DNA of 35,026 nt, taken from the NCBI GenBank assembly GCA_041745855.1, contig JBGTIE010000737.1, positions 1 to 35,026 on the forward strand, in the 5' to 3' direction. The notes under the pieces were generated by a model. That model saw only the letters and a list, made by a program, of their open reading frames with translations, was not told where the DNA came from and did not search any database. This document shows, piece after piece, positions 1 through 35,026 of this stretch (positions are counted from its first letter, which is position 1; each line of letters opens with the position of its first letter). The position numbers and the translations under genes were made by a program. This stretch comes from Lysobacterales bacterium. GTDB taxonomy: Bacteria; Pseudomonadota; Gammaproteobacteria; Xanthomonadales; SZUA-5.

Positions 1-138
1 GAACCCGACGACCTCGCCGCCAGCGCCCTGCGCGTTGCGCTCAAGCTGCGCGCCGACCCGACCAGCATCGAGCTGCGCAAGACGCTGCGCGACACTGCCC
101 CGCAATTGTTGCCCTGGGTACTCGCCCGACGGAAATAG
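1..138 (+). CDS. 3' end of an unidentified gene (partial; 45 codons, TAG at 136-138)
   Basis: Frame 1 is open from the window edge (EPDDLAASALRVALKLRADPTSIELRKTLRDTAPQLLPWVLARRK*). Codon pattern is GC3-rich like the core genes. No diagnostic motif. Confidence 0.3.
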   Translation, partial: EPDDLAASALRVALKLRADPTSIELRKTLRDTAPQLLPWVLARRK

Positions 139-156
139 CGACCTCCGATCGCGCGG

Positions 157-246
157 CTCTCGAACGCTTGCCCACCTCTCGCAGGCTTGCGCGGCTCTCG
201 CAGGCTTGTGCATCTCTCGCAGGCTTGCGCGGCTCTCGTAGGCCGG
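157..246. repeat. 19-bp tandem repeat, about 4.7 copies (consensus ctctcgcaggcttgcgcgg)
   Basis: Units read directly at 157-175 (degenerate), 176-194, 195-213, 214-232 and 233-246 (partial). The array starts right after the stop of the partial upstream gene. Confidence 0.85.
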
Positions 247-455
247 TTCCTCGCGCCCGCCAGGCAACGATTTACGCCCCGCAACAGCCAGCGCGAGGCG
301 GCCGGCGCTCCTGGATCGTTTGCCGCGCCAGCCTCGATTGCACCGCATTATCGAGGTGTGACTGCAGCGCATTCCGCCACGCTTTGCTTTTCGCCCCAAC
401 GGGGCAGCACACGTTAGCCTGGGGCAACGCCCCAGGTAAGCAGCGCGTCGACCCT

Positions 456-576
456 GAGCCCTGAAAGGGCGCCCAATGTCCGTACCTGCGGGAAACCGGC
501 GTGACCGTTGTAGCCAGCGTGCCTGATGCGGCCCGCCGGTCCAGAAGCCGACCATGGTTCGCCCTTTCAGGGCTCT
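456..576. repeat. Pair of about 25-nt inverted repeats flanking about 70 nt (possible structured RNA or miniature element)
   Basis: gagccctgaaagggcgcccaatgtc (456-480) matches the reverse complement of gaccatggttcgccctttcagggctc (550-576) apart from a few mismatches and one indel. Each arm also holds its own 5-bp hairpin (gccct-gaa-agggc and gccct-ttc-agggc). Confidence 0.6.
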
Positions 577-689
577 CGCCATCACCCGGATCGCGGGTCT
601 CACCGGCTGCCAAGGATCGCTTCGCGGCTGTCGAAGCGGTTTACAAGAGCAGCTCTCGAACCTGATCAGGACGGGTACCTGATCTTCAC

Positions 690-983
690 TCAGAACGGAA
701 TCTCGCCGTCCCAGGGCTCGCCTTCCGACTCGGCAGAGATAGACGGGTCCCTCGACTCAACCGGCTCGCAGTTCTCCGGTATCAGGTGCCACAGACCCTC
801 CTGATGCAGCCAGATGGGATCGGCGTTGGCCAGAATGAATTCGTCGTCCAGCACACCCTCGATCATCGACGGGCGCAAGACCCGCTTCTGTTTGCCGTGG
901 ATGAAGATGGTCATGTAGCGCTCAGCCCGGAGCTTCTTCTCGGCTCTCTGTCGGGCAGTGAGTTTGCGCTTGGGCTTGGGCAT
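690..983 (-). CDS. Hypothetical small protein (97 aa) with basic N-terminus and acidic C-terminus
   Basis: ORF MPKPKRKLTARQRAEKKLRAERYMTIFIHGKQKRV... has balanced, non-repetitive composition. No motif recognised. Confidence 0.45.
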   Translation of the reverse strand: MPKPKRKLTARQRAEKKLRAERYMTIFIHGKQKRVLRPSMIEGVLDDEFILANADPIWLHQEGLWHLIPENCEPVESRDPSISAESEGEPWDGEIPF

Positions 984-1167
984 CTTGAATACGGTACGTT
1001 TTTGAGACGCGCCACCGCAAGTGCGCTCTGCGGCTCAGTGGTCGATGGCGGAGAGGGTGGTCTAGCTTGACTCCGATTCTGGTGCATCACGGGGCATTGC
1101 CGCTTTCCGTCAACTCGACTTTGGCTGGCACCATGCCAGCGCGTCGTCGCTTGATGGCGCACTTGTC

Positions 1168-1189
1168 GGAACCCCGAGTTGCACTCGGG
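1168..1189. repeat. Palindromic repeat family 2, copy 1 (ggaaccccgagttgcactcggg)
   Basis: 7-bp stem cccgagt/actcggg with a ggaacc tail. Same motif as 1271-1292 and 2624-2645. Confidence 0.8.
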
Positions 1190-1270
1190 TCGTCGCGCAG
1201 CGACGTGCTCTTCGGCGCGCGATAGACGCCAGTTGCCTCGACGGATTCCCGGCGTCACCGAGCCTCGTTG

Positions 1271-1292
1271 CCCGAGTACAACTCGGGGTTCC
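1271..1292. repeat. Palindromic repeat family 2, copy 2 (inverted orientation)
   Basis: cccgagtacaactcggggttcc is the exact reverse complement of the 2624-2645 copy. Confidence 0.8.
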
Positions 1293-1371
1293 TTTTCGCG
1301 CACCGCGCTGGGATTCAGTCCGGCCGTACACAGCCCGGCCGTTCACCCTCAGTCGGCCCTCAGCCCCGACC

Positions 1372-1533
1372 TTCGGTGATTCAGCCACTACCGGAACAAA
1401 CGTCCCCTGGACCGACAACACCACCCTGCCGGGCTGGTATCACAGCCGCACCACCTACAACGCCGGCAACGGCACGGTCAACAACGGTGCAGCCTACAGT
1501 TTCGGTCTGGCTGACAGCACCGAGCGCGTGCCT
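1372..1533 (+). pseudogene. Possible remnant of a secreted/extracellular protein gene, no start codon, abutting the zeta-toxin gene
   Basis: Frame 1 reads ...FGDSATTGTNVPWTDNTTLPGWYHSRTTYNAGNGTVNNGAAYSFGLADSTERV.... This is protein-like (W.DN.TLPGWY...Y.AG.G....G.YSFG...S.ER), but no ORF of at least 60 aa is listed for this frame. It runs into the convergent gene ending at 1534. Confidence 0.25.
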
Positions 1534-2139
1534 TTACTCCGTTCGTCCCAGCACGCTCTCGACTACCGGCTTGGCCCACGCGGGAACCTGGTGCAAGTCA
1601 CTGGCCTTGGGCATTCGGAGCCGACCCTCGACGATGGATGCCACCTGCAACGGTGCTCGCAATGCTTCGCCAGCCGCCACGGACTCTGAGTTGTCGTAAA
1701 CCTGGACGGCGTACACGTGGCGAACCAGGCGCGTGAGGTTGGCCATCGAACTGACGTAGCGCTCCCTGATCTTGACTTCGGGGATGCTGTGTCCGCCGCT
1801 GGCAACTCGCAATCCCACGCGCTCGATGTGCAAATCGACGCTGTCCAGCCCTACGTACCAGATCAGCACGTCATGGGTCGTGCAGGCATCGAGAAGCAAC
1901 CGGGTGACCGATCTCCCACCCAGCGTGGTCTCGAATGCGTAGTTCTGGCAGTTTGCCAGTGCCCAACGCAACCGCCGCTGACCCTCGTTCCATGCAGCCA
2001 CATCGGCCGATTGACGCGCATGACCGACCGCCTGCAGGGCGCGCGACCAGTCGTCAGGATTGAACCAGTCCATGCCCGCTTCGCGCAGGACTTGACCACC
2101 GAGCGAACTCTTGCCGCCGCCATTGACGCCGGCGAGCAC
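1534..2139 (-). CDS. Zeta-toxin-family P-loop kinase/ATPase (COG4185-like)
   Basis: Walker A GVNGGGKSS at residues 4-12. The length (about 200 aa) and the ...AFETTLGG... and ...IWYVGLDS...HIERV..RV..GGH.IPE..IR.RY... blocks are typical of zeta-like toxins. A small antitoxin-like gene lies directly upstream. The listed start is GTG, only 3 codons before the P-loop. Confidence 0.7.
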   Translation of the reverse strand: MLAGVNGGGKSSLGGQVLREAGMDWFNPDDWSRALQAVGHARQSADVAAWNEGQRRLRWALANCQNYAFETTLGGRSVTRLLLDACTTHDVLIWYVGLDSVDLHIERVGLRVASGGHSIPEVKIRERYVSSMANLTRLVRHVYAVQVYDNSESVAAGEALRAPLQVASIVEGRLRMPKASDLHQVPAWAKPVVESVLGRTE

Positions 2140-2159
2140 ATAAATCAGGGGGCGTTGGC

Positions 2160-2501
2160 TCAGAAGCTCTCTCCGGCCACCACGGTGCCGTCAAACTCGC
2201 CGTTCCGATCAAAGGCTCGCAGCAGGCGATCCCGAGCGTTCGGCTGATTGAGTACCGCGAGCCGGGCATCGAAGCGCTCGGTCAAGCCGTTCAACAATGC
2301 CTGATCCACCTCTGCCGCACGCGCAACCAGGGCGGTGTATTCGGCTGGATCCATCAGGACGGCATCGACGCGATCATGCGAGGTGAGCGCCAGCGCCTTG
2401 CTGGCCCGCAACTGCTCGCGCACCTCCAACCACTCACGCCGAACCCGCGTCGCCGCCACGGACTGCAAGGCCGCCAAGGCGCTTGATCTGGTCGTTTGCA
2501 T
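2160..2501 (-). CDS. Putative antitoxin (Phd/YefM-like) of the zeta-like toxin
   Basis: 113-aa ORF starting at ATG 2501, preceded by GGAG (GGAGAATCAGCATG); the listed ORF start at 2528 is TTG. It ends 20 nt before the toxin start. The HDRVDAVLMDPAEYTALV segment resembles Phd/YefM antitoxin cores. Confidence 0.55.
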   Translation of the reverse strand: MQTTRSSALAALQSVAATRVRREWLEVREQLRASKALALTSHDRVDAVLMDPAEYTALVARAAEVDQALLNGLTERFDARLAVLNQPNARDRLLRAFDRNGEFDGTVVAGESF

Positions 2502-2623
2502 GCTGATTCTCCGAAGACTCCAACCCAAGCCAGTCTACGCATTCAGCGCATTTTGCGCCAATAGCGCATATTGCGCCTCGAAGTTGGCAGCGAGCGACAT
2601 CATCGTGGCCGGCCGCGGCACAT

Positions 2624-2645
2624 GGAACCCCGAGTTGTACTCGGG
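2624..2645. repeat. Palindromic repeat family 2, copy 3
   Basis: ggaaccccgagttgtactcggg. With one extra flanking base it forms a perfect 23-bp inverted repeat with 1270-1292. Confidence 0.8.
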
Positions 2646-2930
2646 CGAACCGGCCCTCTGGCACGCCATCTGCGAGACCTTTGGAGTGCGGCGCTCCGCG
2701 TCGCTTTGGATGATCTTCCGCTTCGCCGAAAGTGCAATCGTCGACGCCGGGACGCAAGGCGGCGCCTTTCGCTTGTCACGTCGTCTCACCGGAAGGCTTG
2801 CACGCAAGAGTACTGGGACGCCCTGTCATCCAGCCTGACGTAGGACTTCGCGGGTCAGCATGGGGACATATGCCCGCAAGTCGAGTGGTAGGCCTGGTGA
2901 GGCGAGATCCAGAACGGTAGCGTGCTCTGA

Positions 2931-2995
2931 ATATGGAGTGCGGTGGCTTGCCACCGCTCTGACGTTGGCAGCTTGCTGCCGCATTTGCTCTCGCT
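2931..2995. repeat. Single REP unit (hairpin 1 gcggtggcttgccaccgc + hairpin 2 ggcagcttgctgcc)
   Basis: atatggagtgcggtggcttgccaccgctctgacgttggcagcttgctgccgc read directly, 14 nt downstream of the AAA+ gene stop. Confidence 0.9.
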
Positions 2996-3008
2996 CTCCT
3001 CGAACCCC

Positions 3009-5168
3009 TCAAACAAACCCGATACTCCTCCCACCACCCCGCCGCTTCGCCTGCACTTCGCGCTCAAGCAGTTCCAACCAAAGGGTCACGTCCGGCGTCA
3101 ACCGCGTAATCCGGCACTGCCGCAGCGCAGTCGCCACATCGCCCGGACAAAGCCCGTGCAAGCGGTCAATCGCGCCGTGCAGTTCGTCCGGCATAGCGCC
3201 TGGCGAAGCGTCCGGCTCAAACAGCCGCCGGTAGCTCTCCCAGACCATCATCCGCCTTTGCTGCACCTGCGGCGGATCAAAGCGCAGCTTGAAGTCGAAG
3301 CGGCGCAGACTGGCCTCGTCGAGGCGGTCGGCCAGATTGGTGGACGCAATGAAAATGCCGTCGAAGCTCTCCATCTGGGTCAGCATCTCGTTCACCTGAC
3401 TGACTTGCCACTGCTGGTTCGCGCCTTCGCGCCCGCCGAGCATGCTATCGGCTTCATCGATCAGCAGGATCGCACCGTCGTCCCGGGCGCGGGCAAAGGC
3501 GGCGGCGATGTTTCGCTCGGTCCCACCGACCCACTTGCTCAGCAGATCCGAGGCGCGCGTGGCGATGACAGGTCGGTCGATCACCTCGCCCAGGTGATGC
3601 GCGAACGCAGTCTTGCCGGTACCCGGAGGGCCATACAGGCAAACCCGACCCTGACCGCCCTGGGAGATGCCATCGATGATCGGCTGCAACGGCTGGCTCG
3701 GGTTGAGCCAGTCCAGTCGGTAGTCGGTCTTGCCCAGTTCCATCGCCGGCCAGCGGAAACTCATGCCCATGGCCTGCAGCGCATTGCAGAAGATCTGCTT
3801 CAGGCGCGCGAGGTTCTCGGCCGGCTGCTCATCGGCGACCAGCCGCAGCACGCGGGCGGCAGAATCGATCTGCGCCGGCGAAATCCTGTCGATCCCGGCG
3901 ATGGCCTCGATGGCACCGTGCGGCAGACGAACACCATCAAGCGCGCGCGCCAGCAGTCGGCGGCGCTCGCTGCGGGGCAGGGTACGAACTTCCAGCACCA
4001 GATCGAATCGACGGATGAAGGCTGGATCCATCTGAAAGATCGAATTGGCGATCCAGAAACTCGGCACCGGCGAGTTCTCCAGCAAGTCATTGACGAAGCG
4101 CTTCGGCGCTGCGCGCTCGCCGTGGCTGCGATGGATCGCCATCACGTCCGACACCGGAAACACGTCCTCGATCTCGTCGAACACGATCGCGTGCGCAGGC
4201 TGATCTCGCAGCAGGCGTTGGCAAGTCATGAAGGCACCCAGACGGTGCGAGCCACGGATCGGGTCCCCGTCACGGTCCTCGGCCGGCACCTCGTGCGCCT
4301 TCAGACCACACTCGCGCGCCAGCAGACGCGCCAGTTCGGTCTTGCCTACACCCGGATCGCCGTGCAACAACACATTCACACCCGCCCGCTGCTCGGCGCC
4401 GGCCGCCTTCAGATAGCGGATAACGGTGGCAATCTCGGTGCGCTGATGGCCGAAGGCCTCCAGCTCCAGCTGCGGCTCCGGCGTCGGCCGCGCAACCGCG
4501 TTGAGCAACACCGACGAGTCGAAATGCTCGTCAAGCAGCACCTCCGCCACCCGCGAATCCACTTCCAGCCCGGCGGCCGCGTCATCCCAGCCGGTGCTGA
4601 TAGCGTCCAGCAGACCGGCATGGCGCAGCGGACTGTTACGACCCAGCGCGGCGGTCACCGCCTTGGGATTGAGACTGAAAGCACGCGCCACCAGCCGCGT
4701 GAACTCATCCATGCAGCCCCGCCGGGCCAGCCGCAAAACGTCCGCCAGGCCCGGCATGTGATGGTTGAGCACAGCGATCCGCAGCACCTGTTGCGCAGCA
4801 TGGGTGAGCGAAAGCAGCCGCCCCAGCTCGGCCAAATTGCGATCGAGCCGCTCCGCCAACGGGTGCTTGCACGCAAGCAGTCGGCTGCTCTGCCGACTCA
4901 TCGCATCTTCGATGCACACCCGCAAATGTTGCGCATCACAGCCCTCCTCGGCCGAGACGCCAATCAACTCCAGGACATCATGATCCCGAAAACACCCATT
5001 CGGCAGCACAAGCCGCCGAATCAGACCCGCCTGCAGAAGCGCCATCCCAGCCAGCGCCGCCATCTGCGGAAGCTCACCCTCGATGTCCACCAACTCAACC
5101 CGGATCAGATCGATATCGGGCAATTCATCAACTTCAGCACGCGGACGACCAAAACCGGTTCTGCGCAT
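3009..5168 (-). CDS. AAA+ ATPase with two AAA domains (719 aa from ATG 5168)
   Basis: D1 has Walker A GDPGVGKT and Walker B IVFDEIED. D2 has Walker A GPPGTGKT, Walker B LLIDEADS, sensor-1 ASTN and RRFD arginine. A strong RBS (AGGAGGTGTCCGATG) precedes ATG 5168. The 747-aa plus-strand ORF is its shadow. Confidence 0.85.
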   Translation of the reverse strand: MRRTGFGRPRAEVDELPDIDLIRVELVDIEGELPQMAALAGMALLQAGLIRRLVLPNGCFRDHDVLELIGVSAEEGCDAQHLRVCIEDAMSRQSSRLLACKHPLAERLDRNLAELGRLLSLTHAAQQVLRIAVLNHHMPGLADVLRLARRGCMDEFTRLVARAFSLNPKAVTAALGRNSPLRHAGLLDAISTGWDDAAAGLEVDSRVAEVLLDEHFDSSVLLNAVARPTPEPQLELEAFGHQRTEIATVIRYLKAAGAEQRAGVNVLLHGDPGVGKTELARLLARECGLKAHEVPAEDRDGDPIRGSHRLGAFMTCQRLLRDQPAHAIVFDEIEDVFPVSDVMAIHRSHGERAAPKRFVNDLLENSPVPSFWIANSIFQMDPAFIRRFDLVLEVRTLPRSERRRLLARALDGVRLPHGAIEAIAGIDRISPAQIDSAARVLRLVADEQPAENLARLKQIFCNALQAMGMSFRWPAMELGKTDYRLDWLNPSQPLQPIIDGISQGGQGRVCLYGPPGTGKTAFAHHLGEVIDRPVIATRASDLLSKWVGGTERNIAAAFARARDDGAILLIDEADSMLGGREGANQQWQVSQVNEMLTQMESFDGIFIASTNLADRLDEASLRRFDFKLRFDPPQVQQRRMMVWESYRRLFEPDASPGAMPDELHGAIDRLHGLCPGDVATALRQCRITRLTPDVTLWLELLEREVQAKRRGGGRSIGFV

Positions 5169-5254
5169 CGGACACCTCCTGTTTGAGACCCAATCATGAG
5201 CCCCACCCACGACAGTTCCCGTCGCCAGCACGCAATCCGGAGCGCCGCAGCGCT

Positions 5255-5668
5255 CTAAATATGGAGTGCGGTAGCTTGCTACCGCTCTTGATATGGCAGC
5301 TTGCTGCCGCTCTAATATGGAGTGCGGTAGCTTGCTACCGCTCTGCTCTTGGCAGCTTGCTGCCGCTCTAATATGGAGTGCGGTAGCTTGCTACCGCTCT
5401 GCTCTTGGCAGCTTGCTGCCGCTCTAATCTGGAGTGCGGTAGCTTGCTACCGCTCTGCTCTTGTGCAGCTTGCTGCCGCTCTTTGCTTTTGATGGTTTGT
5501 TAGGCTTTTGCGCCGACGCGTCAGGACTTCGAGGCGGGGGAGAAGATAGAGCCAGGGCGGCAGCAAGCTGCCAACAGCAGAGCGGTGGCAAGCCACCGCA
5601 CTCCATATCAGAGCCGCAAGCCACCGCACTCCATATCAACAGCCGCGCGCCACCGCACTCCACATCAA
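5255..5668. repeat. Composite REP cluster R2: four forward 56-bp units, central spacer, three inverted REPs
   Basis: Forward units start at 5259, 5315, 5371 and 5427 (exact 56-bp period). Inverted copies (agagcggtggcaagccaccgcactcc and variants) lie at about 5556-5668 and abut the RAYT stop. Confidence 0.9.
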
Positions 5669-6286
5669 TCAATACTCATCCAACACCTTGATCCGATCCG
5701 TCTTCATCGCATAGATCGTCTTCACCTGCGCAACCGTCGCCGTTCGCTCAAACCAGGCCGCGCTGCACCACGGATACTCCGTAGCACTCACCACCAACCC
5801 GTGCTTCACCGCGTTCGAGTGCACGTAGTTCAGTCGAGCCAGATAACTGCCCTCATGCGTGATCCGGCTGTCCCAGTAGTTGTGCCACACCTTGCGACCG
5901 CGTACGCCGTCCACACCATTGAGCCAGCGCGCACTCCGGCTGTGAAACTCCCGCACAAAGTCGACCAGCGACGACGCATCGTCAACCGCAGAAGGCGACC
6001 GCCCGACGAAGTGATAGTGATTCGGGAAAACAGCCCACGCCTCCAACTGCCAACCAAAACGCGCGGCGTACTTCAACAAACCAAGGTGCAGCGCCCGCAA
6101 CCGCTCCGAACCCGCAAACAGCGGCTCCTTCCCCATCGTCCCGGCAGTCACCATGAACACCCCAGCACCCGCCAGCGAATGCACAGGCGCATGCGGCCAA
6201 AGCGCAGGTGCGACGTCGTCAGAGACAGTTGGCTTCTCCATGGCCCAATACTTCAACGACTTCCACCAACAGGCAAGCCCCAGCAC
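5669..6286 (-). CDS. REP-associated tyrosine transposase (RAYT; IS200/IS605 TnpA-like Y1 HUH enzyme)
   Basis: HUH motif in PNHYHFVG and catalytic-Tyr helix LNYVHSNAVKHGLV. The size is typical of RAYTs. REP arrays lie immediately on both sides. The listed start is GTG 6286; an alternative ATG at 6241 gives 190 aa. Confidence 0.85.
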   Translation of the reverse strand: MLGLACWWKSLKYWAMEKPTVSDDVAPALWPHAPVHSLAGAGVFMVTAGTMGKEPLFAGSERLRALHLGLLKYAARFGWQLEAWAVFPNHYHFVGRSPSAVDDASSLVDFVREFHSRSARWLNGVDGVRGRKVWHNYWDSRITHEGSYLARLNYVHSNAVKHGLVVSATEYPWCSAAWFERTATVAQVKTIYAMKTDRIKVLDEY

Positions 6287-6304
6287 GCACTCTGCGGTAG
6301 CCTG

Positions 6305-6692
6305 CCCTTAATCTGGAGTGCGGTGGCTTGCCACCGCTCTGCTCTTGCGCAGCTTGCTGCCGCGGTTGCTCTAATCTGGAGTACGGCAGCTTGCCACCGC
6401 TCTTGATATGGAGTGCGGTAGCTTGCTACCGCTCTGCTCTTGGCAGCTTGCTGCCGCTGTTGCCCTAATCTGGAGTGCGGTAGCTTGCTACCGCTCTGCT
6501 CTTGGCAGCTTGCTGCCGCCGTTGCTCTTGCTCCTCCCCCGGCCATCCGAAAACACCAAAGCCAGCTTCCGCACATCCGCTTCACGGGCGCGGCGCCTGC
6601 TCGGTCAGCCCGCCGCGCAAAGATCAACAGCCAAAGCGGCAGCAAGCTGCACAACAGCAGAGCGGTGGCAAGCCACCGCACTCCATATCAAG
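6305..6692. repeat. Composite REP cluster R3 (forward REPs 6308-6530, spacer, inverted REP 6633-6692)
   Basis: Read directly. The spacer contains ccatccgaaaacaccaaagcc, gggcgcggcgcctgctcg and aagatcaacagccaaagcggcagc, which are shared with clusters R4 and R5. Confidence 0.9.
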
Positions 6693-7260
6693 AGCGCCAG
6701 CCCGGTTCAGCCCTCCTCAAATACCCCAACACATACCCCTCCTGCGCCCGCGTCTCCACCGCCCCGGGCCTGACCGCCCGAATCTGCCGCAACGCATCCT
6801 CAGGCGCGTGTCCCAGCTCAACAGCCAGCAACGAAGCCACCGTGCCGGCCCGCCCCAAACCGCCCCGGCAATGCACCAACACCCGCCCTCCCTTGCGCAA
6901 ACGGTCAACCACGGCCGGTCCGTCCTTCAACCACGCCGCCTCAAACTCCGTGCCCGGCGGCTGCACATCGACGATTGGCCAGTGATGCCACTCGATCCCC
7001 ATTCCGCGTATGCCGCCGCCCAGCCCGGGTACCTGCAACAGCTCGAATTCATGCGTCTCGATCAGCGTCACCACCGCATCCGGTTTCCACCCGCCCACCA
7101 CCGCCAGGTCCAGCGCCAGATCGCGGTCCCAGGCCGGGCCGTACAGGCTCGCGTTCTTCTTGCCGGGGCAGAACGTGATCCCGATCGTGCCGCCGGATCG
7201 GACGTCGCGCCAGGCATCGATTCGCAACGGGTGGCTGAGGCTGGTGCGTGGGACGGGCAT
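6688..7260 (-). CDS. Cys-X5-Arg protein-tyrosine/dual-specificity phosphatase family protein (190 aa from ATG 7260)
   Basis: Active-site loop VHCRGGLGRAGT (HCX5R). AGGAG lies 9 nt upstream of ATG 7260. The longer listed ORF would overlap the divergent gene. Confidence 0.8.
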   Translation of the reverse strand: MPVPRTSLSHPLRIDAWRDVRSGGTIGITFCPGKKNASLYGPAWDRDLALDLAVVGGWKPDAVVTLIETHEFELLQVPGLGGGIRGMGIEWHHWPIVDVQPPGTEFEAAWLKDGPAVVDRLRKGGRVLVHCRGGLGRAGTVASLLAVELGHAPEDALRQIRAVRPGAVETRAQEGYVLGYLRRAEPGWRS

Positions 7261-7297
7261 GGGCGACACTCCTGAAAGTTGAGGGGACGGAGACAAC

Positions 7298-8311
7298 ATG
7301 GACTGGTTCGAGCAGATCACCGGCTTCGCCGAAGCCGACTACAACAGCACCCGCGCCAGGCTGCGGGCTGATGGACAATCGCTGAGTTCCATCACCAACG
7401 GCAATCGCTTCGGCATGGGTGTACTGGAGATCCCGACCCTGGCTGAGCTGCGAGCGCGCGCCGCACCCCACCTCGATCAGGGCACGCGCAGTACGGTCCG
7501 GAACAAAGTCGGCAACGTCCGCGACATGCACGCCCAGCCCGCGATGGCCGGCGCGCTGTTCCAGGTCGCCTCGCAGTTCAACCTGCTCGAGATGATCCGC
7601 CCGGAGGTCAGCCCCGAACAAGGCGTGACCGGCTATCAACACGACCGCACCCAGGGCCCAGCCTGCGCGATGGCCGCCGGCGCGGCAACGATCTACCGCA
7701 ACTATCTGGTCCCCGTCGATGGCGCCAACGGCCAGACCCACAACCGCCAGATCAACACCCTGACCGCGCTCGGCATCCATCTGGCCCATCTGATCGGCTG
7801 CCCGCCCGAGCAGTTGTGGACAATGCGTAATGGCTATGCCCTGGCGACCGATAGCGGTCTGGACTCGATCGCGAGCTGCCTGCGCGCCGCAAGCGAGGAA
7901 CAACTGCAGGAAATGCGTGGACTGCTGCAAATCGGCTGGCACCGTGGCGTGGAAGTGACCGATGTTGCCGACCCACCGCGACCGAACGTGTCGCAAGCCT
8001 TCTGCTCCGCCCTGCCGGTGGCCTATTCCCACCTCGGCCGCTCACGCTGGGAAGCCTTTGCCCGGCTGGTATTGGAAGCAGCCTACGAAGCCACCCTGCT
8101 CGCCACCTGCATCGAAGCCGGCGACGGAGGCTCCCACCGCGTCCTCCTGACCCGCCTGGGCGGCGGTGCATTCGGCAACGACGACCAATGGATCGACGAC
8201 GCCATCGAACGCGCCCTGCAGACCGTCGAACACGCCGGCCTGGACGTCCTGCTGGTTCACTTCAGAGACGTGCCGGAGAGCATGCGAGAACTGGAGATGC
8301 GGTGGGGTTGA
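7298..8311 (+). CDS. Conserved-looking hypothetical protein, possible macro-like (ADP-ribose-processing) fold
   Basis: 337-aa ORF with balanced composition and GGAG 7 nt upstream. The FQVASQFNLLE...TQGPACAMAAGAATIYRNY and LTRLGGGAFGND blocks loosely recall macro-domain N..N and G.G.FG motifs. The family assignment is tentative. Confidence 0.6.
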   Translation: MDWFEQITGFAEADYNSTRARLRADGQSLSSITNGNRFGMGVLEIPTLAELRARAAPHLDQGTRSTVRNKVGNVRDMHAQPAMAGALFQVASQFNLLEMIRPEVSPEQGVTGYQHDRTQGPACAMAAGAATIYRNYLVPVDGANGQTHNRQINTLTALGIHLAHLIGCPPEQLWTMRNGYALATDSGLDSIASCLRAASEEQLQEMRGLLQIGWHRGVEVTDVADPPRPNVSQAFCSALPVAYSHLGRSRWEAFARLVLEAAYEATLLATCIEAGDGGSHRVLLTRLGGGAFGNDDQWIDDAIERALQTVEHAGLDVLLVHFRDVPESMRELEMRWG

Positions 8312-8315
8312 AGTT

Positions 8316-8722
8316 CGAGCGGTAGCCTCCGCTCTTAATCTGGAGTGCGGTGGCTTGCCACCGCTCTGCCCTTGGCAGCTTGCTGCCGCCCTTGCTCTTA
8401 TATGGAGTGCGGTAGCTTGCTACCGCTCTGCTCTTGCGCAGCTTGCTGCCGCTCTTATATGGAGTGCGGTAGCTTGCTACCGCTCTGCCCTTGGCAGCTT
8501 GCTGCCGCCCTTGCTCTTGCCCCTCCTCTCCGCCACCCCAAAAAACCAAAGCCGCAAAATCACCACCCGACCCTCGGGCGCGCACCTCGCCCCGCAAAGA
8601 TCAACAGCCAAAGCGGCAGCAAGCTGCCAACAGCAGAGCGGTGGCAAGCCACCGCACTCCACATCAAGAGCGGCAAGCCACCGCACTCCACATGAAGAGC
8701 GGCAAGCCACCGCACTCCAAAA
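8316..8722. repeat. Composite REP cluster R4 (forward 8316-8520, spacer, three inverted REPs 8613-8722)
   Basis: Read directly. Same architecture and spacer as R3 and R5. Confidence 0.9.
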
Positions 8723-8738
8723 GAAGCGCCAGCCAGCT

Positions 8739-9012
8739 CTACTCACCCCTCCTCAAATACCCCAACACATACCCCTCCTGCGCCCGCGTCTCCACCGCCC
8801 CGGGCCTGACCGCCCGAATCTGCCGCAACGCATCCTCCGGATCATGTCCCAGCTCCACCGCCAGCAACGAAGCCACCGTGCCCGCCCGGCCCAAACCGCC
8901 CCGGCAATGCACCAACACCCGCCCTCCCTTGCGCAAACGATCAACCACAGCCGGTCCGTCCGTCAACCACGCCGCCTCAAGCTCCGCGCCCGGCGGCTGC
9001 ACATCGACGATT
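8739..9012 (-). pseudogene. Truncated duplicate of the phosphatase 3' part (catalytic loop retained, N-terminal about 100 aa missing)
   Basis: 8745-9013 aligns with 6706-6975 at roughly 93 % identity by eye. It encodes ...VDVQPPGAELEAAWLTDGPAVVDRLRKGGRVLVHCRGGLGRAGTVASLLAVELGH.... Homology stops at cgacgattg, where a REP array begins. Confidence 0.75.
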
Positions 9013-9352
9013 GAGCTCGCCGCTGCTCTTGATCTGGAGTGTGGTAGCTTGCTGCTGCTCTTAATCTGGAGTGCGGTGGCTTGCCACCGCTCTGCTCTTG
9101 GCAGCTTGCTGCCGCCCTCGCTCTCGCTCCTCCTCCCGACCATCCGAAAACACCAAAGCCAAGCCAACCTCCCCACACCCGCTCCATGGGCGCGGCGCCT
9201 GCTCGCGCAACTCGCCCCGCGAACATCAAGAGCCAAGAGCGGCAGCAAGCTGCACAACAGCAGAGCGGTGGCAAGCCACCGCACTCCATATCAAGAGCGG
9301 TGGCAAGCCACCGCACTCCATATCAGAGCGGGCAAGCCACCGCACTCCACAT
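9013..9352. repeat. Composite REP cluster R5 (forward 9013-9120, spacer, three inverted REPs 9236-9352)
   Basis: Read directly. Confidence 0.9.
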
Positions 9353-9538
9353 CAGACCCACCCACACACGCCCCCTGCGCTGCCCGACTCGCCCCGGCGA
9401 CAGCTTTCGTCGTCCTCGTCCGTAGCATTCACGCCAATTCGTTCTTCGTCCGAAAGCACTTCGGCCGGGAACAGTTTGCGCGATGCTCAGAATGAGCGGA
9501 CACGCAAACGTCCACTCTCACCAAAAAGGGGATGTCCG

Positions 9539-9892
9539 ATGCAAATCATCAGAAGCGCTCTCATCAACTTCATGATGTTCATGGAGTTCATTGTCTACCC
9601 ATTCATTACTCTCTGGGTTGTCGTGGCATTTGGAATTGAAATAGCCGAGCTTGGTTCTCCACTCCAACACACCTATATGGAATGGCTGATGATGGTGGCT
9701 CTCCTTTACGTCGCGGGATTCATCATATCATTTTCGGGTCTCGACGTAGACGCGCTCCGAGACGGCTTCAGTATTACAATACTCCTGTTCCTGTTGGGTA
9801 CCAATTTTATCCTGGCGCTATTTATCGCGATGGCATACATAACACTTGCCATACCCATCGTGGCGTTGATTGGGTTCAATACGCCTGACTGA
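9539..9892 (+). CDS. Small hydrophobic membrane protein (117 aa, about 3-4 predicted TM segments), low GC
   Basis: ATG 9539 is preceded by aaaaagggg. The sequence is MQIIRSALINFMMFMEFIVYPFITLWVVVAFGI...ILLFLLGTNFILALFIAMAYITLAIPIVALIG. The local GC drop contrasts sharply with the flanks. Confidence 0.6.
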   Translation: MQIIRSALINFMMFMEFIVYPFITLWVVVAFGIEIAELGSPLQHTYMEWLMMVALLYVAGFIISFSGLDVDALRDGFSITILLFLLGTNFILALFIAMAYITLAIPIVALIGFNTPD

Positions 9893-9956
9893 TTTAAGAA
9901 TTCCAGGATCGGCTGAATGACTTGCGCAGGCTTTCGCGAGCGCTGAAAACCGCAGC

Positions 9957-11714
9957 CTACGCCTGCAATCGCCGACGCAAGCCTCCGGCGCGCAAGTTCA
10001 GCTGGGCCAGTGCGGCGCCCAGGCTTTCGGGCGTGCTCCAGATCTCCACGCTACGCTTGGCACGTGAGATGGCCGTGTAGATCATCTGACGCGAAAGAAT
10101 CCGGTTGCTCGGGTCCGGGGGCAGCAGCACGGCGACATGGTCGTACTCGGAGCCCTGACTCTTGTGTACGGTCAGGGCGTACGCCAGGTCGTGCTCCGGC
10201 AACTCACGCGGGGAAAGTCGACGAGCATGGATACGACCATCGGCGTCTACCGACTCAAAGTACACCTGCAAGTCGCTCCCCGAGCCGCAAGTCAGGCCGA
10301 CATCGCCGTTGAACAAGCGGCGGCTGTAGTCGTTGTTGCGGATCAGCACCGGCCGGCCCGGGTACCAGGTGGCGCCACCGGCGGCCACCCGCATCCGGTT
10401 GTCGATCAGTGGATTGATCATGTCGGCACCAAATGGACCGGCGCGCAGGGCCGTCAACAGCTGCAGCGCACGCAAGGCCTGCATGGCTGCGGGAAAGTCG
10501 ATTGCGCCCGATCTGCCGGCCGATTCCTGTAGCGCAAGCCACTCCGGTCGGCTCAGCCAGTGCTCGAGTCGTGCCTGCAGGGCGCGACCGTTGGCTACGT
10601 CGTGACGCGCGCTGTCAGGTACCCGCTGCAACCGTTCGGCGAGTCCTTCAGCGCTACCCTGCCGCGCTGCTTCATACACTTGCGCCAGGTCCTGATCGGC
10701 ACGCCACACGTGGCTGAGGCGAGCCGCACAGCGTCCGATGCCGTCCGGGTCGCACTCGGTCACGTGAACGATATCGGCCAGTACGGATCCAGCGGACACC
10801 GAGACGAGTTGATCCGGATCGCCAACAAGAATCAGGCACGCGTCGGGCGCCAGCGCATCCAGCAAGGCGCGCATCAAGGCCAGATCAACCATCGAAGCCT
10901 CGTCGACAACGACGATATCGAAGGGGAGTGGGCTATTCACATCGTGATTGAAGGCGTCAGCCGCCGGGTTCGCGCCGAGCAGTCGATGCAGCGTCTGGGC
11001 AGCTTCCGGGATGCAGCTCAGTGCGTTGCGCCAACCGTCGACATCGGCCTCGGTTCTGCTGTCGAGGAACTCTGCCAGCCAGGACTTGCCATCGCGCAAT
11101 GCCTGCGACAGTCGCTGTGCCGCCTTGCCGGTCGGGGCGGCCAGCGCCATTGAAGGAAGGGTCCGCCCGCGCGCCGCGGCAACCCGCTGCAGCATCAACA
11201 GGATGCGCAGAACAGTAGTTGTCTTGCCCGTGCCCGGCCCGCCGCTCAGTACAAATATGCGTTTACCCACAGATCGTTCAACCGCCAGCCGTTGACCCGC
11301 ACAGTGCTCGGCATCCATGCCGGCGAACAGCAGGTTCAGATCCGCAACCAGCGAAGCTGGATCCACCTCGATCGACGCATCCAGGCGAGCGCGCAGTGCA
11401 TTCGCCACGCGCTCCTCGTGGCGCCAGTTCCGCCACAGAAAAAAGTCCCGCTCCGGCGTCAGTACGCAGGCGTTGATCTGGCTGCCATCGCCAACCCATG
11501 AGTGTTCGGCGAGTTCCGCGATCGCCGCCGGGTCCCACGGATCGCGTCCATCGGCTGCCAGACGCACACAGGCATGGCCATCGCGCTCGGCGCGGGTTGC
11601 CTGCGCCAAAGCACGCGCCAGAACGGCAGAGCCGGTCTTGCGCAGCGCCCATGCGTACAACGCGTCTGCCAACTCCGGCGCGGAGGTTTGCGCCGCGCGG
11701 ATTGCATTGCTCAT
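9957..11714 (-). CDS. recD: Exodeoxyribonuclease V alpha subunit RecD
   Basis: SF1 helicase motifs: Walker A SGGPGTGKTTTV, VVVDEASMVD, LVGDPDQL and TVHKSQGSE. The start overlaps the recB stop (ATGA at 11711-11714). Confidence 0.95.
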   Translation of the reverse strand: MSNAIRAAQTSAPELADALYAWALRKTGSAVLARALAQATRAERDGHACVRLAADGRDPWDPAAIAELAEHSWVGDGSQINACVLTPERDFFLWRNWRHEERVANALRARLDASIEVDPASLVADLNLLFAGMDAEHCAGQRLAVERSVGKRIFVLSGGPGTGKTTTVLRILLMLQRVAAARGRTLPSMALAAPTGKAAQRLSQALRDGKSWLAEFLDSRTEADVDGWRNALSCIPEAAQTLHRLLGANPAADAFNHDVNSPLPFDIVVVDEASMVDLALMRALLDALAPDACLILVGDPDQLVSVSAGSVLADIVHVTECDPDGIGRCAARLSHVWRADQDLAQVYEAARQGSAEGLAERLQRVPDSARHDVANGRALQARLEHWLSRPEWLALQESAGRSGAIDFPAAMQALRALQLLTALRAGPFGADMINPLIDNRMRVAAGGATWYPGRPVLIRNNDYSRRLFNGDVGLTCGSGSDLQVYFESVDADGRIHARRLSPRELPEHDLAYALTVHKSQGSEYDHVAVLLPPDPSNRILSRQMIYTAISRAKRSVEIWSTPESLGAALAQLNLRAGGLRRRLQA

Positions 11715-14700
11715 GCAAGCACCTCCGCCGTTTCAAACATCCGGTCCATTTCCTCGATCAACTCGGTACTGAAACGGCGCCGCCAGATACCCGCGCCTGC
11801 ACTCAGGCCGACTGCGCGCACGAACACGTACCAGCAATCGCCCAGATCACGCGCCGGCGCATAGTCGTCCAATCGGCGCCCCAGATAGCGGTGCAGGGCG
11901 ACGCTGTAGAGCAGGGCCTGCAGCCCGTAGTGATGCGTCTGCATGGCATCTTCCAGGCGCTGCTGCCCATAGTCCGAAAGCGAAACACCCAGGAAATTCG
12001 TCTTGTAGTCGAGTACGTGATAGCGCCCGTCCCAGGCGAAGACCAGATCCACAAAGCCCTTCATCAGACCATTGAGCACCACCGGTCCGCCGCTTGCTGG
12101 CCACCAGGAGCTCAATCCGTGCTTGGCGAGAATCCGGGGCAGTCGATCCCAACGGGCCCCTTCAAGGCTGAACGCAAACTCGAACTCGGCCCGCTGGTCC
12201 TGCACACTCAGGTGTGCCAGGCGCAAGCCAGGCGCGAGCTGGGTCTGTACCGTACGATCGAGTAGCGTCGCAATCTCTGTCAGCAGTGAACTGGACACGT
12301 CGTCCGGCAACCGGACCGCATGATCTTCAAGTGCAGCGGCGATTCGATCAGTTTGTAATGCGAAATCCATCTCGCCCCGACCGCTCTCAAGCAGGTCGTG
12401 GACGGCGTTGCCAAACCGCGGACCCTTGATCTGTTGCAGTGCGACCAGGGCCGGATGGGGCACGTCGTCCAGGTCCATCACCGGGGATTGCTCGAATGCG
12501 GGCTCGTCTTCGGCTGCACGCAGACTGTCCGTGGCGGTAGGGAGATGCCTGACCAGACTGCTGAAGCTGTACAGACCGTAGTACGGACGAACATCGGGCA
12601 GCGGTGCCCTGGATGTGCGCGCGGGCGGACGGTCGGCATGCTCCCGGTAGCGGGACTCGGCCGCATTCTCCCGATTGATCGCCAGGCCCGGGATGGCAGT
12701 AGCCAGGGCCTCCCAGCTGCCGCGCTGGTGCAAAGCCGCTCCCAACAACACCTCGAGCGCGCCGCGCTCATGATCGGTACTGTCCTCGCTGGGCGACAGA
12801 TCATCGAAGGCATACAGATGCGTCGCCCGTACCGCCCGGGTCACCGCAACATAGAGTTGGCGCATTCTTTCCTGCAGGCCCTCGCGCTGCTCCTGCAGCT
12901 TGTGCGCATCGAAGTCTGCCGAGCCCAGGTCCAGGCAGCGCCGGTTTTCGCTGTCATGGAAGCGCGCAATCGACTTGCGCGCGTCATGCACCGGTGGTTT
13001 CCGGTAGCGCCAGGCCATCGGTACGAACACAACCGGAAATTCCAGCCCCTTGCTGGCATGGATGGTCAACAGTTGCACACGTTGTGCCTCACTCTCGATC
13101 CGCAGTTGCATCTCACGGCCGGCCTCGTGCGCGTCGGCACCATCGCGGCGCAGCTGAATCAGGCGGGCATAGAGTTCGTGGCCACCGAAGCATTCGGCCG
13201 CATGTTCCTGCAGCACCTCGCCGATATGGCGCAAGTCGGTCAGCGCGCGCTCGCCGTCCGGCGCAGACAGCAGTCGCGGCGCCTGTTCCAGCACGATGGC
13301 TTCGATCGCGGCGAGTATGCCTCGGCTGTCCCACAGCGCTCGCCACGCGGCGAATCGCTCCAGTTGACGCTCCCAGCGCGACTCCTCCGCCGCCATCAGG
13401 CTCAGTTCGGCTGCTGTCATGCCCAACAGACGGGTCGCCAGCGCGCCCCGCAAGGCATAGCTGTCATTCGGATGGATCAGTGCGTGCAGCAAGAGTTGCA
13501 GATCGTCGGCCCATTCGGTGTTGAGCACATCGGCCTTGCCCGCGCCCACCACCGGTACGCCCCTGGCGATCAGTTGTGCGCGCAACTTGCGGATCTGCGC
13601 GTTGGTGTCGAGCAGTACTGCGATCTGCCCTGGCGCGATGCGCTCTGCCTTGTCCTGCGCGCCTGCGCGATTGAGCAGCGTGGCGATGTCGTTGGCGCAG
13701 GCGGTCAGGACCTGCTCGTCTCGGTCGCCCTTGTTGTTTGCTTCGGTTTGCAGCAGGCGCAACTGCAGCGGCGGATTGCCGTTCGTCCATTTATCCGGTT
13801 CGCCGGGCTGAACTTCAACATACTTGATGCCGCTGGCAGCGAAAGCCGTGGCGCTGGCCAGCGCGTACAGCCTGTTGAGCGCGGTCAGCAGCTCCGGATG
13901 GGACCGGTAGTTGTGCCGTATCGACAGGATTCTGTCCTCCGGCAGCGCATTGCAAACGCCCAGATAGGTGTGAATGTCGCCGCCGCGAAAGGCGTAGATC
14001 GACTGCTTCGGATCACCGATCAGAATCAAGCTGCGTGCGCTGGTCCAGGCGCCAGCATCTTTGCCTGGCCCGGATGTTTCATGAACGTTCGTCGCAGTAG
14101 AAGGATCATGAAACATCCGGGCTAGATGGATGCGCCGGAAAATCTCCCACTGTCGACCATCGGTGTCTTGAAACTCGTCGATCAGCGCTGCCGGCCAGAC
14201 GTCGGCCAGGTGTCTGGCGAGCGCCTCGCCCTGGGCGCCATGCAGACGCTCGTGTACGGTCTCGATCAGGCGGCTAAAGGTGGTCTCGCGACGCTGTTCC
14301 AGCCGCCGTGGCAGCTCGGCTGCAACAAAGCGAACGGCGTCGGCGCTGAGCAGGGCCAGATTGAGGTCTTGCTGATGGCGCTGGGCCTTGACCCACCGCT
14401 GCAGCGCCTGGATCAGCGGGTGACTCGCCAATGCCCCCGGCCGGTCATTACTCGTCTGGTCCTCAAGCTTGTTGGCAGCCAGGTACTCGGTGAGCTTTTC
14501 CATACCCTCGAAAGCTTCCGTGATCGTCGCGCCCTCGCCGGAGTTGCGCTCAACATATGCGGCGAAAGTTTCCAGAAGACTGCGCAGCGTGCGCGCCTTC
14601 ATGTTGAATAGCGCGGTATCGGCCAACAGTGCCCGCAACGCGGTCGGACCGTGCGGTGCGCGCAAGGGCTGCGGTATGTCGAAGCAGTTGCTCGCGGGTT

Positions 14701-15325
14701 GCAGCACCCTTGCGTCTGGCATCGCCAGCACCGCCTCGACCAGGGCGGTCAACTTCTGCAGGTCGGACTTTTCGCCTGCGATCACCGGCAGATCATCGGC
14801 GGAACTGCCTAGAAAACGCAGGCGCCAGTAGTCCTGCACGCACTCGCGCACCAGCGCCGGCTCGTCGACAATCTCGCCGAGCACGAAGGGTGCGCCAGAA
14901 TTGAACGGGAAGTCGGTCAGCACGCGCCGACAGAAGCCGTGAATGGTCGAGATCGGTGCCAGATCGATATCGGCCAGTGCCGTTCGCAGCCGAACCAGCA
15001 GACGTTCGCGCCCCTCGGTGCGTGCGTGCCGGTCCAGAAAGTCCGTCAGCTGGATATCCGGCAGCGTGCTCGCCGTGTCGCCAACTCGGGTTAGGTACGT
15101 CTCGGCGCTGAGCAAGCGCAGACGAATTCGCGCCTTCAGTTCCTGCGCCGCCGCCTCGGTGAAGGTGGTCACCAGAATCTGCCGCACCGCCAGACCGCGC
15201 TCGATCAGCAAACGCAGGTAGAGCAGGGCGATGTTGTAGGTCTTGCCCGTACCGGCACTGGCTTCGATCAACGTCGCGCCGGCCAGATCCATGCTGCGCC
15301 AGTCCAGTTCGGCCGGCTTGCTCAT
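11711..15325 (-). CDS. recB: Exodeoxyribonuclease V beta subunit RecB (helicase-nuclease)
   Basis: UvrD-type motifs (ASAGTGKTYNIA, IDEFQDTD), 1204 aa. C-terminal RecB nuclease motif GFVDLVF...YHVLDYKTN. ATGA overlap with recC at 15322-15325. Confidence 0.95.
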   Translation of the reverse strand: MSKPAELDWRSMDLAGATLIEASAGTGKTYNIALLYLRLLIERGLAVRQILVTTFTEAAAQELKARIRLRLLSAETYLTRVGDTASTLPDIQLTDFLDRHARTEGRERLLVRLRTALADIDLAPISTIHGFCRRVLTDFPFNSGAPFVLGEIVDEPALVRECVQDYWRLRFLGSSADDLPVIAGEKSDLQKLTALVEAVLAMPDARVLQPASNCFDIPQPLRAPHGPTALRALLADTALFNMKARTLRSLLETFAAYVERNSGEGATITEAFEGMEKLTEYLAANKLEDQTSNDRPGALASHPLIQALQRWVKAQRHQQDLNLALLSADAVRFVAAELPRRLEQRRETTFSRLIETVHERLHGAQGEALARHLADVWPAALIDEFQDTDGRQWEIFRRIHLARMFHDPSTATNVHETSGPGKDAGAWTSARSLILIGDPKQSIYAFRGGDIHTYLGVCNALPEDRILSIRHNYRSHPELLTALNRLYALASATAFAASGIKYVEVQPGEPDKWTNGNPPLQLRLLQTEANNKGDRDEQVLTACANDIATLLNRAGAQDKAERIAPGQIAVLLDTNAQIRKLRAQLIARGVPVVGAGKADVLNTEWADDLQLLLHALIHPNDSYALRGALATRLLGMTAAELSLMAAEESRWERQLERFAAWRALWDSRGILAAIEAIVLEQAPRLLSAPDGERALTDLRHIGEVLQEHAAECFGGHELYARLIQLRRDGADAHEAGREMQLRIESEAQRVQLLTIHASKGLEFPVVFVPMAWRYRKPPVHDARKSIARFHDSENRRCLDLGSADFDAHKLQEQREGLQERMRQLYVAVTRAVRATHLYAFDDLSPSEDSTDHERGALEVLLGAALHQRGSWEALATAIPGLAINRENAAESRYREHADRPPARTSRAPLPDVRPYYGLYSFSSLVRHLPTATDSLRAAEDEPAFEQSPVMDLDDVPHPALVALQQIKGPRFGNAVHDLLESGRGEMDFALQTDRIAAALEDHAVRLPDDVSSSLLTEIATLLDRTVQTQLAPGLRLAHLSVQDQRAEFEFAFSLEGARWDRLPRILAKHGLSSWWPASGGPVVLNGLMKGFVDLVFAWDGRYHVLDYKTNFLGVSLSDYGQQRLEDAMQTHHYGLQALLYSVALHRYLGRRLDDYAPARDLGDCWYVFVRAVGLSAGAGIWRRRFSTELIEEMDRMFETAEVLA

Positions 15326-18300
15326 GACTGGCTCCCGGACCAGGCCGTGCCCTGCAGCAGTTCCATGTGGAGCGCCGCCAACTCGGTGAACCGCCGGTGT
15401 GCTGGCGTCCCCGCTTGCAGGAAGCTGTCATTGGCGGCCAGGACACGGTTGTAGCCCGGACTGTAATCGCGCTCGCCGGTGCCGAAGTCGGGCGCCCAGA
15501 CCTTGCGGGCCTTGCCCAGCGGATCATTCTTTCCCTCCGCCAATTCCAGGGCATAGGCGAAGCTGGTCGCCGGAAAATAGCTGCCGGCGGTCGTTTCCGC
15601 GGTCAGATACTGCTCCAGCAGCGTGCTCAGACTGGCGCGCAGCAACGCCGGATCGTCCGGGAACTGGTCCAGATCGTGCCGCACGCAGCGCAGTTCCTTC
15701 TTTATCGTTTTCAGATACATCAATGCCACTCGGCAGCGGCAATCGGGTCGGCTGATCCGCAAGGCCGCCCACTGCAGAAACAGTGGCAGCAGCTTCGAGT
15801 AATTCACGCTCTTCGAATTGACAACCTTCACCAGCCACAGCTCGTCGCCACTGCGATACACCTCGGTCAGTTCGCCAATGACCCGCAAACCTGCGATGTC
15901 CAGATCAATCGCTACCGGCGCAGCCTCGGCCGCACCCTGCGCAAAGGGCGGCAGGCTGCGGACGCCATCCAGCAGTACTTGGGCCTCTTCGCGCAAGGCC
16001 TCATAGGCCCTTTCGCCCAGCGCGCCTGCCGGCAACTGGCCGGAATAAAGCAGCTGCGCCGGCGGCTGCGCCGGGATCTCCCGCCGGCCCGCGGCAATCG
16101 TCTGCCCCAACAGCAACAATGGCGTTTGGTCGAGCGTTTCCCTGCTGCTGGTCAGTGGCTCCACATCGGTATCGCCATCCTCACTGAGCGTTTCCCGCGA
16201 CAGCGCCAGGGCATGCAGACAGAGCCACTGCGCCGGCTTGGCATAGAAGTCGCAGACGGACCGCAACTCGACCGCCGCGGCGGCGCTGGCGTGCGGAAGC
16301 CGGGGTGCGTCTTGCAGGAACACCCAGTCCTGGTCGGCCGATTGGCGGCACGCGGCGGCGAATTCCATGGAGTAGGAAAACCAGCGCGGATAAGTGTCGG
16401 CCGTAGCCCCGGCCGGCAGGAAATAGCGCGCGTCGAAAGGCTGCAGTGCATGTCGGAGCAGCCAGGGCCGGTCGATCTGCGGATCGGATTCGTCGATCTC
16501 ATGCACCTGATCCAGAAAGCGCATCAACTCGGCCAGCGGCAGCGCCGGGTTGCGCGGCTTGCCGTCCTGCACGCCCTCGCCGACCCAACTCAAGTGGATC
16601 GCATCGCGGGCGCTCATCAGCGCTTCAAGGAAGAGATAGCGATCCTCCATCCGGTTGACCCGATCTCCCAGCCGCGGATGTTGCTGCATCAGGTCCAGTT
16701 GGTTGTCGCTACGGACGCGCGGATACTCACCGTCATTCAATCCCAGCAGCGCAATCACCCGAAACGGAATCGCGCGTTGCGGCACCATTCCGCAGAAAGT
16801 GATGCCCCCGGCCAGGAAAGGTTGCCGTTCGGGCACCCCGTCCAGCGCCTGGCCCAAGGCCTCGTGAACCACGGCCCATTTCACCACCGGATCCACCCCG
16901 GCGTTGTCGGCTTCCCGTCCCAGCCCCGTCACGACCCGTTCCAAGGCGGTCAGCGCCGCCTGTTCGTCGGCGTCTTGCCAATCAGCCAGGAACAGCCCTT
17001 CTATCCAGATCCGCAGGCACTTGCTCCACTCGCTCAGCGGGCGCGGCGTTCCGGTCTGCTCGCGCCAGTCACGCAGCAGATCCAGCAGCGCCCACAATGC
17101 CGCTAATCCCTGTGCGTCGGGGCCGTTGACCGGGTCGGCCGGCAGCATGCCATCGAGCAGCCATTCGCCGCCTTCCCGCCCAAGCACGAAGCCCGCGGCC
17201 ATCCGGTCGAATCCGAAGTCAAAACTGTTGGCGCCGACTTCGGCCGCGCCAAAGTCGGCCTTCATCGGGCCATCCAGCCCCCAGGCGACATGGCTGCGCT
17301 GCAACCAGCGCTCCACCGCCGCCAGTTGCGAGCTGTCCAGCTTCAGCCGTCGCATGACCGCCGGCAGACTCAGCAAAGCAAGCACCTGCGAGCGCGTGAT
17401 GCGTTGAGTTGGCAACTCCAGCAACTGCGCAAAGGCAGTCAGCAAGGGATGGCTGCGGCTGAGCGCCACATCGGCCAGATGAAAGGGCAAGACTTCACCG
17501 GAGCGCCCGGGCTGACCGAACACCGCCGGAATCAGCGGCGCGTACACGGCCATGTTGGGCGCCATCACAACGATCTGCCGCGGCTGCAGATCCGGTTGCC
17601 GCGTCAACTGGTCCAGCAGCGCATCTTTCAGCACTTCCAACTCGCGCAAGCGCGTGTGGCAAAGGTGGATTCTCAGCGTAGCGTCGGCGCGCGCTGCATC
17701 CGGCGGCGCGGTTGACCAACTCGGTTGCAGGGTGCGGATGCTGTCCTGAAGCTGCTGCAGCAATCGCGAAGGCGCCTGCTCCGCCTGCAGTTCGGCATCC
17801 ACGCAGTCGCGATCGTCACTTGCCGAATCCAGTGCATTGAGCAGCAGCGAATAATGCTGACCCAGCCGTCCCAACGAGGCCAACAACGGATGTTTCAACG
17901 CCAGAAAGGCGCCGCCGTCCAGTGATGTGGCGAACTGGTCGCGGCGCACCCGCAGGTCTTCCCAAAGTTCCCGGCAGGGGTCAGGGAAGTACACATGGAC
18001 ATCGCGGCTGACCGAAAGCTGCTGCAGCGCCGTCAACACATCCGGCGGCAGATGGCTCAGGCCAAACACATGCAGCGCCGGCTGGTCCGGGTCGGCAGGC
18101 ATCGTGGAGAGCCGTTCGAGCAGTCGGCGCATGCGCTGACCACGATGGCCCTGGCCTATGCCCTGCAGTATTCGTCGCCACAGCTGACCCTGCCAATGGC
18201 CGAGGACCGGCATCGCCGGATCCGCGGCCGCCTCTCCAAGCCCCCAAAGGCTCAACCAGTCGCGCCGATAAACCAGGTACTGACCGTACAGACCGGCCAG

Positions 18301-18696
18301 TCGATCGGCCAACTGGAAGCGTCGCCGACCTGAGTCCGCCCCGCCCAGATAGGCCGCCACCTCGCCGTCATCCAGTTCGGCCAGCAATTCGTAAATCCGC
18401 CAGCGCAGCGCCGGTCGACGGTAGGGAAGGATCGCGATTGCCGCACTCCCCAGCACTGACCGCGCCAGCATGTCCAGCCACTCGCTCGGAAGCAGCATGT
18501 CCAGATTCGCCGCCACCCGCGGCAGCGACGCCAGCCGCCGCTCAGCCAGCCACAGCGTCAGCCAGCGCTTCATCCCCAGATGTCCCACCAACACCGTCTG
18601 CCCGGCCAGCGCCGATCGAGGCCGCTGCCTGTGCAAACGCGCCGCCAGCATGTCAGCCAGCGATTCGATTCTGCTGCTGCGGTAGATATGGAGCAT
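15322..18696 (-). CDS. recC: Exodeoxyribonuclease V gamma subunit RecC
   Basis: 1124 aa with the typical N-terminus MLHIYRSSRIESLADML. First gene of the coupled recC-recB-recD operon. Confidence 0.93.
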   Translation of the reverse strand: MLHIYRSSRIESLADMLAARLHRQRPRSALAGQTVLVGHLGMKRWLTLWLAERRLASLPRVAANLDMLLPSEWLDMLARSVLGSAAIAILPYRRPALRWRIYELLAELDDGEVAAYLGGADSGRRRFQLADRLAGLYGQYLVYRRDWLSLWGLGEAAADPAMPVLGHWQGQLWRRILQGIGQGHRGQRMRRLLERLSTMPADPDQPALHVFGLSHLPPDVLTALQQLSVSRDVHVYFPDPCRELWEDLRVRRDQFATSLDGGAFLALKHPLLASLGRLGQHYSLLLNALDSASDDRDCVDAELQAEQAPSRLLQQLQDSIRTLQPSWSTAPPDAARADATLRIHLCHTRLRELEVLKDALLDQLTRQPDLQPRQIVVMAPNMAVYAPLIPAVFGQPGRSGEVLPFHLADVALSRSHPLLTAFAQLLELPTQRITRSQVLALLSLPAVMRRLKLDSSQLAAVERWLQRSHVAWGLDGPMKADFGAAEVGANSFDFGFDRMAAGFVLGREGGEWLLDGMLPADPVNGPDAQGLAALWALLDLLRDWREQTGTPRPLSEWSKCLRIWIEGLFLADWQDADEQAALTALERVVTGLGREADNAGVDPVVKWAVVHEALGQALDGVPERQPFLAGGITFCGMVPQRAIPFRVIALLGLNDGEYPRVRSDNQLDLMQQHPRLGDRVNRMEDRYLFLEALMSARDAIHLSWVGEGVQDGKPRNPALPLAELMRFLDQVHEIDESDPQIDRPWLLRHALQPFDARYFLPAGATADTYPRWFSYSMEFAAACRQSADQDWVFLQDAPRLPHASAAAAVELRSVCDFYAKPAQWLCLHALALSRETLSEDGDTDVEPLTSSRETLDQTPLLLLGQTIAAGRREIPAQPPAQLLYSGQLPAGALGERAYEALREEAQVLLDGVRSLPPFAQGAAEAAPVAIDLDIAGLRVIGELTEVYRSGDELWLVKVVNSKSVNYSKLLPLFLQWAALRISRPDCRCRVALMYLKTIKKELRCVRHDLDQFPDDPALLRASLSTLLEQYLTAETTAGSYFPATSFAYALELAEGKNDPLGKARKVWAPDFGTGERDYSPGYNRVLAANDSFLQAGTPAHRRFTELAALHMELLQGTAWSGSQS

Positions 18697-18880
18697 CCGT
18701 CAGTCCCCCTGCTGGACCGGCCACTGGTACGGACTGTAACAGTCGGCTTCGAGCCCTCCGATAGTCCGCTCAGAGACGACAGATTCTGTCGTAGCAATGG
18801 CGATACTCGGCGGGTCCAGCAGCATCGAGAGATCGCATGACCAGTTTTCAGTCGACCAATCGCCCCTTGTCTGCTATAGC
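18654..18880. repeat. Direct repeat DR-L: recC codons 1-14 plus about 185 nt of recC leader/upstream region
   Basis: 18654-18746 matches 23495-23587 at 89/93 by hand alignment. The rest aligns more loosely (about 70 %) with 23588-23720. Confidence 0.85.
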
Positions 18881-18947
18881 CCAGTCAGGAACTATTGCAG
18901 CAGCGCCGCAAGGCGCATCCGATCAGCGCATGCACAGGGGAGCATGA

Positions 18948-19790
18948 ATGACTGAAGCACTGCAGCGTCTGTGTCGGGACAATCATCTTGCGAAGGCCTT
19001 TCTGAGCCTGGCTAATGGTAGCGACGGCACCAGTCGCGCCAGCACATTCAACGATTTTCACCGCACGCTGAGCAGTGATGGCTACATGCTCGGTCACGAT
19101 GAATCCCTGGACTTGATGCGCGAGTTGGAATCGGCAGGCGCAGGCGTGCTCCACGATGCCGATCAGCCGCATTCGGCACGGATCGAGTGGAAGCCGGATC
19201 TGGCCACGGTCGCAGCGTTGGCCCTGGGAGTGCCGGCACGACAAGCACAAGTCACCTCGCATCCGAATGGGTACGATGCATCGCCGGCTCTTGCACCCCA
19301 GCCCACATCGCTGAACCCGGCGGGGCGGGAGTCAGGCAAGTTCAATCTGCCCTCAGGCGCGTCGATAGAGATCAGGCTTGCGGGAACCGTGCGCGCAGAC
19401 GATCGCGAAGCCTTCCTGGACGGTGTGTTGGGTTGGCTCGCTCAGCGCCTGCTCAGTTCCCCTGCCGAGGCCGAAGTCACGCTGGTCGACGAGCCGGATG
19501 ATGAAGACGTCGAATCACAGGCTGAAATCGATGACTCGGCTGCAAGGGTGGCAGATCAGCCATTCGAAGCGCTCACCGAGCCGCTAGAGCAGGAAGTCGA
19601 CAGCCTGGGCGAACTGGCGCATCTAGTCATCGCCCGCGCGCGGAAGCGGGGCCCACATTCTGCTTCTTTGCTCACCCCGTCGAATTCTCTCCGGGCAAGC
19701 AAAATGCTACTAAGCGAATTATTTCAACCAGTTACATGCGTTTCACGTGAGGCCAGCCAATTGGGAGGTTTCAATGGAAAGTCTCTTTAG
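18948..19790 (+). CDS. Hypothetical acidic protein (280 aa)
   Basis: Long ORF with a plausible codon pattern and a D/E-rich segment (VDEPDDEDVESQAEIDDS). It overlaps the helicase start by 17 nt. No motif recognised. Confidence 0.5.
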   Translation: MTEALQRLCRDNHLAKAFLSLANGSDGTSRASTFNDFHRTLSSDGYMLGHDESLDLMRELESAGAGVLHDADQPHSARIEWKPDLATVAALALGVPARQAQVTSHPNGYDASPALAPQPTSLNPAGRESGKFNLPSGASIEIRLAGTVRADDREAFLDGVLGWLAQRLLSSPAEAEVTLVDEPDDEDVESQAEIDDSAARVADQPFEALTEPLEQEVDSLGELAHLVIARARKRGPHSASLLTPSNSLRASKMLLSELFQPVTCVSREASQLGGFNGKSL

Positions 19791-22413
19791 CTATTTTCAG
19801 GAGAATGGCTGGTCCATTGTTCATCGGGAAGAGCGCGCAGGGAGAATTGGAGAAACCTTTCCTAGCGACGATCTTGGACTGAGCGACGGCGCACGAAAGC
19901 TCATTTACGCAAACGGCATCTACGGGCACCAACGGGAAGCAATTCGAGCTTTCTCGAGCGGGGAAAACGTTGCTATAACGACAGCGACAGCGTCGGGAAA
20001 GACGTTGGTTTTTAACGTGTGTGCAGCCGAACTGCTCCTGACTGGCAATCATACGATACTCGCACTTTATCCCCTGAAGGCACTTGGGAAGGAGCAAGCT
20101 CAACGCTGGAAGGCAATGCTCAAGAAGATAGGCCTTGAGAAATCTGTCGGCTACATTGACGGCAGTGTTGGCCAGCCCGAGCGACTTCGTATCTTAAAAG
20201 AATGCCGGGTATTGGTAGGCACGCCTGACATCTTGCATGCCTGGATACTCAGGCAGGGCGGGCAGGCGGATGTCGTTAGCTTCATCAGGAGGCTTAAGCT
20301 CCTGGTGATCGACGAAGCGCATTCATACACAAGCGTCTTTGGCAGTAATGCTGCCTATGTGTTCAGGCGTTTGGAGCATGCATGCCAGAATCTCGGTGGG
20401 AGTCTTCGTTATATCGCGGCTTCGGCGACGATGGACGCACCGCTCGCGCACTTGGAGAAGCTGACCGGGCGAACTTTCCGCGAAGTAGATGAGTCAACCA
20501 ATACGGCGCCGTTAGAACCCGTCAAGTTCATATGCGTCCGTCCCGGTGGAGGTGACGGTTTAACCGCGTTGGGAAATCTGCTTTCCTGTGCGTCGGAAAT
20601 TGAAGGTGCAAAAACGATTGCATTCGTTGATAGCCGCCAGTTAGCTGAACACGCAGCGGTCATAGCCGGACGCCGGAGCGACGCGCCGCCAGACGAGTTT
20701 GAACGCGACCTTGACGAAGCGCTTGATGAATTGAAGCTGCCCAAAGGCAAAGTGTTGCCGTATCGATCTGGTTACGCGGCGCAGGATCGAGAGGCCATTC
20801 AACGAGCGCTAACAAACGGGAAACTTCGAGCTGTCGTCAGTACAAGCGCGCTTGAACTAGGTATTGATATTCCTGGGTTGAATCTTTGCATACTCTACGG
20901 AATACCACCATCAGGAAGCAGCTTTCGACAGCGCTATGGGCGCGTGGGAAGAGACGCACCCGGTACCGTAGTCATTATTGACGATGGATCTCCTCGAGCA
21001 GTCGCGATATTTAAGGACCCAAGCATGATTTGGGCGCTGCCTCTTACCAAGAGCTCGCTCTATCTTCATAATCGACAGGCGCAGTATATCCACGCGATGT
21101 GTTTGGCCTCGCAAAATGGGGAAGACCAGGCCTTTGCCAAGGCGGGGTCTTCGTCGGCACGGCAATTTTCGCGCACGGGGCTTTTCCCTGACGATTTCAT
21201 TGCATTGTGTCAAGCTGAGCATCAGGGCTCAATACCTCAGGAGTTACAATATCTCCGAGATCTGAGTGGAGATAGTCCCAATCTCTCATTCCCGCTGCGA
21301 GACATTGGGCTTCAATTTAGGATTTTGAATCCGCAGCGGTTCGGGAGAGAGACGCTTGGCGATCTTTCGCACGCCCAGTTGATGCGTGAGGCCTACCCGG
21401 GCGCTATTTATTATCATATCGGAACCGCTTATCGTGTATTCCGAGTGTCACTGCGCGAGAGGGAGGTTCTCGTTCGCCGTGAAAAGCATTACTTCACTTC
21501 CGCAAAGAGGCTACCCAGCAAAATCTTCCCGGAATTCCGCAGCGACAAAGTCTTCTGTGATTTGACCCAAGGGACGATGAGGGTAGTTGAATGCGGATTG
21601 AATATTCGTGAGACTCTTGTTGGTTTTCGGGAGTTCCGCGGCGGGAACAGGTTCGATGTTGATTACCCGCTGGAACCCGCGCTCAGACTGTACTTTGATC
21701 AGAAGTACTTCTCTCGGAACTGGTCGACCTCCGGCGTCATTCTGACCCACCCGCAGCTCGCGATTGACGAAGTCGATCTCACCGTCGTCGCGAGCTTTGT
21801 GTTAGATGCGTTCTTGATGGAAATTCCGTTCGACCGTCAAGATGTTGGTGCAGGGGTAGACAAGATCCAGGTCGGCGAGCGTGGGCATCGTGAGGGCCAG
21901 TACTTTATATGCCTATACGATAAGCAGGCTACGCTGAGACTTTCCGGCGCAATTACGGAGAAAGGTGCCCTTAAGAAAGTTCTCGAGCGCGCACATGATT
22001 TGGCGAGTGGTATTGCCGGCATCGACGGAGGCCCGTCGGCAGCTGTCCTGAACGTACTGGAAGCGCTTGCGATGGAGTCGGCTGAGTTGCCTGTGACGAA
22101 TTCGGAGGCGGCGCTCTTGCCAACTTCAGATCGTTACGTTCCGGTTATTCGACCAGGCTCCATTGGGATCGATCCTACGCGCCAAGGCGAGGAGTTCCAC
22201 GTCACGAATGTCCTTTGGCACCCGATGTTTGGCCTCGCTTATCATGGCACTTATGTATCGGAGGAGCGTCGTGCAGTGGGTATAAATGGCAACGGACCTG
22301 CTCAAACCTTCGTGGCAGCTGAAAAGCTGCAGGGTATTCCTGGCTTGTCGTCAATGTCTTGGTATGACAAAGTAAAGGCGGCCGTGGTTAATGAAATCGA
22401 GGGTGAGTTTTAG
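19774..22413 (+). CDS. SF2 DEAH-box helicase, MrfA/YprA-like, with DUF1998-like C-terminal region lacking cysteines (879 aa)
   Basis: GGGAGG lies 5 nt upstream of ATG 19774. Motif I ATASGKT (19984-20004), motif II DEAH (20311-20322), motif VI QRYGRVGR. Post-helicase blocks AYPGAIYYHIGTAYRV...HYFTS and DRQDVGAG...QYFICLYDK follow. Confidence 0.85.
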   Translation: MESLFSYFQENGWSIVHREERAGRIGETFPSDDLGLSDGARKLIYANGIYGHQREAIRAFSSGENVAITTATASGKTLVFNVCAAELLLTGNHTILALYPLKALGKEQAQRWKAMLKKIGLEKSVGYIDGSVGQPERLRILKECRVLVGTPDILHAWILRQGGQADVVSFIRRLKLLVIDEAHSYTSVFGSNAAYVFRRLEHACQNLGGSLRYIAASATMDAPLAHLEKLTGRTFREVDESTNTAPLEPVKFICVRPGGGDGLTALGNLLSCASEIEGAKTIAFVDSRQLAEHAAVIAGRRSDAPPDEFERDLDEALDELKLPKGKVLPYRSGYAAQDREAIQRALTNGKLRAVVSTSALELGIDIPGLNLCILYGIPPSGSSFRQRYGRVGRDAPGTVVIIDDGSPRAVAIFKDPSMIWALPLTKSSLYLHNRQAQYIHAMCLASQNGEDQAFAKAGSSSARQFSRTGLFPDDFIALCQAEHQGSIPQELQYLRDLSGDSPNLSFPLRDIGLQFRILNPQRFGRETLGDLSHAQLMREAYPGAIYYHIGTAYRVFRVSLREREVLVRREKHYFTSAKRLPSKIFPEFRSDKVFCDLTQGTMRVVECGLNIRETLVGFREFRGGNRFDVDYPLEPALRLYFDQKYFSRNWSTSGVILTHPQLAIDEVDLTVVASFVLDAFLMEIPFDRQDVGAGVDKIQVGERGHREGQYFICLYDKQATLRLSGAITEKGALKKVLERAHDLASGIAGIDGGPSAAVLNVLEALAMESAELPVTNSEAALLPTSDRYVPVIRPGSIGIDPTRQGEEFHVTNVLWHPMFGLAYHGTYVSEERRAVGINGNGPAQTFVAAEKLQGIPGLSSMSWYDKVKAAVVNEIEGEF

Positions 22414-22415
22414 CC

Positions 22416-23432
22416 ATGACAGAAAAGCAGGTTGTTGTCCGCAGGCTGGACTTGCCGGGAGCTATAGCTTGCCTGAAGGAAGCGCAAATAGTCGCGGAGC
22501 ATGCCAGTGTGATCGTTGTTGATTTTGGGGGATGCGAGTGGGCGGAGCCACTGGGCATGCTGGTTTTCGGCGCGTCGCTACGAGACCTTCGTGCAGAAAC
22601 TAAGAAAATAAGACCCGAAGTTAAGTTTCGTGCAATCGGATATGAGGGGCGCGGCTATCTCGCACACATGGGTTTGTTCAAGCTCTTCGGGCTCAATTAC
22701 GGCAAAGCACCCGATGAAGCGGAGGGCGGTTCGCGCTATGAACCAATCCGGTTCATTGATCTTGCCGAGCTTGAGCGAAATGCGGCCGAGCAATATCAGG
22801 ATACGCACGAATATATTGAGAAAACCTGTCAAGGGATGGCCAGCTTGCTTGTTCAAGGTGGCTCTGAGATTCTGTCTGAAACTCTGGGGTACTGCTTGCG
22901 AGAGATTGTCAGGAATGTCTTGGAGCATGCCCAGGTAAGTGGCTTGTGGTATTGCGGGCAATATTGGCCTCAGAAAGACAAGGTAGAGCTGGGTCTTTTC
23001 GATCTTGGGATGGGTGTTCGACGTGCATTGTCGCGCAACCCGCACATTGCGGTCGAATCCGACCAAGACGCGATTCGATTGGCAATCAAGCCAGGAATTT
23101 CCGGAGTGGTTTTTCAGGGTGCGCGGCAAATGCGCAATGATGGATGGCAGAATTCTGGCTTTGGCTTATATATGACGAGTCAGATCGCGGCGCAGTATGG
23201 GCAGTTTCGTTTGGGGAGCGGCGATTCGCTGATGACGTTTGACGCCAAAGGGCAGGAATTTCAGGAATTCAGGTTGAAAGGAACGGCGGTGTCGATAAGC
23301 CTCCGTCCAAGCAAGGTCACCAAGCTGGCCGAGCGGCTTTCGGAGCTTCGGAAGGCTGCGAAGTCGGGTAGTTCGGGTGATGACGGGACGACCGTTCGCT
23401 CGGCGTCGGCCTATGGTCGGGGAAAGACGTAA
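22416..23432 (+). CDS. GHKL-type (histidine-kinase-like) ATPase with STAS-like N-terminal region (338 aa)
   Basis: N-box EIVRNVLEH, G1 box DLGMG and G2 box NSGFGLY. N-terminal segment VIVVDFGGCEWAEPLGMLVFGASL. The start is 2 nt after the helicase stop. Confidence 0.75.
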   Translation: MTEKQVVVRRLDLPGAIACLKEAQIVAEHASVIVVDFGGCEWAEPLGMLVFGASLRDLRAETKKIRPEVKFRAIGYEGRGYLAHMGLFKLFGLNYGKAPDEAEGGSRYEPIRFIDLAELERNAAEQYQDTHEYIEKTCQGMASLLVQGGSEILSETLGYCLREIVRNVLEHAQVSGLWYCGQYWPQKDKVELGLFDLGMGVRRALSRNPHIAVESDQDAIRLAIKPGISGVVFQGARQMRNDGWQNSGFGLYMTSQIAAQYGQFRLGSGDSLMTFDAKGQEFQEFRLKGTAVSISLRPSKVTKLAERLSELRKAAKSGSSGDDGTTVRSASAYGRGKT

Positions 23433-23494
23433 ATGCCCTGTGCCTGCATGAGGGCGGTGATCGGCTTCGCCTCGGTTCCAGCGCGTGGTAAGGC

Positions 23495-23720
23495 CAGCCA
23501 GCGATTCGATTCTGCTGCTGCGGTAGATATGGAGCATCGGTGAGTCCCCCTGCTGGAACTGCCACTGGTACGGACTGTAACAGTCGGGGTCGAGACGGCC
23601 GATTGTCGGGGGCGAGGCGACAGATTTGGTCGCCGCAGTATCGATACTTCGGCCAGTTGTAGATTTCACAGCGCGCGGGGGAGATTTTGGTCGACCGATT
23701 GGCCGTGGTCTGATATAGAG
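23495..23720. repeat. Direct repeat DR-R: orphan copy of recC codons 1-14 (23496-23537, minus strand) plus leader/upstream region
   Basis: The minus strand encodes MLHIYRSSRIESLA, then diverges from recC. See DR-L. Confidence 0.85.
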
Positions 23721-23782
23721 AAGACTGCGCTTTGATGTCCTAGGCTGCCACCGCGCCAAAGACCAACAATGTAGGGATTCCC

Positions 23783-26700
23783 ATGCCAGCTGAAACTAAA
23801 GGTCGCGACCTCTTCATCGTAGACAACAGCGTGTCAGGCTGGACCTGCCTTCGCTATCTGGAGGAATGGGCTGGCATTGCGAAGAGCTTTGACATTGCAA
23901 CTGGCTACTTCGAGATCGGTGCGTTGCTCGCCCTCGATGGTAAGTGGCAGCAATTGGAGAAGATCAGGATCCTGATGGGCGCGGAAACAATGCAATTTTC
24001 TCGGAAAGCATTGCTTGAAGCTGTGCGGTCCCGCGCAGCAGAAGTATTGGATCGCAGCATTGAGTGCGACAAGACGGCAAACCCCTTCCTGAACAACGTG
24101 CCGGCAATTTTGGAGGCACTCCGCTCACGCCAGATCGAGTGCCGTGTCTACGACAAGGACAAGTTCCATGCAAAGGTATACATCACTCATGCCAAGTTGG
24201 AGGTTGTCGGGTCGCAGGCTCTCGTCGGATCCAGTAACTTCACCCCTCCTGGACTTACCCAAAACATCGAACTGAATATACAGGTGCAGAGTGCGCGCGA
24301 GGTGGCACAGCTGCAGGAATGGTTCGAGGTGCACTGGAACGACGCTAGCGACATCACTGACACTGTCATCGAGACGATCGATCGTCACACGCGCCCTTAC
24401 AAACCATTCGAGGTGTACGCGAAGGCGCTACAGGAGTTCTTCCGCGGTCATGAATTGACAGCAAGCGAGTGGGACGAGACTCGCTCGAAGATGTTTCCGC
24501 ATATCGACCGCTATCAGAAGGAAGCCTACTGGGCGCTGATGAAGATTGCGCGCCAGCACGGTGGCGCGTTCCTCTGCGACGGCGTCGGGCTCGGCAAGAC
24601 CTTCGTCGGCCTGATGCTGATCGAACGCCTGGTGCTGCACGAAGGAAAGCGCGTCGTGCTTTTTGCACCAAAGGCAGCGAAGGAGGGAGTGTGGGAGCCG
24701 CATTTGCGTGACTGGTTACCACACATCGGCGGTGTAGGTGGCGGCGCTGACTTTAGCAACCTGGCTGTCTTCAGCCACACGGACCTCGGCCGCAAAGGCG
24801 ACTTTCCCGAGCGTTTTCGAAGGATTGCGGAGTTGGCGGACGTCGTTGTGATCGATGAAGCACACCACTTTCGCAATCCGGGTCGCCCACGTAGGGAAGA
24901 CGACGACGTTGAGCCATCCCGCTACCATCGTCTTTATGACCTGCTCGACAGCACGGCACGGCCAAAGACACTCTTCATGCTCACTGCAACGCCAATCAAC
25001 AACCGACTGAGCGACTTCCGGCATATGGCAGAGCTGTTCACGCGCCGGGACCAGACGTATTTCGCGCGAACGCTGGGCGTCAACAATCTGACTGCGCACT
25101 TCAACCAAGTGGAAAAGGCGCTCCGAAGCCAGGTCGGCCATGACGTGAGCGATGTCGCCGAACACATCACCGAAGCTCAGGAGATTCTGGCGAGCGATGA
25201 GGTCTTCCGTCATCTGGTAGTCCAGCGTAGTCGCGCCTATGCACGAGAAAGCCAGATCCGCGAGACAGGCAAGGCGGCCGCCTTTCCGGATCGAAGATCT
25301 CCCCAGGTGGCCGGTTATTCAATACGGAAGAGTTACGGACGTCTGCTCGACATGTTCGAGAACGCTTTCCAAGGGAAGAATCCGCTTTTTGCATTGCCGA
25401 TGTACTACCCGTTGGCTTGGTACAAGGGGCCAGATACCAGTATTGACCCGCTGGAGCAGGGTCGGCAGAAGCAGGTTGTTGGTCTCATTCGAACCAACTT
25501 TCTCAAGCGCTTCGAAAGCTCGGTCGTGGCGTTCGAGCTTTCCTGCGACCGACTGCTACAGAAGCTCATGGCGTTTCTGGAGGTACATAGTAAGACAGTA
25601 ACCGAGAAGAAGAAGCTGGAGCGCTGGAAAACGGACAATGCCGAGGCGCTCGGCTACGCGCGTCAGAGGCAGCTGGAGCTTTGGGGTGATAGCCGCGACG
25701 AGTCCGAAGACGAAGACATTGTGCCTCAGGAAATGCTTGATGCCGTCGAGCGTCTTGACCGCAATGAGTACGATTTGTCAGCCATGATGGCAGAAACGTT
25801 TCGGGACCTCGACCAGCTAACTCACTTTGTAAGTGAAGCGAAGAAGTTCCAGCCAAAGCACGACGACAAGCTGCAGAAGCTCATCCGCCTACTCAAAACC
25901 AAGGATCTCGCCGGCCAAAAAGTGTTGATCTTCACCGAGTTCGCCGACACAGCGCGCTACCTGAAGCGCGAACTGGACCGGGCCGGCATCGACGGCGTTG
26001 CCCAGGTGGACAGCGCAACCAAGGCCAACCGAGCCGATGTCATTCAGCGCTTCGCGCCTTACTACAACAGCACTTCCTCGAAGGCGCTAGCGAAGAAGGG
26101 GGACCCTGAGACCCAGATACTCATCTCGACCGATGTTCTCTCGGAAGGCCTGAACCTTCAGGATGCTTCCCGGATGATCAACTACGACATCCACTGGAAC
26201 CCGGTCCGCCTGATGCAGCGCATCGGCCGCGTGGACCGGCGCATGAATCCGGAAGTCGAGAAACGATTTATCGCCGATCACCCCGAAGTCGCCTCGTCGC
26301 GCGGGAAAGTGAGCTTCTGGAACTTTCTGCCGCCCGACGAGTTGAATGCAATTCTTACTCTCTACACAAAAGTTACCCAGAAGACTCTGCTGATTTCCAA
26401 GACCCTCGGCATCGAGGGTAAGAAGCTGCTCACACCTGACGACGACTTCGACGCTCTCAGGGAGTTCAACCACGCCTATGAAGGCACAAAGACCGCCGTT
26501 GAGGACATGCATCTTGAGTTTCAGTCGCTGCTGCAGGCTGACCCGGAGCTGGAGTCCCGCCTGCGACGGCTGCCAGGCGCCACTTTTAGCGGTCGCAAGT
26601 GTCCTGCGAAGGGTGCGCGAGGAGTGTTCTTCTGCTACGCGCTCCCGGCGCTCGACAAGGAAGCCGGCGAATTCACACAAGAGGCCGGTACCACCCGCTG

Positions 26701-26932
26701 GTACCTCTTCGATCTCGAACGGGACGCAATTCTGGAGGACCCTGGCGAGATCGTTGGCAGCATCCGCTCCAAACCCGAGACGCCGCGCAGGTGCACTACC
26801 GGGCAGAAGACCCTCGTCGAGCTCCGCGCAAAGCTTGAGAAGCACATCAAGAACACCTACCTGAGGCGGGTCGACGCGCCGGTCGGGGTGAAGCCGGCGC
26901 TTCGCTGCTGGATGGAACTCAACGAGGGATAG
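23783..26932 (+). CDS. PLD-family nuclease domain fused to SNF2-family helicase (1049 aa)
   Basis: N-terminal HKD-type motif FHAKVYITHAKLEVVGSQALVGSSNFT (about 24167-24244). SNF2 motifs DGVGLGKT (24581-24601), VIDEAHHFRN (DEAH 24854-24865) and LTATPINN. C-lobe LIFTEFADTARYL, STDVLSEGLNLQD and HWNPVRLMQRIGRVDR. Confidence 0.9.
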   Translation: MPAETKGRDLFIVDNSVSGWTCLRYLEEWAGIAKSFDIATGYFEIGALLALDGKWQQLEKIRILMGAETMQFSRKALLEAVRSRAAEVLDRSIECDKTANPFLNNVPAILEALRSRQIECRVYDKDKFHAKVYITHAKLEVVGSQALVGSSNFTPPGLTQNIELNIQVQSAREVAQLQEWFEVHWNDASDITDTVIETIDRHTRPYKPFEVYAKALQEFFRGHELTASEWDETRSKMFPHIDRYQKEAYWALMKIARQHGGAFLCDGVGLGKTFVGLMLIERLVLHEGKRVVLFAPKAAKEGVWEPHLRDWLPHIGGVGGGADFSNLAVFSHTDLGRKGDFPERFRRIAELADVVVIDEAHHFRNPGRPRREDDDVEPSRYHRLYDLLDSTARPKTLFMLTATPINNRLSDFRHMAELFTRRDQTYFARTLGVNNLTAHFNQVEKALRSQVGHDVSDVAEHITEAQEILASDEVFRHLVVQRSRAYARESQIRETGKAAAFPDRRSPQVAGYSIRKSYGRLLDMFENAFQGKNPLFALPMYYPLAWYKGPDTSIDPLEQGRQKQVVGLIRTNFLKRFESSVVAFELSCDRLLQKLMAFLEVHSKTVTEKKKLERWKTDNAEALGYARQRQLELWGDSRDESEDEDIVPQEMLDAVERLDRNEYDLSAMMAETFRDLDQLTHFVSEAKKFQPKHDDKLQKLIRLLKTKDLAGQKVLIFTEFADTARYLKRELDRAGIDGVAQVDSATKANRADVIQRFAPYYNSTSSKALAKKGDPETQILISTDVLSEGLNLQDASRMINYDIHWNPVRLMQRIGRVDRRMNPEVEKRFIADHPEVASSRGKVSFWNFLPPDELNAILTLYTKVTQKTLLISKTLGIEGKKLLTPDDDFDALREFNHAYEGTKTAVEDMHLEFQSLLQADPELESRLRRLPGATFSGRKCPAKGARGVFFCYALPALDKEAGEFTQEAGTTRWYLFDLERDAILEDPGEIVGSIRSKPETPRRCTTGQKTLVELRAKLEKHIKNTYLRRVDAPVGVKPALRCWMELNEG

Positions 26933-26936
26933 GACC

Positions 26937-29900
26937 ATGTCAACCAACCACCGCGCCGCATTGGCGGACATCAAGACATTCCCCCAGCTCATCGCCTACC
27001 TGCGCGACGAGATGGGCTGGCCGATTGCCCGCGACTCGTTCGAGGACGTGGACGATCTGTTCTACGACTTCACTGCCGACGAGCTCGGTATCGACCCGAA
27101 AACCGCCGCCAAGATCACCGAGATCAAGCGCCTCCGGCCACTCTCGCCCTGCCAGCCCTGGGGCATTTTCTTCGTCAAGTTCGAGCCGAAGAAGCTCCCG
27201 GTGGTGGCGCTGCGCCGCATCCTGAGCCAGGTGGCGCTCAAGAAGCGCGCCTCCGCCAACAGCGCCGACCACACTGCCTGGGCTGCCGACGACCTGCTCT
27301 TCGTCTCCAACTACGGTGAGGGCAGCGAGAGACAAATCAGCTTCGCGCATTTTGCGAAGCCGCAGGACGGCCACGACCTCCCCACCCTCAAGGTGCTCGG
27401 CTGGGACAACCGCGACACAGCATTGCATCTCGACGCCGTTGCGAAGGAGCTGACGCAGCATCTGGCCTGGCCCGACGACGACGCCGATGTCGAGGCCTGG
27501 CGCAAAGGCTGGCGCGGCGCCTTCACCCTGCGCCACGGCGAAGTCGTCACCACATCGAAGGAACTCTCGATCCGCCTGGCCAGGCTGGCGGGTGACATCC
27601 GCGACCGCATCAAGTCCGCGCTCGCCATCGAAACCGACCGCGGCCCGCTCACCAAACTGATGAGGACGTTCCAGACGTCGCTGGTTCACGATCTCGACAC
27701 CGACGGCTTCTCCGACATGTACGCGCAGACCATTGCCTATGGTCTGCTCTCGGCGCGCATTGCCGACCCGCACAAGAAGACCGTCGACGACTTCGCCGGC
27801 CACATGCGCACCAACCCGTTCCTGCGCGAGCTGATGGAGACCTTCCTCAAGGTCGGCGGGCGGCGCGGCAAGGCGGGCGGGCCGGGCATCGACTTCGACG
27901 AGCTGGGCGTGAGCGAAGTCGTGCAGTTGCTCGACGACGCCAACATGGAAGCTGTCGTCCTCGACTTCGGTGACAAGAACCCGCAGGAAGACCCGGTCAT
28001 CCACTTCTACGAGTTGTTCCTCAAGGAGTACGACGCCAAGAAGCGGATGCAGCGCGGCGTCTTCTACACCCCACGCCCGGTGGTCTCCTACATCGTGCGC
28101 TCGGTGGACGAGCTGCTGCGCACCGAGTTCGGCCTCGACGACGGTCTCGCCGACACGACCACCTGGGGCGAGATGGCCAAGCGCCACAAGGATCTGAAGA
28201 TTCCCAAGGGCGTCTCACCTGACCAGCCCTTCGTGCAGATCCTCGATCCCGCTACTGGCACCGGAACCTTCCTGGTCGAGGTCATCGACATTATCCACAA
28301 GACGATGGTCGCTAGGTGGAAGGCGCAAGGCCACCGCCAGAAGAAGGTCGCGTCGCTGTGGAACGAGTACGTGCCCGAGGCCCTATTGAAGCGCTTGCAT
28401 GCCTACGAACTGTTGATGGCGCCCTACGCCATCGCGCATTTGAAGGTCGGGCTCAAGCTCTACGAGACCGGGTACCGCTTCGGCAGCGATGAACGGGCGC
28501 GCATCTACCTCACGAATGCGTTGGAGCCGGCGCACGACTTCTCGGGGACCTTTGAGTTCGCGATTCCGGCGCTCGCGCATGAGGCGCGTGCAGTCAACGC
28601 AATCAAGAGCCACCAACGTTTCACCGTCGTGATCGGCAACCCACCGTATGCGGGCGTATCGTCAAATACGGGCGAATGGGTCACTCGTCTGATAAAGGAT
28701 TACTACTTTGTAAATGGGGAGCCATTGGGTGAACGCAATCCGAAATGGCTGCAGGATGACTATGTCAAATTTATCCGGTTTGGCCAATGGCAGTTGACTA
28801 ACAGCGGGATTGGTCTGTTCAGTTTCATTACGAACCACAGCTACATCGACAACCCGACGTTCCGAGGATTCCGTCGGAATTTTGCAACGCAGTTTTCAAA
28901 TGTTGCCGTTCTCGATCTTCATGGAAATTCAAAGAAAAAAGAGTCGTCTCCAGACGGAACGACCGATGAAAACGTGTTCGATATCCAGCAAGGGGTGGCC
29001 ATCTTTTCCGCTTGGAAATCGCAAGGGACGAGCCGGAACATTTTGCACGGCGACTTGTTTGGGACACGCCAAACGAAATACGCTCGATTGCTCGGAAACT
29101 CTTATGCTTCGACTAAATGGACAGCGGTAGCGAGTTCCGAACCATATTACCTGTTTGTGCCACAATCAGAAGACTTGCGTGCTGAATACGAAGCAAGTAT
29201 GCGCATCACTGACCTTACTCTAACGAATGGCTGGGGCGTCGCGACGAGGAAGGATTACCTGCTGGTGGATTTCGATGGCGACGATCTGCGATCTCGGTTC
29301 AACAAGATATTGGGCGGCACGGCAAATGAGGCCTATGCGCTCGGCCTGAAAGACAATCCGCACTGGAAGTTCTCTTCGGTCAAAGACCGGCTGGGGAAGA
29401 CTGTAGGAAAACGAGTCGTGAAGTATGCCTACCGCCCCTTCGACACCCGCTGGGTCTTTTACGAGCCGCTAATGATTGAAAGAGGAGACCATCGTTGGTC
29501 CATTGCACGGCACCTCTTCAACCTTGAGGACAATCTAAGCCTGCTCGTCAGTCGAACCGGCGCCGCCGCCGGTTCTCCTATGTGGGATGTTCTTTTCGTG
29601 GCCAACGGGATTAGTGATCTAAACCTTTTTCGGCGCGGGGGGGCGTTCATGTTTCCCCTTTATCTTGTGCCTGGCGACGATGAATTAGCATTCAGTTCAA
29701 CCAAGGCGCTGAATCTATCTGTTCAGTTTCTCAATGCGCTTTGTTCGCAGCTTAAATTGAAACCGAGCACGACAGGCCTGCCTGACGGCCTGACGCCCGA
29801 AGACATCTTCCACTACGCCTACGCGGTGTTTCACAGTCCCGGCTACCGGAGCCGCTACGCGGAGTTTCTGAAGATTGATTTCCCGCGCCTTCCATTGACA

Positions 29901-30956
29901 GGGAACCTGGAGCTTTTCCGATCGCTGGCCCGGCTAGGCGGCGAACTCACTGCCCTGCACCTGCTGGAGTCGCCAAAGCTCGCCCAGCCCATCACCGAGT
30001 TCATCGGCGGCCGCCATCCCGAAGTCGAAAAAACCTCGTGGTCGCGCAACACCGTGTGGGTGGACAAGGCGCAGTCGACCGGCTTCCAGGGCGTGCGCGA
30101 GGACGTGTGGAACTTTCACATCGGCGGTTACCAGGTCTGCGAGAAGTGGCTCAAGGACCGCAAGGGACGCACGCTCAGTAAGGACGACATCGCCCACTAC
30201 CAGAAGATCGTCGTCGCGCTCAACGAGACCATCCGCCTGATGAAGGAGATAGACGAAGTTATTGAGAAGCATGGCGGCTGGCCCGGCGCATTTTCGTCAT
30301 CCTCGGGTCCTGCCCTGACGAGAAGGGTTGAGACGCCGTTGTCAACTGTCGAGACTATGAAGCTGCCTGTCGGCGCGCCACCTCAGCAACAGCTGTATGT
30401 GATCCCTGATGTCCCGTTCAGGAGGGCCGCGGAGCCCGCTCGACCCGAGTACGACGCTGAGCCAGCCAACACATCGTCTCAAGGGCTGGCGAACAGGGAC
30501 CGGCTGCTGGACAAGGATCAACTTGTTTGTCGAGTTCGGCATTGTTTCATGGGGGGCAAGGAGCGCGACCGAGAAGAAGCCATCCTCGAACTCGCTCGGG
30601 CATCGGGATACCAACGGACTGGGTCTCGAGTCCGCGAAGCCATGGACGACGCGATTCGAACGTCAGTGCGAAGGGGGATCCTGGAGAACGTTGGAGGCAA
30701 GCTGCGGATCTGCGCCAAGTCCATCGATCAATACGAGCGCGAGTTCCTCAAGACCCAGTTCCTCGCATCCTTGGAGGGAACGAACTGGACTGAGCGGGAG
30801 GACGCCATCCGGGCATTTGCCCGTTGGCTGGGGTTCCTGCGGACCGGCTCGACGATCGACGAGACGGCTCGTTCACTCATCAACGGCTTGATTCGGGAGT
30901 CGAGGCTTGAAAGCGAGGGAACGAGGGTGCGGATCGGCGGCATGATTCACGAATGA
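26937..30956 (+). CDS. N6-adenine DNA methyltransferase (Eco57I/type-IIG/ISP-like) with type-ISP-like C-terminal specificity region and a repeat-containing tail (1339 aa)
   Basis: GVFYTPRPVV (28062-28085), motif I ILDPATGTGTF (28239-28271) and motif IV NPPY (28638-28649). HIGGYQVCEKWLKDRKGRTLSKDDIAHYQKIVVALNETIRLMKEIDEVI (30117-30263) resembles the type ISP C-terminal domain. The start is 4 nt after the SNF2 stop. Confidence 0.88.
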   Translation: MSTNHRAALADIKTFPQLIAYLRDEMGWPIARDSFEDVDDLFYDFTADELGIDPKTAAKITEIKRLRPLSPCQPWGIFFVKFEPKKLPVVALRRILSQVALKKRASANSADHTAWAADDLLFVSNYGEGSERQISFAHFAKPQDGHDLPTLKVLGWDNRDTALHLDAVAKELTQHLAWPDDDADVEAWRKGWRGAFTLRHGEVVTTSKELSIRLARLAGDIRDRIKSALAIETDRGPLTKLMRTFQTSLVHDLDTDGFSDMYAQTIAYGLLSARIADPHKKTVDDFAGHMRTNPFLRELMETFLKVGGRRGKAGGPGIDFDELGVSEVVQLLDDANMEAVVLDFGDKNPQEDPVIHFYELFLKEYDAKKRMQRGVFYTPRPVVSYIVRSVDELLRTEFGLDDGLADTTTWGEMAKRHKDLKIPKGVSPDQPFVQILDPATGTGTFLVEVIDIIHKTMVARWKAQGHRQKKVASLWNEYVPEALLKRLHAYELLMAPYAIAHLKVGLKLYETGYRFGSDERARIYLTNALEPAHDFSGTFEFAIPALAHEARAVNAIKSHQRFTVVIGNPPYAGVSSNTGEWVTRLIKDYYFVNGEPLGERNPKWLQDDYVKFIRFGQWQLTNSGIGLFSFITNHSYIDNPTFRGFRRNFATQFSNVAVLDLHGNSKKKESSPDGTTDENVFDIQQGVAIFSAWKSQGTSRNILHGDLFGTRQTKYARLLGNSYASTKWTAVASSEPYYLFVPQSEDLRAEYEASMRITDLTLTNGWGVATRKDYLLVDFDGDDLRSRFNKILGGTANEAYALGLKDNPHWKFSSVKDRLGKTVGKRVVKYAYRPFDTRWVFYEPLMIERGDHRWSIARHLFNLEDNLSLLVSRTGAAAGSPMWDVLFVANGISDLNLFRRGGAFMFPLYLVPGDDELAFSSTKALNLSVQFLNALCSQLKLKPSTTGLPDGLTPEDIFHYAYAVFHSPGYRSRYAEFLKIDFPRLPLTGNLELFRSLARLGGELTALHLLESPKLAQPITEFIGGRHPEVEKTSWSRNTVWVDKAQSTGFQGVREDVWNFHIGGYQVCEKWLKDRKGRTLSKDDIAHYQKIVVALNETIRLMKEIDEVIEKHGGWPGAFSSSSGPALTRRVETPLSTVETMKLPVGAPPQQQLYVIPDVPFRRAAEPARPEYDAEPANTSSQGLANRDRLLDKDQLVCRVRHCFMGGKERDREEAILELARASGYQRTGSRVREAMDDAIRTSVRRGILENVGGKLRICAKSIDQYEREFLKTQFLASLEGTNWTEREDAIRAFARWLGFLRTGSTIDETARSLINGLIRESRLESEGTRVRIGGMIHE

Positions 30957-31004
30957 ACATGCTACTTAGTCCAACCAGATTGGCAAGACGAGGGAGAGTG
31001 GAGG

Positions 31005-33614
31005 ATGGTCACGAAATTTCTTCAAGGTGAAGAGTTTACTCTGTCATTGCGCGAACTGTATCAAAAAGGCGGCAAGTATCAAAAAGCCGCACAAACAGTC
31101 CAAAGCATTTGGGGCCGCGCCAAGCTTGATGGTGCAACTGTCGAAGAGACCTTTAAAGGAGTTCCGACAACAAACCATGGCGAGAACCGAATTTCGCACT
31201 GTGTGAAGTTCGACTTGACCGGCTTTGCGCGCCTTGTCGTCGTTCACAACAGGAACGTCTGCCTCTTTCTCTTTACCGGTGATCATAATGCGGTTGATAA
31301 TTGGCTGGAACGGAACAAGGGGCTCGACTATGTTGCGCGGCATCATGGCGATTCACTTGTGCTCGACAAGATTCGAGTATCAGACCTATCGCAAGGGAAA
31401 AATGGCCACATCACAAGCGAATCCGACTTGAGTACCGGGGCGCTGTTCGAACTCTTGCCAGAGCGATGCCAAGATCGAATTCTGCATGATTTTGGTGAAG
31501 ATGAGCGCGCTGAAGTATTGAAAATCGAATCAATCGCAGATGATGATTTGATTCTCGCTGTCTCCACTCAATGTGGCACTCAGGAGCAGCAAGGCGCGCT
31601 GATGGATGTACTTTTGTCACTCCGCAATGGGGATGTCACGAATGCGAAAAACCGCATTGATCTTTACAGTCAAGTAGCGACGCCGGTGGAGGATCTTCCG
31701 AAATCCGATATTGAATCCTTGCAGTCGAGTGATGCGGCTGTACTACTTGCGGACGTCGACCCCGAATTGTTCCAGCACTTTGTAGAAACTGCGACGTTTG
31801 AGAAGTGGATGTTGTACTTGCATCCGGCTCAGCGGGAACACGTAGTTAAAGAATTCTCTGGCCCAGCACGCATGGCTGGGGTGAGTGGATCTGGAAAGAC
31901 CTCTGTAGTCGTTCACCGGGCGCTTAGGCTGGCCGATAAGTATTCGCCAGAACCCGTCCTTGTTGTGACCCTTAGCGCGGCACTTGCGTCACTTATCAAT
32001 CAGTTGATTGATGCACAGCGCGGCAATACTCGGCCTGGGAACCTGAAGGTTACATCAATCTTCGACTTGTGCTTTGATAAGCTGATGCAGATCGAGCCGC
32101 AACGGCGAGATTACTACACAAAGAGAAGTATTGCGAAGAACCCACATGCAATATCAGATCATATCGACGAAGTCTGGCATGAGTTCTTTATGTGTGAGAA
32201 CAATAATCATGATGCGGACGTGCTGCTTGACGTAATACAGTCACTCAATGTGCGTGGTATCTACGCCAATGACTATCTCAGACAGGAACTTGACTACATT
32301 CGAAGCTCTCGTTCCCCTGCTGACAGATCAGGTTATTTGCAGATGGAGCGTCTTGGTCGCATCGTGCCGCTCGATGAGAAACTCAGACAGCAGATCCTGG
32401 ATGGGTTGTCAGGCTGGGAACGCAAGATGAATGCGGTGGGCGTCATTGACGACATGGGTATAGTGTCGTCGTTATACCATCATCTCGATTCCGTTGAGCC
32501 GGAGTACAGAGCAATATTGGTCGATGAGGCGCAAGACCTTGGTACGCTTGAGCTGGCTATCATCAGGCGATTGGTTCGTGAAGGTGAGAACGATATCTTT
32601 CTTTGCGGTGATACGGCGCAGACAATCTATACGAAGTCGGCAGATTATAAGGCTGCGCGCATTGAAACGGCAGGTAGATCGGTCAGGCTTCTCCAAAACT
32701 ATCGGAATAGCCGTCAAATATTAACCGCCGCATATGAAGTCCTCACCCGCGCTCTTGAATCGATGCCAAAGGGGGCAATGAACCTGGATGTGCTTGTTCC
32801 GGACTACGCTAGCTTCTCCTCTCCAAAACCTCTTCTGCTGCGTGCGGCCTCATTCTCTGAAGAGCTAGAGTACGGATTGGGATTCTTGAGATCTTGTGTC
32901 GAAGATAGCCCAATAAACCAGCGCTACTGTCTGGCTATATGTGGTTATACGCATGCGGCCGTTGAGCAGATCGGTGTTCAACTTTCCTTGCCGATACTCG
33001 CTGCAAACACAGATGTCCGTACTGCCCGGATATTCATTTCTGATCTCGAACAGACGAAGGGGTTTGAATTTGACTCTGTCGTCGTAATCAACTGTTCAGC
33101 TCGGGTTCTCCCACATCCATATCTGCCTAGTGAGGAATCGTTCCGGGATCTTTGCCGCCTGTATGTTGCGATGACACGGGCAAAAACGCAGCTTGTTGTT
33201 TCGTACACAGAGACGCCATCACGGTTTATTGCGGCTGCGCGGGAGTTCTTTATTGAGGCAACGTTTGAAGAATATGCCGAGCCCGTGAAAGTGATAGATT
33301 CCGATCTGCCCACGCAGGCAATCCCGGCGCTCCTGAATCATCATGCATGGGGCCTGTCAGGAAAGAAATTCATCAAGTACAGGGATGCAGTAGGGCTCGA
33401 CAGGACCGTTCAAGAAGAGATTCTCAACCATGTTACGGGTGTAGAGAAAGTCCGTGGTCGCGAGAAGAAACAACTGGAGTGGAAGACATTCGGGGCTTTT
33501 GCCAAGGCAATGGAACAACCGAGGAGTCGGCACCAGATTCTCAGTGATGAGGCATGGTCGAGCCTTTCACGGCATCTGGCGGTTCTGCGACAAGGGCAGG
33601 TTCAGGCTCAATGA
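31005..33614 (+). CDS. SF1 (UvrD/Rep-like) helicase with about 270-aa uncharacterised N-terminal region (869 aa)
   Basis: Walker A GVSGSGKT (31878-31901), ILVDEAQDLG, CGDTAQTIY, LQNYRNSRQIL, KGFEFDSVVV and LYVAMTRAKTQLVVSY. RBS GGAGAGTGGAGG precedes the ATG. About 42-47 % GC. Confidence 0.88.
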   Translation: MVTKFLQGEEFTLSLRELYQKGGKYQKAAQTVQSIWGRAKLDGATVEETFKGVPTTNHGENRISHCVKFDLTGFARLVVVHNRNVCLFLFTGDHNAVDNWLERNKGLDYVARHHGDSLVLDKIRVSDLSQGKNGHITSESDLSTGALFELLPERCQDRILHDFGEDERAEVLKIESIADDDLILAVSTQCGTQEQQGALMDVLLSLRNGDVTNAKNRIDLYSQVATPVEDLPKSDIESLQSSDAAVLLADVDPELFQHFVETATFEKWMLYLHPAQREHVVKEFSGPARMAGVSGSGKTSVVVHRALRLADKYSPEPVLVVTLSAALASLINQLIDAQRGNTRPGNLKVTSIFDLCFDKLMQIEPQRRDYYTKRSIAKNPHAISDHIDEVWHEFFMCENNNHDADVLLDVIQSLNVRGIYANDYLRQELDYIRSSRSPADRSGYLQMERLGRIVPLDEKLRQQILDGLSGWERKMNAVGVIDDMGIVSSLYHHLDSVEPEYRAILVDEAQDLGTLELAIIRRLVREGENDIFLCGDTAQTIYTKSADYKAARIETAGRSVRLLQNYRNSRQILTAAYEVLTRALESMPKGAMNLDVLVPDYASFSSPKPLLLRAASFSEELEYGLGFLRSCVEDSPINQRYCLAICGYTHAAVEQIGVQLSLPILAANTDVRTARIFISDLEQTKGFEFDSVVVINCSARVLPHPYLPSEESFRDLCRLYVAMTRAKTQLVVSYTETPSRFIAAAREFFIEATFEEYAEPVKVIDSDLPTQAIPALLNHHAWGLSGKKFIKYRDAVGLDRTVQEEILNHVTGVEKVRGREKKQLEWKTFGAFAKAMEQPRSRHQILSDEAWSSLSRHLAVLRQGQVQAQ

Positions 33615-33624
33615 GATTTGATCA

Positions 33625-33840
33625 ATGAGTCAATGGACTGATGTGATTCTTGGCCAATTCGTAGCTGATCTGACACGGCAATGGGTAGGGTGCGACCCCG
33701 ACGATGTGCTGCTCGACGAGAAGCTATTGTCGGAGCTGCGTAGCCGGGGCTTCGAGGTGATGCTTTACGAAGACCCGTTCACGTGCCGCATGAAGCCCAG
33801 CATCGCGCTCCAATGCGCTACTTCATTTATGTCGGTGTAG
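33625..33840 (+). pseudogene. 71-codon ORF, probably the 5' remnant of a larger gene (N-terminus recalls PglZ-type proteins; tentative)
   Basis: It starts 10 nt after the helicase stop. MSQWTDVILGQFVADLTRQWVGCDPDDVLLDEKLLSELRSRGFEVMLYEDPFTCR... then ends abruptly just before convergent genes. Confidence 0.35.
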
Positions 33841-33884
33841 ATGATGGTCATGCTCCAACCTGTGTCCTTTGGGTTGTGCTGGCT

Positions 33885-34169
33885 TTAGTCGACTTCAAAA
33901 TTGAAGTTGACGAAGGTGTAACCAGACTCTGATTGCTTGACAGTGATGTCTGTGTCACCTTTGGTCCAGGGTGATGCCCGGACCTCCCTGATGAGGTCCT
34001 CTTCGTCTATTCCGGCGATGTCCTCGTTGGAGAAAATGAGGCTTTCGGCGGTGATTCCGTCCCAGACCCATTTTTGGTAGAGAACGTCATAGGGACCGAG
34101 TCTCGTTTCGAGCTGGAGGATGATCCTTGTGTCATCGTCCACCGGCACGTTGTCGAACTTGCCTGTCAT
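33885..34169 (-). CDS. Hypothetical small acidic protein (94 aa), translationally coupled to the upstream nucleotidase gene
   Basis: ATG 34169 overlaps the TGA of the upstream gene (ATGA at 34166-34169). The longer listed ORF (to 34415) lies inside the nucleotidase gene in another frame. Confidence 0.55.
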   Translation of the reverse strand: MTGKFDNVPVDDDTRIILQLETRLGPYDVLYQKWVWDGITAESLIFSNEDIAGIDEEDLIREVRASPWTKGDTDITVKQSESGYTFVNFNFEVD

Positions 34170-34627
34170 GTCTCTGCTCTGGATCGGGTCATCAGGTAGT
34201 CGTGCACCGTGGTCCAGTCCGGAAACCGAGGTGTGCCGAAGTGCAGATGTTCGCCCTGGAACGTGTCTGCGCCGTTCTTCAAGCGATCGTCGACCAGGAA
34301 GTGGCCGTAGTTCAGGTTCTTGTGGTGAGACAGAATCAGTCGCTTGTGAGCATGATCGCCTAGATGGCGCCTGACCCAGAGCAGCTTGTCTGACCATGCG
34401 GACGGGTTTTCCCATGGGGAGGTGGAAAGAACGTAGGTATTAAAAGCGCCTGCCAATTGCTTGAATGCATCAATGGCTCCCGCCATGGGATCCATCAGGG
34501 AAAAAATGCCTGGAACTTCATCAAGGCGGTCCTCGTACTCGTCAAACGTCGCCTTCGGGATTCTGGGGAATGCTGATGCAAAATCCACCAGCACATTGTC
34601 CATGTCTATGTAGAGTATTCGCTTCAT
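34166..34627 (-). CDS. HAD-superfamily 5'(3')-deoxyribonucleotidase (NT5C-like), 153 aa
   Basis: Motif I YIDMDNVLVDF (DxDxV), motif II VLSTSP, and the Lys/Asp motifs KLLWV...FLVDDRLKNG. The size is typical for this family. Confidence 0.75.
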   Translation of the reverse strand: MKRILYIDMDNVLVDFASAFPRIPKATFDEYEDRLDEVPGIFSLMDPMAGAIDAFKQLAGAFNTYVLSTSPWENPSAWSDKLLWVRRHLGDHAHKRLILSHHKNLNYGHFLVDDRLKNGADTFQGEHLHFGTPRFPDWTTVHDYLMTRSRAET

Positions 34628-34762
34628 GCTGATGCCTTGGGTTGCGGTTGTTTAGGGTAAGCGATGTGGCCGATCTCGAACGCTTTCTTGTACATCGACG
34701 GCCCCTTCGCTGTGCTCCGGTGAGATCATGGTAGGGGGTCGGGGCGACGGGACTTGTCGTTG

Positions 34763-35026
34763 ATGTGGAGTGCGGTGGCTTTGATATGGAGTGCGGTGGC
34801 TTGCCACCGCTCTTAATATGGAGTGCGGTGGCTTGCCACCGCTCTGCTGTTGGCAGCTTGCTGCCGCTGTTGCTGTTTGCCGGTGGCGCGCCTGGCCAGA
34901 GACCTCGTGCAGTTTGCGATGGGAAGTTGGGGGTTGGAAGGGCTTCGAGGCGGGGGTGGGGCGAGAGCCAGGGCGGCAGCAAGCTGCACAAGAGCAGAGC
35001 GGTGGCAAGCCACCGCACTCCAGAAT
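34763..35026. repeat. Composite REP cluster R6 (forward REPs 34763-34872, spacer, inverted REP 34972-35026; runs off the window)
   Basis: Read directly. The spacer shares cttcgaggcggggg...gagagccagggcggcagcaagctg with cluster R2. Confidence 0.9.

Follow-up and report, generated by a model that had tools for sequence, protein, structure and literature searches.

The start of recC and the leader upstream of it are present twice in the 35,026-nt window, which is the whole stretch of Lysobacterales DNA that we analyzed: once at the head of the recC-recB-recD operon, and once 4.8 kb away as an orphan copy (23495-23718), most likely a nonfunctional relic of another recC 5' end together with the divergent promoter and leader region that belonged to it. 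The repeat is most likely the mark of ordinary plus illegitimate recombination and not of a self-mobile element, and we read the right copy as probably a recombinase-independent, homology-anchored recombination scar at which two recC-adjacent island haplotypes were stacked. The features of the region are listed in Table 1.

Table 1. Features of the recC region, in window coordinates.
Feature	Coordinates	Strand	Remarks
recD	9957-11714		
recB	11711-15325		
recC	15322-18696	-	1124 aa; first gene of recC-recB-recD; Pfam Exonuc_V_gamma 8e-67, RecC_C
Left (functional) core copy	18654-18746	-	recC codons 1-14 and first base of codon 15, RBS (GGGGGA), proximal 5' region
Second palindrome, GACTGTAACAGTC	18732-18744		Perfect; distal end of core
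Left distal leader	18747-18879		~68% identical to 23588-23718; terminal shared block GTCGACC..GTCTG.TATAG
Palindrome CGACAGAATCTGTCG	18777-18791		Perfect; 81 nt 5' of recC ATG
Gene A, apparent 5' remnant	18948-19672	+	Codons 1-242; ORF as annotated runs to 19790 through module DNA
B-C module	19673-23494	+	3.8 kb; ~101-nt upstream region, two genes, 62-nt tail; GC 0.54
Gene B	19774-22413	+	879 aa; YprA/MrfA-like DExH helicase; Pfam DEAD, Helicase_C; PDB 6znp YprA 8e-45
Gene C	22416-23432	+	338 aa; GHKL (histidine-kinase-like) ATPase-like; 278 homologues, some with PF02518
123-codon ORF	23166-23537	-	Predicted only; opened by orphan recC start; antisense to gene C 3' end
Right (orphan) core copy	23495-23587	-	recC' ATG at 23537; fragment ends at joint 23494/23495
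Right distal leader	23588-23718		Palindrome variant CGACCAAATCTGTCG (recC-sense strand) at 23618-23632
Outer, putatively displaced defense block	23783-33614	+	Three genes; Pfam and PADLOC
PLD-SNF2 helicase	23783-26932	+	HKD+Snf2 7.6e-60
Type IIG/ISP-like methyltransferase-specificity protein	26937-30956	+	REase_MTase_IIG 2.5e-200
UvrD-type helicase	31005-33614	+	NERD+UvrD 1e-28

The two copies lie in the same orientation and share a core in which 89 of 93 positions are identical. Identity is perfect over the leading 44 nt (18654-18697 and 23495-23538), which run from one base 5' of the ATG through recC codons 1-14 into the first base of codon 15, falls to 92% over the next 49 nt, where all four mismatches are located, and is approximately 68% from there out to 18879/23718. 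A single blastn alignment of 227 nt spans all three tiers (18654-18879 versus 23495-23718; 77.5% identity, E 1.3e-45). Against dinucleotide shuffles, the core is at z=56, and the distal part, at z=21, is likewise far above chance; the 94 nt on the left-hand side of the core give z=-0.7, and homology therefore sets in abruptly at 18654/23495, in recC codon 15. The first-pass annotation, made from the letters alone, had described this repeat and its weaker extension past the core, and on both points the alignments agree with it. They agree as well with its description of the right copy as an orphan recC start on the minus strand, which begins MLHIYRSSRIESLA and then loses its similarity to recC. 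Only two copies of the repeat were found in the window by blastn, and a palindrome-like site at 34328, considered as a third leader copy, proved to be an isolated motif. In L017, a relative whose RecC N-terminus is nearly identical, 8 of 42 nt are mismatched, indicating that the 43/43 identity of the two recC starts stems from a recently shared origin rather than from constraint.

The contig was compared with independent unitigs (k=31) of run SRR28170462. One (L001) matches 19812-23524 exactly and stops 30 nt into the right copy, and another (L011) matches 18668-19800 exactly and begins within the left copy. Because the former covers the joint between the module and the recC fragment, that joint exists in the raw data. 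However, both unitigs break off at the 44-nt node that the two copies share; taken alone they leave the four arms meeting there unconnected, and that linkage is taken from the deposited assembly. Conceivably, the DNA could consist of recC with the right leader plus a 4841-bp circle or tandem array (made up of the core, left leader, gene A and the B-C module), or of two strains joined chimerically at the node. These breaks, a two-in/two-out graph that fits both resolutions and the fact that the window is a single MAG contig are all consistent with such an artefact, which we nevertheless consider quite unlikely. The raw k-mers of L001 make the recC fragment downstream of gene C real in any resolution; owing to the mismatches at 18698 and 18701, the node can be resolved at k>=47 or by single reads, so that a modern assembler should have linked the arms correctly; and the 4841-bp unit is without replication genes. 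The unitig graph allows a circle without showing one. In practical terms, the orphan recC start is a pseudogene fragment able to break assemblies and mislead annotation.

That the duplicated recC start and leader bracket foreign DNA had been proposed at the outset and holds. The bracketed DNA had also been taken for one cassette, which it is not, since gene A is a remnant of host-like GC and only the B-C module is horizontally shared. The module has a GC content of 0.54, compared with 0.62-0.64 for gene A and recBCD, and it also lies below its flanks in GC in three contigs (L009, L010 and L002). It is 93-95% identical at the nucleotide level to contigs L002-L009 from 19673 to 23476/23483, with nothing beyond, and homology of its tail can be traced to 23494/23495 in L002 and L010, that is, up to the recC fragment. 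In the metagenome contigs its context differs, with an unrelated gene upstream and BREX genes or an IS66 transposase downstream. By these alignments, the module is a discrete, horizontally shared unit with an illegitimate joint at either end. The first joint, J1, lies between 19672 and 19673 and truncates gene A at codon 242, and the second, J2, lies between 23494 and 23495 and fuses the 3' tail of the module to codon 15 of the orphan recC fragment (recC'), with microhomology of at most 1-2 nt. Gene B gave sub-threshold PADLOC matches to BrxHI, SngC and PsyrT. Gene C matched no named PADLOC system apart from a weak DrmA N-terminal match, and a 37% identical homologue is solitary in a Pseudomonas context.

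Gene A is coding-like in composition (GC1/2/3 of 0.72/0.48/0.66; overall GC 0.62). A word-index search returned no homologue for it, and the idea that it was an ORFan or possibly a spurious ORF was dropped once a full HMMER search gave a single homologue, the 1136-aa protein P0160. Residues 1-237 of gene A are collinear with residues 1-229 of P0160 (E 5.7e-10 library-wide, 7e-18 pairwise), and the alignment ends approximately five codons ahead of J1. Judged by this comparison, gene A is a truncated remnant, cut at codon 242 by J1. A three-gene A-B-C system was also considered and rejected, as L009 has a gene unrelated to gene A in the position upstream of B-C; that gene shows 78% identity to the one 5' of the gene A homologue in L097.

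The tiers of identity could alternatively have arisen by gene conversion, if the duplication were older, its leaders long diverged (~68%), and the proximal 44-93 nt of the orphan recently homogenized from the functional recC start. The three tiers themselves, the perfect 44-nt block that begins exactly at the homology boundary, and the proximity of the two copies on one chromosome all fit this account. However, a prior event of the same kind would still be required to supply the second copy, the supposed tract contains four mismatches, and the joint with the module tail falls exactly at the start of the repeat, tying that boundary to the arrival of the module. We therefore regard gene conversion as unlikely.

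Both leaders look like genuine recC upstream regions, to judge from their sequence. The two have conserved blocks in common, and also a palindrome that recurs 5' of recC in a relative whose RecC is 63% identical; in L013 and L018 a motif, CGACCGAATCTGTCG, that matches the palindrome lies 70 nt 5' of recC. The palindrome CGACAGAATCTGTCG may possibly be an operator. The second palindrome, GACTGTAACAGTC, is confined to 18732-18744 and 23573-23585 (four matches versus 0.31 expected). Homology between the leaders stops ~183 nt from the recC ATG, where island-specific sequence starts, and in both copies this is ~65 nt short of the first island gene. Since both leaders are recC-like, one is probably heterologous, and the earlier suggestion that the incoming DNA carried a heterologous recC leader is to this extent plausible for at least one of the two.

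These features might suggest that, by whatever mechanism it originated, a leader copy was kept or captured by selection because it places the PLD-SNF2/IIG/UvrD genes under the operator and promoter of recC and gene A. The homology takes in conserved blocks and both palindromes and has a common end point just ahead of the first island gene, as would be expected of such a promoter duplication. We think it very unlikely, though, because a consensus scan of both copies detected no promoter of the sigma-70 type, the predicted fold of the leader RNA is no more stable than that of shuffled sequences (z about -0.4), the CGACAGAATCTGTCG-type palindrome occurs in only 1 of 80 relatives, and the recC coding fragment would have no role. 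Neither leader contains an intrinsic terminator. More speculatively still, and with little probability in our estimation, the leader of recC could act as a portable sequence for docking and control, with defense modules traveling together with a recC start and a bidirectional promoter-operator represented by the two palindromes. If so, the copy would supply homology for RecA-mediated capture and stacking of modules by recC, an integron-like accretion without an integrase, and would place the modules under the regulator of recBCD, tying defense expression to RecBCD status.

Ahead of the PLD-SNF2 block lie the 43-nt recC' fragment and the right leader. A copy of one and the same bidirectional control region likely stands before each defense block, and antisense transcription into gene C may originate from the orphan recC start. 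The exact product of the orphan ORF is absent from the protein collection, as are those of further small ORFs near the leaders. Rare RecA-mediated loss of the 4841-bp segment could also occur between the near-identical 93-nt repeats.

Defense-island hotspots without recombinases, exchanged by way of flanking core genes, are known in E. coli and P. aeruginosa, for example. The recC locus resembles them in having defense modules of differing GC beside a core gene without mobility genes, and in that two islands meet the flank at the same position. It differs in that simple flank exchange swaps an island and leaves no duplicated flank, and a family-wide hotspot at recC is unsupported. Exact look-ups found neither RecC nor the GTG-start helicase on record, and a genome scan with a single RecC query returned nothing, but a second scan with a RecC alignment as query recovered 80 Lysobacterales recC loci. 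The best match to the RecC N-terminus, at 69% identity, comes from a Lysobacterales MAG. The upstream neighbors of recC are heterogeneous across the 80 loci, a defense system (BREX) is located there in only one, and the closest clade has no conserved synteny upstream of recC. The conserved hotspot that had been postulated upstream of recC is not seen in this sample. None of the 80 loci has an orphan recC start or homologues of the island genes or flanks of the window. The proposed comparison with related genomes yielded no empty site among them, and no close relative was present in the collections. Metagenomes were scanned with two patterns, one of them degenerate and representing MLHIYRSSRIE, the other 26 nt of the leader, and neither gave a match. 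No second example and no single-haplotype strain came from these scans or from the 80 loci.

As anticipated by the first-pass annotation, domain and tRNA scans for an integrase, tRNA or IS element came back empty. No integrase, transposase, recombinase or excisionase domain was found in the ORFs scanned (Pfam, NCBIfam and PADLOC), the window contains no tRNA and no match to any Rfam family, including attC, and 18654-23587 has no similarity to plasmids or phages. A transposon or IS insertion was rejected because there is no transposase domain, the module ends lack inverted repeats and the duplication is 227 nt long; an integron cassette was rejected because there is neither an integrase nor an attC or other Rfam match.

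SXT/R391 elements integrate into the 5' end of prfC and bring a replacement start and promoter, for which they require a tyrosine integrase and a short att core. The window likewise has an insertion at the 5' end of a conserved gene that could be kept intact by an element-borne start, and the repeat core could be read as the attL and attR of a site-specific integrative element that inserted into recC and supplied its new start and promoter. Direct repeats that contain the 5' end of a conserved gene, which the incoming copy would restore, and the perfect palindrome GACTGTAACAGTC within the core are in keeping with this. Yet neither a tyrosine integrase nor a short att core was found at the recC locus, the DNA between and beside the repeats encodes no integrase, recombinase or excisionase domain, and the interior is a mosaic in which a truncated gene is combined with a module that elsewhere occurs without these repeats. 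In addition, none of the 80 recC loci has a like insertion, and there is no plasmid or phage match. This reading is already largely refuted, and we give it hardly any credence.

The reading that we favor, a homology-anchored scar, would have stacked two alternative haplotypes, one leading from the left leader to gene A and the other from the right leader to the PLD-SNF2/IIG/UvrD genes. DNA from a closely related strain would have brought its own recC start, leader and module, entering by a single RecA-dependent exchange, located in recC or in the core, plus one illegitimate joint, either through single crossover of a circularized fragment (Campbell type) or through homology-facilitated illegitimate recombination (HFIR). 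The steps in identity would then reflect near-identical recC genes next to deeply diverged, island-linked upstream haplotypes, or a crossover within the core. A mirror-image event, with the right-hand block incoming, is equally compatible, and at least three joints are needed in any history. With only 44 nt perfectly identical, the RecA substrate would be short if the crossover were confined to the core, and the step from 92% to 68% requires an added assumption, either deep island-linked haplotypes or gene conversion.

Campbell-type integration, the mechanism initially put forward, agrees with the direct repeats and the lack of site-specific recombination machinery and is documented in E. coli, but it is not distinguishable here from HFIR or from the reverse polarity. 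For the same reason, the further claim that the event gave recC a new upstream region is possible but unproven. For defense islands that lack mobility genes, the debate on how they grow still relies largely on patterns at the population level. At this locus the physical joints of such growth are preserved: a foreign two-gene module lies between two illegitimate junctions, and the duplicate of a core-gene start and promoter would mark the point where two alternative islands were stacked. If strain-level relatives confirm it, it would be a concrete case of homology-anchored, recombinase-free defense stacking beside recBCD.

In E. coli, linear DNA can be circularized and then integrated by RecA-dependent single crossover, giving rise to duplications; partial degradation, ligation and single crossover are about 10 times more common than HFIR, the joints of which show 0-1 nt of microhomology (PMC3240628). 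As in these Campbell-type events, direct repeats of chromosomal homology flank the insert at recC, one repeat starts exactly at a novel illegitimate joint with little or no microhomology, and there is no dedicated recombinase. The recC locus differs in that near-identity is limited to 93 nt, the rest being ~68% identical, which is compatible only with a circle that had a diverged leader; in that neither a circle nor an empty site was observed; and in that the interior holds an earlier illegitimate joint, J1. Sequential displacement of the HFIR type has been proposed for the orphan arrays of T6SS effector-immunity, Rhs and CDI modules (PMC5361080). The parallels with HFIR and displacement are a conserved anchor (recC) beside the insert, a low-microhomology joint (J2) at its far end and no integrase; recipient DNA is also deleted in HFIR, and gene A is cut at codon 242 relative to its 1136-aa homologue, although J1 need not belong to the same event. 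Under sequential displacement, the newer module adjoins the anchor and the older one is pushed outward, keeping a fragment of the conserved sequence, and recC' with the right leader would fit this pattern in either polarity. Unlike the T6SS, Rhs and CDI arrays, the recC locus has two copies only and forms no array, it is anchored on a housekeeping repair gene, at the 5' end and promoter region, and defense systems make up the neighboring modules.

The start of the minus-strand recC gene had been reported to recur, together with its proximal leader, in direct orientation some way upstream, and reading and aligning both sites bears this out with 89/93 identity. BLASTN returns a single 227-nt alignment (77.5% identity, E 1.3e-45) and no third copy in the window. 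Within the core, the first 44 nt are 100% identical between copies and span codons 1-14 of recC with the initial base of codon 15 and the single base preceding the ATG; the following 49 nt contain four mismatches, beyond which identity falls to ~68% and reaches 18879/23718. Measured against dinucleotide shuffles, similarity reaches z=56 in the core and z=21 in the distal part. The 94 nt to the left of the core score z=-0.7, and therefore homology starts abruptly at recC codon 15. The orphan recC start (recC') encodes MLHIYRSSRIESLA, past which its ORF, of 123 codons in all, is unrelated to recC and runs antisense to the 3' end of neighbouring gene C.

Features of the recC locus and adjoining parts of the window
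Feature	Coordinates	Remarks
Gene whose product has two AAA domains (CDC48/FtsH-like ATPase module)	3009-5231	minus strand
Hairpin-repeat units (forward/reverse)	5257-5480/5555-5670; 6309-6520/6635-6720; 8336-8510/8611-8754; 9030-9116/9238-9360	
282-nt repeat	6696-6977; 8732-9013	94%
GC dip	9500-10100	to 0.52, just downstream of recD
recC-recB-recD		minus strand; GC 64%
Repeat core, left and right copy	18654-18746; 23495-23587	direct orientation
Palindrome 1, CGACAGAATCTGTCG	18777-18791; variant 23618-23632	common to both leaders
Palindrome 2, GACTGTAACAGTC	18732-18744; 23573-23585	common to both leaders
Gene A	18948-19790	divergent from recC
Gene B, YprA/MrfA-like DExH helicase	19774-22413	PDB 6znp 8e-45
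Gene C, GHKL-like ATPase-like protein	22416-23432	
R block: PLD-SNF2 helicase, type IIG/ISP-like methyltransferase-specificity protein, UvrD-type helicase (NERD/UvrD-like)	23783-33614	3' of orphan copy

In both copies leader homology ends in the same block (…GTCTG.TATAG), which lies ~183 nt from the recC ATG and leaves ~65 nt to the first island gene, and therefore two different islands abut the recC flank at one point. The most plausible reading of the leaders is that each is a genuine recC upstream region, the two coming from different lineages. The RecC N-terminus of one relative, L017, is nearly identical to that of the window, yet 8/42 nt differ. Because of this, the 43/43 identity of the two window copies in the recC coding part indicates a recent common origin rather than constraint. 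Both palindromes are perfect or near-perfect and made of ACAG/CTGT half-sites in opposite arrangements. The leaders have further conserved blocks in common besides these palindromes, which may be operators for some regulator. Palindrome 1 is also found 70 nt upstream of recC in L013/L018, from a Lysobacterales MAG with 63% RecC identity (L013 1440-1454); this support is modest, because the palindrome is absent from the other 79 of 80 recC loci. No sigma-70 promoter or terminator was detected in the leaders by consensus scan, and leader RNA folding was no better than that of shuffles. On our own reading only, a weak rightward promoter (TCGACC-17-TATAGC/A) might lie at the edge of the shared block.

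The window is one entire MAG contig of 35,026 nt, and Logan k=31 unitigs from SRR28170462 match it exactly. One (L001, 19812-23524) ends 30 nt inside the right copy and another (L011, 18668-19800) begins within the left copy, so the joint between cassette tail and recC fragment is present in raw k-mers. In the k=31 unitig graph the 44 identical nt form a two-in/two-out node, which allows an alternative resolution, with recC joined to the right-hand leader and a 4841-bp circle or array. Given the mismatches at 18698 and 18701 the node is resolvable by single reads, and the deposited linkage of the arms across it is probably right.

The sequence between the copies, taken for a single cassette in the first-pass annotation, is instead a mosaic of a gene A remnant and a separately shared module carrying genes B and C. 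Contigs with this module (L002-L010) were reached through close variants of gene C and come from other samples; identity to the window is 93-95% (L002-L009) and extends only across 19673 to 23476/23483. In these contigs an unrelated gene lies upstream of the module, and immediately downstream come brxE-brxA-brxB-brxC in L002-L008 and L010, and a brxE broken by an IS66 transposase in L009. This IS66-family transposase (L009 5000-5872) stands in place of sequence from ~64 nt into brxE, relative to L002. In all three contexts module GC is ~54% versus 60-65% in the flanks. The left end of the module lies 101 nt upstream of the helicase ATG, within the gene A ORF, and its 3' tail was traced by comparison with L002 and L010 to 23494/23495 (AAGGCC / AAGGTCC); nothing therefore separates the recC fragment from the tail, and the two have no more than 1-2 nt in common. 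The helicase-GHKL pair (19774-23432) matched no named PADLOC system and may represent an uncharacterised defence or BREX-accessory module. A GHKL-like homologue with 37% identity was found alone in a Pseudomonas context (L094, listed with this pair).

Gene A itself resembles the host in GC, and its GC1/2/3 pattern is coding-like. A word-index search found no homologue; a single relative emerged from a full HMMER search, P0160 (1136 aa, with sigma-70 region 4 and Sel1 repeats). Its residues 1-229 align collinearly with residues 1-237 of gene A (library-wide E 5.7e-10, pairwise 7e-18). The alignment ends ~five codons short of the module boundary, and thus gene A is a 5' remnant truncated at the joint 19672|19673 (J1). 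P0160 sits in a defence-island context on L097 (ENA ERZ27290319, the assembly that also holds L009), upstream of a DUF499 ATPase (PADLOC 9e-160), and the gene preceding it is 78% identical to the gene preceding the module in L009. Variable sites can therefore be said to hold either gene A-type or B-C parts as alternative occupants. Different defence cargo follows the 78%-identical genes of L097 and L009, which points to a second variable site.

A conserved hotspot upstream of recC had also been suggested. The closest RecC is 69% identical to that of the window. In 80 Lysobacterales recC loci, covered together with as much as 10 kb upstream, we found no orphan recC start and no homologue of an island gene. 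The upstream neighbours of recC in the closest relatives are mixed (sbcCD, formate dehydrogenase/nuo-like genes, glycosyltransferases, an FG-GAP protein, a giant surface protein), and a defence system adjoins recC on this side in L013/L018 alone (BREX brxL); the idea that recC is a defence hotspot throughout the family is thus unsupported. In L013/L018 (1-864) brxL is oriented towards recC, its 3' end lying ~660 nt upstream, with a small divergent ORF between. Two relatives carry tandem repeats immediately upstream of recC: L016 (9356-9775; 75-nt unit, 115-nt period) and L020 (8670-9780; a long degenerate array).

The annotated lack of an integrase, tRNA or IS element was confirmed, no tRNA or Rfam element being found in the window and no integrase or transposase in the ORFs scanned. 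The three R block genes are large and co-directional, and the type IIG/ISP-like protein matches PADLOC REase_MTase_IIG (2.5e-200). GC within the block spans 0.49 to 0.66, a spread suggesting that this block is a mosaic in its own right. Elsewhere, 5250-9360 holds dense clusters of a ~28-nt hairpin repeat (GGAGTGCGGTAGCTTGCTACCGCTCT / GGCAGCTTGCTGCCGC, period 56-62 nt) in four units, each a forward array, a ~100-nt spacer and a reverse array. The pattern is REP/BIME-like; ORFs in this region have no Pfam match, and no Rfam family matches here.

The structure requires a single homologous exchange, either within recC or within the core, plus a single illegitimate joint at 23494|23495 (J2), J1 being already present in that lineage or gained later. 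Precisely this product is known to result from two routes. A circularised fragment could have integrated by single crossover, as in the Campbell-type origin first proposed, or homology-facilitated illegitimate recombination (HFIR) could have used recC as anchor. In E. coli, single crossover of a circularised fragment is RecA-dependent and gives duplications; single crossover after partial degradation and ligation was ~ten times commoner there than HFIR, whose joints showed 0-1 nt microhomology (PMC3240628). The Campbell-type class fits the structure; HFIR fits as well, and an equal fit is given by a mirror-image history in which the recC' fragment, its leader and the PLD-SNF2 block would have arrived and been joined to the module tail. 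The stepwise identity of the copies could stem from recC genes that are near-identical but belong to island-linked upstream haplotypes of deep divergence, from a crossover inside the core, or from gene conversion at a later time. Taking these sub-variants together, we moderately favour a homology-anchored exchange with an illegitimate joint as the explanation.

Taken as an integrase-driven element, as a transposon or as an integron, this feature fails the defining tests. The locus is a single case in one MAG whose relatives are too distant to fix its history. It is real, and instructive on recombinase-free stacking of defence modules beside recBCD. It works like a Campbell/HFIR scar, and its recC' copy resembles the orphan fragments of displacement arrays; HFIR has been put forward as the mechanism of sequential displacement in the orphan arrays of T6SS, Rhs and CDI (PMC5361080).

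Follow-up and report, generated by a model that had tools for sequence, protein, structure and literature searches.

A composite island of probably independent defence modules abutting recC in a Lysobacterales bacterium

The genes that abut recC in this Lysobacterales contig are most probably a stack of independent modules and not a DISARM system. The window, that is, the whole stretch of DNA analysed (35,026 nucleotides), carries a recD-recB-recC cluster and beside it an island of about 15 kb with seven plus-strand genes, here called P1 to P7, of which P2 and P3 form module A, P4 and P5 module B, and P6 module C. The features are as follows.

9957–11714, minus strand: recD, above the TIGR01447 curated cut-off
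11711–15325, minus strand: recB, above the TIGR00609 curated cut-off
15322–18696, minus strand: recC (RecBCD gamma subunit), TIGR01450 731 bits versus a cut-off of 583
18654–18807: direct repeat copy 1, recC codons 1–14 (18654–18696) plus the recC upstream leader
18948–19790, plus strand: P1, 280-aa orphan ORF, overlapping the start of P2 by 17 nt
19774–22413, plus strand: P2, 879-aa SF2 helicase of the YprA/MrfA family
22416–23432, plus strand: P3, 338 aa, STAS-like N-terminal domain and GHKL (SpoIIAB-like) ATPase/kinase domain
23495–23648: direct repeat copy 2, truncated recC', codons 1–14 only (23495–23537), plus a diverged recC leader
23783–26932, plus strand: P4, 1049 aa, N-terminal single-HKD PLD nuclease domain and SNF2/SF2 translocase
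26937–30956, plus strand: P5, 1339 aa, N6-adenine methyltransferase with a Type ISP-type TRD
31005–33614, plus strand: P6, 869 aa, putative RelE/ParE-like N-terminus, helical linker and UvrD/GajB-like SF1 helicase
33625–33840, plus strand: P7, 71-aa ORF directly after P6
34166–34627, minus strand: NT5C-type 5'(3')-deoxyribonucleotidase gene, PF06941 2.4e-13

With recB and recD directly downstream of it, recC is a conserved flank that lies outside the island. Every long ORF between 18948 and 33840 is on the plus strand, as the initial annotation had it, and the island is indeed compositionally distinct from recBCD (GC 0.50–0.60 versus 0.63–0.65). GC3 is 0.77 in recC and 0.52–0.75 in the island genes, where it follows the modules: 0.56–0.58 in A, 0.71–0.75 in B and 0.52 in C. 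The NT5C-type gene, at the right end of the range first annotated, has a GC of 0.54 and a GC3 of 0.65. The earlier suggestion that the site beside recC hints at a functional link with RecBCD was not borne out, recC adjoining none of 80 P4 loci and one of 83 P3 loci.

The recC-leader repeat described earlier is present, its two copies sharing 85% identity over 154 nt, with lower similarity and an indel extending the alignment to about 18885 in copy 1. An exact block of 44 nt common to both (18654–18697 in copy 1) encodes recC codons 1–14, and the reverse-complement translation of both copies is MLHIYRSSRIESLA. All remaining repeats of the region are of at most 34 nt. Copy 2, the recC' remnant, sits between P3 and P4, the third and fourth genes, and marks the junction of modules A and B. 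Because this remnant lies there and GC3 is module-specific, the modules are stacked. The initial annotation had asked whether the two halves co-occur elsewhere, and modules A and B were found together in none of about 110 informative related loci. Its alternative of two independent systems stacked at one putative hotspot holds as to the stacking; the number of modules is at least three.

P4 is the predicted restriction (motor-nuclease) subunit of module B. The fusion of PLD to SNF2 is evident from a PLDc_2 domain at aa 34–185 and an SNF2-type helicase, with the PLD motifs H129xK and GSSN, GLGKT at 269 and DEAH at 358; its Pfam matches are PLDc_2, RE_NgoFVII, ResIII, SNF2-rel_dom and Helicase_C. 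Other matches include PADLOC 'HKD+Snf2' C3a139 [7.6e-60], NF042964 [4.5e-42], PADLOC PLD_Helicase [1e-23] and, at the N-terminus, SauUSI [7clg]. P4 homologues from many phyla show 82–88% identity. P5 is an N6-adenine methyltransferase, as annotated (DPATGTG at 437, NPPY at 568), with Type_ISP_C [PF18135, 4.6e-76], Eco57I and N6_Mtase domains. It consists of a subfamily-specific N-terminal region of about 350 aa, a gamma-class N6-adenine methyltransferase, a TRD at about aa 700–1100 and a C-terminal extension (1105–1339) containing an internal duplication, and it resembles LlaBIII [1.9e-29, aa 351–1034], DrdV and LlaGI. Identity is 0.56–0.78 in the N-terminal and methyltransferase regions and 0.15–0.29 across aa 700–950 of the TRD. 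NCBI labels relatives of P5 'type ISP restriction/modification enzyme' and those of P4 'helicase-related protein'. The PLD, Walker A, DEAH, NPPY and AdoMet motifs of the two proteins are all intact.

Wherever the sequence of a close P4 locus extends far enough downstream (about 27 loci, from Acidobacteriota, Chloroflexota, Actinomycetota, Planctomycetota-related MAGs and Proteobacteria), P5 directly follows P4. Within 10 kb these loci carry no relative of P1, P2, P3 or P6, the exception being a distant 30% match to the P2 helicase core 4 kb upstream in L031, and recC is absent from them. In four loci P5 is followed by an SF1 helicase of about 1280 aa, and the helicase adjoining P6 relatives in L005–L008 is a homologue of these.

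In module A the annotated DEAH helicase was recovered as P2, a DEAD/DEAH protein (Walker A GKT at aa 75, DEAH at aa 180) matching TIGR03817 across aa 58–593 [4.6e-68] and closest in the PDB to YprA [6znp; phmmer 8e-45 over aa 47–576, profile 8e-67]. The C-terminal 300 aa or so are family-specific. A DUF1998-like region had been read into P2; however, P2 gave no PF09369 match even at E≤10, lacks the CxxC motif and a Cys4 zinc cluster, and its similarity to MrfA (6znp) ends at about aa 576. Nor did hhalign give a signal between this C-terminus and ArmC, which matches PF09369, or DruE. P2 shares with the MrfA/YprA repair helicase its helicase part, and differs from it in a C-terminus unrelated by sequence and in a gene that stands in a defence island, linked to a GHKL gene.

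That gene, P3, is the GHKL ATPase gene of the initial annotation, with conserved N, G1 and G2 boxes (EIVRNVLEH at 163, DLGMG at 196, GFGL at 248) and a matching AlphaFold model. The AF2 model (pLDDT 88.9) resembles SpoIIAB, Topo VI-B and GyrB [Foldseek, SpoIIAB TMt 0.70–0.72, Topo VI-B 2.5e-4], and its N-terminal half RsfB/RsbS. P3 matches phrog_3364 [3.8e-27], its family comprises 698 clusters at E≤1e-30, and the PADLOC long-DrmA model aligns with its aa 70–229. VapK and CapK are STAS-GHKL kinases activated by ssDNA, VapK being CapK without the HTH (Chambers et al. 2026, PMC13373217). P3 is likened to them by its architecture, having STAS and SpoIIAB-like GHKL domains, and it too lies in defence islands beside R-M-like systems; unlike them it adjoins neither a CapS/VapS STAS partner nor a VapC toxin, its sole recurrent partner being a YprA-family helicase. 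Where the family's 'EPFG' motif has a conserved Phe, P3 and its closest relatives have Leu; at a guess, this Phe is the counterpart of the ssDNA-binding F54 of VapK. Neither module A protein has a recognisable nuclease or other effector domain.

The P2–P3 pair was found again in five loci (L001, L094, L097, L099 and L109), where full-length P2 homologues (41–55% identity) immediately precede P3 homologues, with no P5, P6 or P4-type neighbour. Four of the five adjoin BREX, Type I R-M or HerA-type genes: the pair is 31–77 nt downstream of hsdR (L094) and brxHI (L001), and adjoins a brxL/pglZ BREX locus in L099 and a HerA-type gene in L109. Most P3-family genes are solitary, one of them within prophage structural genes (L003), and the homologue in L147 follows a second YprA helicase type of 1630 aa with an MZB domain. 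Across 83 P3-family loci, P5 and P6 relatives are absent, and the only signs of a P4-type neighbour are two weak helicase-motif matches, in L132 and L160. P1, of intermediate GC3 (0.62), has no match in Pfam, PADLOC, NCBIfam or PHROG and no tblastn match among 163 related loci; judged by these searches P2–P3 do not have it as a conserved partner, and it may not be a coding gene.

P6 is the SF1 helicase noted earlier, UvrD-like in its Pfam matches (UvrD-helicase, UvrD_C), with NERD+UvrD and GajB as PADLOC matches and an AF2 model (pLDDT 84.8) which Foldseek relates to UvrD, PcrA and Rep. In that model the N-terminal 105 aa or so run beta-alpha-alpha-beta-beta-beta-alpha, and from this secondary-structure order alone the region appears RelE/ParE-like; hhalign against ArmD (E=0.17) and Pfam scans of it were not significant. 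P6 homologues stand alone in L009, beside another SF1 helicase in L005–L008, and three genes from a P4–P5 pair in L010. P7 has no family assignment and recurred once only, in a near-identical short metagenome contig.

The initial annotation saw in the island the full DISARM class 1 domain set and, as one possibility, a compact non-canonical DISARM relative. The generic domain types are there (SF2 helicase, PLD, SNF2, N6-adenine methyltransferase) but are not DISARM-specific, and DUF1998 (DrmB) is missing. Compared with the Drm profiles all proteins score far below the curated cut-offs: P2 24 bits against DISARM_DrmAL (cut-off 999), and P4 130 bits against DrmD (610) and 23.7 against DrmC (133). 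P5 matches DrmMI at E=6e-4, versus 2.5e-200 for the Type IIG REase-MTase model (PADLOC REase_MTase_IIG). The DISARM reading, and with it the compact relative, is unsupported, since the proteins lie outside the Drm families, an outcome named beforehand as speaking against it. A further difference from DISARM class 1 is that here PLD is fused to SNF2 and that the helicase half moves separately from the SNF2/methyltransferase half. It is very unlikely, too, that all six genes make up one rearranged DISARM/ARMADA-like system, in which P2 would be DrmA plus DrmB or ArmC, the PLD of P4 DrmC and its SNF2 part DrmD/ArmA, P5 DrmMI/ArmB, and P6 ArmD. Besides the generic domain types, the order YprA-like helicase, SNF2-like helicase, methyltransferase resembles ARMADA type I, and a RelE-like/UvrD protein is the hallmark of ARMADA type II (ArmABCD; Bell et al. 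2025, PMC12458937), to whose E. coli ArmD P6 aligns by BLASTP [25% across 532 aa, 8e-33], here likewise downstream of an SNF2-like helicase and an Eco57I-type methyltransferase. However, set directly against E. coli ARMADA type II, the island proteins gave only this match; P5 and ArmB gave no BLASTP match at E<0.1, and P4 with ArmA, like P2 with ArmC or DruE, aligns over helicase motifs only. ArmA has no PLD domain, no ArmC lies between P5 and P6, and P2 is small, MrfA-like and without the MZB domain of ArmC, which is described with a BrxA-like insert and a Vsr nuclease (PMC12458937). Drm scores 4- to 40-fold under the cut-offs, halves found together in none of the 110 or so informative loci, the recC' remnant between them and their differing GC3 all argue against a single system.

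Another reading, which we consider unlikely, makes P2–P3 an accessory or regulatory module, not an autonomous defence, that senses ssDNA or damage as CapK does and serves an adjacent methylation-based restriction system: P4–P5 here, BREX or Type I R-M elsewhere. The proximity of the pair to hsdR, brxHI and brxL/pglZ would fit, as would the want of an effector domain in P2 and P3, and in 88 of 443 cases capK-capS directly follows an R-M system (PMC13373217). Yet only five loci are resolved, one with a HerA-type neighbour, and ordinary clustering in defence islands could account for the pattern; moreover the majority of P3-family genes are solitary, and P3 has neither an HTH domain nor a CapS-like partner. 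That the island is in part an inactive relic, P5 for example being functionally an orphan methyltransferase, is less likely still. Such a role has been proposed for B. subtilis DnmA-YeeB-YeeC, the DnmA (YeeA) cluster methylating without detectable restriction; plasmids carry stand-alone genes of the 'type ISP restriction/modification enzyme' label, and P1 and P7 are orphans. Against it, the large ORFs are all intact, each catalytic motif checked is present, P4 is very strongly conserved across phyla, and the hypervariability of the TRD implies that selection on specificity is ongoing.

Domain content, catalytic motifs, gene linkage and the junction remnant are observed; for the preferred reading of stacked independent modules, we infer the biochemical activities, subunit interaction and any anti-phage phenotype. 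Its conserved P4 and hypervariable P5 TRD make module B, by prediction from sequence, resemble a restriction-modification system, and it is likely to be a two-subunit, Type ISP-like, ATP-dependent one. P5 would bind a short asymmetric site through its TRD and mark self DNA by adenine methylation; on unmodified DNA it would recruit or license P4, whose SNF2-type motor would translocate along the DNA. Its PLD domain carries a single HKD motif and would need a partner copy to complete an active site, as do those of BfiI, SauUSI and MtsD, so that the DNA is probably cut once two motors have dimerised or collided. This cleavage mode and the physical interaction of P4 with P5 we infer by analogy.

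Module B is like the Type ISP enzymes LlaGI and LlaBIII in its gamma-class N6-adenine methyltransferase with C-terminal TRD, in having an SF2 translocase and a nuclease within the system, and in conserved motor and methyltransferase with divergent TRD, as between LlaGI and LlaBIII. Unlike these it is split across two polypeptides, its nuclease is PLD/HKD and not Mrr-type PD-(D/E)xK, its motor is SNF2-like, and P5 is longer at both ends, by the extra N-terminal region and by a C-terminal extension of 235 aa. P4 also joins a PLD nuclease to an SF2 ATPase, as do MtsD of MANTIS/Gao_RL (MtsABCD) and SauUSI, and its partner, as in MANTIS, would be a site-specific adenine methyltransferase, here P5, that targets the nuclease. 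However, the island has neither the DUF499 AAA+ protein MtsA nor MtsB, P4 scores 144 bits versus a cut-off of 1100, and SauUSI belongs to the Type IV enzymes, depends on methylation and carries a TRD of its own.

For module C we can suggest, with some hesitation, a self-contained sensor-effector in which an ArmD/GajB-like helicase is joined to a RelE-like domain. More tentative is our proposal for module A, an MrfA/YprA-type helicase with a STAS-GHKL switch or kinase: in the likeliest mode the helicase would engage or produce single-stranded foreign or damaged DNA, and the GHKL partner would then act as an ATP-dependent switch or kinase on some target. The modules may cooperate; bearing on this are the P2–P3 pairs beside BREX (L001, L099) and Type I HsdR (L094) in other genomes, and the SF1 helicases found after P5 in four loci. 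The whole would be a composite defence island, its three independently mobile modules separately acquired upstream of recC.

The contig, which with its 35,026 bp constitutes the whole of the window, carries recBCD on the minus strand and, upstream of recC, an island of long ORFs (18948–33840) all of which lie on the plus strand, as the initial annotation had it. The features are as follows:

recD, 9957–11714, minus strand, above the curated cut-off of TIGR01447
recB, 11711–15325, minus strand, above the curated cut-off of TIGR00609
recC, 15322–18696, minus strand, above the curated cut-off of TIGR01450
P1, 18948–19790, plus strand, 280 aa
P2, 19774–22413, plus strand, 879 aa counted from the ATG
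P3, 22416–23432, plus strand, 338 aa
P4, 23783–26932, plus strand, 1049 aa
P5, 26937–30956, plus strand, 1339 aa
P6, 31005–33614, plus strand, 869 aa
P7, 33625–33840, plus strand, 71 aa

The composition of the island is, as previously observed, unlike that of recBCD (GC of 0.50–0.60 versus 0.63–0.65). At the Pfam level the domains originally listed were also recovered: P2 is a DEAD/DEAH helicase, P4 combines PLD and SNF2 domains, P5 is an N6-adenine methyltransferase and P6 a UvrD-type SF1 helicase. P3 has no Pfam matches; despite this, its conserved boxes and AlphaFold model identify it as the GHKL protein it had been called. The catalytic motifs of P2 (GKT, DEAH), P4 (H129xK/GSSN, GLGKT, DEAH), P5 (DPATGTG, NPPY) and P6 (GSGKT, DEAQD) are intact. 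The GC3 values are module-specific, being 0.56–0.58 for P2 and P3 (module A), 0.71–0.75 for P4 and P5 (module B), 0.52 for P6 (module C) and 0.77 for recC, which agrees with separate origins of the modules. Promoter and terminator scans gave no signal above the shuffled expectation, and neither tRNA genes nor Rfam matches were found across the window. The long plus-strand ORFs tested in positions 1–9900 have no NCBIfam matches; based upon long overlapping minus-strand ORFs and a negative GC skew, the minus strand probably carries the real genes of this region. At the end of the contig, past an NT5C gene, lies a cluster of REP-like palindromic repeats (34760–35022) with the core GCGGTGGC(TT/AA)GCCACCGC and inverted arms of 27–34 nt showing 97–100% complementarity.

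The initial annotation interpreted the island as either a rearranged DISARM class 1 system or a stack of independent systems. While its observations were largely correct, the DISARM interpretation was wrong: profile comparison with the Drm models places the island proteins outside the Drm families. With NCBIfam DISARM_DrmAL (cut-off 999) P2 reaches 24.1 bits, and its matches to the PADLOC DrmA models (~1e-11) are confined to the Helicase_C domain. The DUF1998-like region of P2 was the sole item of the domain list left unconfirmed; its C-terminal 357 aa have no Pfam match at E≤10, the DrmB/MrfA zinc-binding domain (PF09369) included, and the protein has no CxxC motif. This test has power, since PF09369 is matched by two comparison helicases, ArmC of Escherichia coli ATCC 8739 and that of locus L147. 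There is no separate DrmC PLD nuclease, the sole PLD domain being fused within P4, which scores 23.7 bits against DISARM_DrmC_I (cut-off 133) and 129.8 bits against DrmD (cut-off 610), the latter match being limited to aa 559–826. P5 matches PADLOC DrmMI at E=6e-4 (15.7 bits), compared with 2.5e-200 for a Type IIG REase-MTase model. The lesson is that a match in domain types is insufficient for calling a system DISARM.

ARMADA, a DISARM-related class defined in a 2025 preprint (PMC12458937), was also considered. Its type II comprises four proteins: the SNF2-like ArmA, the methyltransferase ArmB, the large YprA-like helicase ArmC, and ArmD, which joins a RelE-like domain to a GajB-like helicase. 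ArmC, encoded between ArmB and ArmD, is described as possessing a BrxA-like insert, Zn modules, an MZB domain and a C-terminal Vsr nuclease (PMC12458937). For direct comparison we used the ARMADA locus of E. coli ATCC 8739 (NC_010468.1, 4239557–4269380), where an ARMADA II–Druantia III–Zorya II array was found at a tRNA-Phe site in agreement with the preprint (PMC12458937); in RefSeq, ArmA–D carry nothing more specific than helicase and methyltransferase labels. In the island there is no gene between P5 and P6, the position of ArmC. P2 has no MZB domain, and its alignments with ArmC and DruE are confined to helicase motifs; the C-terminus of the P2 family showed no hhalign signal with either protein. 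P4 shares only helicase motifs with ArmA (30% over 132 aa), and P5 has no BLASTP match to ArmB at E<0.1. The helicase part of P6 is homologous to that of ArmD (25% over 532 aa, 8e-33). The N-terminal domain of the P6 model has the topology beta-alpha-alpha-beta-beta-beta-alpha, which is consistent with a RelE/ParE fold. Hhalign of this region with ArmD returned the expected register at a non-significant E of 0.17, Pfam scans of 15 P6-family N-termini gave one ParE_like match, again non-significant (E=0.09), and the 50 Foldseek rows listed for the full P6 model were UvrD-type matches only. P6 also matches the GajB models of Gabija (up to 4e-22); Gabija was rejected since no gene resembling GajA, an OLD-family nuclease, is present beside it.

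We conclude that P4 and P5 represent a split, PLD-armed, Type ISP-like restriction-modification system of predicted activity. Relatives of P4 number in the thousands; the 120 best come from very different phyla, are ~1049 aa long and show 82–88% identity. Scanning the GTDB species genomes with two peptide patterns anchored on P4 yielded at least 596 confirmed matches. In all of the approximately 27 close loci with enough downstream DNA, a P5 homolog begins a few bases past P4. Within 10 kb in these loci there are no relatives of P1, P3, P6 or recC; P2 is matched only by a distant helicase core (30%) 4 kb upstream in one of them (L031), and no third gene is generally conserved. When 20 P5 homologs were compared with P5 region by region, identity was 0.56–0.78 in the N-terminal and methyltransferase regions, 0.15–0.29 in the target recognition domain (TRD; aa 700–950) and 0.4–0.57 in the last part of the Type_ISP_C domain. 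The combination of a motor-nuclease that hardly varies and a hypervariable TRD is characteristic of Type I and Type ISP restriction-modification; between LlaGI and LlaBIII, most of the difference lies in the TRD. The C-terminal extension of P5 (aa 1105–1339) is mostly absent among the 20 homologs, being present in L016 and L030. In the window (30250–30956) this extension contains an internal duplication of ~48 aa (~1210–1258 and ~1285–1333, BLOSUM62 score 80) and gives weak matches to DUF3320 and PADLOC PDC-S37.

P5 resembles LlaBIII (1.9e-29), LlaGI and also DrdV, and contains a gamma-class N6-adenine methyltransferase (NPPY, DPATGTG) followed by a Type ISP C-terminal TRD (PF18135, 4.6e-76). 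Type ISP enzymes translocate in an ATP-dependent manner, and their cleavage requires head-to-head unmodified sites. They are single polypeptides containing nuclease, translocase, methyltransferase and TRD, whereas here there are two ORFs, 4 nt apart; and in place of their N-terminal Mrr-like PD-(D/E)xK nuclease (PMC3874165) P4 carries a PLD/HKD domain (PF13091, PF09565). The PLD plus SF2 architecture of P4 is shared with SauUSI and with MtsD of MANTIS (Gao_RL, BR type 2), while the MANTIS proteins MtsA (DUF499 AAA+) and MtsB (DUF3870) have no counterpart among the island proteins. P4 scores 144 bits, against a cut-off of 1100, with NF042964 (“phospholipase D-like domain-containing anti-phage protein”), which we take to be the MtsD-type model. 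BREX-related DUF499 systems were rejected on the absence of DUF499, and DnmA-YeeB-YeeC because its partners differ as described, YeeB being noted only for an SF2 helicase domain at its C-terminus and YeeC for a T5orf172 domain. NCBI names relatives of P4 “helicase-related protein” and those of P5 “type ISP restriction/modification enzyme.” The very widespread P4–P5 pair matches no named system at the family level in PADLOC v2 or NCBIfam, and a limited literature search found no published description of it. Stand-alone plasmid methyltransferases of the P5 type do not have its first ~200 aa, so this N-terminal region may be the part which docks P4.

Close homologs of P6 are common (46–78% identity). 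One accompanies a P4–P5 pair but is three genes off (L010), another is solitary within a variable region (L009), and in four Burkholderia loci (L005–L008) the homolog directly follows a large SF1 helicase, located at 6608–9910 in L005. This helicase is 26–28% identical (1e-65 to 1e-87) to the ~1280-aa SF1 (AAA_30) helicase found immediately after P5 in four of the close P4 loci. Helicases of this kind (~1100–1285 aa, AAA_30/UvrD_C_2) follow the P5 homologs of L016 (17226–21065), L017, L025 and L032 (16488–20342). The SF1 helicase following P5 may be an optional third component, and its homology to the Burkholderia helicase hints that accessory SF1 helicases form a loose network around restriction-modification-like pairs.

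Of module A, P2 is a YprA/MrfA-family helicase (TIGR03817, 4.6e-68; 6znp, 8e-45) whose similarity to MrfA stops near aa 576, with a profile search against the PDB reaching weakly into the MrfA OB region. The N (EIVRNVLEH), G1 (DLGMG) and G2 (GFGL) boxes of P3 are conserved in its family. In the AlphaFold model (pLDDT 88.9) its C-terminal half matches SpoIIAB (TMt 0.70–0.72), Topo VI-B and GyrB, and its N-terminal half the STAS proteins RsfB and RsbS. The P3 family (698 clusters at E≤1e-30) consists nearly entirely of stand-alone proteins of ~340 aa, and matches phrog_3364. Consistent with the latter, a lone P3-family gene occurs moron-like on the opposite strand (10001–11008) among the structural genes (portal to tail) of a siphovirus-like Desulfotomaculum arcticum prophage (L003).

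Among 83 P3-family loci the only recurrent neighbors are an upstream helicase (7) and Type I HsdR (4), and neighbor clustering revealed no conserved small partner. Full-length P2 homologs (41–55% identity) lie directly upstream of the closest P3 homologs in L001, L094, L097, L099 and L109; these pairs have as neighbors BREX (L001, L099), a Type I hsdR (L094) or a HerA-type gene (L109). Most other P3 homologs are solitary, and no related locus compared has a homolog of P1. A second kind of helicase-GHKL pair is found in L147, where a 1630-aa YprA-family helicase with an MZB/MrfA zinc-binding domain (961–5850) is followed 60 nt on by a P3-family gene (5910–6809). Together with the match of the PADLOC long-DrmA model to P3 (aa 70–229), this pair indicates that the association of a helicase with STAS-GHKL is recurrent.

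CapK (HTH-STAS-GHKL) and VapK (STAS-GHKL) are ssDNA-activated kinases controlling immune operons or the VapC toxin, and capK-capS is often located just downstream of restriction-modification systems (PMC13373217). P3 shares their fold and STAS-GHKL architecture, the likeness being one of architecture; the PDB sequence set against which the P3 profile was searched has no CapK/VapK entry. Unlike VapKSC and CapKS, P3 has no adjacent STAS substrate protein (CapS/VapS) or VapC in the window, and the mode of action of module A is accordingly hypothetical.

Modules A and B are separated by a repeat of the recC leader, which the initial annotation rightly reported as interposed. Its two copies (18654–18807 and 23495–23648) are 85% identical with an exact block of 44 nt. 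On the minus strand both open with an ATG and translate to MLHIYRSSRIESLA, corresponding to recC codons 1–14, and then comes the recC leader. The second copy is therefore a truncated recC (recC') plus leader, located between P3 and P4. On the simplest reading P4–P6 would formerly have adjoined recC directly, and P1–P3 would later have come in together with a divergent version of the leader and 5' end of recC. Campbell-type recombination could, for instance, have brought them in, the donor fragment coming from a relative whose own recC had module A upstream of it. The same event would have restored an intact recC and left the old 5' end in place. A minus-strand ORF of 197 aa (23166–23759) extends in frame through the second leader copy and the recC' start codon and then runs antisense into the 3' end of P3. 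It is probably a high-GC artefact, though an active copy of the duplicated recC promoter would lead to its transcription. The GC3 of each module, their occurrence at separate loci and the recC' scar bear out the alternative of independent stacked systems, with at least three modules. The recC' remnant with its leader is a concrete molecular scar recording how modules stack beside recBCD.

A functional link to RecBCD, which the initial annotation had also raised, was not sustained. In the surveyed P4 and P3-family loci modules A and B are otherwise unlinked to recC, which argues that the association is positional and not functional. RecC 8-mer single-protein patterns matched no true relative in the GTDB species genomes, and support for a hotspot comes from the internal scar of the window and one anecdote. 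In the latter (L095, 1–10559) a P3 homolog and an AAA+/WYL-WCX pair occupy a low-GC stretch (0.41–0.51) immediately upstream of an unrelated recC. Such AAA ATPase and WYL/WCX-domain gene pairs occur near P3 homologs in two unrelated loci, L095 and L001 (15950–19188).

One might combine these observations and suggest, as a rather unlikely joint reading, that P2–P3 is an undescribed defence or defence-accessory module and that the region upstream of recC is a self-renewing defence hotspot. In this reading P2, a compact YprA-like helicase lacking the Zn domain, would be coupled to the VapK-like STAS-GHKL protein P3, and the pair could read out ssDNA arising when neighboring restriction systems (P4–P5, BREX, Type I) or RecBCD itself process phage DNA. 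Recombination would target the leader and 5' end of recC, and their duplication would rebuild recC with each added module.

As a phenomenon the island is ordinary, and the result is the correct parsing of 15 kb. It nevertheless holds a widespread, apparently unnamed two-gene restriction-modification variant and a recurrent helicase/STAS-GHKL pair. With the P4–P5 pair the Type ISP and MANTIS mechanistic families would gain a minimal form of two subunits, and the pairing of a helicase with STAS-GHKL may link defence based on helicases to the signalling by ssDNA-activated kinases that was described in 2026.

What the first reader, a model, noticed from the sequence alone, without database searches (positions are those of the whole stretch)
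18948..23432. Three-gene cassette (acidic hypothetical + MrfA/YprA-like helicase with Cys-free DUF1998-like tail + STAS-like GHKL ATPase): candidate undescribed defence module
Seen: three co-directional genes are tightly coupled, with a 17-nt overlap at 19774-19790 and a 2-nt gap at 22413/22416. GC drops to about 50 % (30/60 in 20041-20100) against 73 % (44/60) in a recC sample (16021-16080). The helicase has SF2 motifs I, II (DEAH) and VI. After the RecA lobes it has the AYPGAIYYH.G.AYRV...HYFTS and D.GAG...QYFICLYD blocks that I associate with DUF1998-bearing helicases (MrfA/YprA, DrmB, DruE). From the last Cys at ...QYFICLYD to the C-terminus there is no cysteine at all, so the four-Cys zinc motif that characterises DUF1998 is absent and a novel tail replaces it. 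The partner has GHKL N, G1 and G2 boxes behind a STAS-like N-terminus, an anti-sigma-kinase-like layout. Inference: a helicase plus an ATP-driven GHKL switch in a foreign cassette next to other defence genes fits a nucleic-acid-sensing immune module. I do not recognise this gene combination as any named system.
Basis: partly seen in the sequence, partly recalled or inferred. Interest (0 to 1): 0.8.

Follow-up and report, generated by a model that had tools for sequence, protein, structure and literature searches.

The report
Helicase plus sensor-kinase-like defence gene pair

Summary
The unit is two genes, not three. Gene 1 (18948-19790) has no homologue among 5.8 billion proteins. A 93%-identical copy of the cassette elsewhere shares only 19673-23483.

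The helicase (19774-22413) has the MrfA/YprA fold along its whole length. It has no Pfam DUF1998/MZB hit and no four-cysteine cluster, and it carries an extra 140-residue tail.

The partner (22416-23432) is a STAS + GHKL protein. It is collinear with VapK, the ssDNA-activated kinase of the VapKSC system described in 2026. It has no STAS substrate gene and no toxin gene beside it.

Both families mostly occur alone. In one helicase clade every locus examined has the kinase-like gene directly downstream (window plus 10 loci). None of 13 informative sister-group loci has it. The two gene trees agree. The same kinase-like family also sits next to a second Cys-less helicase clade and a Druantia DruE helicase.

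Every paired locus lies among defence genes, and PADLOC 2.0 has no model for the pair.

I read it as an unnamed helicase-kinase defence module. The ssDNA-sensing mechanism is inferred and the kinase target is unknown.

The parts
19673..19773 (+). Upstream leader of the conserved unit, with the RBS GGGAGG 6 nt before the ATG. It overlaps the 3' end of orphan gene 1.
   Evidence: 93% nucleotide identity to L168/L169 starts at window 19673. Sequence read. No sigma-70 consensus match on the + strand here.
19774..22413 (+). MrfA/YprA-like SF2 DEAH helicase, 879 aa, Cys-less. The mechanical ORF list starts at GTG 19747; ATG 19774 is the start supported by the RBS and by homologues.
   Evidence: Pfam DEAD and Helicase_C. 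TIGR03817 4.6e-68, below its cut-off. phmmer to MrfA 6znp 8.3e-45. AF2 pLDDT 85.1 and Foldseek 6znp_A E=4.4e-47, TM 0.74 over 821 columns.
19912..21033 (+). RecA1 + RecA2 motor core (aa 47-420): motif I ATASGKT, motif II DEAH (aa 180-183), motif VI QRYGRVGR (aa 386-393). There is no large insertion between the lobes.
21034..21288 (+). Helical domain after RecA2 (aa 421-505). It holds 5 of the 19 positions fixed only in GHKL-linked helicases, which makes it a candidate partner interface.
   Evidence: Secondary structure. Clade-specific positions L422, H432, M442, D451, D474. The interface role is inference only.
21289..21753 (+). Beta-rich OB/CON-like region (aa 506-660), including the REAYPGAIYYHIGTAYRV...EKHYFTS block.
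   Evidence: Aligned to MrfA 523-565. Beta strands. Domain names follow Roske et al. as summarised in PMC12458937.
21754..21993 (+). DUF1998/MZB-like region without the four zinc cysteines (aa 661-740): DRQDVGAG...QYFICLYDKQATLRLSG.
   Evidence: No Pfam MZB hit. Cys positions. Motif correspondence with canonical C.C..GC..C sequences. hhalign places the motifs in register but is weak, E=0.049.
21994..22410 (+). Extra C-terminal beta-rich domain (aa 741-879) of unknown fold class. It is conserved in both the GHKL-linked and the closest stand-alone helicases.
   Evidence: heltail HMM hits in L001-L016, L018, L020-L024, L026, L028 and L029. Invariant P794, Y823, G857. No PDB sequence match.
22416..23432 (+). 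VapK-like STAS + GHKL (HATPase_c_2-type) putative Ser/Thr kinase, 338 aa.
   Evidence: Family alignment A2. AF2 pLDDT 88.9. Foldseek hits to SpoIIAB and STAS domains. hhalign to VapK: probability 94.5%, E=7.5e-8, 231 collinear columns. 21 of 34 members hit HATPase_c_2.
22416..22790 (+). STAS-like domain (aa 1-125). Glu44-Pro45 sits at the N-cap of helix 2, where SpoIIAA/VapS carry the phospho-serine. Trp42 aligns with the VapK Phe in CRFLRP.
   Evidence: Secondary structure. STAS fold hits 6jhk, 1thn_B and 3oir. Alignment to VapK. VapS and VapK sequences. The functional reading is inferred.
22866..23306 (+). GHKL ATP-binding domain (aa 151-297): N box E163/N167/H171, G1 D196-G200, G2 N246-L251.
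   Evidence: Invariant columns. SpoIIAB fold match.
23307..23429 (+). C-terminal helix and disordered tail with family-invariant Ser331 and near-invariant Ser334 (consensus AS.AS..L). Possible phospho-acceptor or pseudo-substrate.
   Evidence: Invariant columns. pLDDT below 50 for residues 321-338. The function is speculative.
18948..19790 (+). Orphan acidic ORF ('gene 1', 280 aa). It has an RBS and a coding-like GC1>GC3>GC2 pattern, but it is not part of the conserved module.
   Evidence: No homologue. No Pfam, PADLOC, NCBIfam or PDB hit. Only its last 118 nt lie inside the unit shared with L168.
18654..18885 (.). Left copy of the direct repeat: the first 14 codons of recC plus about 190 nt upstream.
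23495..23725 (.). Right copy of the direct repeat: a recC 5' remnant (MLHIYRSSRIESLA, then divergent). Together the two copies bracket the 4.6-kb insert.
   Evidence: The Logan contig L005 breaks inside this repeat.

Best explanation
A horizontally acquired two-gene defence-island module, spanning about 19673-23483.

Shown:
- Gene A is a MrfA/YprA-fold SF2 helicase. It keeps the motor motifs and the OB-CON-DUF1998-like canopy fold, has lost the zinc cysteines, and has an extra C-terminal domain.
- Gene B is a STAS+GHKL protein of the anti-sigma-kinase type, collinear with VapK.
- The two genes are translationally coupled, co-inherited within one helicase clade, and always embedded among defence genes.

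Inferred by analogy with MrfA (a 3'->5' ssDNA translocase) and CapK/VapK (kinases switched on by ssDNA bound between the STAS and GHKL domains):
- The helicase loads on invading or processed DNA and produces or holds ssDNA.
- That ssDNA activates the kinase-like partner.
- The partner phosphorylates a target that is not encoded as a separate STAS protein. Candidates are the helicase itself, the kinase's own conserved Ser-rich tail, or a host or phage protein. The outcome would be to switch on or tune the response.

Gene 1 is a local orphan ORF and not a component.
For: Composition:
- Helicase.
- Partner.

Coupling:
- A 2-nt gap or overlap between the two genes recurs in the window, L001, L006, L198 and L199.
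- All loci of the paired helicase clade carry the GHKL gene directly downstream: the window plus L001, L006, L088, L091, L093, L104, L168, L197, L198 and L199. None of 13 informative stand-alone loci does: L008-L011, L013-L016, L018, L020, L022, L195 and L196.
- The paired clade is monophyletic, including when 119 database hits are added. The same two subclades appear in the GHKL tree.

Mobility as a unit: L168 shares only 19673-23483 at 93% identity, with different flanks.

Independent recruitment of the same GHKL family to other YprA-type helicases:
- L030 and L090, a second Cys-less clade with the GHKL gene on the opposite strand.
- L146, a DruE3-type helicase with an MZB domain and a 2-nt gap.

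Defence context:
- Window: Type ISP-like RM and a GajB-like helicase.
- L088 and L199: type I RM.
- L092: BrxL, PglZ, PsyrTA, MzaB.
- L104: HerA-like.
- L001: Mokosh-like protein.
- L006: SIR2-APAZ/pAgo plus an integrase.

Mechanistic precedent: PMC13373217.
Against: - Nothing here has been tested experimentally.
- No STAS substrate gene and no toxin or nuclease effector sits beside the kinase-like gene, unlike CapKS and VapKSC. The output of the system is therefore unknown.
- The link to VapK is remote (24% identity, hhalign 94.5%). The link to CapK covers only the N-box to G1 region.
- ssDNA binding could not be modelled with these tools. The putative stacking position (W42) is not conserved in the family; it varies among W, R, K, F, H, Y and T.
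- Both families function alone in most genomes, so each protein may have its own autonomous activity.
- MrfA itself is a repair helicase.
- The NJ trees are rough distance trees without support values.
Confidence: 0.5

Rival explanations
1. A DNA-damage or repair module rather than immunity. A MrfA-like repair helicase carried on mobile DNA would be regulated by a damage (ssDNA)-sensing kinase. The benefit would be repair or stress tolerance, and any phage effect would be incidental.
For: - The closest solved relative is the mitomycin-repair helicase MrfA.
- The helicase lacks the insertions typical of defensive YprA clades described in PMC12458937.
- CapK responds to repair by-products.
- The nearest helicase relatives have no conserved neighbour, like the 'YprA only' repair branch.
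- In the window the insert sits beside recBCD.
Against: - The position beside recC results from an insertion bracketed by repeats.
- No MrfB/YprB-like exonuclease partner was seen in any locus.
- Every paired locus lies among RM, BREX, pAgo, Mokosh-like or HerA genes or next to integrases. Even the stand-alone relatives L195 and L196 sit beside GmrSD or type III RM genes.
- The patchy, horizontally transferred distribution and low GC3 point to accessory DNA.
Confidence: 0.2
2. The GHKL protein is not a kinase that signals onward. It would be an anti-sigma-like ATP-dependent clamp that binds and holds the helicase inactive, a partner switch, and releases it when a trigger is met.
For: - The best fold matches are anti-sigma factors that act by binding a partner.
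- The cis STAS domain has Glu-Pro at the phospho-site, so it cannot be the acceptor.
- No substrate gene is present.
- Clade-specific helicase residues cluster in one helical domain, aa 422-474.
Against: - The same GHKL family is usually encoded without any helicase: 43 of 51 metagenomic loci, 25 viral contigs and a 6.8-kb plasmid. It must therefore have a helicase-independent activity.
- Its characterised relatives CapK and VapK are true kinases.
- All catalytic boxes are invariant.
Confidence: 0.15
3. The pair is one arm of a larger DISARM/ARMADA-like array that also includes the downstream PLD-SNF2 helicase, the methyltransferase and the UvrD/GajB-like helicase (19.7-33.6 kb).
For: - The gene content parallels ARMADA and DISARM as described in PMC12458937: a YprA-like helicase, a BrxHII/DrmD-like SNF2 helicase, a PglX-like methylase and a GajB-like helicase.
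- The SNF2 protein hits DrmD and BrxH models and carries a PLD domain like DrmC.
Against: - A recC-5' repeat copy separates the two blocks.
- The helicase-GHKL unit moves alone in L168. It occurs elsewhere without the SNF2 and MTase genes.
- The 879-aa helicase has contiguous RecA lobes, so it lacks the BrxA-like, beta-barrel and MarR-like insertions that define the ARMADA/Druantia lineage.
- The methylase carries a Type ISP specificity domain and hits a Type IIG model at 2.5e-200, so the downstream genes form a self-sufficient RM-like system.
Confidence: 0.07
4. Two independent single-gene defence or accessory genes that merely lie next to each other.
For: Each family is mostly found alone.
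Against: - Fixed order and a 2-nt gap or overlap across distant phyla.
- Window plus 10 loci with the pair against 0 of 13 sister loci.
- Congruent subclades in both trees.
- Joint transfer as a 3.8-kb unit.

Confidence: 0.06

Closest known systems
VapK of the VapKSC toxin-antitoxin defence system, and CapK of the CapKS regulator (Chambers et al., EMBO J 2026, PMC13373217)
   Same: - STAS domain followed by an anti-sigma-type GHKL kinase domain in one polypeptide of about 300-370 aa.
- Collinear profile match to VapK over 231 columns.
- A Pro occupies the position after the STAS phospho-site in both VapK (R-P) and this family (E-P).
- A GFF motif is shared with CapK (NRLGFF against HMGFF).
- Found in defence islands.
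   Different: - No downstream STAS substrate (CapS or VapS) and no VapC toxin.
- No N-terminal HTH, unlike CapK.
- A conserved Ser-rich C-terminal tail that was not described for CapK or VapK.
- The partner here is an upstream YprA-type helicase.
- Sequence identity is about 24%, and the match to CapK is limited to the N-box to G1 region.
MrfA/YprA (DUF1998) helicase family, B. subtilis MrfA, PDB 6ZNP
   Same: - SF2 DEAH core, N-terminal strand region, helical domain, and beta-rich OB/CON region.
- DUF1998-like fold.
- Best sequence and fold match in the PDB.
   Different: - The four-Cys zinc cluster is absent and Pfam MZB does not match.
- An extra 140-aa C-terminal domain.
- No MrfB exonuclease partner.
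- Located in defence islands.
Defensive YprA-family systems: DISARM (DrmAB), Dpd (DpdJ/DpdF), Druantia (DruE), ARMADA/BRIGADE/TALON (Bell et al. 2025, PMC12458937)
   Same: - A YprA-family helicase is the central motor of a defence-island operon.
- Loss of the four cysteines has a precedent in Dpd.
- The same GHKL family is found 2 nt downstream of a DruE3-type helicase in L146.
   Different: - PADLOC models of these systems match only the RecA lobes.
- No BrxA-like, zinc-module or MarR-like insertions.
- None of the partner genes of those systems is present (DrmC/DrmM, the Dpd biosynthesis genes, DruH).
- That paper mentions no kinase or GHKL partner.
SpoIIAB/SpoIIAA and RsbW/RsbV partner-switching modules
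   Same: The GHKL domain superposes on SpoIIAB (TM 0.70-0.72). The N-terminal domain superposes on STAS antagonists.
   Different: - The two domains are fused in one chain.
- The STAS phospho-serine is replaced by Glu.
- No sigma factor or phosphatase gene is nearby.

Membership tests
MrfA/YprA (DUF1998) helicase family | SF2 DEAH/DExH motor with YprA-specific sequence similarity beyond the RecA lobes | tested here: met
   phmmer to 6znp 8.3e-45 over aa 47-576. TIGR03817 4.6e-68 over aa 58-593, at 230 bits against a curated cut-off of 874.
MrfA/YprA (DUF1998) helicase family | OB-CON-DUF1998 canopy fold | tested here: met
   Foldseek match of the AF2 model (pLDDT 85) to full-length MrfA: E=4.4e-47, TM 0.74 normalised to MrfA, 821 alignment columns. 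No per-domain superposition was available.
MrfA/YprA (DUF1998) helicase family | Four-cysteine zinc cluster / Pfam PF09369 (MZB, formerly DUF1998) | tested here: not met
   No PF09369 hit at E<=0.1. No Cys after residue 713 and no CxxC in the last 330 aa in any of 36 relatives. hhalign to canonical DUF1998 gives E=0.049.
MrfA/YprA (DUF1998) helicase family | MrfB/YprB exonuclease partner (MrfAB branch) | tested here: not met
   No conserved neighbour other than the GHKL gene.
CapK/VapK STAS-GHKL kinases | STAS domain fused N-terminally to an anti-sigma-type GHKL kinase domain | tested here: met
   AF2 and Foldseek. HATPase_c_2 in 21 of 34 members and STAS_2 in 1. hhalign to VapK 94.5% over both domains.
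CapK/VapK STAS-GHKL kinases | Adjacent gene for a STAS-domain substrate with a conserved phospho-Ser/Thr (CapS or VapS) | tested here: not met
   Nothing is encoded between 23432 and the recC-remnant repeat. No recurrent downstream gene in 88 loci.
CapK/VapK STAS-GHKL kinases | Regulated output next door: a VapC toxin (VapKSC), or a downstream immune operon under CapS control | tested here: not met
   No PIN/VapC gene and no wHTH-STAS gene in the window or in the paired loci.
CapK/VapK STAS-GHKL kinases | Kinase activity switched on by ssDNA bound between the STAS and GHKL domains | not testable with these tools
   This needs biochemistry or protein-DNA co-folding. The only lead is that W42 aligns with the VapK Phe in CRFLRP.
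CapK/VapK STAS-GHKL kinases | N-terminal HTH domain (CapK only) | tested here: not met
   The STAS domain starts at residue 3 of the model.
DISARM | DrmA helicase + DrmB (DUF1998) + DrmC (PLD) with a DrmM methylase | tested here: not met
   DrmA models match only aa 343-413 of the helicase. The PLD and MTase genes downstream belong to a Type ISP-like unit separated by a repeat. The pair occurs elsewhere without them.
ARMADA / Druantia lineage | Large YprA homologue with a BrxA-like domain after RecA1, and a beta-barrel zinc module plus a MarR-like domain inserted in RecA2 | tested here: not met
   879 aa. DEAD spans 61-231 and Helicase_C 321-402 with only a 90-aa linker. DruE models match short stretches only. 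The definition is from PMC12458937.
Shango (SngABC) | SngC helicase together with a TerB-domain SngA and an ATPase SngB | tested here: not met
   The SngC model matches only the RecA lobes, aa 59-403. No SngA or SngB hit for gene 1 or gene 3.
SpoIIAB-type partner switching | Separate STAS antagonist with a phosphorylatable Ser, plus a sigma factor | tested here: not met
   The STAS domain is fused, and Glu44-Pro45 occupies the phospho-site position. No sigma factor gene is in the insert.

The most novel reading that the evidence does not exclude
The pair is a self-contained immune system of a kind not yet described. A nuclease-free YprA-type helicase acts as the DNA probe. A substrate-less VapK-like kinase reads out the ssDNA or the helicase state, and phosphorylates the helicase, itself or a host or phage protein to stop infection.

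The same kinase family was recruited independently to a second Cys-less helicase clade and to Druantia DruE. It may therefore be a general signalling output for YprA-family defence helicases, whose mode of action is still unclear. Its many solo copies in prophages and plasmids would then be stand-alone ssDNA-triggered abortive-infection kinases.
Probability: 0.3. Interest if true: 0.75.

Novelty: new variant of a known kind. Interest (0 to 1): 0.6.

Why it matters
YprA-family helicases are the motors of DISARM, Dpd, Druantia and ARMADA, yet what they sense and how they signal is largely open. STAS-GHKL kinases activated by ssDNA were described only in 2026, and only together with a STAS substrate.

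This locus links the two themes:
- A compact helicase-kinase pair with no nuclease, toxin or substrate gene.
- A large family of solo relatives (701 clusters at 50% identity with E<=1e-30) carried by prophages, plasmids and defence islands.

If the pair protects against phage, it offers a small two-protein system for asking whether helicase-generated ssDNA is the alarm signal and what the kinase phosphorylates. It would also flag the DruE-linked copy (L146) as a handle on Druantia type III.

Tried and rejected
- **Gene 1 as a component.** Rejected. It has no homologue in 5.8 billion proteins, no Pfam, PADLOC, NCBIfam or PDB hit, and is absent upstream of every other pair. Only its last 118 nt lie in the shared unit.
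- **Gene 1 or the helicase tail as the missing STAS substrate.** No support. There are no family hits and the tail is mostly beta.
- **A second conserved partner of the GHKL family.** All-against-all BLAST of the four genes on each side in 88 loci gave only the helicase as a recurrent neighbour. The -1 genes of 170-298 aa have no shared Pfam domain. One group turned out to be a GlnRS/GluRS-type tRNA synthetase, which is unlikely to be functional linkage.
- **Fusions.** N- or C-terminally extended family members showed nothing, except one C-terminal PcrA/UvrD Tudor domain.
- **PADLOC DrmA model PDLC02567.** It weakly matches gene 3 (8.4e-6).
- **Sequence-profile proof that aa 655-800 is DUF1998.** The motifs align, but E=0.049, so this rests on the fold match.
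- **Promoter and terminator scans.** Nothing above shuffled background.
- **Fold search against viral structures.** Only generic phage HATPase proteins.
- **Organism identity.** Not recoverable; the cluster look-up carried no names.
- **Literature.** Searches for a named helicase + GHKL system found none. Subscription-only papers are not covered.


Full report
**1. What is in the window**

The finding lies between recC (15322-18696, minus strand; Pfam Exonuc_V_gamma and RecC_C) and a PLD+SNF2 gene (23783-26932).

There are three co-directional ORFs at 18948-19790, 19774-22413 and 22416-23432.
- The mechanical ORF list starts the second at GTG 19747. ATG 19774 has a GGGAGG ribosome-binding site 6 nt upstream and matches the N-termini of homologues.

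The composition differs from the flanks.
- GC is 0.53-0.54 in the helicase and GHKL genes against 0.63-0.65 in recBCD.
- GC3 is 0.56-0.58 against 0.74-0.77.

Positions 18654-18885 recur at 23495-23725, at 85% identity over a gap-free 154 nt and alignable over about 230 nt.
- The repeat consists of the first 14 codons of recC plus its upstream region.
- The right copy still encodes MLHIYRSSRIESLA and then diverges.
- The 4.6 kb in between is therefore an insertion into the recC upstream region, bracketed by a duplicated target or homology segment.
- No integrase or transposase lies inside it.

**2. The unit is two genes, not three**

Gene 1 (280 aa; 42 D+E against 24 K+R) has an RBS and a coding-like codon-position GC pattern.
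- It has no homologue among 5.8 billion proteins.
- It has no hit in Pfam, PADLOC, NCBIfam or the PDB.

A metagenomic contig (L168) carries a 93%-identical copy of the cassette (helicase 96% identical at protein level).
- It shares only window 19673-23483. That is about 100 nt of leader, the helicase, the GHKL gene and about 50 nt of trailer.
- Its flanks are different: an unrelated upstream gene, and a gene that looks by eye like an IS66-family transposase downstream.

No other paired locus has a gene-1 equivalent.

**3. The helicase**

Sequence searches:
- Pfam finds DEAD (aa 61-231) and Helicase_C (aa 321-402) and nothing else.
- NCBIfam's best model is TIGR03817, the actinobacterial YprA-like 'DECH' helicase, at 4.6e-68 over aa 58-593. 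This is far below its equivalog cut-off.
- PADLOC models (BrxH, SngC, PsyrT, DpdF/J, DruE, DrmA) match the RecA lobes only.

Structure:
- An AlphaFold2 model built on 32 homologues has mean pLDDT 85.1.
- It matches full-length MrfA at E=4.4e-47, TM 0.74 normalised to MrfA, over 821 alignment columns. The next hits (Pol theta, Lhr, Hel308, Brr2) cover only the motor.

The DUF1998 question:
- The region DRQDVGAG...QYFICLYDKQATLRLSG corresponds by eye to the canonical DRxDIGG...IFIYDGxPGGxG core of true DUF1998 helicases fetched in the same scan.
- The following C.C..GC..C...KCG zinc cluster is absent.
- The last cysteine is residue 713.
- None of 36 related helicases of 860-1100 aa has a CxxC in its last 330 residues.
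- hhalign puts the two motifs in register, but only at E=0.049.
- The DUF1998-like assignment therefore rests on the fold match and collinearity, not on sequence statistics.

Residues 741-879 form an additional, mostly beta domain with no detectable relative.

The 'novel tail' reading is thus half right. The zinc module is degenerate rather than replaced, and a further domain is appended.

**4. The partner protein**

The window protein itself has no Pfam or NCBIfam hit. It belongs to a well-defined family of about 340 aa.
- The N box (E163, N167, H171), G1 (D196xGxG200) and G2 (N246-L251) are invariant.
- 21 of 34 members reach Pfam HATPase_c_2, the anti-sigma Ser/Thr kinase type. 12 reach HATPase_c and one reaches STAS_2.

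Structure:
- The AF2 model has pLDDT 88.9 and pTM 0.86.
- It superposes on SpoIIAB (TM 0.70-0.72, probability 1.0).
- Its N-terminal part superposes on STAS domains: RsbS, SpoIIAA and SulP STAS, with target-normalised TM about 0.5.

A 2026 paper (PMC13373217) describes exactly this architecture.
- CapK (HTH-STAS-GHKL) and VapK (STAS-GHKL) are kinases switched on by ssDNA, which is predicted to bind between the two domains.
- They phosphorylate a conserved serine of a separately encoded STAS protein. CapS is a repressor and VapS is the antitoxin of VapC.

I took the sequences from that paper's supplement.
- The family profile aligns collinearly with VapK over 231 columns: probability 94.5%, E=7.5e-8.
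- With CapK it aligns only over the N-box to G1 region, at 89%.

Details that are inference:
- The N-cap of STAS helix 2 is where SpoIIAA and VapS carry the phospho-serine. In this family it is Glu44-Pro45 (VapK has Arg-Pro). The cis STAS domain therefore cannot be the acceptor.
- Trp42 aligns with the Phe of VapK's CRFLRP, probably the F54 the authors mutated. This position varies in the family.
- The family ends in a disordered tail with invariant Ser331 and near-invariant Ser334.

**5. Are the two genes really linked?**

Both families mostly live apart.
- *GHKL family, metagenomes.* Of 80 loci, 51 have at least 700 nt upstream. Of these, 5 carry the Cys-less helicase directly upstream on the same strand, 1 has it divergently, 1 has a different YprA helicase (L146), and 43 have no YprA-like helicase.
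- *GHKL family, other neighbours.* No other neighbour recurs.
- *GHKL family, mobile elements.* All 25 IMG/VR viral contigs with a family member lack the helicase. Solo copies sit in a Desulfotomaculum prophage between tail and head genes, next to a short pAgo system, and on a 6.8-kb A. baumannii plasmid beside BrnTA.
- *Helicase family.* In GTDB species genomes, 11 informative full-length relatives have no GHKL gene within 10 kb and no conserved neighbour at all. Two more checked individually also have none.

Within one helicase clade the association is complete.
- The window plus L001, L006, L088, L091, L093, L104, L168, L197, L198 and L199 all have the GHKL gene immediately downstream. The spacing is typically a 2-nt gap or an overlap.
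- None of the 13 informative sister-group loci has it.
- In a distance tree the paired helicases are monophyletic. This still holds after adding 119 database hits, of which 17 fall in the clade.
- The same two subclades (window/L006/L088, and L001/L091/L104 plus L093 in the GHKL tree) appear in the GHKL tree.
- These are NJ trees without support values, so the topology is indicative only.

The same GHKL family is also adjacent to two other YprA-type helicases.
- A second, more distant Cys-less clade, with the GHKL gene on the opposite strand (L030 convergent, L090 divergent).
- A 1630-aa DruE3-type helicase with a genuine MZB/DUF1998 domain, at a 2-nt gap (L146).

Repeated independent recruitment to YprA-family motors is the strongest argument for a functional connection.

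**6. Context**

Every paired locus sits among defence genes.
- Window: a split Type ISP-like RM. It consists of PLD+SNF2, then an N6-MTase with Eco57I and Type_ISP_C domains that hits a PADLOC Type IIG model at 2.5e-200. A GajB-like UvrD helicase follows.
- L088 and L199: type I RM.
- L092: BrxL, PglZ, PsyrTA, MzaB.
- L104: HerA-like.
- L001: a Mokosh-like 1435-aa protein, with primase/D5 genes nearby.
- L006: SIR2-APAZ/pAgo and an integrase.
- L198: a Pkinase-ORC/CDC6-like gene and a methylase.

**7. Mechanism**

Shown:
- Intact motor and ATP-binding motifs.
- MrfA-like and VapK-like folds.
- Operonic coupling and co-inheritance.
- Defence-island residence.

Inferred from MrfA (a 3'->5' ssDNA translocase, as summarised in PMC12458937) and from CapK/VapK:
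- The helicase engages foreign or processed DNA and exposes ssDNA.
- The ssDNA activates the kinase-like partner.
- The partner phosphorylates a target.

No STAS substrate, toxin or nuclease is encoded with the pair, so the target and the output are unknown. Candidates are the helicase, the kinase's own Ser-rich tail, or host or phage proteins. One family member carries a PcrA/UvrD Tudor domain, which is known from PcrA/UvrD to bind RNA polymerase. That single case hints at the transcription machinery.

I put 0.5 on 'defence module in which the two proteins act together', and clearly less on the specific ssDNA-to-kinase relay.

The rivals are:
- a damage or repair module (0.2);
- an anti-sigma-like clamp on the helicase (0.15);
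- one arm of a larger DISARM/ARMADA-like array (0.07);
- mere neighbours (0.06).

**8. Comparison with known systems and novelty**

The helicase works like, and folds like, a YprA-family helicase, but it fails the family's defining zinc-cluster and Pfam test. Loss of the cysteines has a precedent in Dpd.

The partner has the architecture of CapK and VapK but fails the defining kinase-substrate gene-pair test.

The pair matches no PADLOC 2.0 system. It is not mentioned in the comprehensive YprA survey or in the CapK/VapK paper, which has no occurrence of 'helicase'. No paper in the searchable library names it.

I therefore class it as a new variant of known kinds: a new combination of two recently characterised module types. 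It remains untested experimentally.

The GHKL family is sizeable. There are 701 clusters at 50% identity with E<=1e-30 and 1970 with E<=1e-10. In annotated phage and plasmid records it is labelled only 'hypothetical' or 'ATP-binding protein'.

Noticed in passing
window 18654-18885 and 23495-23725: Direct repeat (85% over 154 gap-free nt, alignable over about 230 nt) made of the first 14 codons of recC plus its upstream region. It brackets the 4.6-kb insert. The right copy is a recC 5' remnant. There is no recombinase inside, which would fit acquisition by recombination with donor DNA that carried its own recC edge, making the recC upstream region an insertion hotspot.
   Followed up: partly
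window 23783-30956: Split Type ISP-like restriction-modification unit. The first gene is a PLD nuclease + SNF2 helicase (1049 aa; PADLOC 'HKD+Snf2' 7.6e-60). It is followed 4 nt later by a 1339-aa N6-methylase with Eco57I and Type_ISP_C specificity domains (PADLOC Type IIG 2.5e-200). Classical Type ISP enzymes are single polypeptides with an Mrr nuclease.
   Followed up: partly
window 31005-33614: An 869-aa UvrD/GajB-like helicase. Its first 270 or so residues match no family. The gene has the lowest GC in the window (0.50).
   Followed up: no
window 34760-35022: A cluster of REP-like repeats: four copies of a 32-nt unit, and 27-34-nt inverted repeats (97-100% complementary) built on GCGGTGGCTTGCCACCGC.
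   Followed up: no
L146 961-6905: A member of the STAS-GHKL family lies 2 nt downstream of a 1630-aa DruE3-type helicase (PADLOC 4e-204, with a Pfam MZB domain). This is a possible kinase-bearing variant of Druantia type III.
   Followed up: partly
L003 10001-11008; L200 4757-5788; L170-L194: Solo STAS-GHKL genes occur as cargo of mobile elements. One lies between tail and head genes of a Desulfotomaculum arcticum prophage. One is on a 6.8-kb A. baumannii plasmid next to BrnT/BrnA. Others are in 25 IMG/VR viral contigs, none with the helicase.
   Followed up: partly
protein P0297 (455 aa): One family member carries a C-terminal PcrA/UvrD Tudor domain (Pfam 1.2e-6), a domain known for binding RNA polymerase. 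This is a single-case hint about where such kinases may act.
   Followed up: no
L008-L022, L195, L196: The Cys-less helicase of about 880 aa is a broad family in its own right, found in Chloroflexota, Deinococcus, Bacillota, Thermotogae, Cyanobacteria-like lineages and others. It usually stands alone with no conserved neighbour. In the two loci inspected it sits beside GmrSD, or beside type III RM, RadC and resolvase genes.
   Followed up: partly
helicase aa 422-474 (window 21037-21195): Five of the 19 positions that are fixed in GHKL-linked helicases but differ in the stand-alone sister group fall in the short helical domain after RecA2. This is a candidate contact surface for the partner.
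   Followed up: no
window 3009-5231 (minus strand): A 740-aa protein with two AAA+ modules (Pfam AAA 2.9e-40). An equally long ORF runs on the opposite strand (2943-5186) with no family hit, which is probably a high-GC shadow ORF.
   Followed up: no

Follow-up and report, generated by a model that had tools for sequence, protein, structure and literature searches.

The first two of three co-oriented genes between positions 23783 and 33614 of the window (the whole 35,026-nt stretch of DNA from a Lysobacterales bacterium that was analysed) probably constitute a functional unit by themselves, namely a split Type ISP-like ATP-dependent restriction-modification system, with the third gene lying outside this core. 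Gene 1 and gene 2 together are a widespread, putative and so far uncharacterised two-gene restriction-modification-like system, whose predicted effector is best read as SauUSI/MtsD-like; gene 3, in turn, is best read as an accessory that has recently joined the pair. The features on which this reading is based are collected in Table 1.

Table 1. Coordinates of the genes, domains and repeat discussed in the text
Feature	Coordinates	Strand	Description
Second copy of recC 5' end and upstream region	23495..23648	.	direct repeat of 18654-18807
Gene 1	23783..26932	+	1049 aa; PLD(HKD) nuclease-SNF2-type SF2 ATPase fusion; predicted restriction effector
Gene 1 PLD nuclease domain	23882..24337	+	aa 34-185; PLDc_2 E 2e-12, RE_NgoFVII E 9e-7 (Pfam)
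Gene 1 SF2/SNF2 ATPase core	24506..26239	+	aa 242-819; ResIII, SNF2-rel_dom, Helicase_C (Pfam)
Gene 2	26937..30956	+	1339 aa; Type ISP-like gamma-class N6-adenine methyltransferase with TRD; predicted target reader/self-marker
Gene 2 N-terminal region	26937..27986	+	aa 1-350; highly conserved, without assignable fold
Gene 2 methyltransferase core	27987..29036	+	aa 351-700; N6_Mtase/Eco57I (Pfam)
Gene 2 hypervariable recognition part	29037..29786	+	aa 701-950; identity drop, GC3 drop
Gene 2 Type ISP C-terminal specificity domain	29223..30248	+	aa 763-1104; PF18135
Gene 2 optional C-terminal tail	30444..30953	+	aa 1170-1339; ~55 aa tandem repeat
Gene 3	31005..33614	+	869 aa; RelE-like N-terminal domain, helical linker, UvrD-type SF1 helicase, C-terminal region
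Gene 3 RelE/YafQ/YoeB-like domain	31005..31319	+	~aa 1-105; AF2 model, Foldseek
Gene 3 SF1 helicase core	31824..33239	+	aa 274-745; Pfam, alignment conservation

Gene layout and domain content

A preliminary description of the locus had listed the three open reading frames, a 4-nt and a 48-nt gap between them and a set of diagnostic motifs, all of which were verified in the sequence at their exact coordinates. Both junctions were read directly: gene 1 ends with ...GAGGGATAG and is followed by 4 nt (GACC) and by the ATG of gene 2, and the TGA of gene 2 is followed by 48 nt, including GAGGGAGAGTGGAGG, and by the ATG of gene 3. Close homologues are known for each of the three proteins, which puts this architecture far beyond chance. 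Promoter and terminator scans gave nothing above the shuffled expectation, no tRNA gene was found that would mark an integration site, and a 71-codon ORF after gene 3 matches no Pfam family and has no homologue among the fetched loci.

In gene 1, the fusion of an HKD/PLD nuclease to an SNF2 ATPase, already recognised in the preliminary description, is borne out by Pfam, which identifies PLDc_2 in the N-terminal part, ResIII at aa 242-405 and Helicase_C at aa 696-819 (E 6e-19), with SNF2-rel_dom slightly below its cut-off (23.6 bits against 24.9 bits) and no domain assigned to the C-terminal ~230 aa. The nuclease motifs FHAKVYI (aa 128) and GSSNFT (aa 149) contain the HxK residues H129 and K131 and the GSxN residues at aa 149-152; the ATPase motifs are GVGLGKT at aa 267 (Walker A GLGKT, aa 269-273), DEAHHFRN at 358, TATPINN and QRIGRVDR at aa 812. 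The best PADLOC match is the candidate model C3a139 ‘HKD+Snf2’ (201 bits), and sequence comparison with the PDB gives weak matches to SauUSI (7clg, E 2e-4) and BfiI (2c1l, E 2e-3). Homologues of ~1049 aa with 66-88% identity occur across many phyla. No close homologue was found in plasmid and phage collections; the best plasmid matches are PLD-SNF2 ‘helicase-related proteins’ of 26-30% identity, which adjoin other methyltransferases in the three loci inspected.

Gene 2 had been proposed to encode an ISP-type methyltransferase with a target recognition domain (TRD) and with neither nuclease nor motor of its own, and the searches agree with this assignment. The protein matches LlaBIII (4xqk) over aa 351-1034 with E 2e-29 and nearly the whole Type_ISP_C model PF18135 (positions 5-342 of 342, E 4.6e-76), and neither a nuclease nor a helicase domain is detectable in it by Pfam. 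The motifs VFYTP (aa 375), DPATGTGTF (AdoMet binding, 437) and GNPPY (catalytic, 567) are present, and GGYQVCEKWLKDR at aa 1063 falls within PF18135. The PADLOC model REase_MTase_IIG (PDLC03610) is matched with 666 bits, the best stretch being aa 599-1108 against model positions 556-1075 of 1096, and the NCBI name for the homologues is ‘type ISP restriction/modification enzyme’. The FYTP/DPATGTG/NPPY motifs are ~100% conserved among the homologues, and in gene 1 HxK/GSxN, Walker A, DEAH and motif VI are invariant in 75 aligned sequences. Such conservation of the motifs in both genes indicates that the predicted catalytic activity of the pair is under selection.

The conservation of gene 2 is far from uniform along the protein. 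Identity to the homologues is 65-86% over aa 1-550, falls to 23-34% at about aa 700-950 and is 54-78% further downstream; in parallel, GC3 is 0.88 in aa 1-550 and 0.58 in the hypervariable aa 701-950, from which we infer that the recognition domain diversifies the specificity of the putative enzyme. The first 350 aa, which keep 65-83% identity to the window sequence in each 50-aa bin (56 homologues), have no match in Pfam, and a nuclease domain was found there neither by Pfam nor by fold search. An AF2 model of the N-terminal 360 aa (pLDDT 71, pTM 0.50) had nothing significant in the PDB by Foldseek, LlaGI being among the matches at E 0.27. At the other end, the two repeats of the tail are 38% identical to each other (E 2e-8), and the only Pfam match of the tail is a faint one to DUF3320 (E 0.03); this tail is found in 8/80 loci, the other homologues being tailless or carrying a Peptidase_S24. 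The idea that the tail is an adaptor for the third gene was considered and rejected, as the loci with the tail have different or no downstream genes and a PDC-S68 gene follows short, S24 and tail forms alike.

Gene 3 belongs to a family in which homology is full-length. Pfam recognises UvrD-helicase and UvrD_C, with Walker A GSGKT at ~aa 296-300, and the N-terminal domain was modelled by AF2 with a pLDDT of 92.6. In Foldseek, its top 30 PDB matches comprise only toxins of the RelE/ParE superfamily and Cami1, an effector with a RelE domain; the best probabilities are 0.99-1.0, TM(target) is mostly 0.5-0.68 and E ~1e-2, and the RelE-type folds matched include RelE/YafQ/YoeB/HigB. In the alignment, E60, R62, K68, R76 and H94 of this domain are invariant. 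Furthermore, over 530 aa the protein shares 25% identity (E 2e-33) with the gene in the ArmD position of an ARMADA-II-like cluster on an E. coli IncY plasmid. The preliminary description had assigned this SF1 helicase to neither of its two paradigms, Type ISP and DISARM; that the protein belongs to no paradigm at all is not supported, in view of both its RelE-like plus UvrD architecture, which is that of ArmD (PMC12458937), and the recurrence of its family behind several methylation-based systems. Members of the family are found alone or directly behind BREX, ARMADA-like, Type I, Type III-like and PLD-SNF2 plus methylase genes, and all-against-all clustering of 82 loci revealed no conserved partner. 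Gene 3 is a predicted ArmD-like module, accessory or autonomous.

The pair across genomes and the place of its neighbours

The composition of the system was surveyed in 80 loci/genomes with gene 1 homologues, belonging to more than ten phyla. A gene 2 homologue follows gene 1 in 77 of the 80 loci, is tightly coupled to it in 68 and is separated from it by exactly 4 nt in 46; reciprocally, look-ups starting from gene 2 homologues found a PLD-SNF2 gene 4 nt upstream in all three cases (3/3). No other conserved gene lies beside the pair, every other family being present in at most 10 of the 80 loci. The earlier proposal that nuclease and motor act in trans gains from these counts, since the PLD-SNF2 partner could supply both. 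A named system composed of a PLD-SNF2 protein and an ISP-like methyltransferase was not found described in the literature. Homologues of the module number in the thousands and span more than ten phyla; this very common putative defence module is mis-described as a single-protein enzyme because gene 2 is labelled type ISP/Type IIG and its partner only ‘helicase-related protein’. In other loci the position directly after the pair is taken by Drt1a (1234 bits), PDC-S68 (1566 bits), GajA, AbiZ-like or unrelated genes, and the former four point to a defence-island context.

The preliminary description had treated the three genes as one module, and the strongest rival to the two-gene unit, although unlikely, is an obligate three-component ARMADA-like variant in which the RelE-UvrD protein is required for restriction as ArmD is. 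ArmD is the fourth gene of ARMADA Type II and is essential, its deletion abolishing ARMADA II defence (PMC12458937); in the window, genes 2 and 3 are co-oriented across a 48-nt gap, with no predicted terminator between them, and these facts taken together make a functional tie of gene 3 possible at this locus. Comparable sets of genes also occur elsewhere: L123 and L129 both have distant homologues with the same three domain architectures, namely a PLD-SNF2, an Eco57I/TaqI_C methyltransferase and a gene 3-like gene, and in L139 and L144 SNF2, methyltransferase and gene 3-like genes occur together. Moreover, in L081 the pair lies ~4 kb upstream of a 71%-identical gene 3 homologue. However, the check on the conservation of the triad went against it, as gene 3 follows the pair in 0/80 loci, and one of these (L070) has a 37%-identical homologue upstream of the pair. 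Conversely, the pair is absent from all 80 scanned metagenome loci of the gene 3 family, L081 having been found only in a separate look-up, and at least 15 loci of this family with long flanks have no methyltransferase system alongside. The GC3 of gene 3 (0.52, against 0.71-0.75) likewise points to a recent juxtaposition. Gene 3 may therefore be regarded as a recently joined neighbour outside the core of the pair, possibly a second defence layer.

It is also improbable that the pair is inactive in restriction and instead comprises an orphan-like methyltransferase with an epigenetic role and a partner resembling a remodeller, or survives as a decaying relic. Such a reading has been proposed for the dnmA-yeeB-yeeC cluster of B. 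subtilis, which showed neither restriction nor anti-phage activity (PMC7261158, PMC9973331), so that such clusters can be relics or condition-dependent, and gene 2 is split or truncated in about a dozen of the 80 loci. Against an inactive pair stand the catalytic residues of nuclease, ATPase and methyltransferase, which do not vary across phyla, the hypervariable TRD, typical of specificity switching in an arms race, the neighbours in defence islands and the massive horizontal spread at the high identity reported above; in addition, many of the split copies come from long-read MAG assemblies, which are presumably prone to indel errors.

Still less probable is that the five genes of the block 19747-33614 together make up a DISARM class 1 or ARMADA-type system, with the upstream helicase in the role of DrmA/ArmC. 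The cassette upstream of gene 1 (~19673-23476) consists of a DEAD-box helicase and a 338-aa protein, and the order helicase, SNF2, methyltransferase and RelE-UvrD does resemble ARMADA Type I/II, as well as L144, where a YprA-like gene precedes SNF2, methyltransferase and gene 3-like genes. The upstream helicase matches TIGR03817 with 230 bits, under the cut-off of 874 bits, and DrmA models only with E 5e-6, and no MZB/DUF1998 or nuclease domain was detected in it by Pfam. Furthermore, the second copy of a 154-nt direct repeat with the recC 5' segment (85% identity) separates the cassette from gene 1, and copies with 93-95% DNA identity to the cassette lie in 7 other contigs, followed there by a BrxE-domain gene or an IS66-like transposase and not by gene 1; in 79/80 loci no homologue of the upstream helicase lies near the pair. 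The repeat at its flank and the near-identical copies beside different neighbours mark the cassette as a distinct, predicted separately mobile module. In BLASTP comparisons with the ARMADA-II-like cluster, gene 1 shares with the ArmA-like protein helicase motifs only (E 2e-9) and is not a BrxHII-like ArmA, the upstream helicase shares generic helicase motifs only with the ArmC-like protein, and gene 2 has no significant similarity to the ArmB-like, PglX-like methyltransferase (E 0.18). As to DISARM, the likeness suggested in the preliminary description was not upheld, DrmA and DrmB being absent and the DrmD models scoring far too low, NF038317 with 130 of the required 610 bits and NF038318 with 89 of 950; the matches of the DrmC, DrmD and DrmMI models (the last one only E 6e-4 in PADLOC) are partial, and all DISARM models stay far below their cut-offs.

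Finally, an autonomous, SauUSI-like modification-dependent (Type IV) gene 1 enzyme beside an unrelated Type IIG-like neighbour, as the PLD+SF2 layout, the weak SauUSI match and the ‘REase_MTase_IIG’ label of gene 2 might suggest, is hardly credible in view of the near-absolute gene coupling with its fixed 4-nt spacer, the missing nuclease domain of gene 2, the lack of any modified-base reader domain recognisable by Pfam in gene 1 and the probable self-toxicity of a methyl-dependent nuclease tied to an adenine methyltransferase.

Proposed mechanism and significance

In the split Type ISP-like system that we favour, gene 2 would read a short asymmetric DNA site through its ISP-type recognition domain, by analogy with the known enzymes, and its N6-adenine methylation, predicted from the homology to LlaBIII/LlaGI, would mark the DNA of the host. 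Gene 1 would provide what gene 2 lacks, the SNF2-type motor and the PLD/HKD nuclease. Since the gene 1 protein has a single HKD-like motif, its nuclease site is expected to need two protomers, as in Nuc, BfiI, SauUSI and MtsD, and cleavage could be achieved by a gene 1 dimer or by two converging complexes. At unmethylated sites gene 2 would recruit or license the gene 1 complexes, and pairs of inverted sites would probably be favoured, as in Type ISP, Type III and MANTIS. Gene 1, which is as highly conserved as the N-terminal half of gene 2, would probably dock onto that half. At this locus gene 3 may add its second layer to the defence of the pair.

A broader and more tentative reading links the two halves of the locus: the pair would represent an unrecognised minimal class of ATP-dependent restriction, and the RelE-UvrD gene a promiscuous 3' plug-in. 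In this putative, very widespread class, a self-contained methyltransferase-TRD protein would act in trans to license an SNF2 motor with a single HKD motif, and with its two genes the pair would link Type ISP enzymes to MANTIS and other BREX-related systems. As for the plug-in, at least five architectures (BREX, ARMADA, Type I, Type III-like and PLD-SNF2 plus methyltransferase) would have gained RelE-UvrD at their 3' end, where it might serve all of them as a second effector or stand guard and fire once the primary system has been blocked.

Should the proposed mechanism hold, the pair would be a minimal two-protein model for the licensing of a PLD-motor nuclease in trans by a methyltransferase and would inform both the kinship of MANTIS, BREX and DISARM-like systems with classical Type I/ISP enzymes and the change of specificity by swapping of recognition domains. 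The occurrence of ArmD-like genes beside several kinds of methylation-based systems suggests a general accessory layer.

Comparison with known systems

The module is, on predicted composition, neither DISARM, MANTIS, ARMADA nor a canonical Type ISP enzyme. Membership in DISARM, MANTIS, ARMADA, Hma, Gabija or BREX was considered and rejected, the PADLOC/NCBIfam matches being partial and far below cut-offs and the partner genes being absent; for Gabija, GajA is absent from the window and the GajB models of PADLOC match gene 3 only partially.

DISARM class 1 (DrmA, DrmB, DrmC, DrmD, DrmMI) shares with the module an SNF2 helicase, a PLD nuclease and a large N6-adenine methyltransferase, but its core DrmA and DrmB (DUF1998) have no counterpart here, and PLD and SNF2 are fused in gene 1. 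ARMADA Type II (ArmABCD; PMC12458937) resembles the locus in having an SNF2 gene and a methyltransferase gene followed by a RelE-like plus UvrD helicase, gene 3 having the ArmD architecture of a RelE-like domain with a GajB/UvrD-like helicase. Unlike in ARMADA Type II, the YprA-like ArmC with its C-terminal Vsr nuclease is absent from 23783-33614, and gene 1 has a PLD domain that is missing in ArmA.

MANTIS, or Gao_RL (MtsABCD), provides an experimental precedent for a PLD+SF2 effector that acts with a separate methyltransferase. Its MtsD combines a PLD nuclease at the N-terminus with an SF2 ATPase, works with a separate N6-adenine methyltransferase and has H122 and K260 as key residues (bioRxiv 10.64898/2026.09.23.753747); judged by architecture, H129 and the Walker A of gene 1 would correspond to these. 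However, MtsA (AAA+/DUF499) and MtsB are absent beside the pair in the 80 loci and in the window, gene 2 has its own ISP-type TRD, and gene 1 matches the NCBIfam model NF042964 ‘phospholipase D-like anti-phage protein’ with 144 bits against a cut-off of 1100. SauUSI (Type IV, PLD + SF2 ATPase + SRA) has the same order of an N-terminal PLD followed by an SF2 ATPase, with a PLD site formed by a dimer, but it is autonomous and targets methylated cytosine through a reader of its own, whereas gene 1 is paired with a methyltransferase.

A split organisation is known from the MmeI-like dnmA-yeeB-yeeC cluster of Bacillus subtilis and Vibrio, in which a nuclease-less Type IIG/IIL-like methyltransferase-TRD protein is accompanied by a separate SF2 helicase and nuclease; here, unlike in gene 2, DnmA is MmeI-like and not ISP-like, and the helicase and the T5orf172/GIY-YIG nuclease are two proteins encoded downstream of the methyltransferase. 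Type IIG enzymes combine nuclease and methyltransferase in one protein, whereas gene 2 has no nuclease domain despite its PADLOC label.

The Type ISP enzymes LlaGI and LlaBIII share with gene 2 a gamma-class N6-adenine methyltransferase and the ISP-type C-terminal recognition domain, and by analogy the logic to be expected of the pair is that of an asymmetric site, methylation of one strand and ATP-driven long-range communication. The Type ISP enzymes themselves cleave when ATP-dependent translocation from two head-to-head sites ends in collision, and they methylate one strand. In Type ISP, however, all the activities are in one polypeptide and the nuclease is Mrr-like PD-(D/E)xK, whereas here nuclease and motor are on the separate gene 1, the only nuclease domain of the module is PLD/HKD, and ~350 aa of unassigned N-terminal sequence in gene 2 replace the nuclease-motor-coupler region of the ISP enzymes.

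A coupled PLD-SNF2 and methyltransferase gene pair

The three open reading frames of the preliminary description were found in the window at exactly the coordinates given, and all the motifs quoted in it are present, confirming the observation (see table). Read directly, gene 1, encoding a PLD (HKD) nuclease fused to an SNF2 ATPase, ends with ...GAGGGATAG and is separated by 4 nt from the ATG of gene 2, encoding a Type ISP-like N6-adenine methyltransferase (MTase) with its target-recognition domain (TRD), while the 48-nt spacer preceding gene 3, a UvrD helicase gene, includes GAGGGAGAGTGGAGG. The conserved core is, however, a strictly coupled and horizontally widespread pair, PLD-SNF2 plus ISP-like MTase-TRD, and not the triad.

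Features of the window and of the encoded proteins
Feature	Position	Strand	Length	Domains or content
RecD, RecB, RecC	9957-18696	minus
154-nt direct repeat	18654-18807 and 23495-23648		154 nt	recC 5' end, including the start codon region, and the sequence upstream
DEAD-box helicase	19747-22413		888 aa	TIGR03817-like, below cut-off
338-aa protein	22416-23432		338 aa	no family match
Gene 1	23783-26932	co-oriented with genes 2, 3	1049 aa	PLDc_2 aa 34-185; ResIII/SNF2 242-414; Helicase_C 696-819 (Pfam)
Gene 2	26937-30956	co-oriented with genes 1, 3	1339 aa	N6_Mtase/Eco57I; Type_ISP_C (PF18135) aa 763-1104, E 4.6e-76 (Pfam)
Gene 2 C-terminal tail	30444-30953			tandem duplication of a ~55-aa unit
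Gene 3	31005-33614	co-oriented with genes 1, 2	869 aa	UvrD-helicase; UvrD_C (Pfam)
Small ORF	33625-33840		71 codons
NT5C-like nucleotidase gene (small)	34166-34627	minus
REP-like palindromes	34760-35022			direct and inverted copies

Homologues of gene 1 number in the thousands (of the scored candidates, 5816 proteins reach E <= 1e-10), and the best 120 are all of ~1049 aa, with 82-88% identity. A locus scan with one genome per species gave 80 loci (66-86% identity, median 77%) in Acidobacteriota, Gemmatimonadota, Chloroflexota, Planctomycetota, Spirochaetota, Actinomycetota, Elusimicrobiota, Bradyrhizobium and Chromatium, among others; many of the loci compared are MAG contigs, in which split genes may reflect assembly errors. 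A gene 2 homologue lies 3' of gene 1 in 77 of the 80, tightly coupled in 68 and with exactly the 4-nt gap of the window in 46. Two of the exceptions are a truncated gene 1 match and a contig ending ~200 nt past gene 1; in the third, L067, ~1.3 kb is present past gene 1 with no gene 2 match. In the reciprocal look-up of gene 2 homologues (short, S24-fused and tailed), the PLD-SNF2 gene was upstream in all three, again with a 4-nt gap. Not one of the 80 loci has gene 3 following the pair; in L070, a homologue with 37% identity is located upstream of it. All-against-all clustering of the flanking ORFs revealed no other family shared by more than 10 loci.

Among more than 10 bacterial phyla, identity to the gene 1 protein stays at 66-88%. 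A close homologue is absent from 72,556 plasmids and 50,697 phage records (best matches below 31% identity), and the vehicle of such a wide horizontal spread is not evident from these matches. Distant PLD-SNF2 'helicase-related proteins', with 26-30% identity to gene 1, adjoin other MTase types on plasmids: a TaqI_C-type MTase in Nostoc (L166), a DUF4391 protein and a site-specific MTase in Lactococcus (L167), and an N-6 methylase and a DUF262 protein in Deinococcus (L168). Such arrangements point to a wide superfamily in which PLD-motor effectors have differing methylase partners.

The distribution of conserved and variable regions may be read as the signature of an active, DIVERSIFYING restriction-modification-like system. 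In gene 1, 75 sequences show no variation in the PLD HxK and GSxN residues, Walker A, DEAH and motifs III and VI, and there is only one HKD-like motif, H129-x-K131; the PLD region weakly matches SauUSI and BfiI, the ATPase weakly matches RapA and other SF2 proteins, and the best PADLOC model is the unnamed candidate C3a139 'HKD+Snf2'. In gene 2, FYTP, DPATGTG and NPPY are conserved at ~100% in 56 sequences. Identity to the window copy is 65-86% over aa 1-550, drops to 23-34% over aa 700-950 and returns to 54-78% over aa 950-1100, the pattern that would be expected for a swapped TRD. The sharp GC3 break between the conserved N-terminal part (0.88, 26937-28586) and the variable part (0.58, 29037-29786) is consistent with recombinational replacement, in which the recognition domain would have been swapped in from a lower-GC donor. 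Residues 351-1034 align with LlaBIII 842-1483 (E 2e-29), and the sequence also matches DrdV and LlaGI; gene 2 is therefore the counterpart of the MTase-TRD half of a Type ISP enzyme, with ~350 aa of conserved N-terminal sequence where such an enzyme has its nuclease, motor and coupler. This region has no Pfam match, and its AF2 model (pLDDT 71) has no significant PDB match, the fold being not assignable.

Many gene 2 homologues, of ~1300 or ~1500 aa, end in a Peptidase_S24 (LexA-like self-cleaving) domain (for example, the proteins P0256, P0273, P0283 and P0360, and L178 7001-10885), which the window copy does not have; these variants hint at SOS/RecA-responsive methyltransferase control. The optional C-terminal tail, whose repeated units share 38% identity (E 2e-8), bears only a faint resemblance to DUF3320 and is found in 8 of the 80 loci, in some of which the S24 domain is also present.

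The slot 3' of gene 2 hosts varied genes, often 4 nt past its stop codon or overlapping it. The reverse-transcriptase-nitrilase Drt1a (PADLOC, 1234 bits) occupies it in nine loci from different phyla (L007, L017, L018, L021, L027, L029, L042, L045 and L080), starting 4 nt after the gene 2 stop or overlapping it in seven, as if one travelling unit. Likewise as if one unit, the RecD-like SF1 helicase PDC-S68 (1566 bits) follows gene 2 in five of the 80 loci (L021, L028, L031, L033 and L068) and all three independently looked-up homologues (L178-L180). The remaining loci have GajA, an AbiZ-like protein or unrelated genes. At the other side, a 460-550-aa gene with no family match shares 4 nt with the start of the gene 1 homologue in the three loci from Bradyrhizobium and in another contig (L028 8619-10004, L033, L037 and L180 2492-3877), and may be an optional upstream component.

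Gene 3, a RelE-like-UvrD protein of a separate family

Gene 3 belongs to a family separate from the pair and much smaller than that of gene 1 (~206 word-index matches), and its GC3 is lower (0.52 versus 0.71-0.75). Its N-terminal 275 aa, found in 384 representative clusters at E <= 1e-3, stand at the N-terminus of full-length proteins of ~855-1085 aa. The AF2 model of this module is confident (pLDDT 92.6, pTM 0.88), and each of the 30 best PDB fold matches is either a toxin of the RelE/ParE superfamily (YafQ, RelE, YoeB, HigB, ParE, PfiT) or the RelE-domain effector Cami1, with best probability 0.99-1.0 and TM(target) mostly 0.5-0.68. None of these 30 passes E 1e-3; yet, even at E ~1e-2, every top match agrees, and the domain is probably RelE-like, as likewise assigned in the published analysis of ArmD (PMC12458937). 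E60, R62, K68, R76 and H94 are invariant in the family.

The RelE-like plus UvrD architecture is shared with ArmD, the fourth gene of ARMADA Type II, whose defence requires all four genes, including armD and the ArmD Walker A lysine (PMC12458937). From gene order and annotation, we infer that a four-gene cluster on the E. coli IncY plasmid NZ_AP027623.1 (8405-24634) is an ARMADA II system. Gene 3 has 25% identity over 530 aa (E 2e-33) to its ArmD-position protein; gene 1 and the helicase upstream of it share only generic motifs with the ArmA-like (helicase motifs) and ArmC-like proteins, respectively, and gene 2 has no significant similarity to the ArmB-like MTase.

A metagenome scan gave 80 loci with full-length gene 3 homologues (34-75% identity), none with the gene 1-gene 2 pair, and no conserved single partner among the neighbours; in L081, found by look-up, the pair is followed by three intervening genes and then by a gene 3 homologue with 71% identity. 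Where at least 3 kb of sequence is available upstream (30 loci), 13 loci have an adjacent co-oriented DNA-methyltransferase-based system. Besides the pair in L081, the neighbours are distant PLD-SNF2 proteins (22-24% identity to gene 1) with an Eco57I/TaqI_C MTase (L123, L129), ArmA/ArmB-like pairs with or without a YprA-like helicase (L127, L139, L144), BREX PglZ-BrxL (L101, L124, L152; in L086 a BrxL fragment lies ~4.5 kb upstream, and the short contig L089 likewise has BrxL 85 nt upstream), a Type III-like mod/res pair (L130), a Type I hsdRMS locus (L135) and a PglX-like MTase (L153). At least 15 loci with long flanks gave no MTase system with the queries used, and the strength of the association is uncertain without a background rate for defence genes beside MTase systems; the tight co-oriented spacing, 0-85 nt from the preceding system gene in eight loci, argues that it exceeds mere island crowding. 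Gene 3 may be an added second defence layer or merely a neighbour: functional cooperation of some kind at this locus is only a little less probable than its absence, and an obligatory role is improbable.

In at least five further loci of the family (L136, L140, L151, L156, L158), the gene 3 homologue has downstream of it a conserved co-oriented cluster, in which three proteins without Pfam match (~620-650, 270-320 and 240 aa) precede a terminal C5-cytosine DNA methylase; the cluster may be another methylation-linked system.

Genomic setting

Along the window, GC content drops from ~0.64 to 0.50-0.60 past 19000, indicating that the genes sit in an island adjoining recC. The copies of the direct repeat (85% identity) flank 18808-23494, containing the DEAD-box helicase, in which no MZB or nuclease domain was detected, and the 338-aa protein; this suggests a hotspot near recC at which the segment was inserted by a single crossover or islands were acquired in succession. 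The segment ~19673-23476 has 93-95% DNA identity to seven other contigs, in five of which this cassette is directly 5' of a BrxE-domain gene and in one beside an IS66-like transposase; gene 1 is 3' of it in none of the seven. Since its 3' neighbours differ elsewhere, the cassette is an independently mobile two-gene element outside the module. Immediately 3' of gene 3, the 71-codon ORF (MSQWTDVILGQF...DPDDVLLDEKLLSELRSRGFEV...), without homologue in the fetched loci and without Pfam family, may be what is left of the 5' end of a downstream gene that was lost. Past the nucleotidase gene, REP-like imperfect palindromes (TGGAGTGCGGTGGCTTGCCACCGCTCT) cluster at the right window end.

Proposed mechanism and comparison with known systems

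All functional statements on the module are predictions from sequence. Gene 2 would methylate one strand of an asymmetric site and license gene 1, docked on its N-terminal half, at unmethylated sites; the single-HKD nuclease would work as a dimer or upon collision of two motors, and inverted sites would be preferred for cleavage.

A literature search for a paper on the PLD-SNF2 plus ISP-like MTase pair found no description, and in public annotation gene 1 is named only 'helicase-related protein', gene 2 being listed as 'type ISP restriction/modification enzyme'. The pair is common, mis-annotated and directly testable, and is conceptually near known ATP-dependent methylation-based defences. The module has neither the single chain nor the Mrr nuclease that define Type ISP; it lacks the DrmA/DrmB of DISARM class 1 and stays below the DISARM family cut-offs, it lacks ArmC and members of the ArmA/ArmB families of ARMADA, and it differs from Type IIG in that the nuclease is not within the MTase protein. 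The closest experimentally studied analogue of the gene 1 effector is MANTIS MtsD, a PLD and SF2 dimer with one PLD site, acting downstream of a separate MTase (bioRxiv 10.64898/2026.09.23.753747); MANTIS additionally needs MtsA and MtsB, both absent here. By its predicted components, the module would work like a split Type ISP or a minimal MANTIS-like system.
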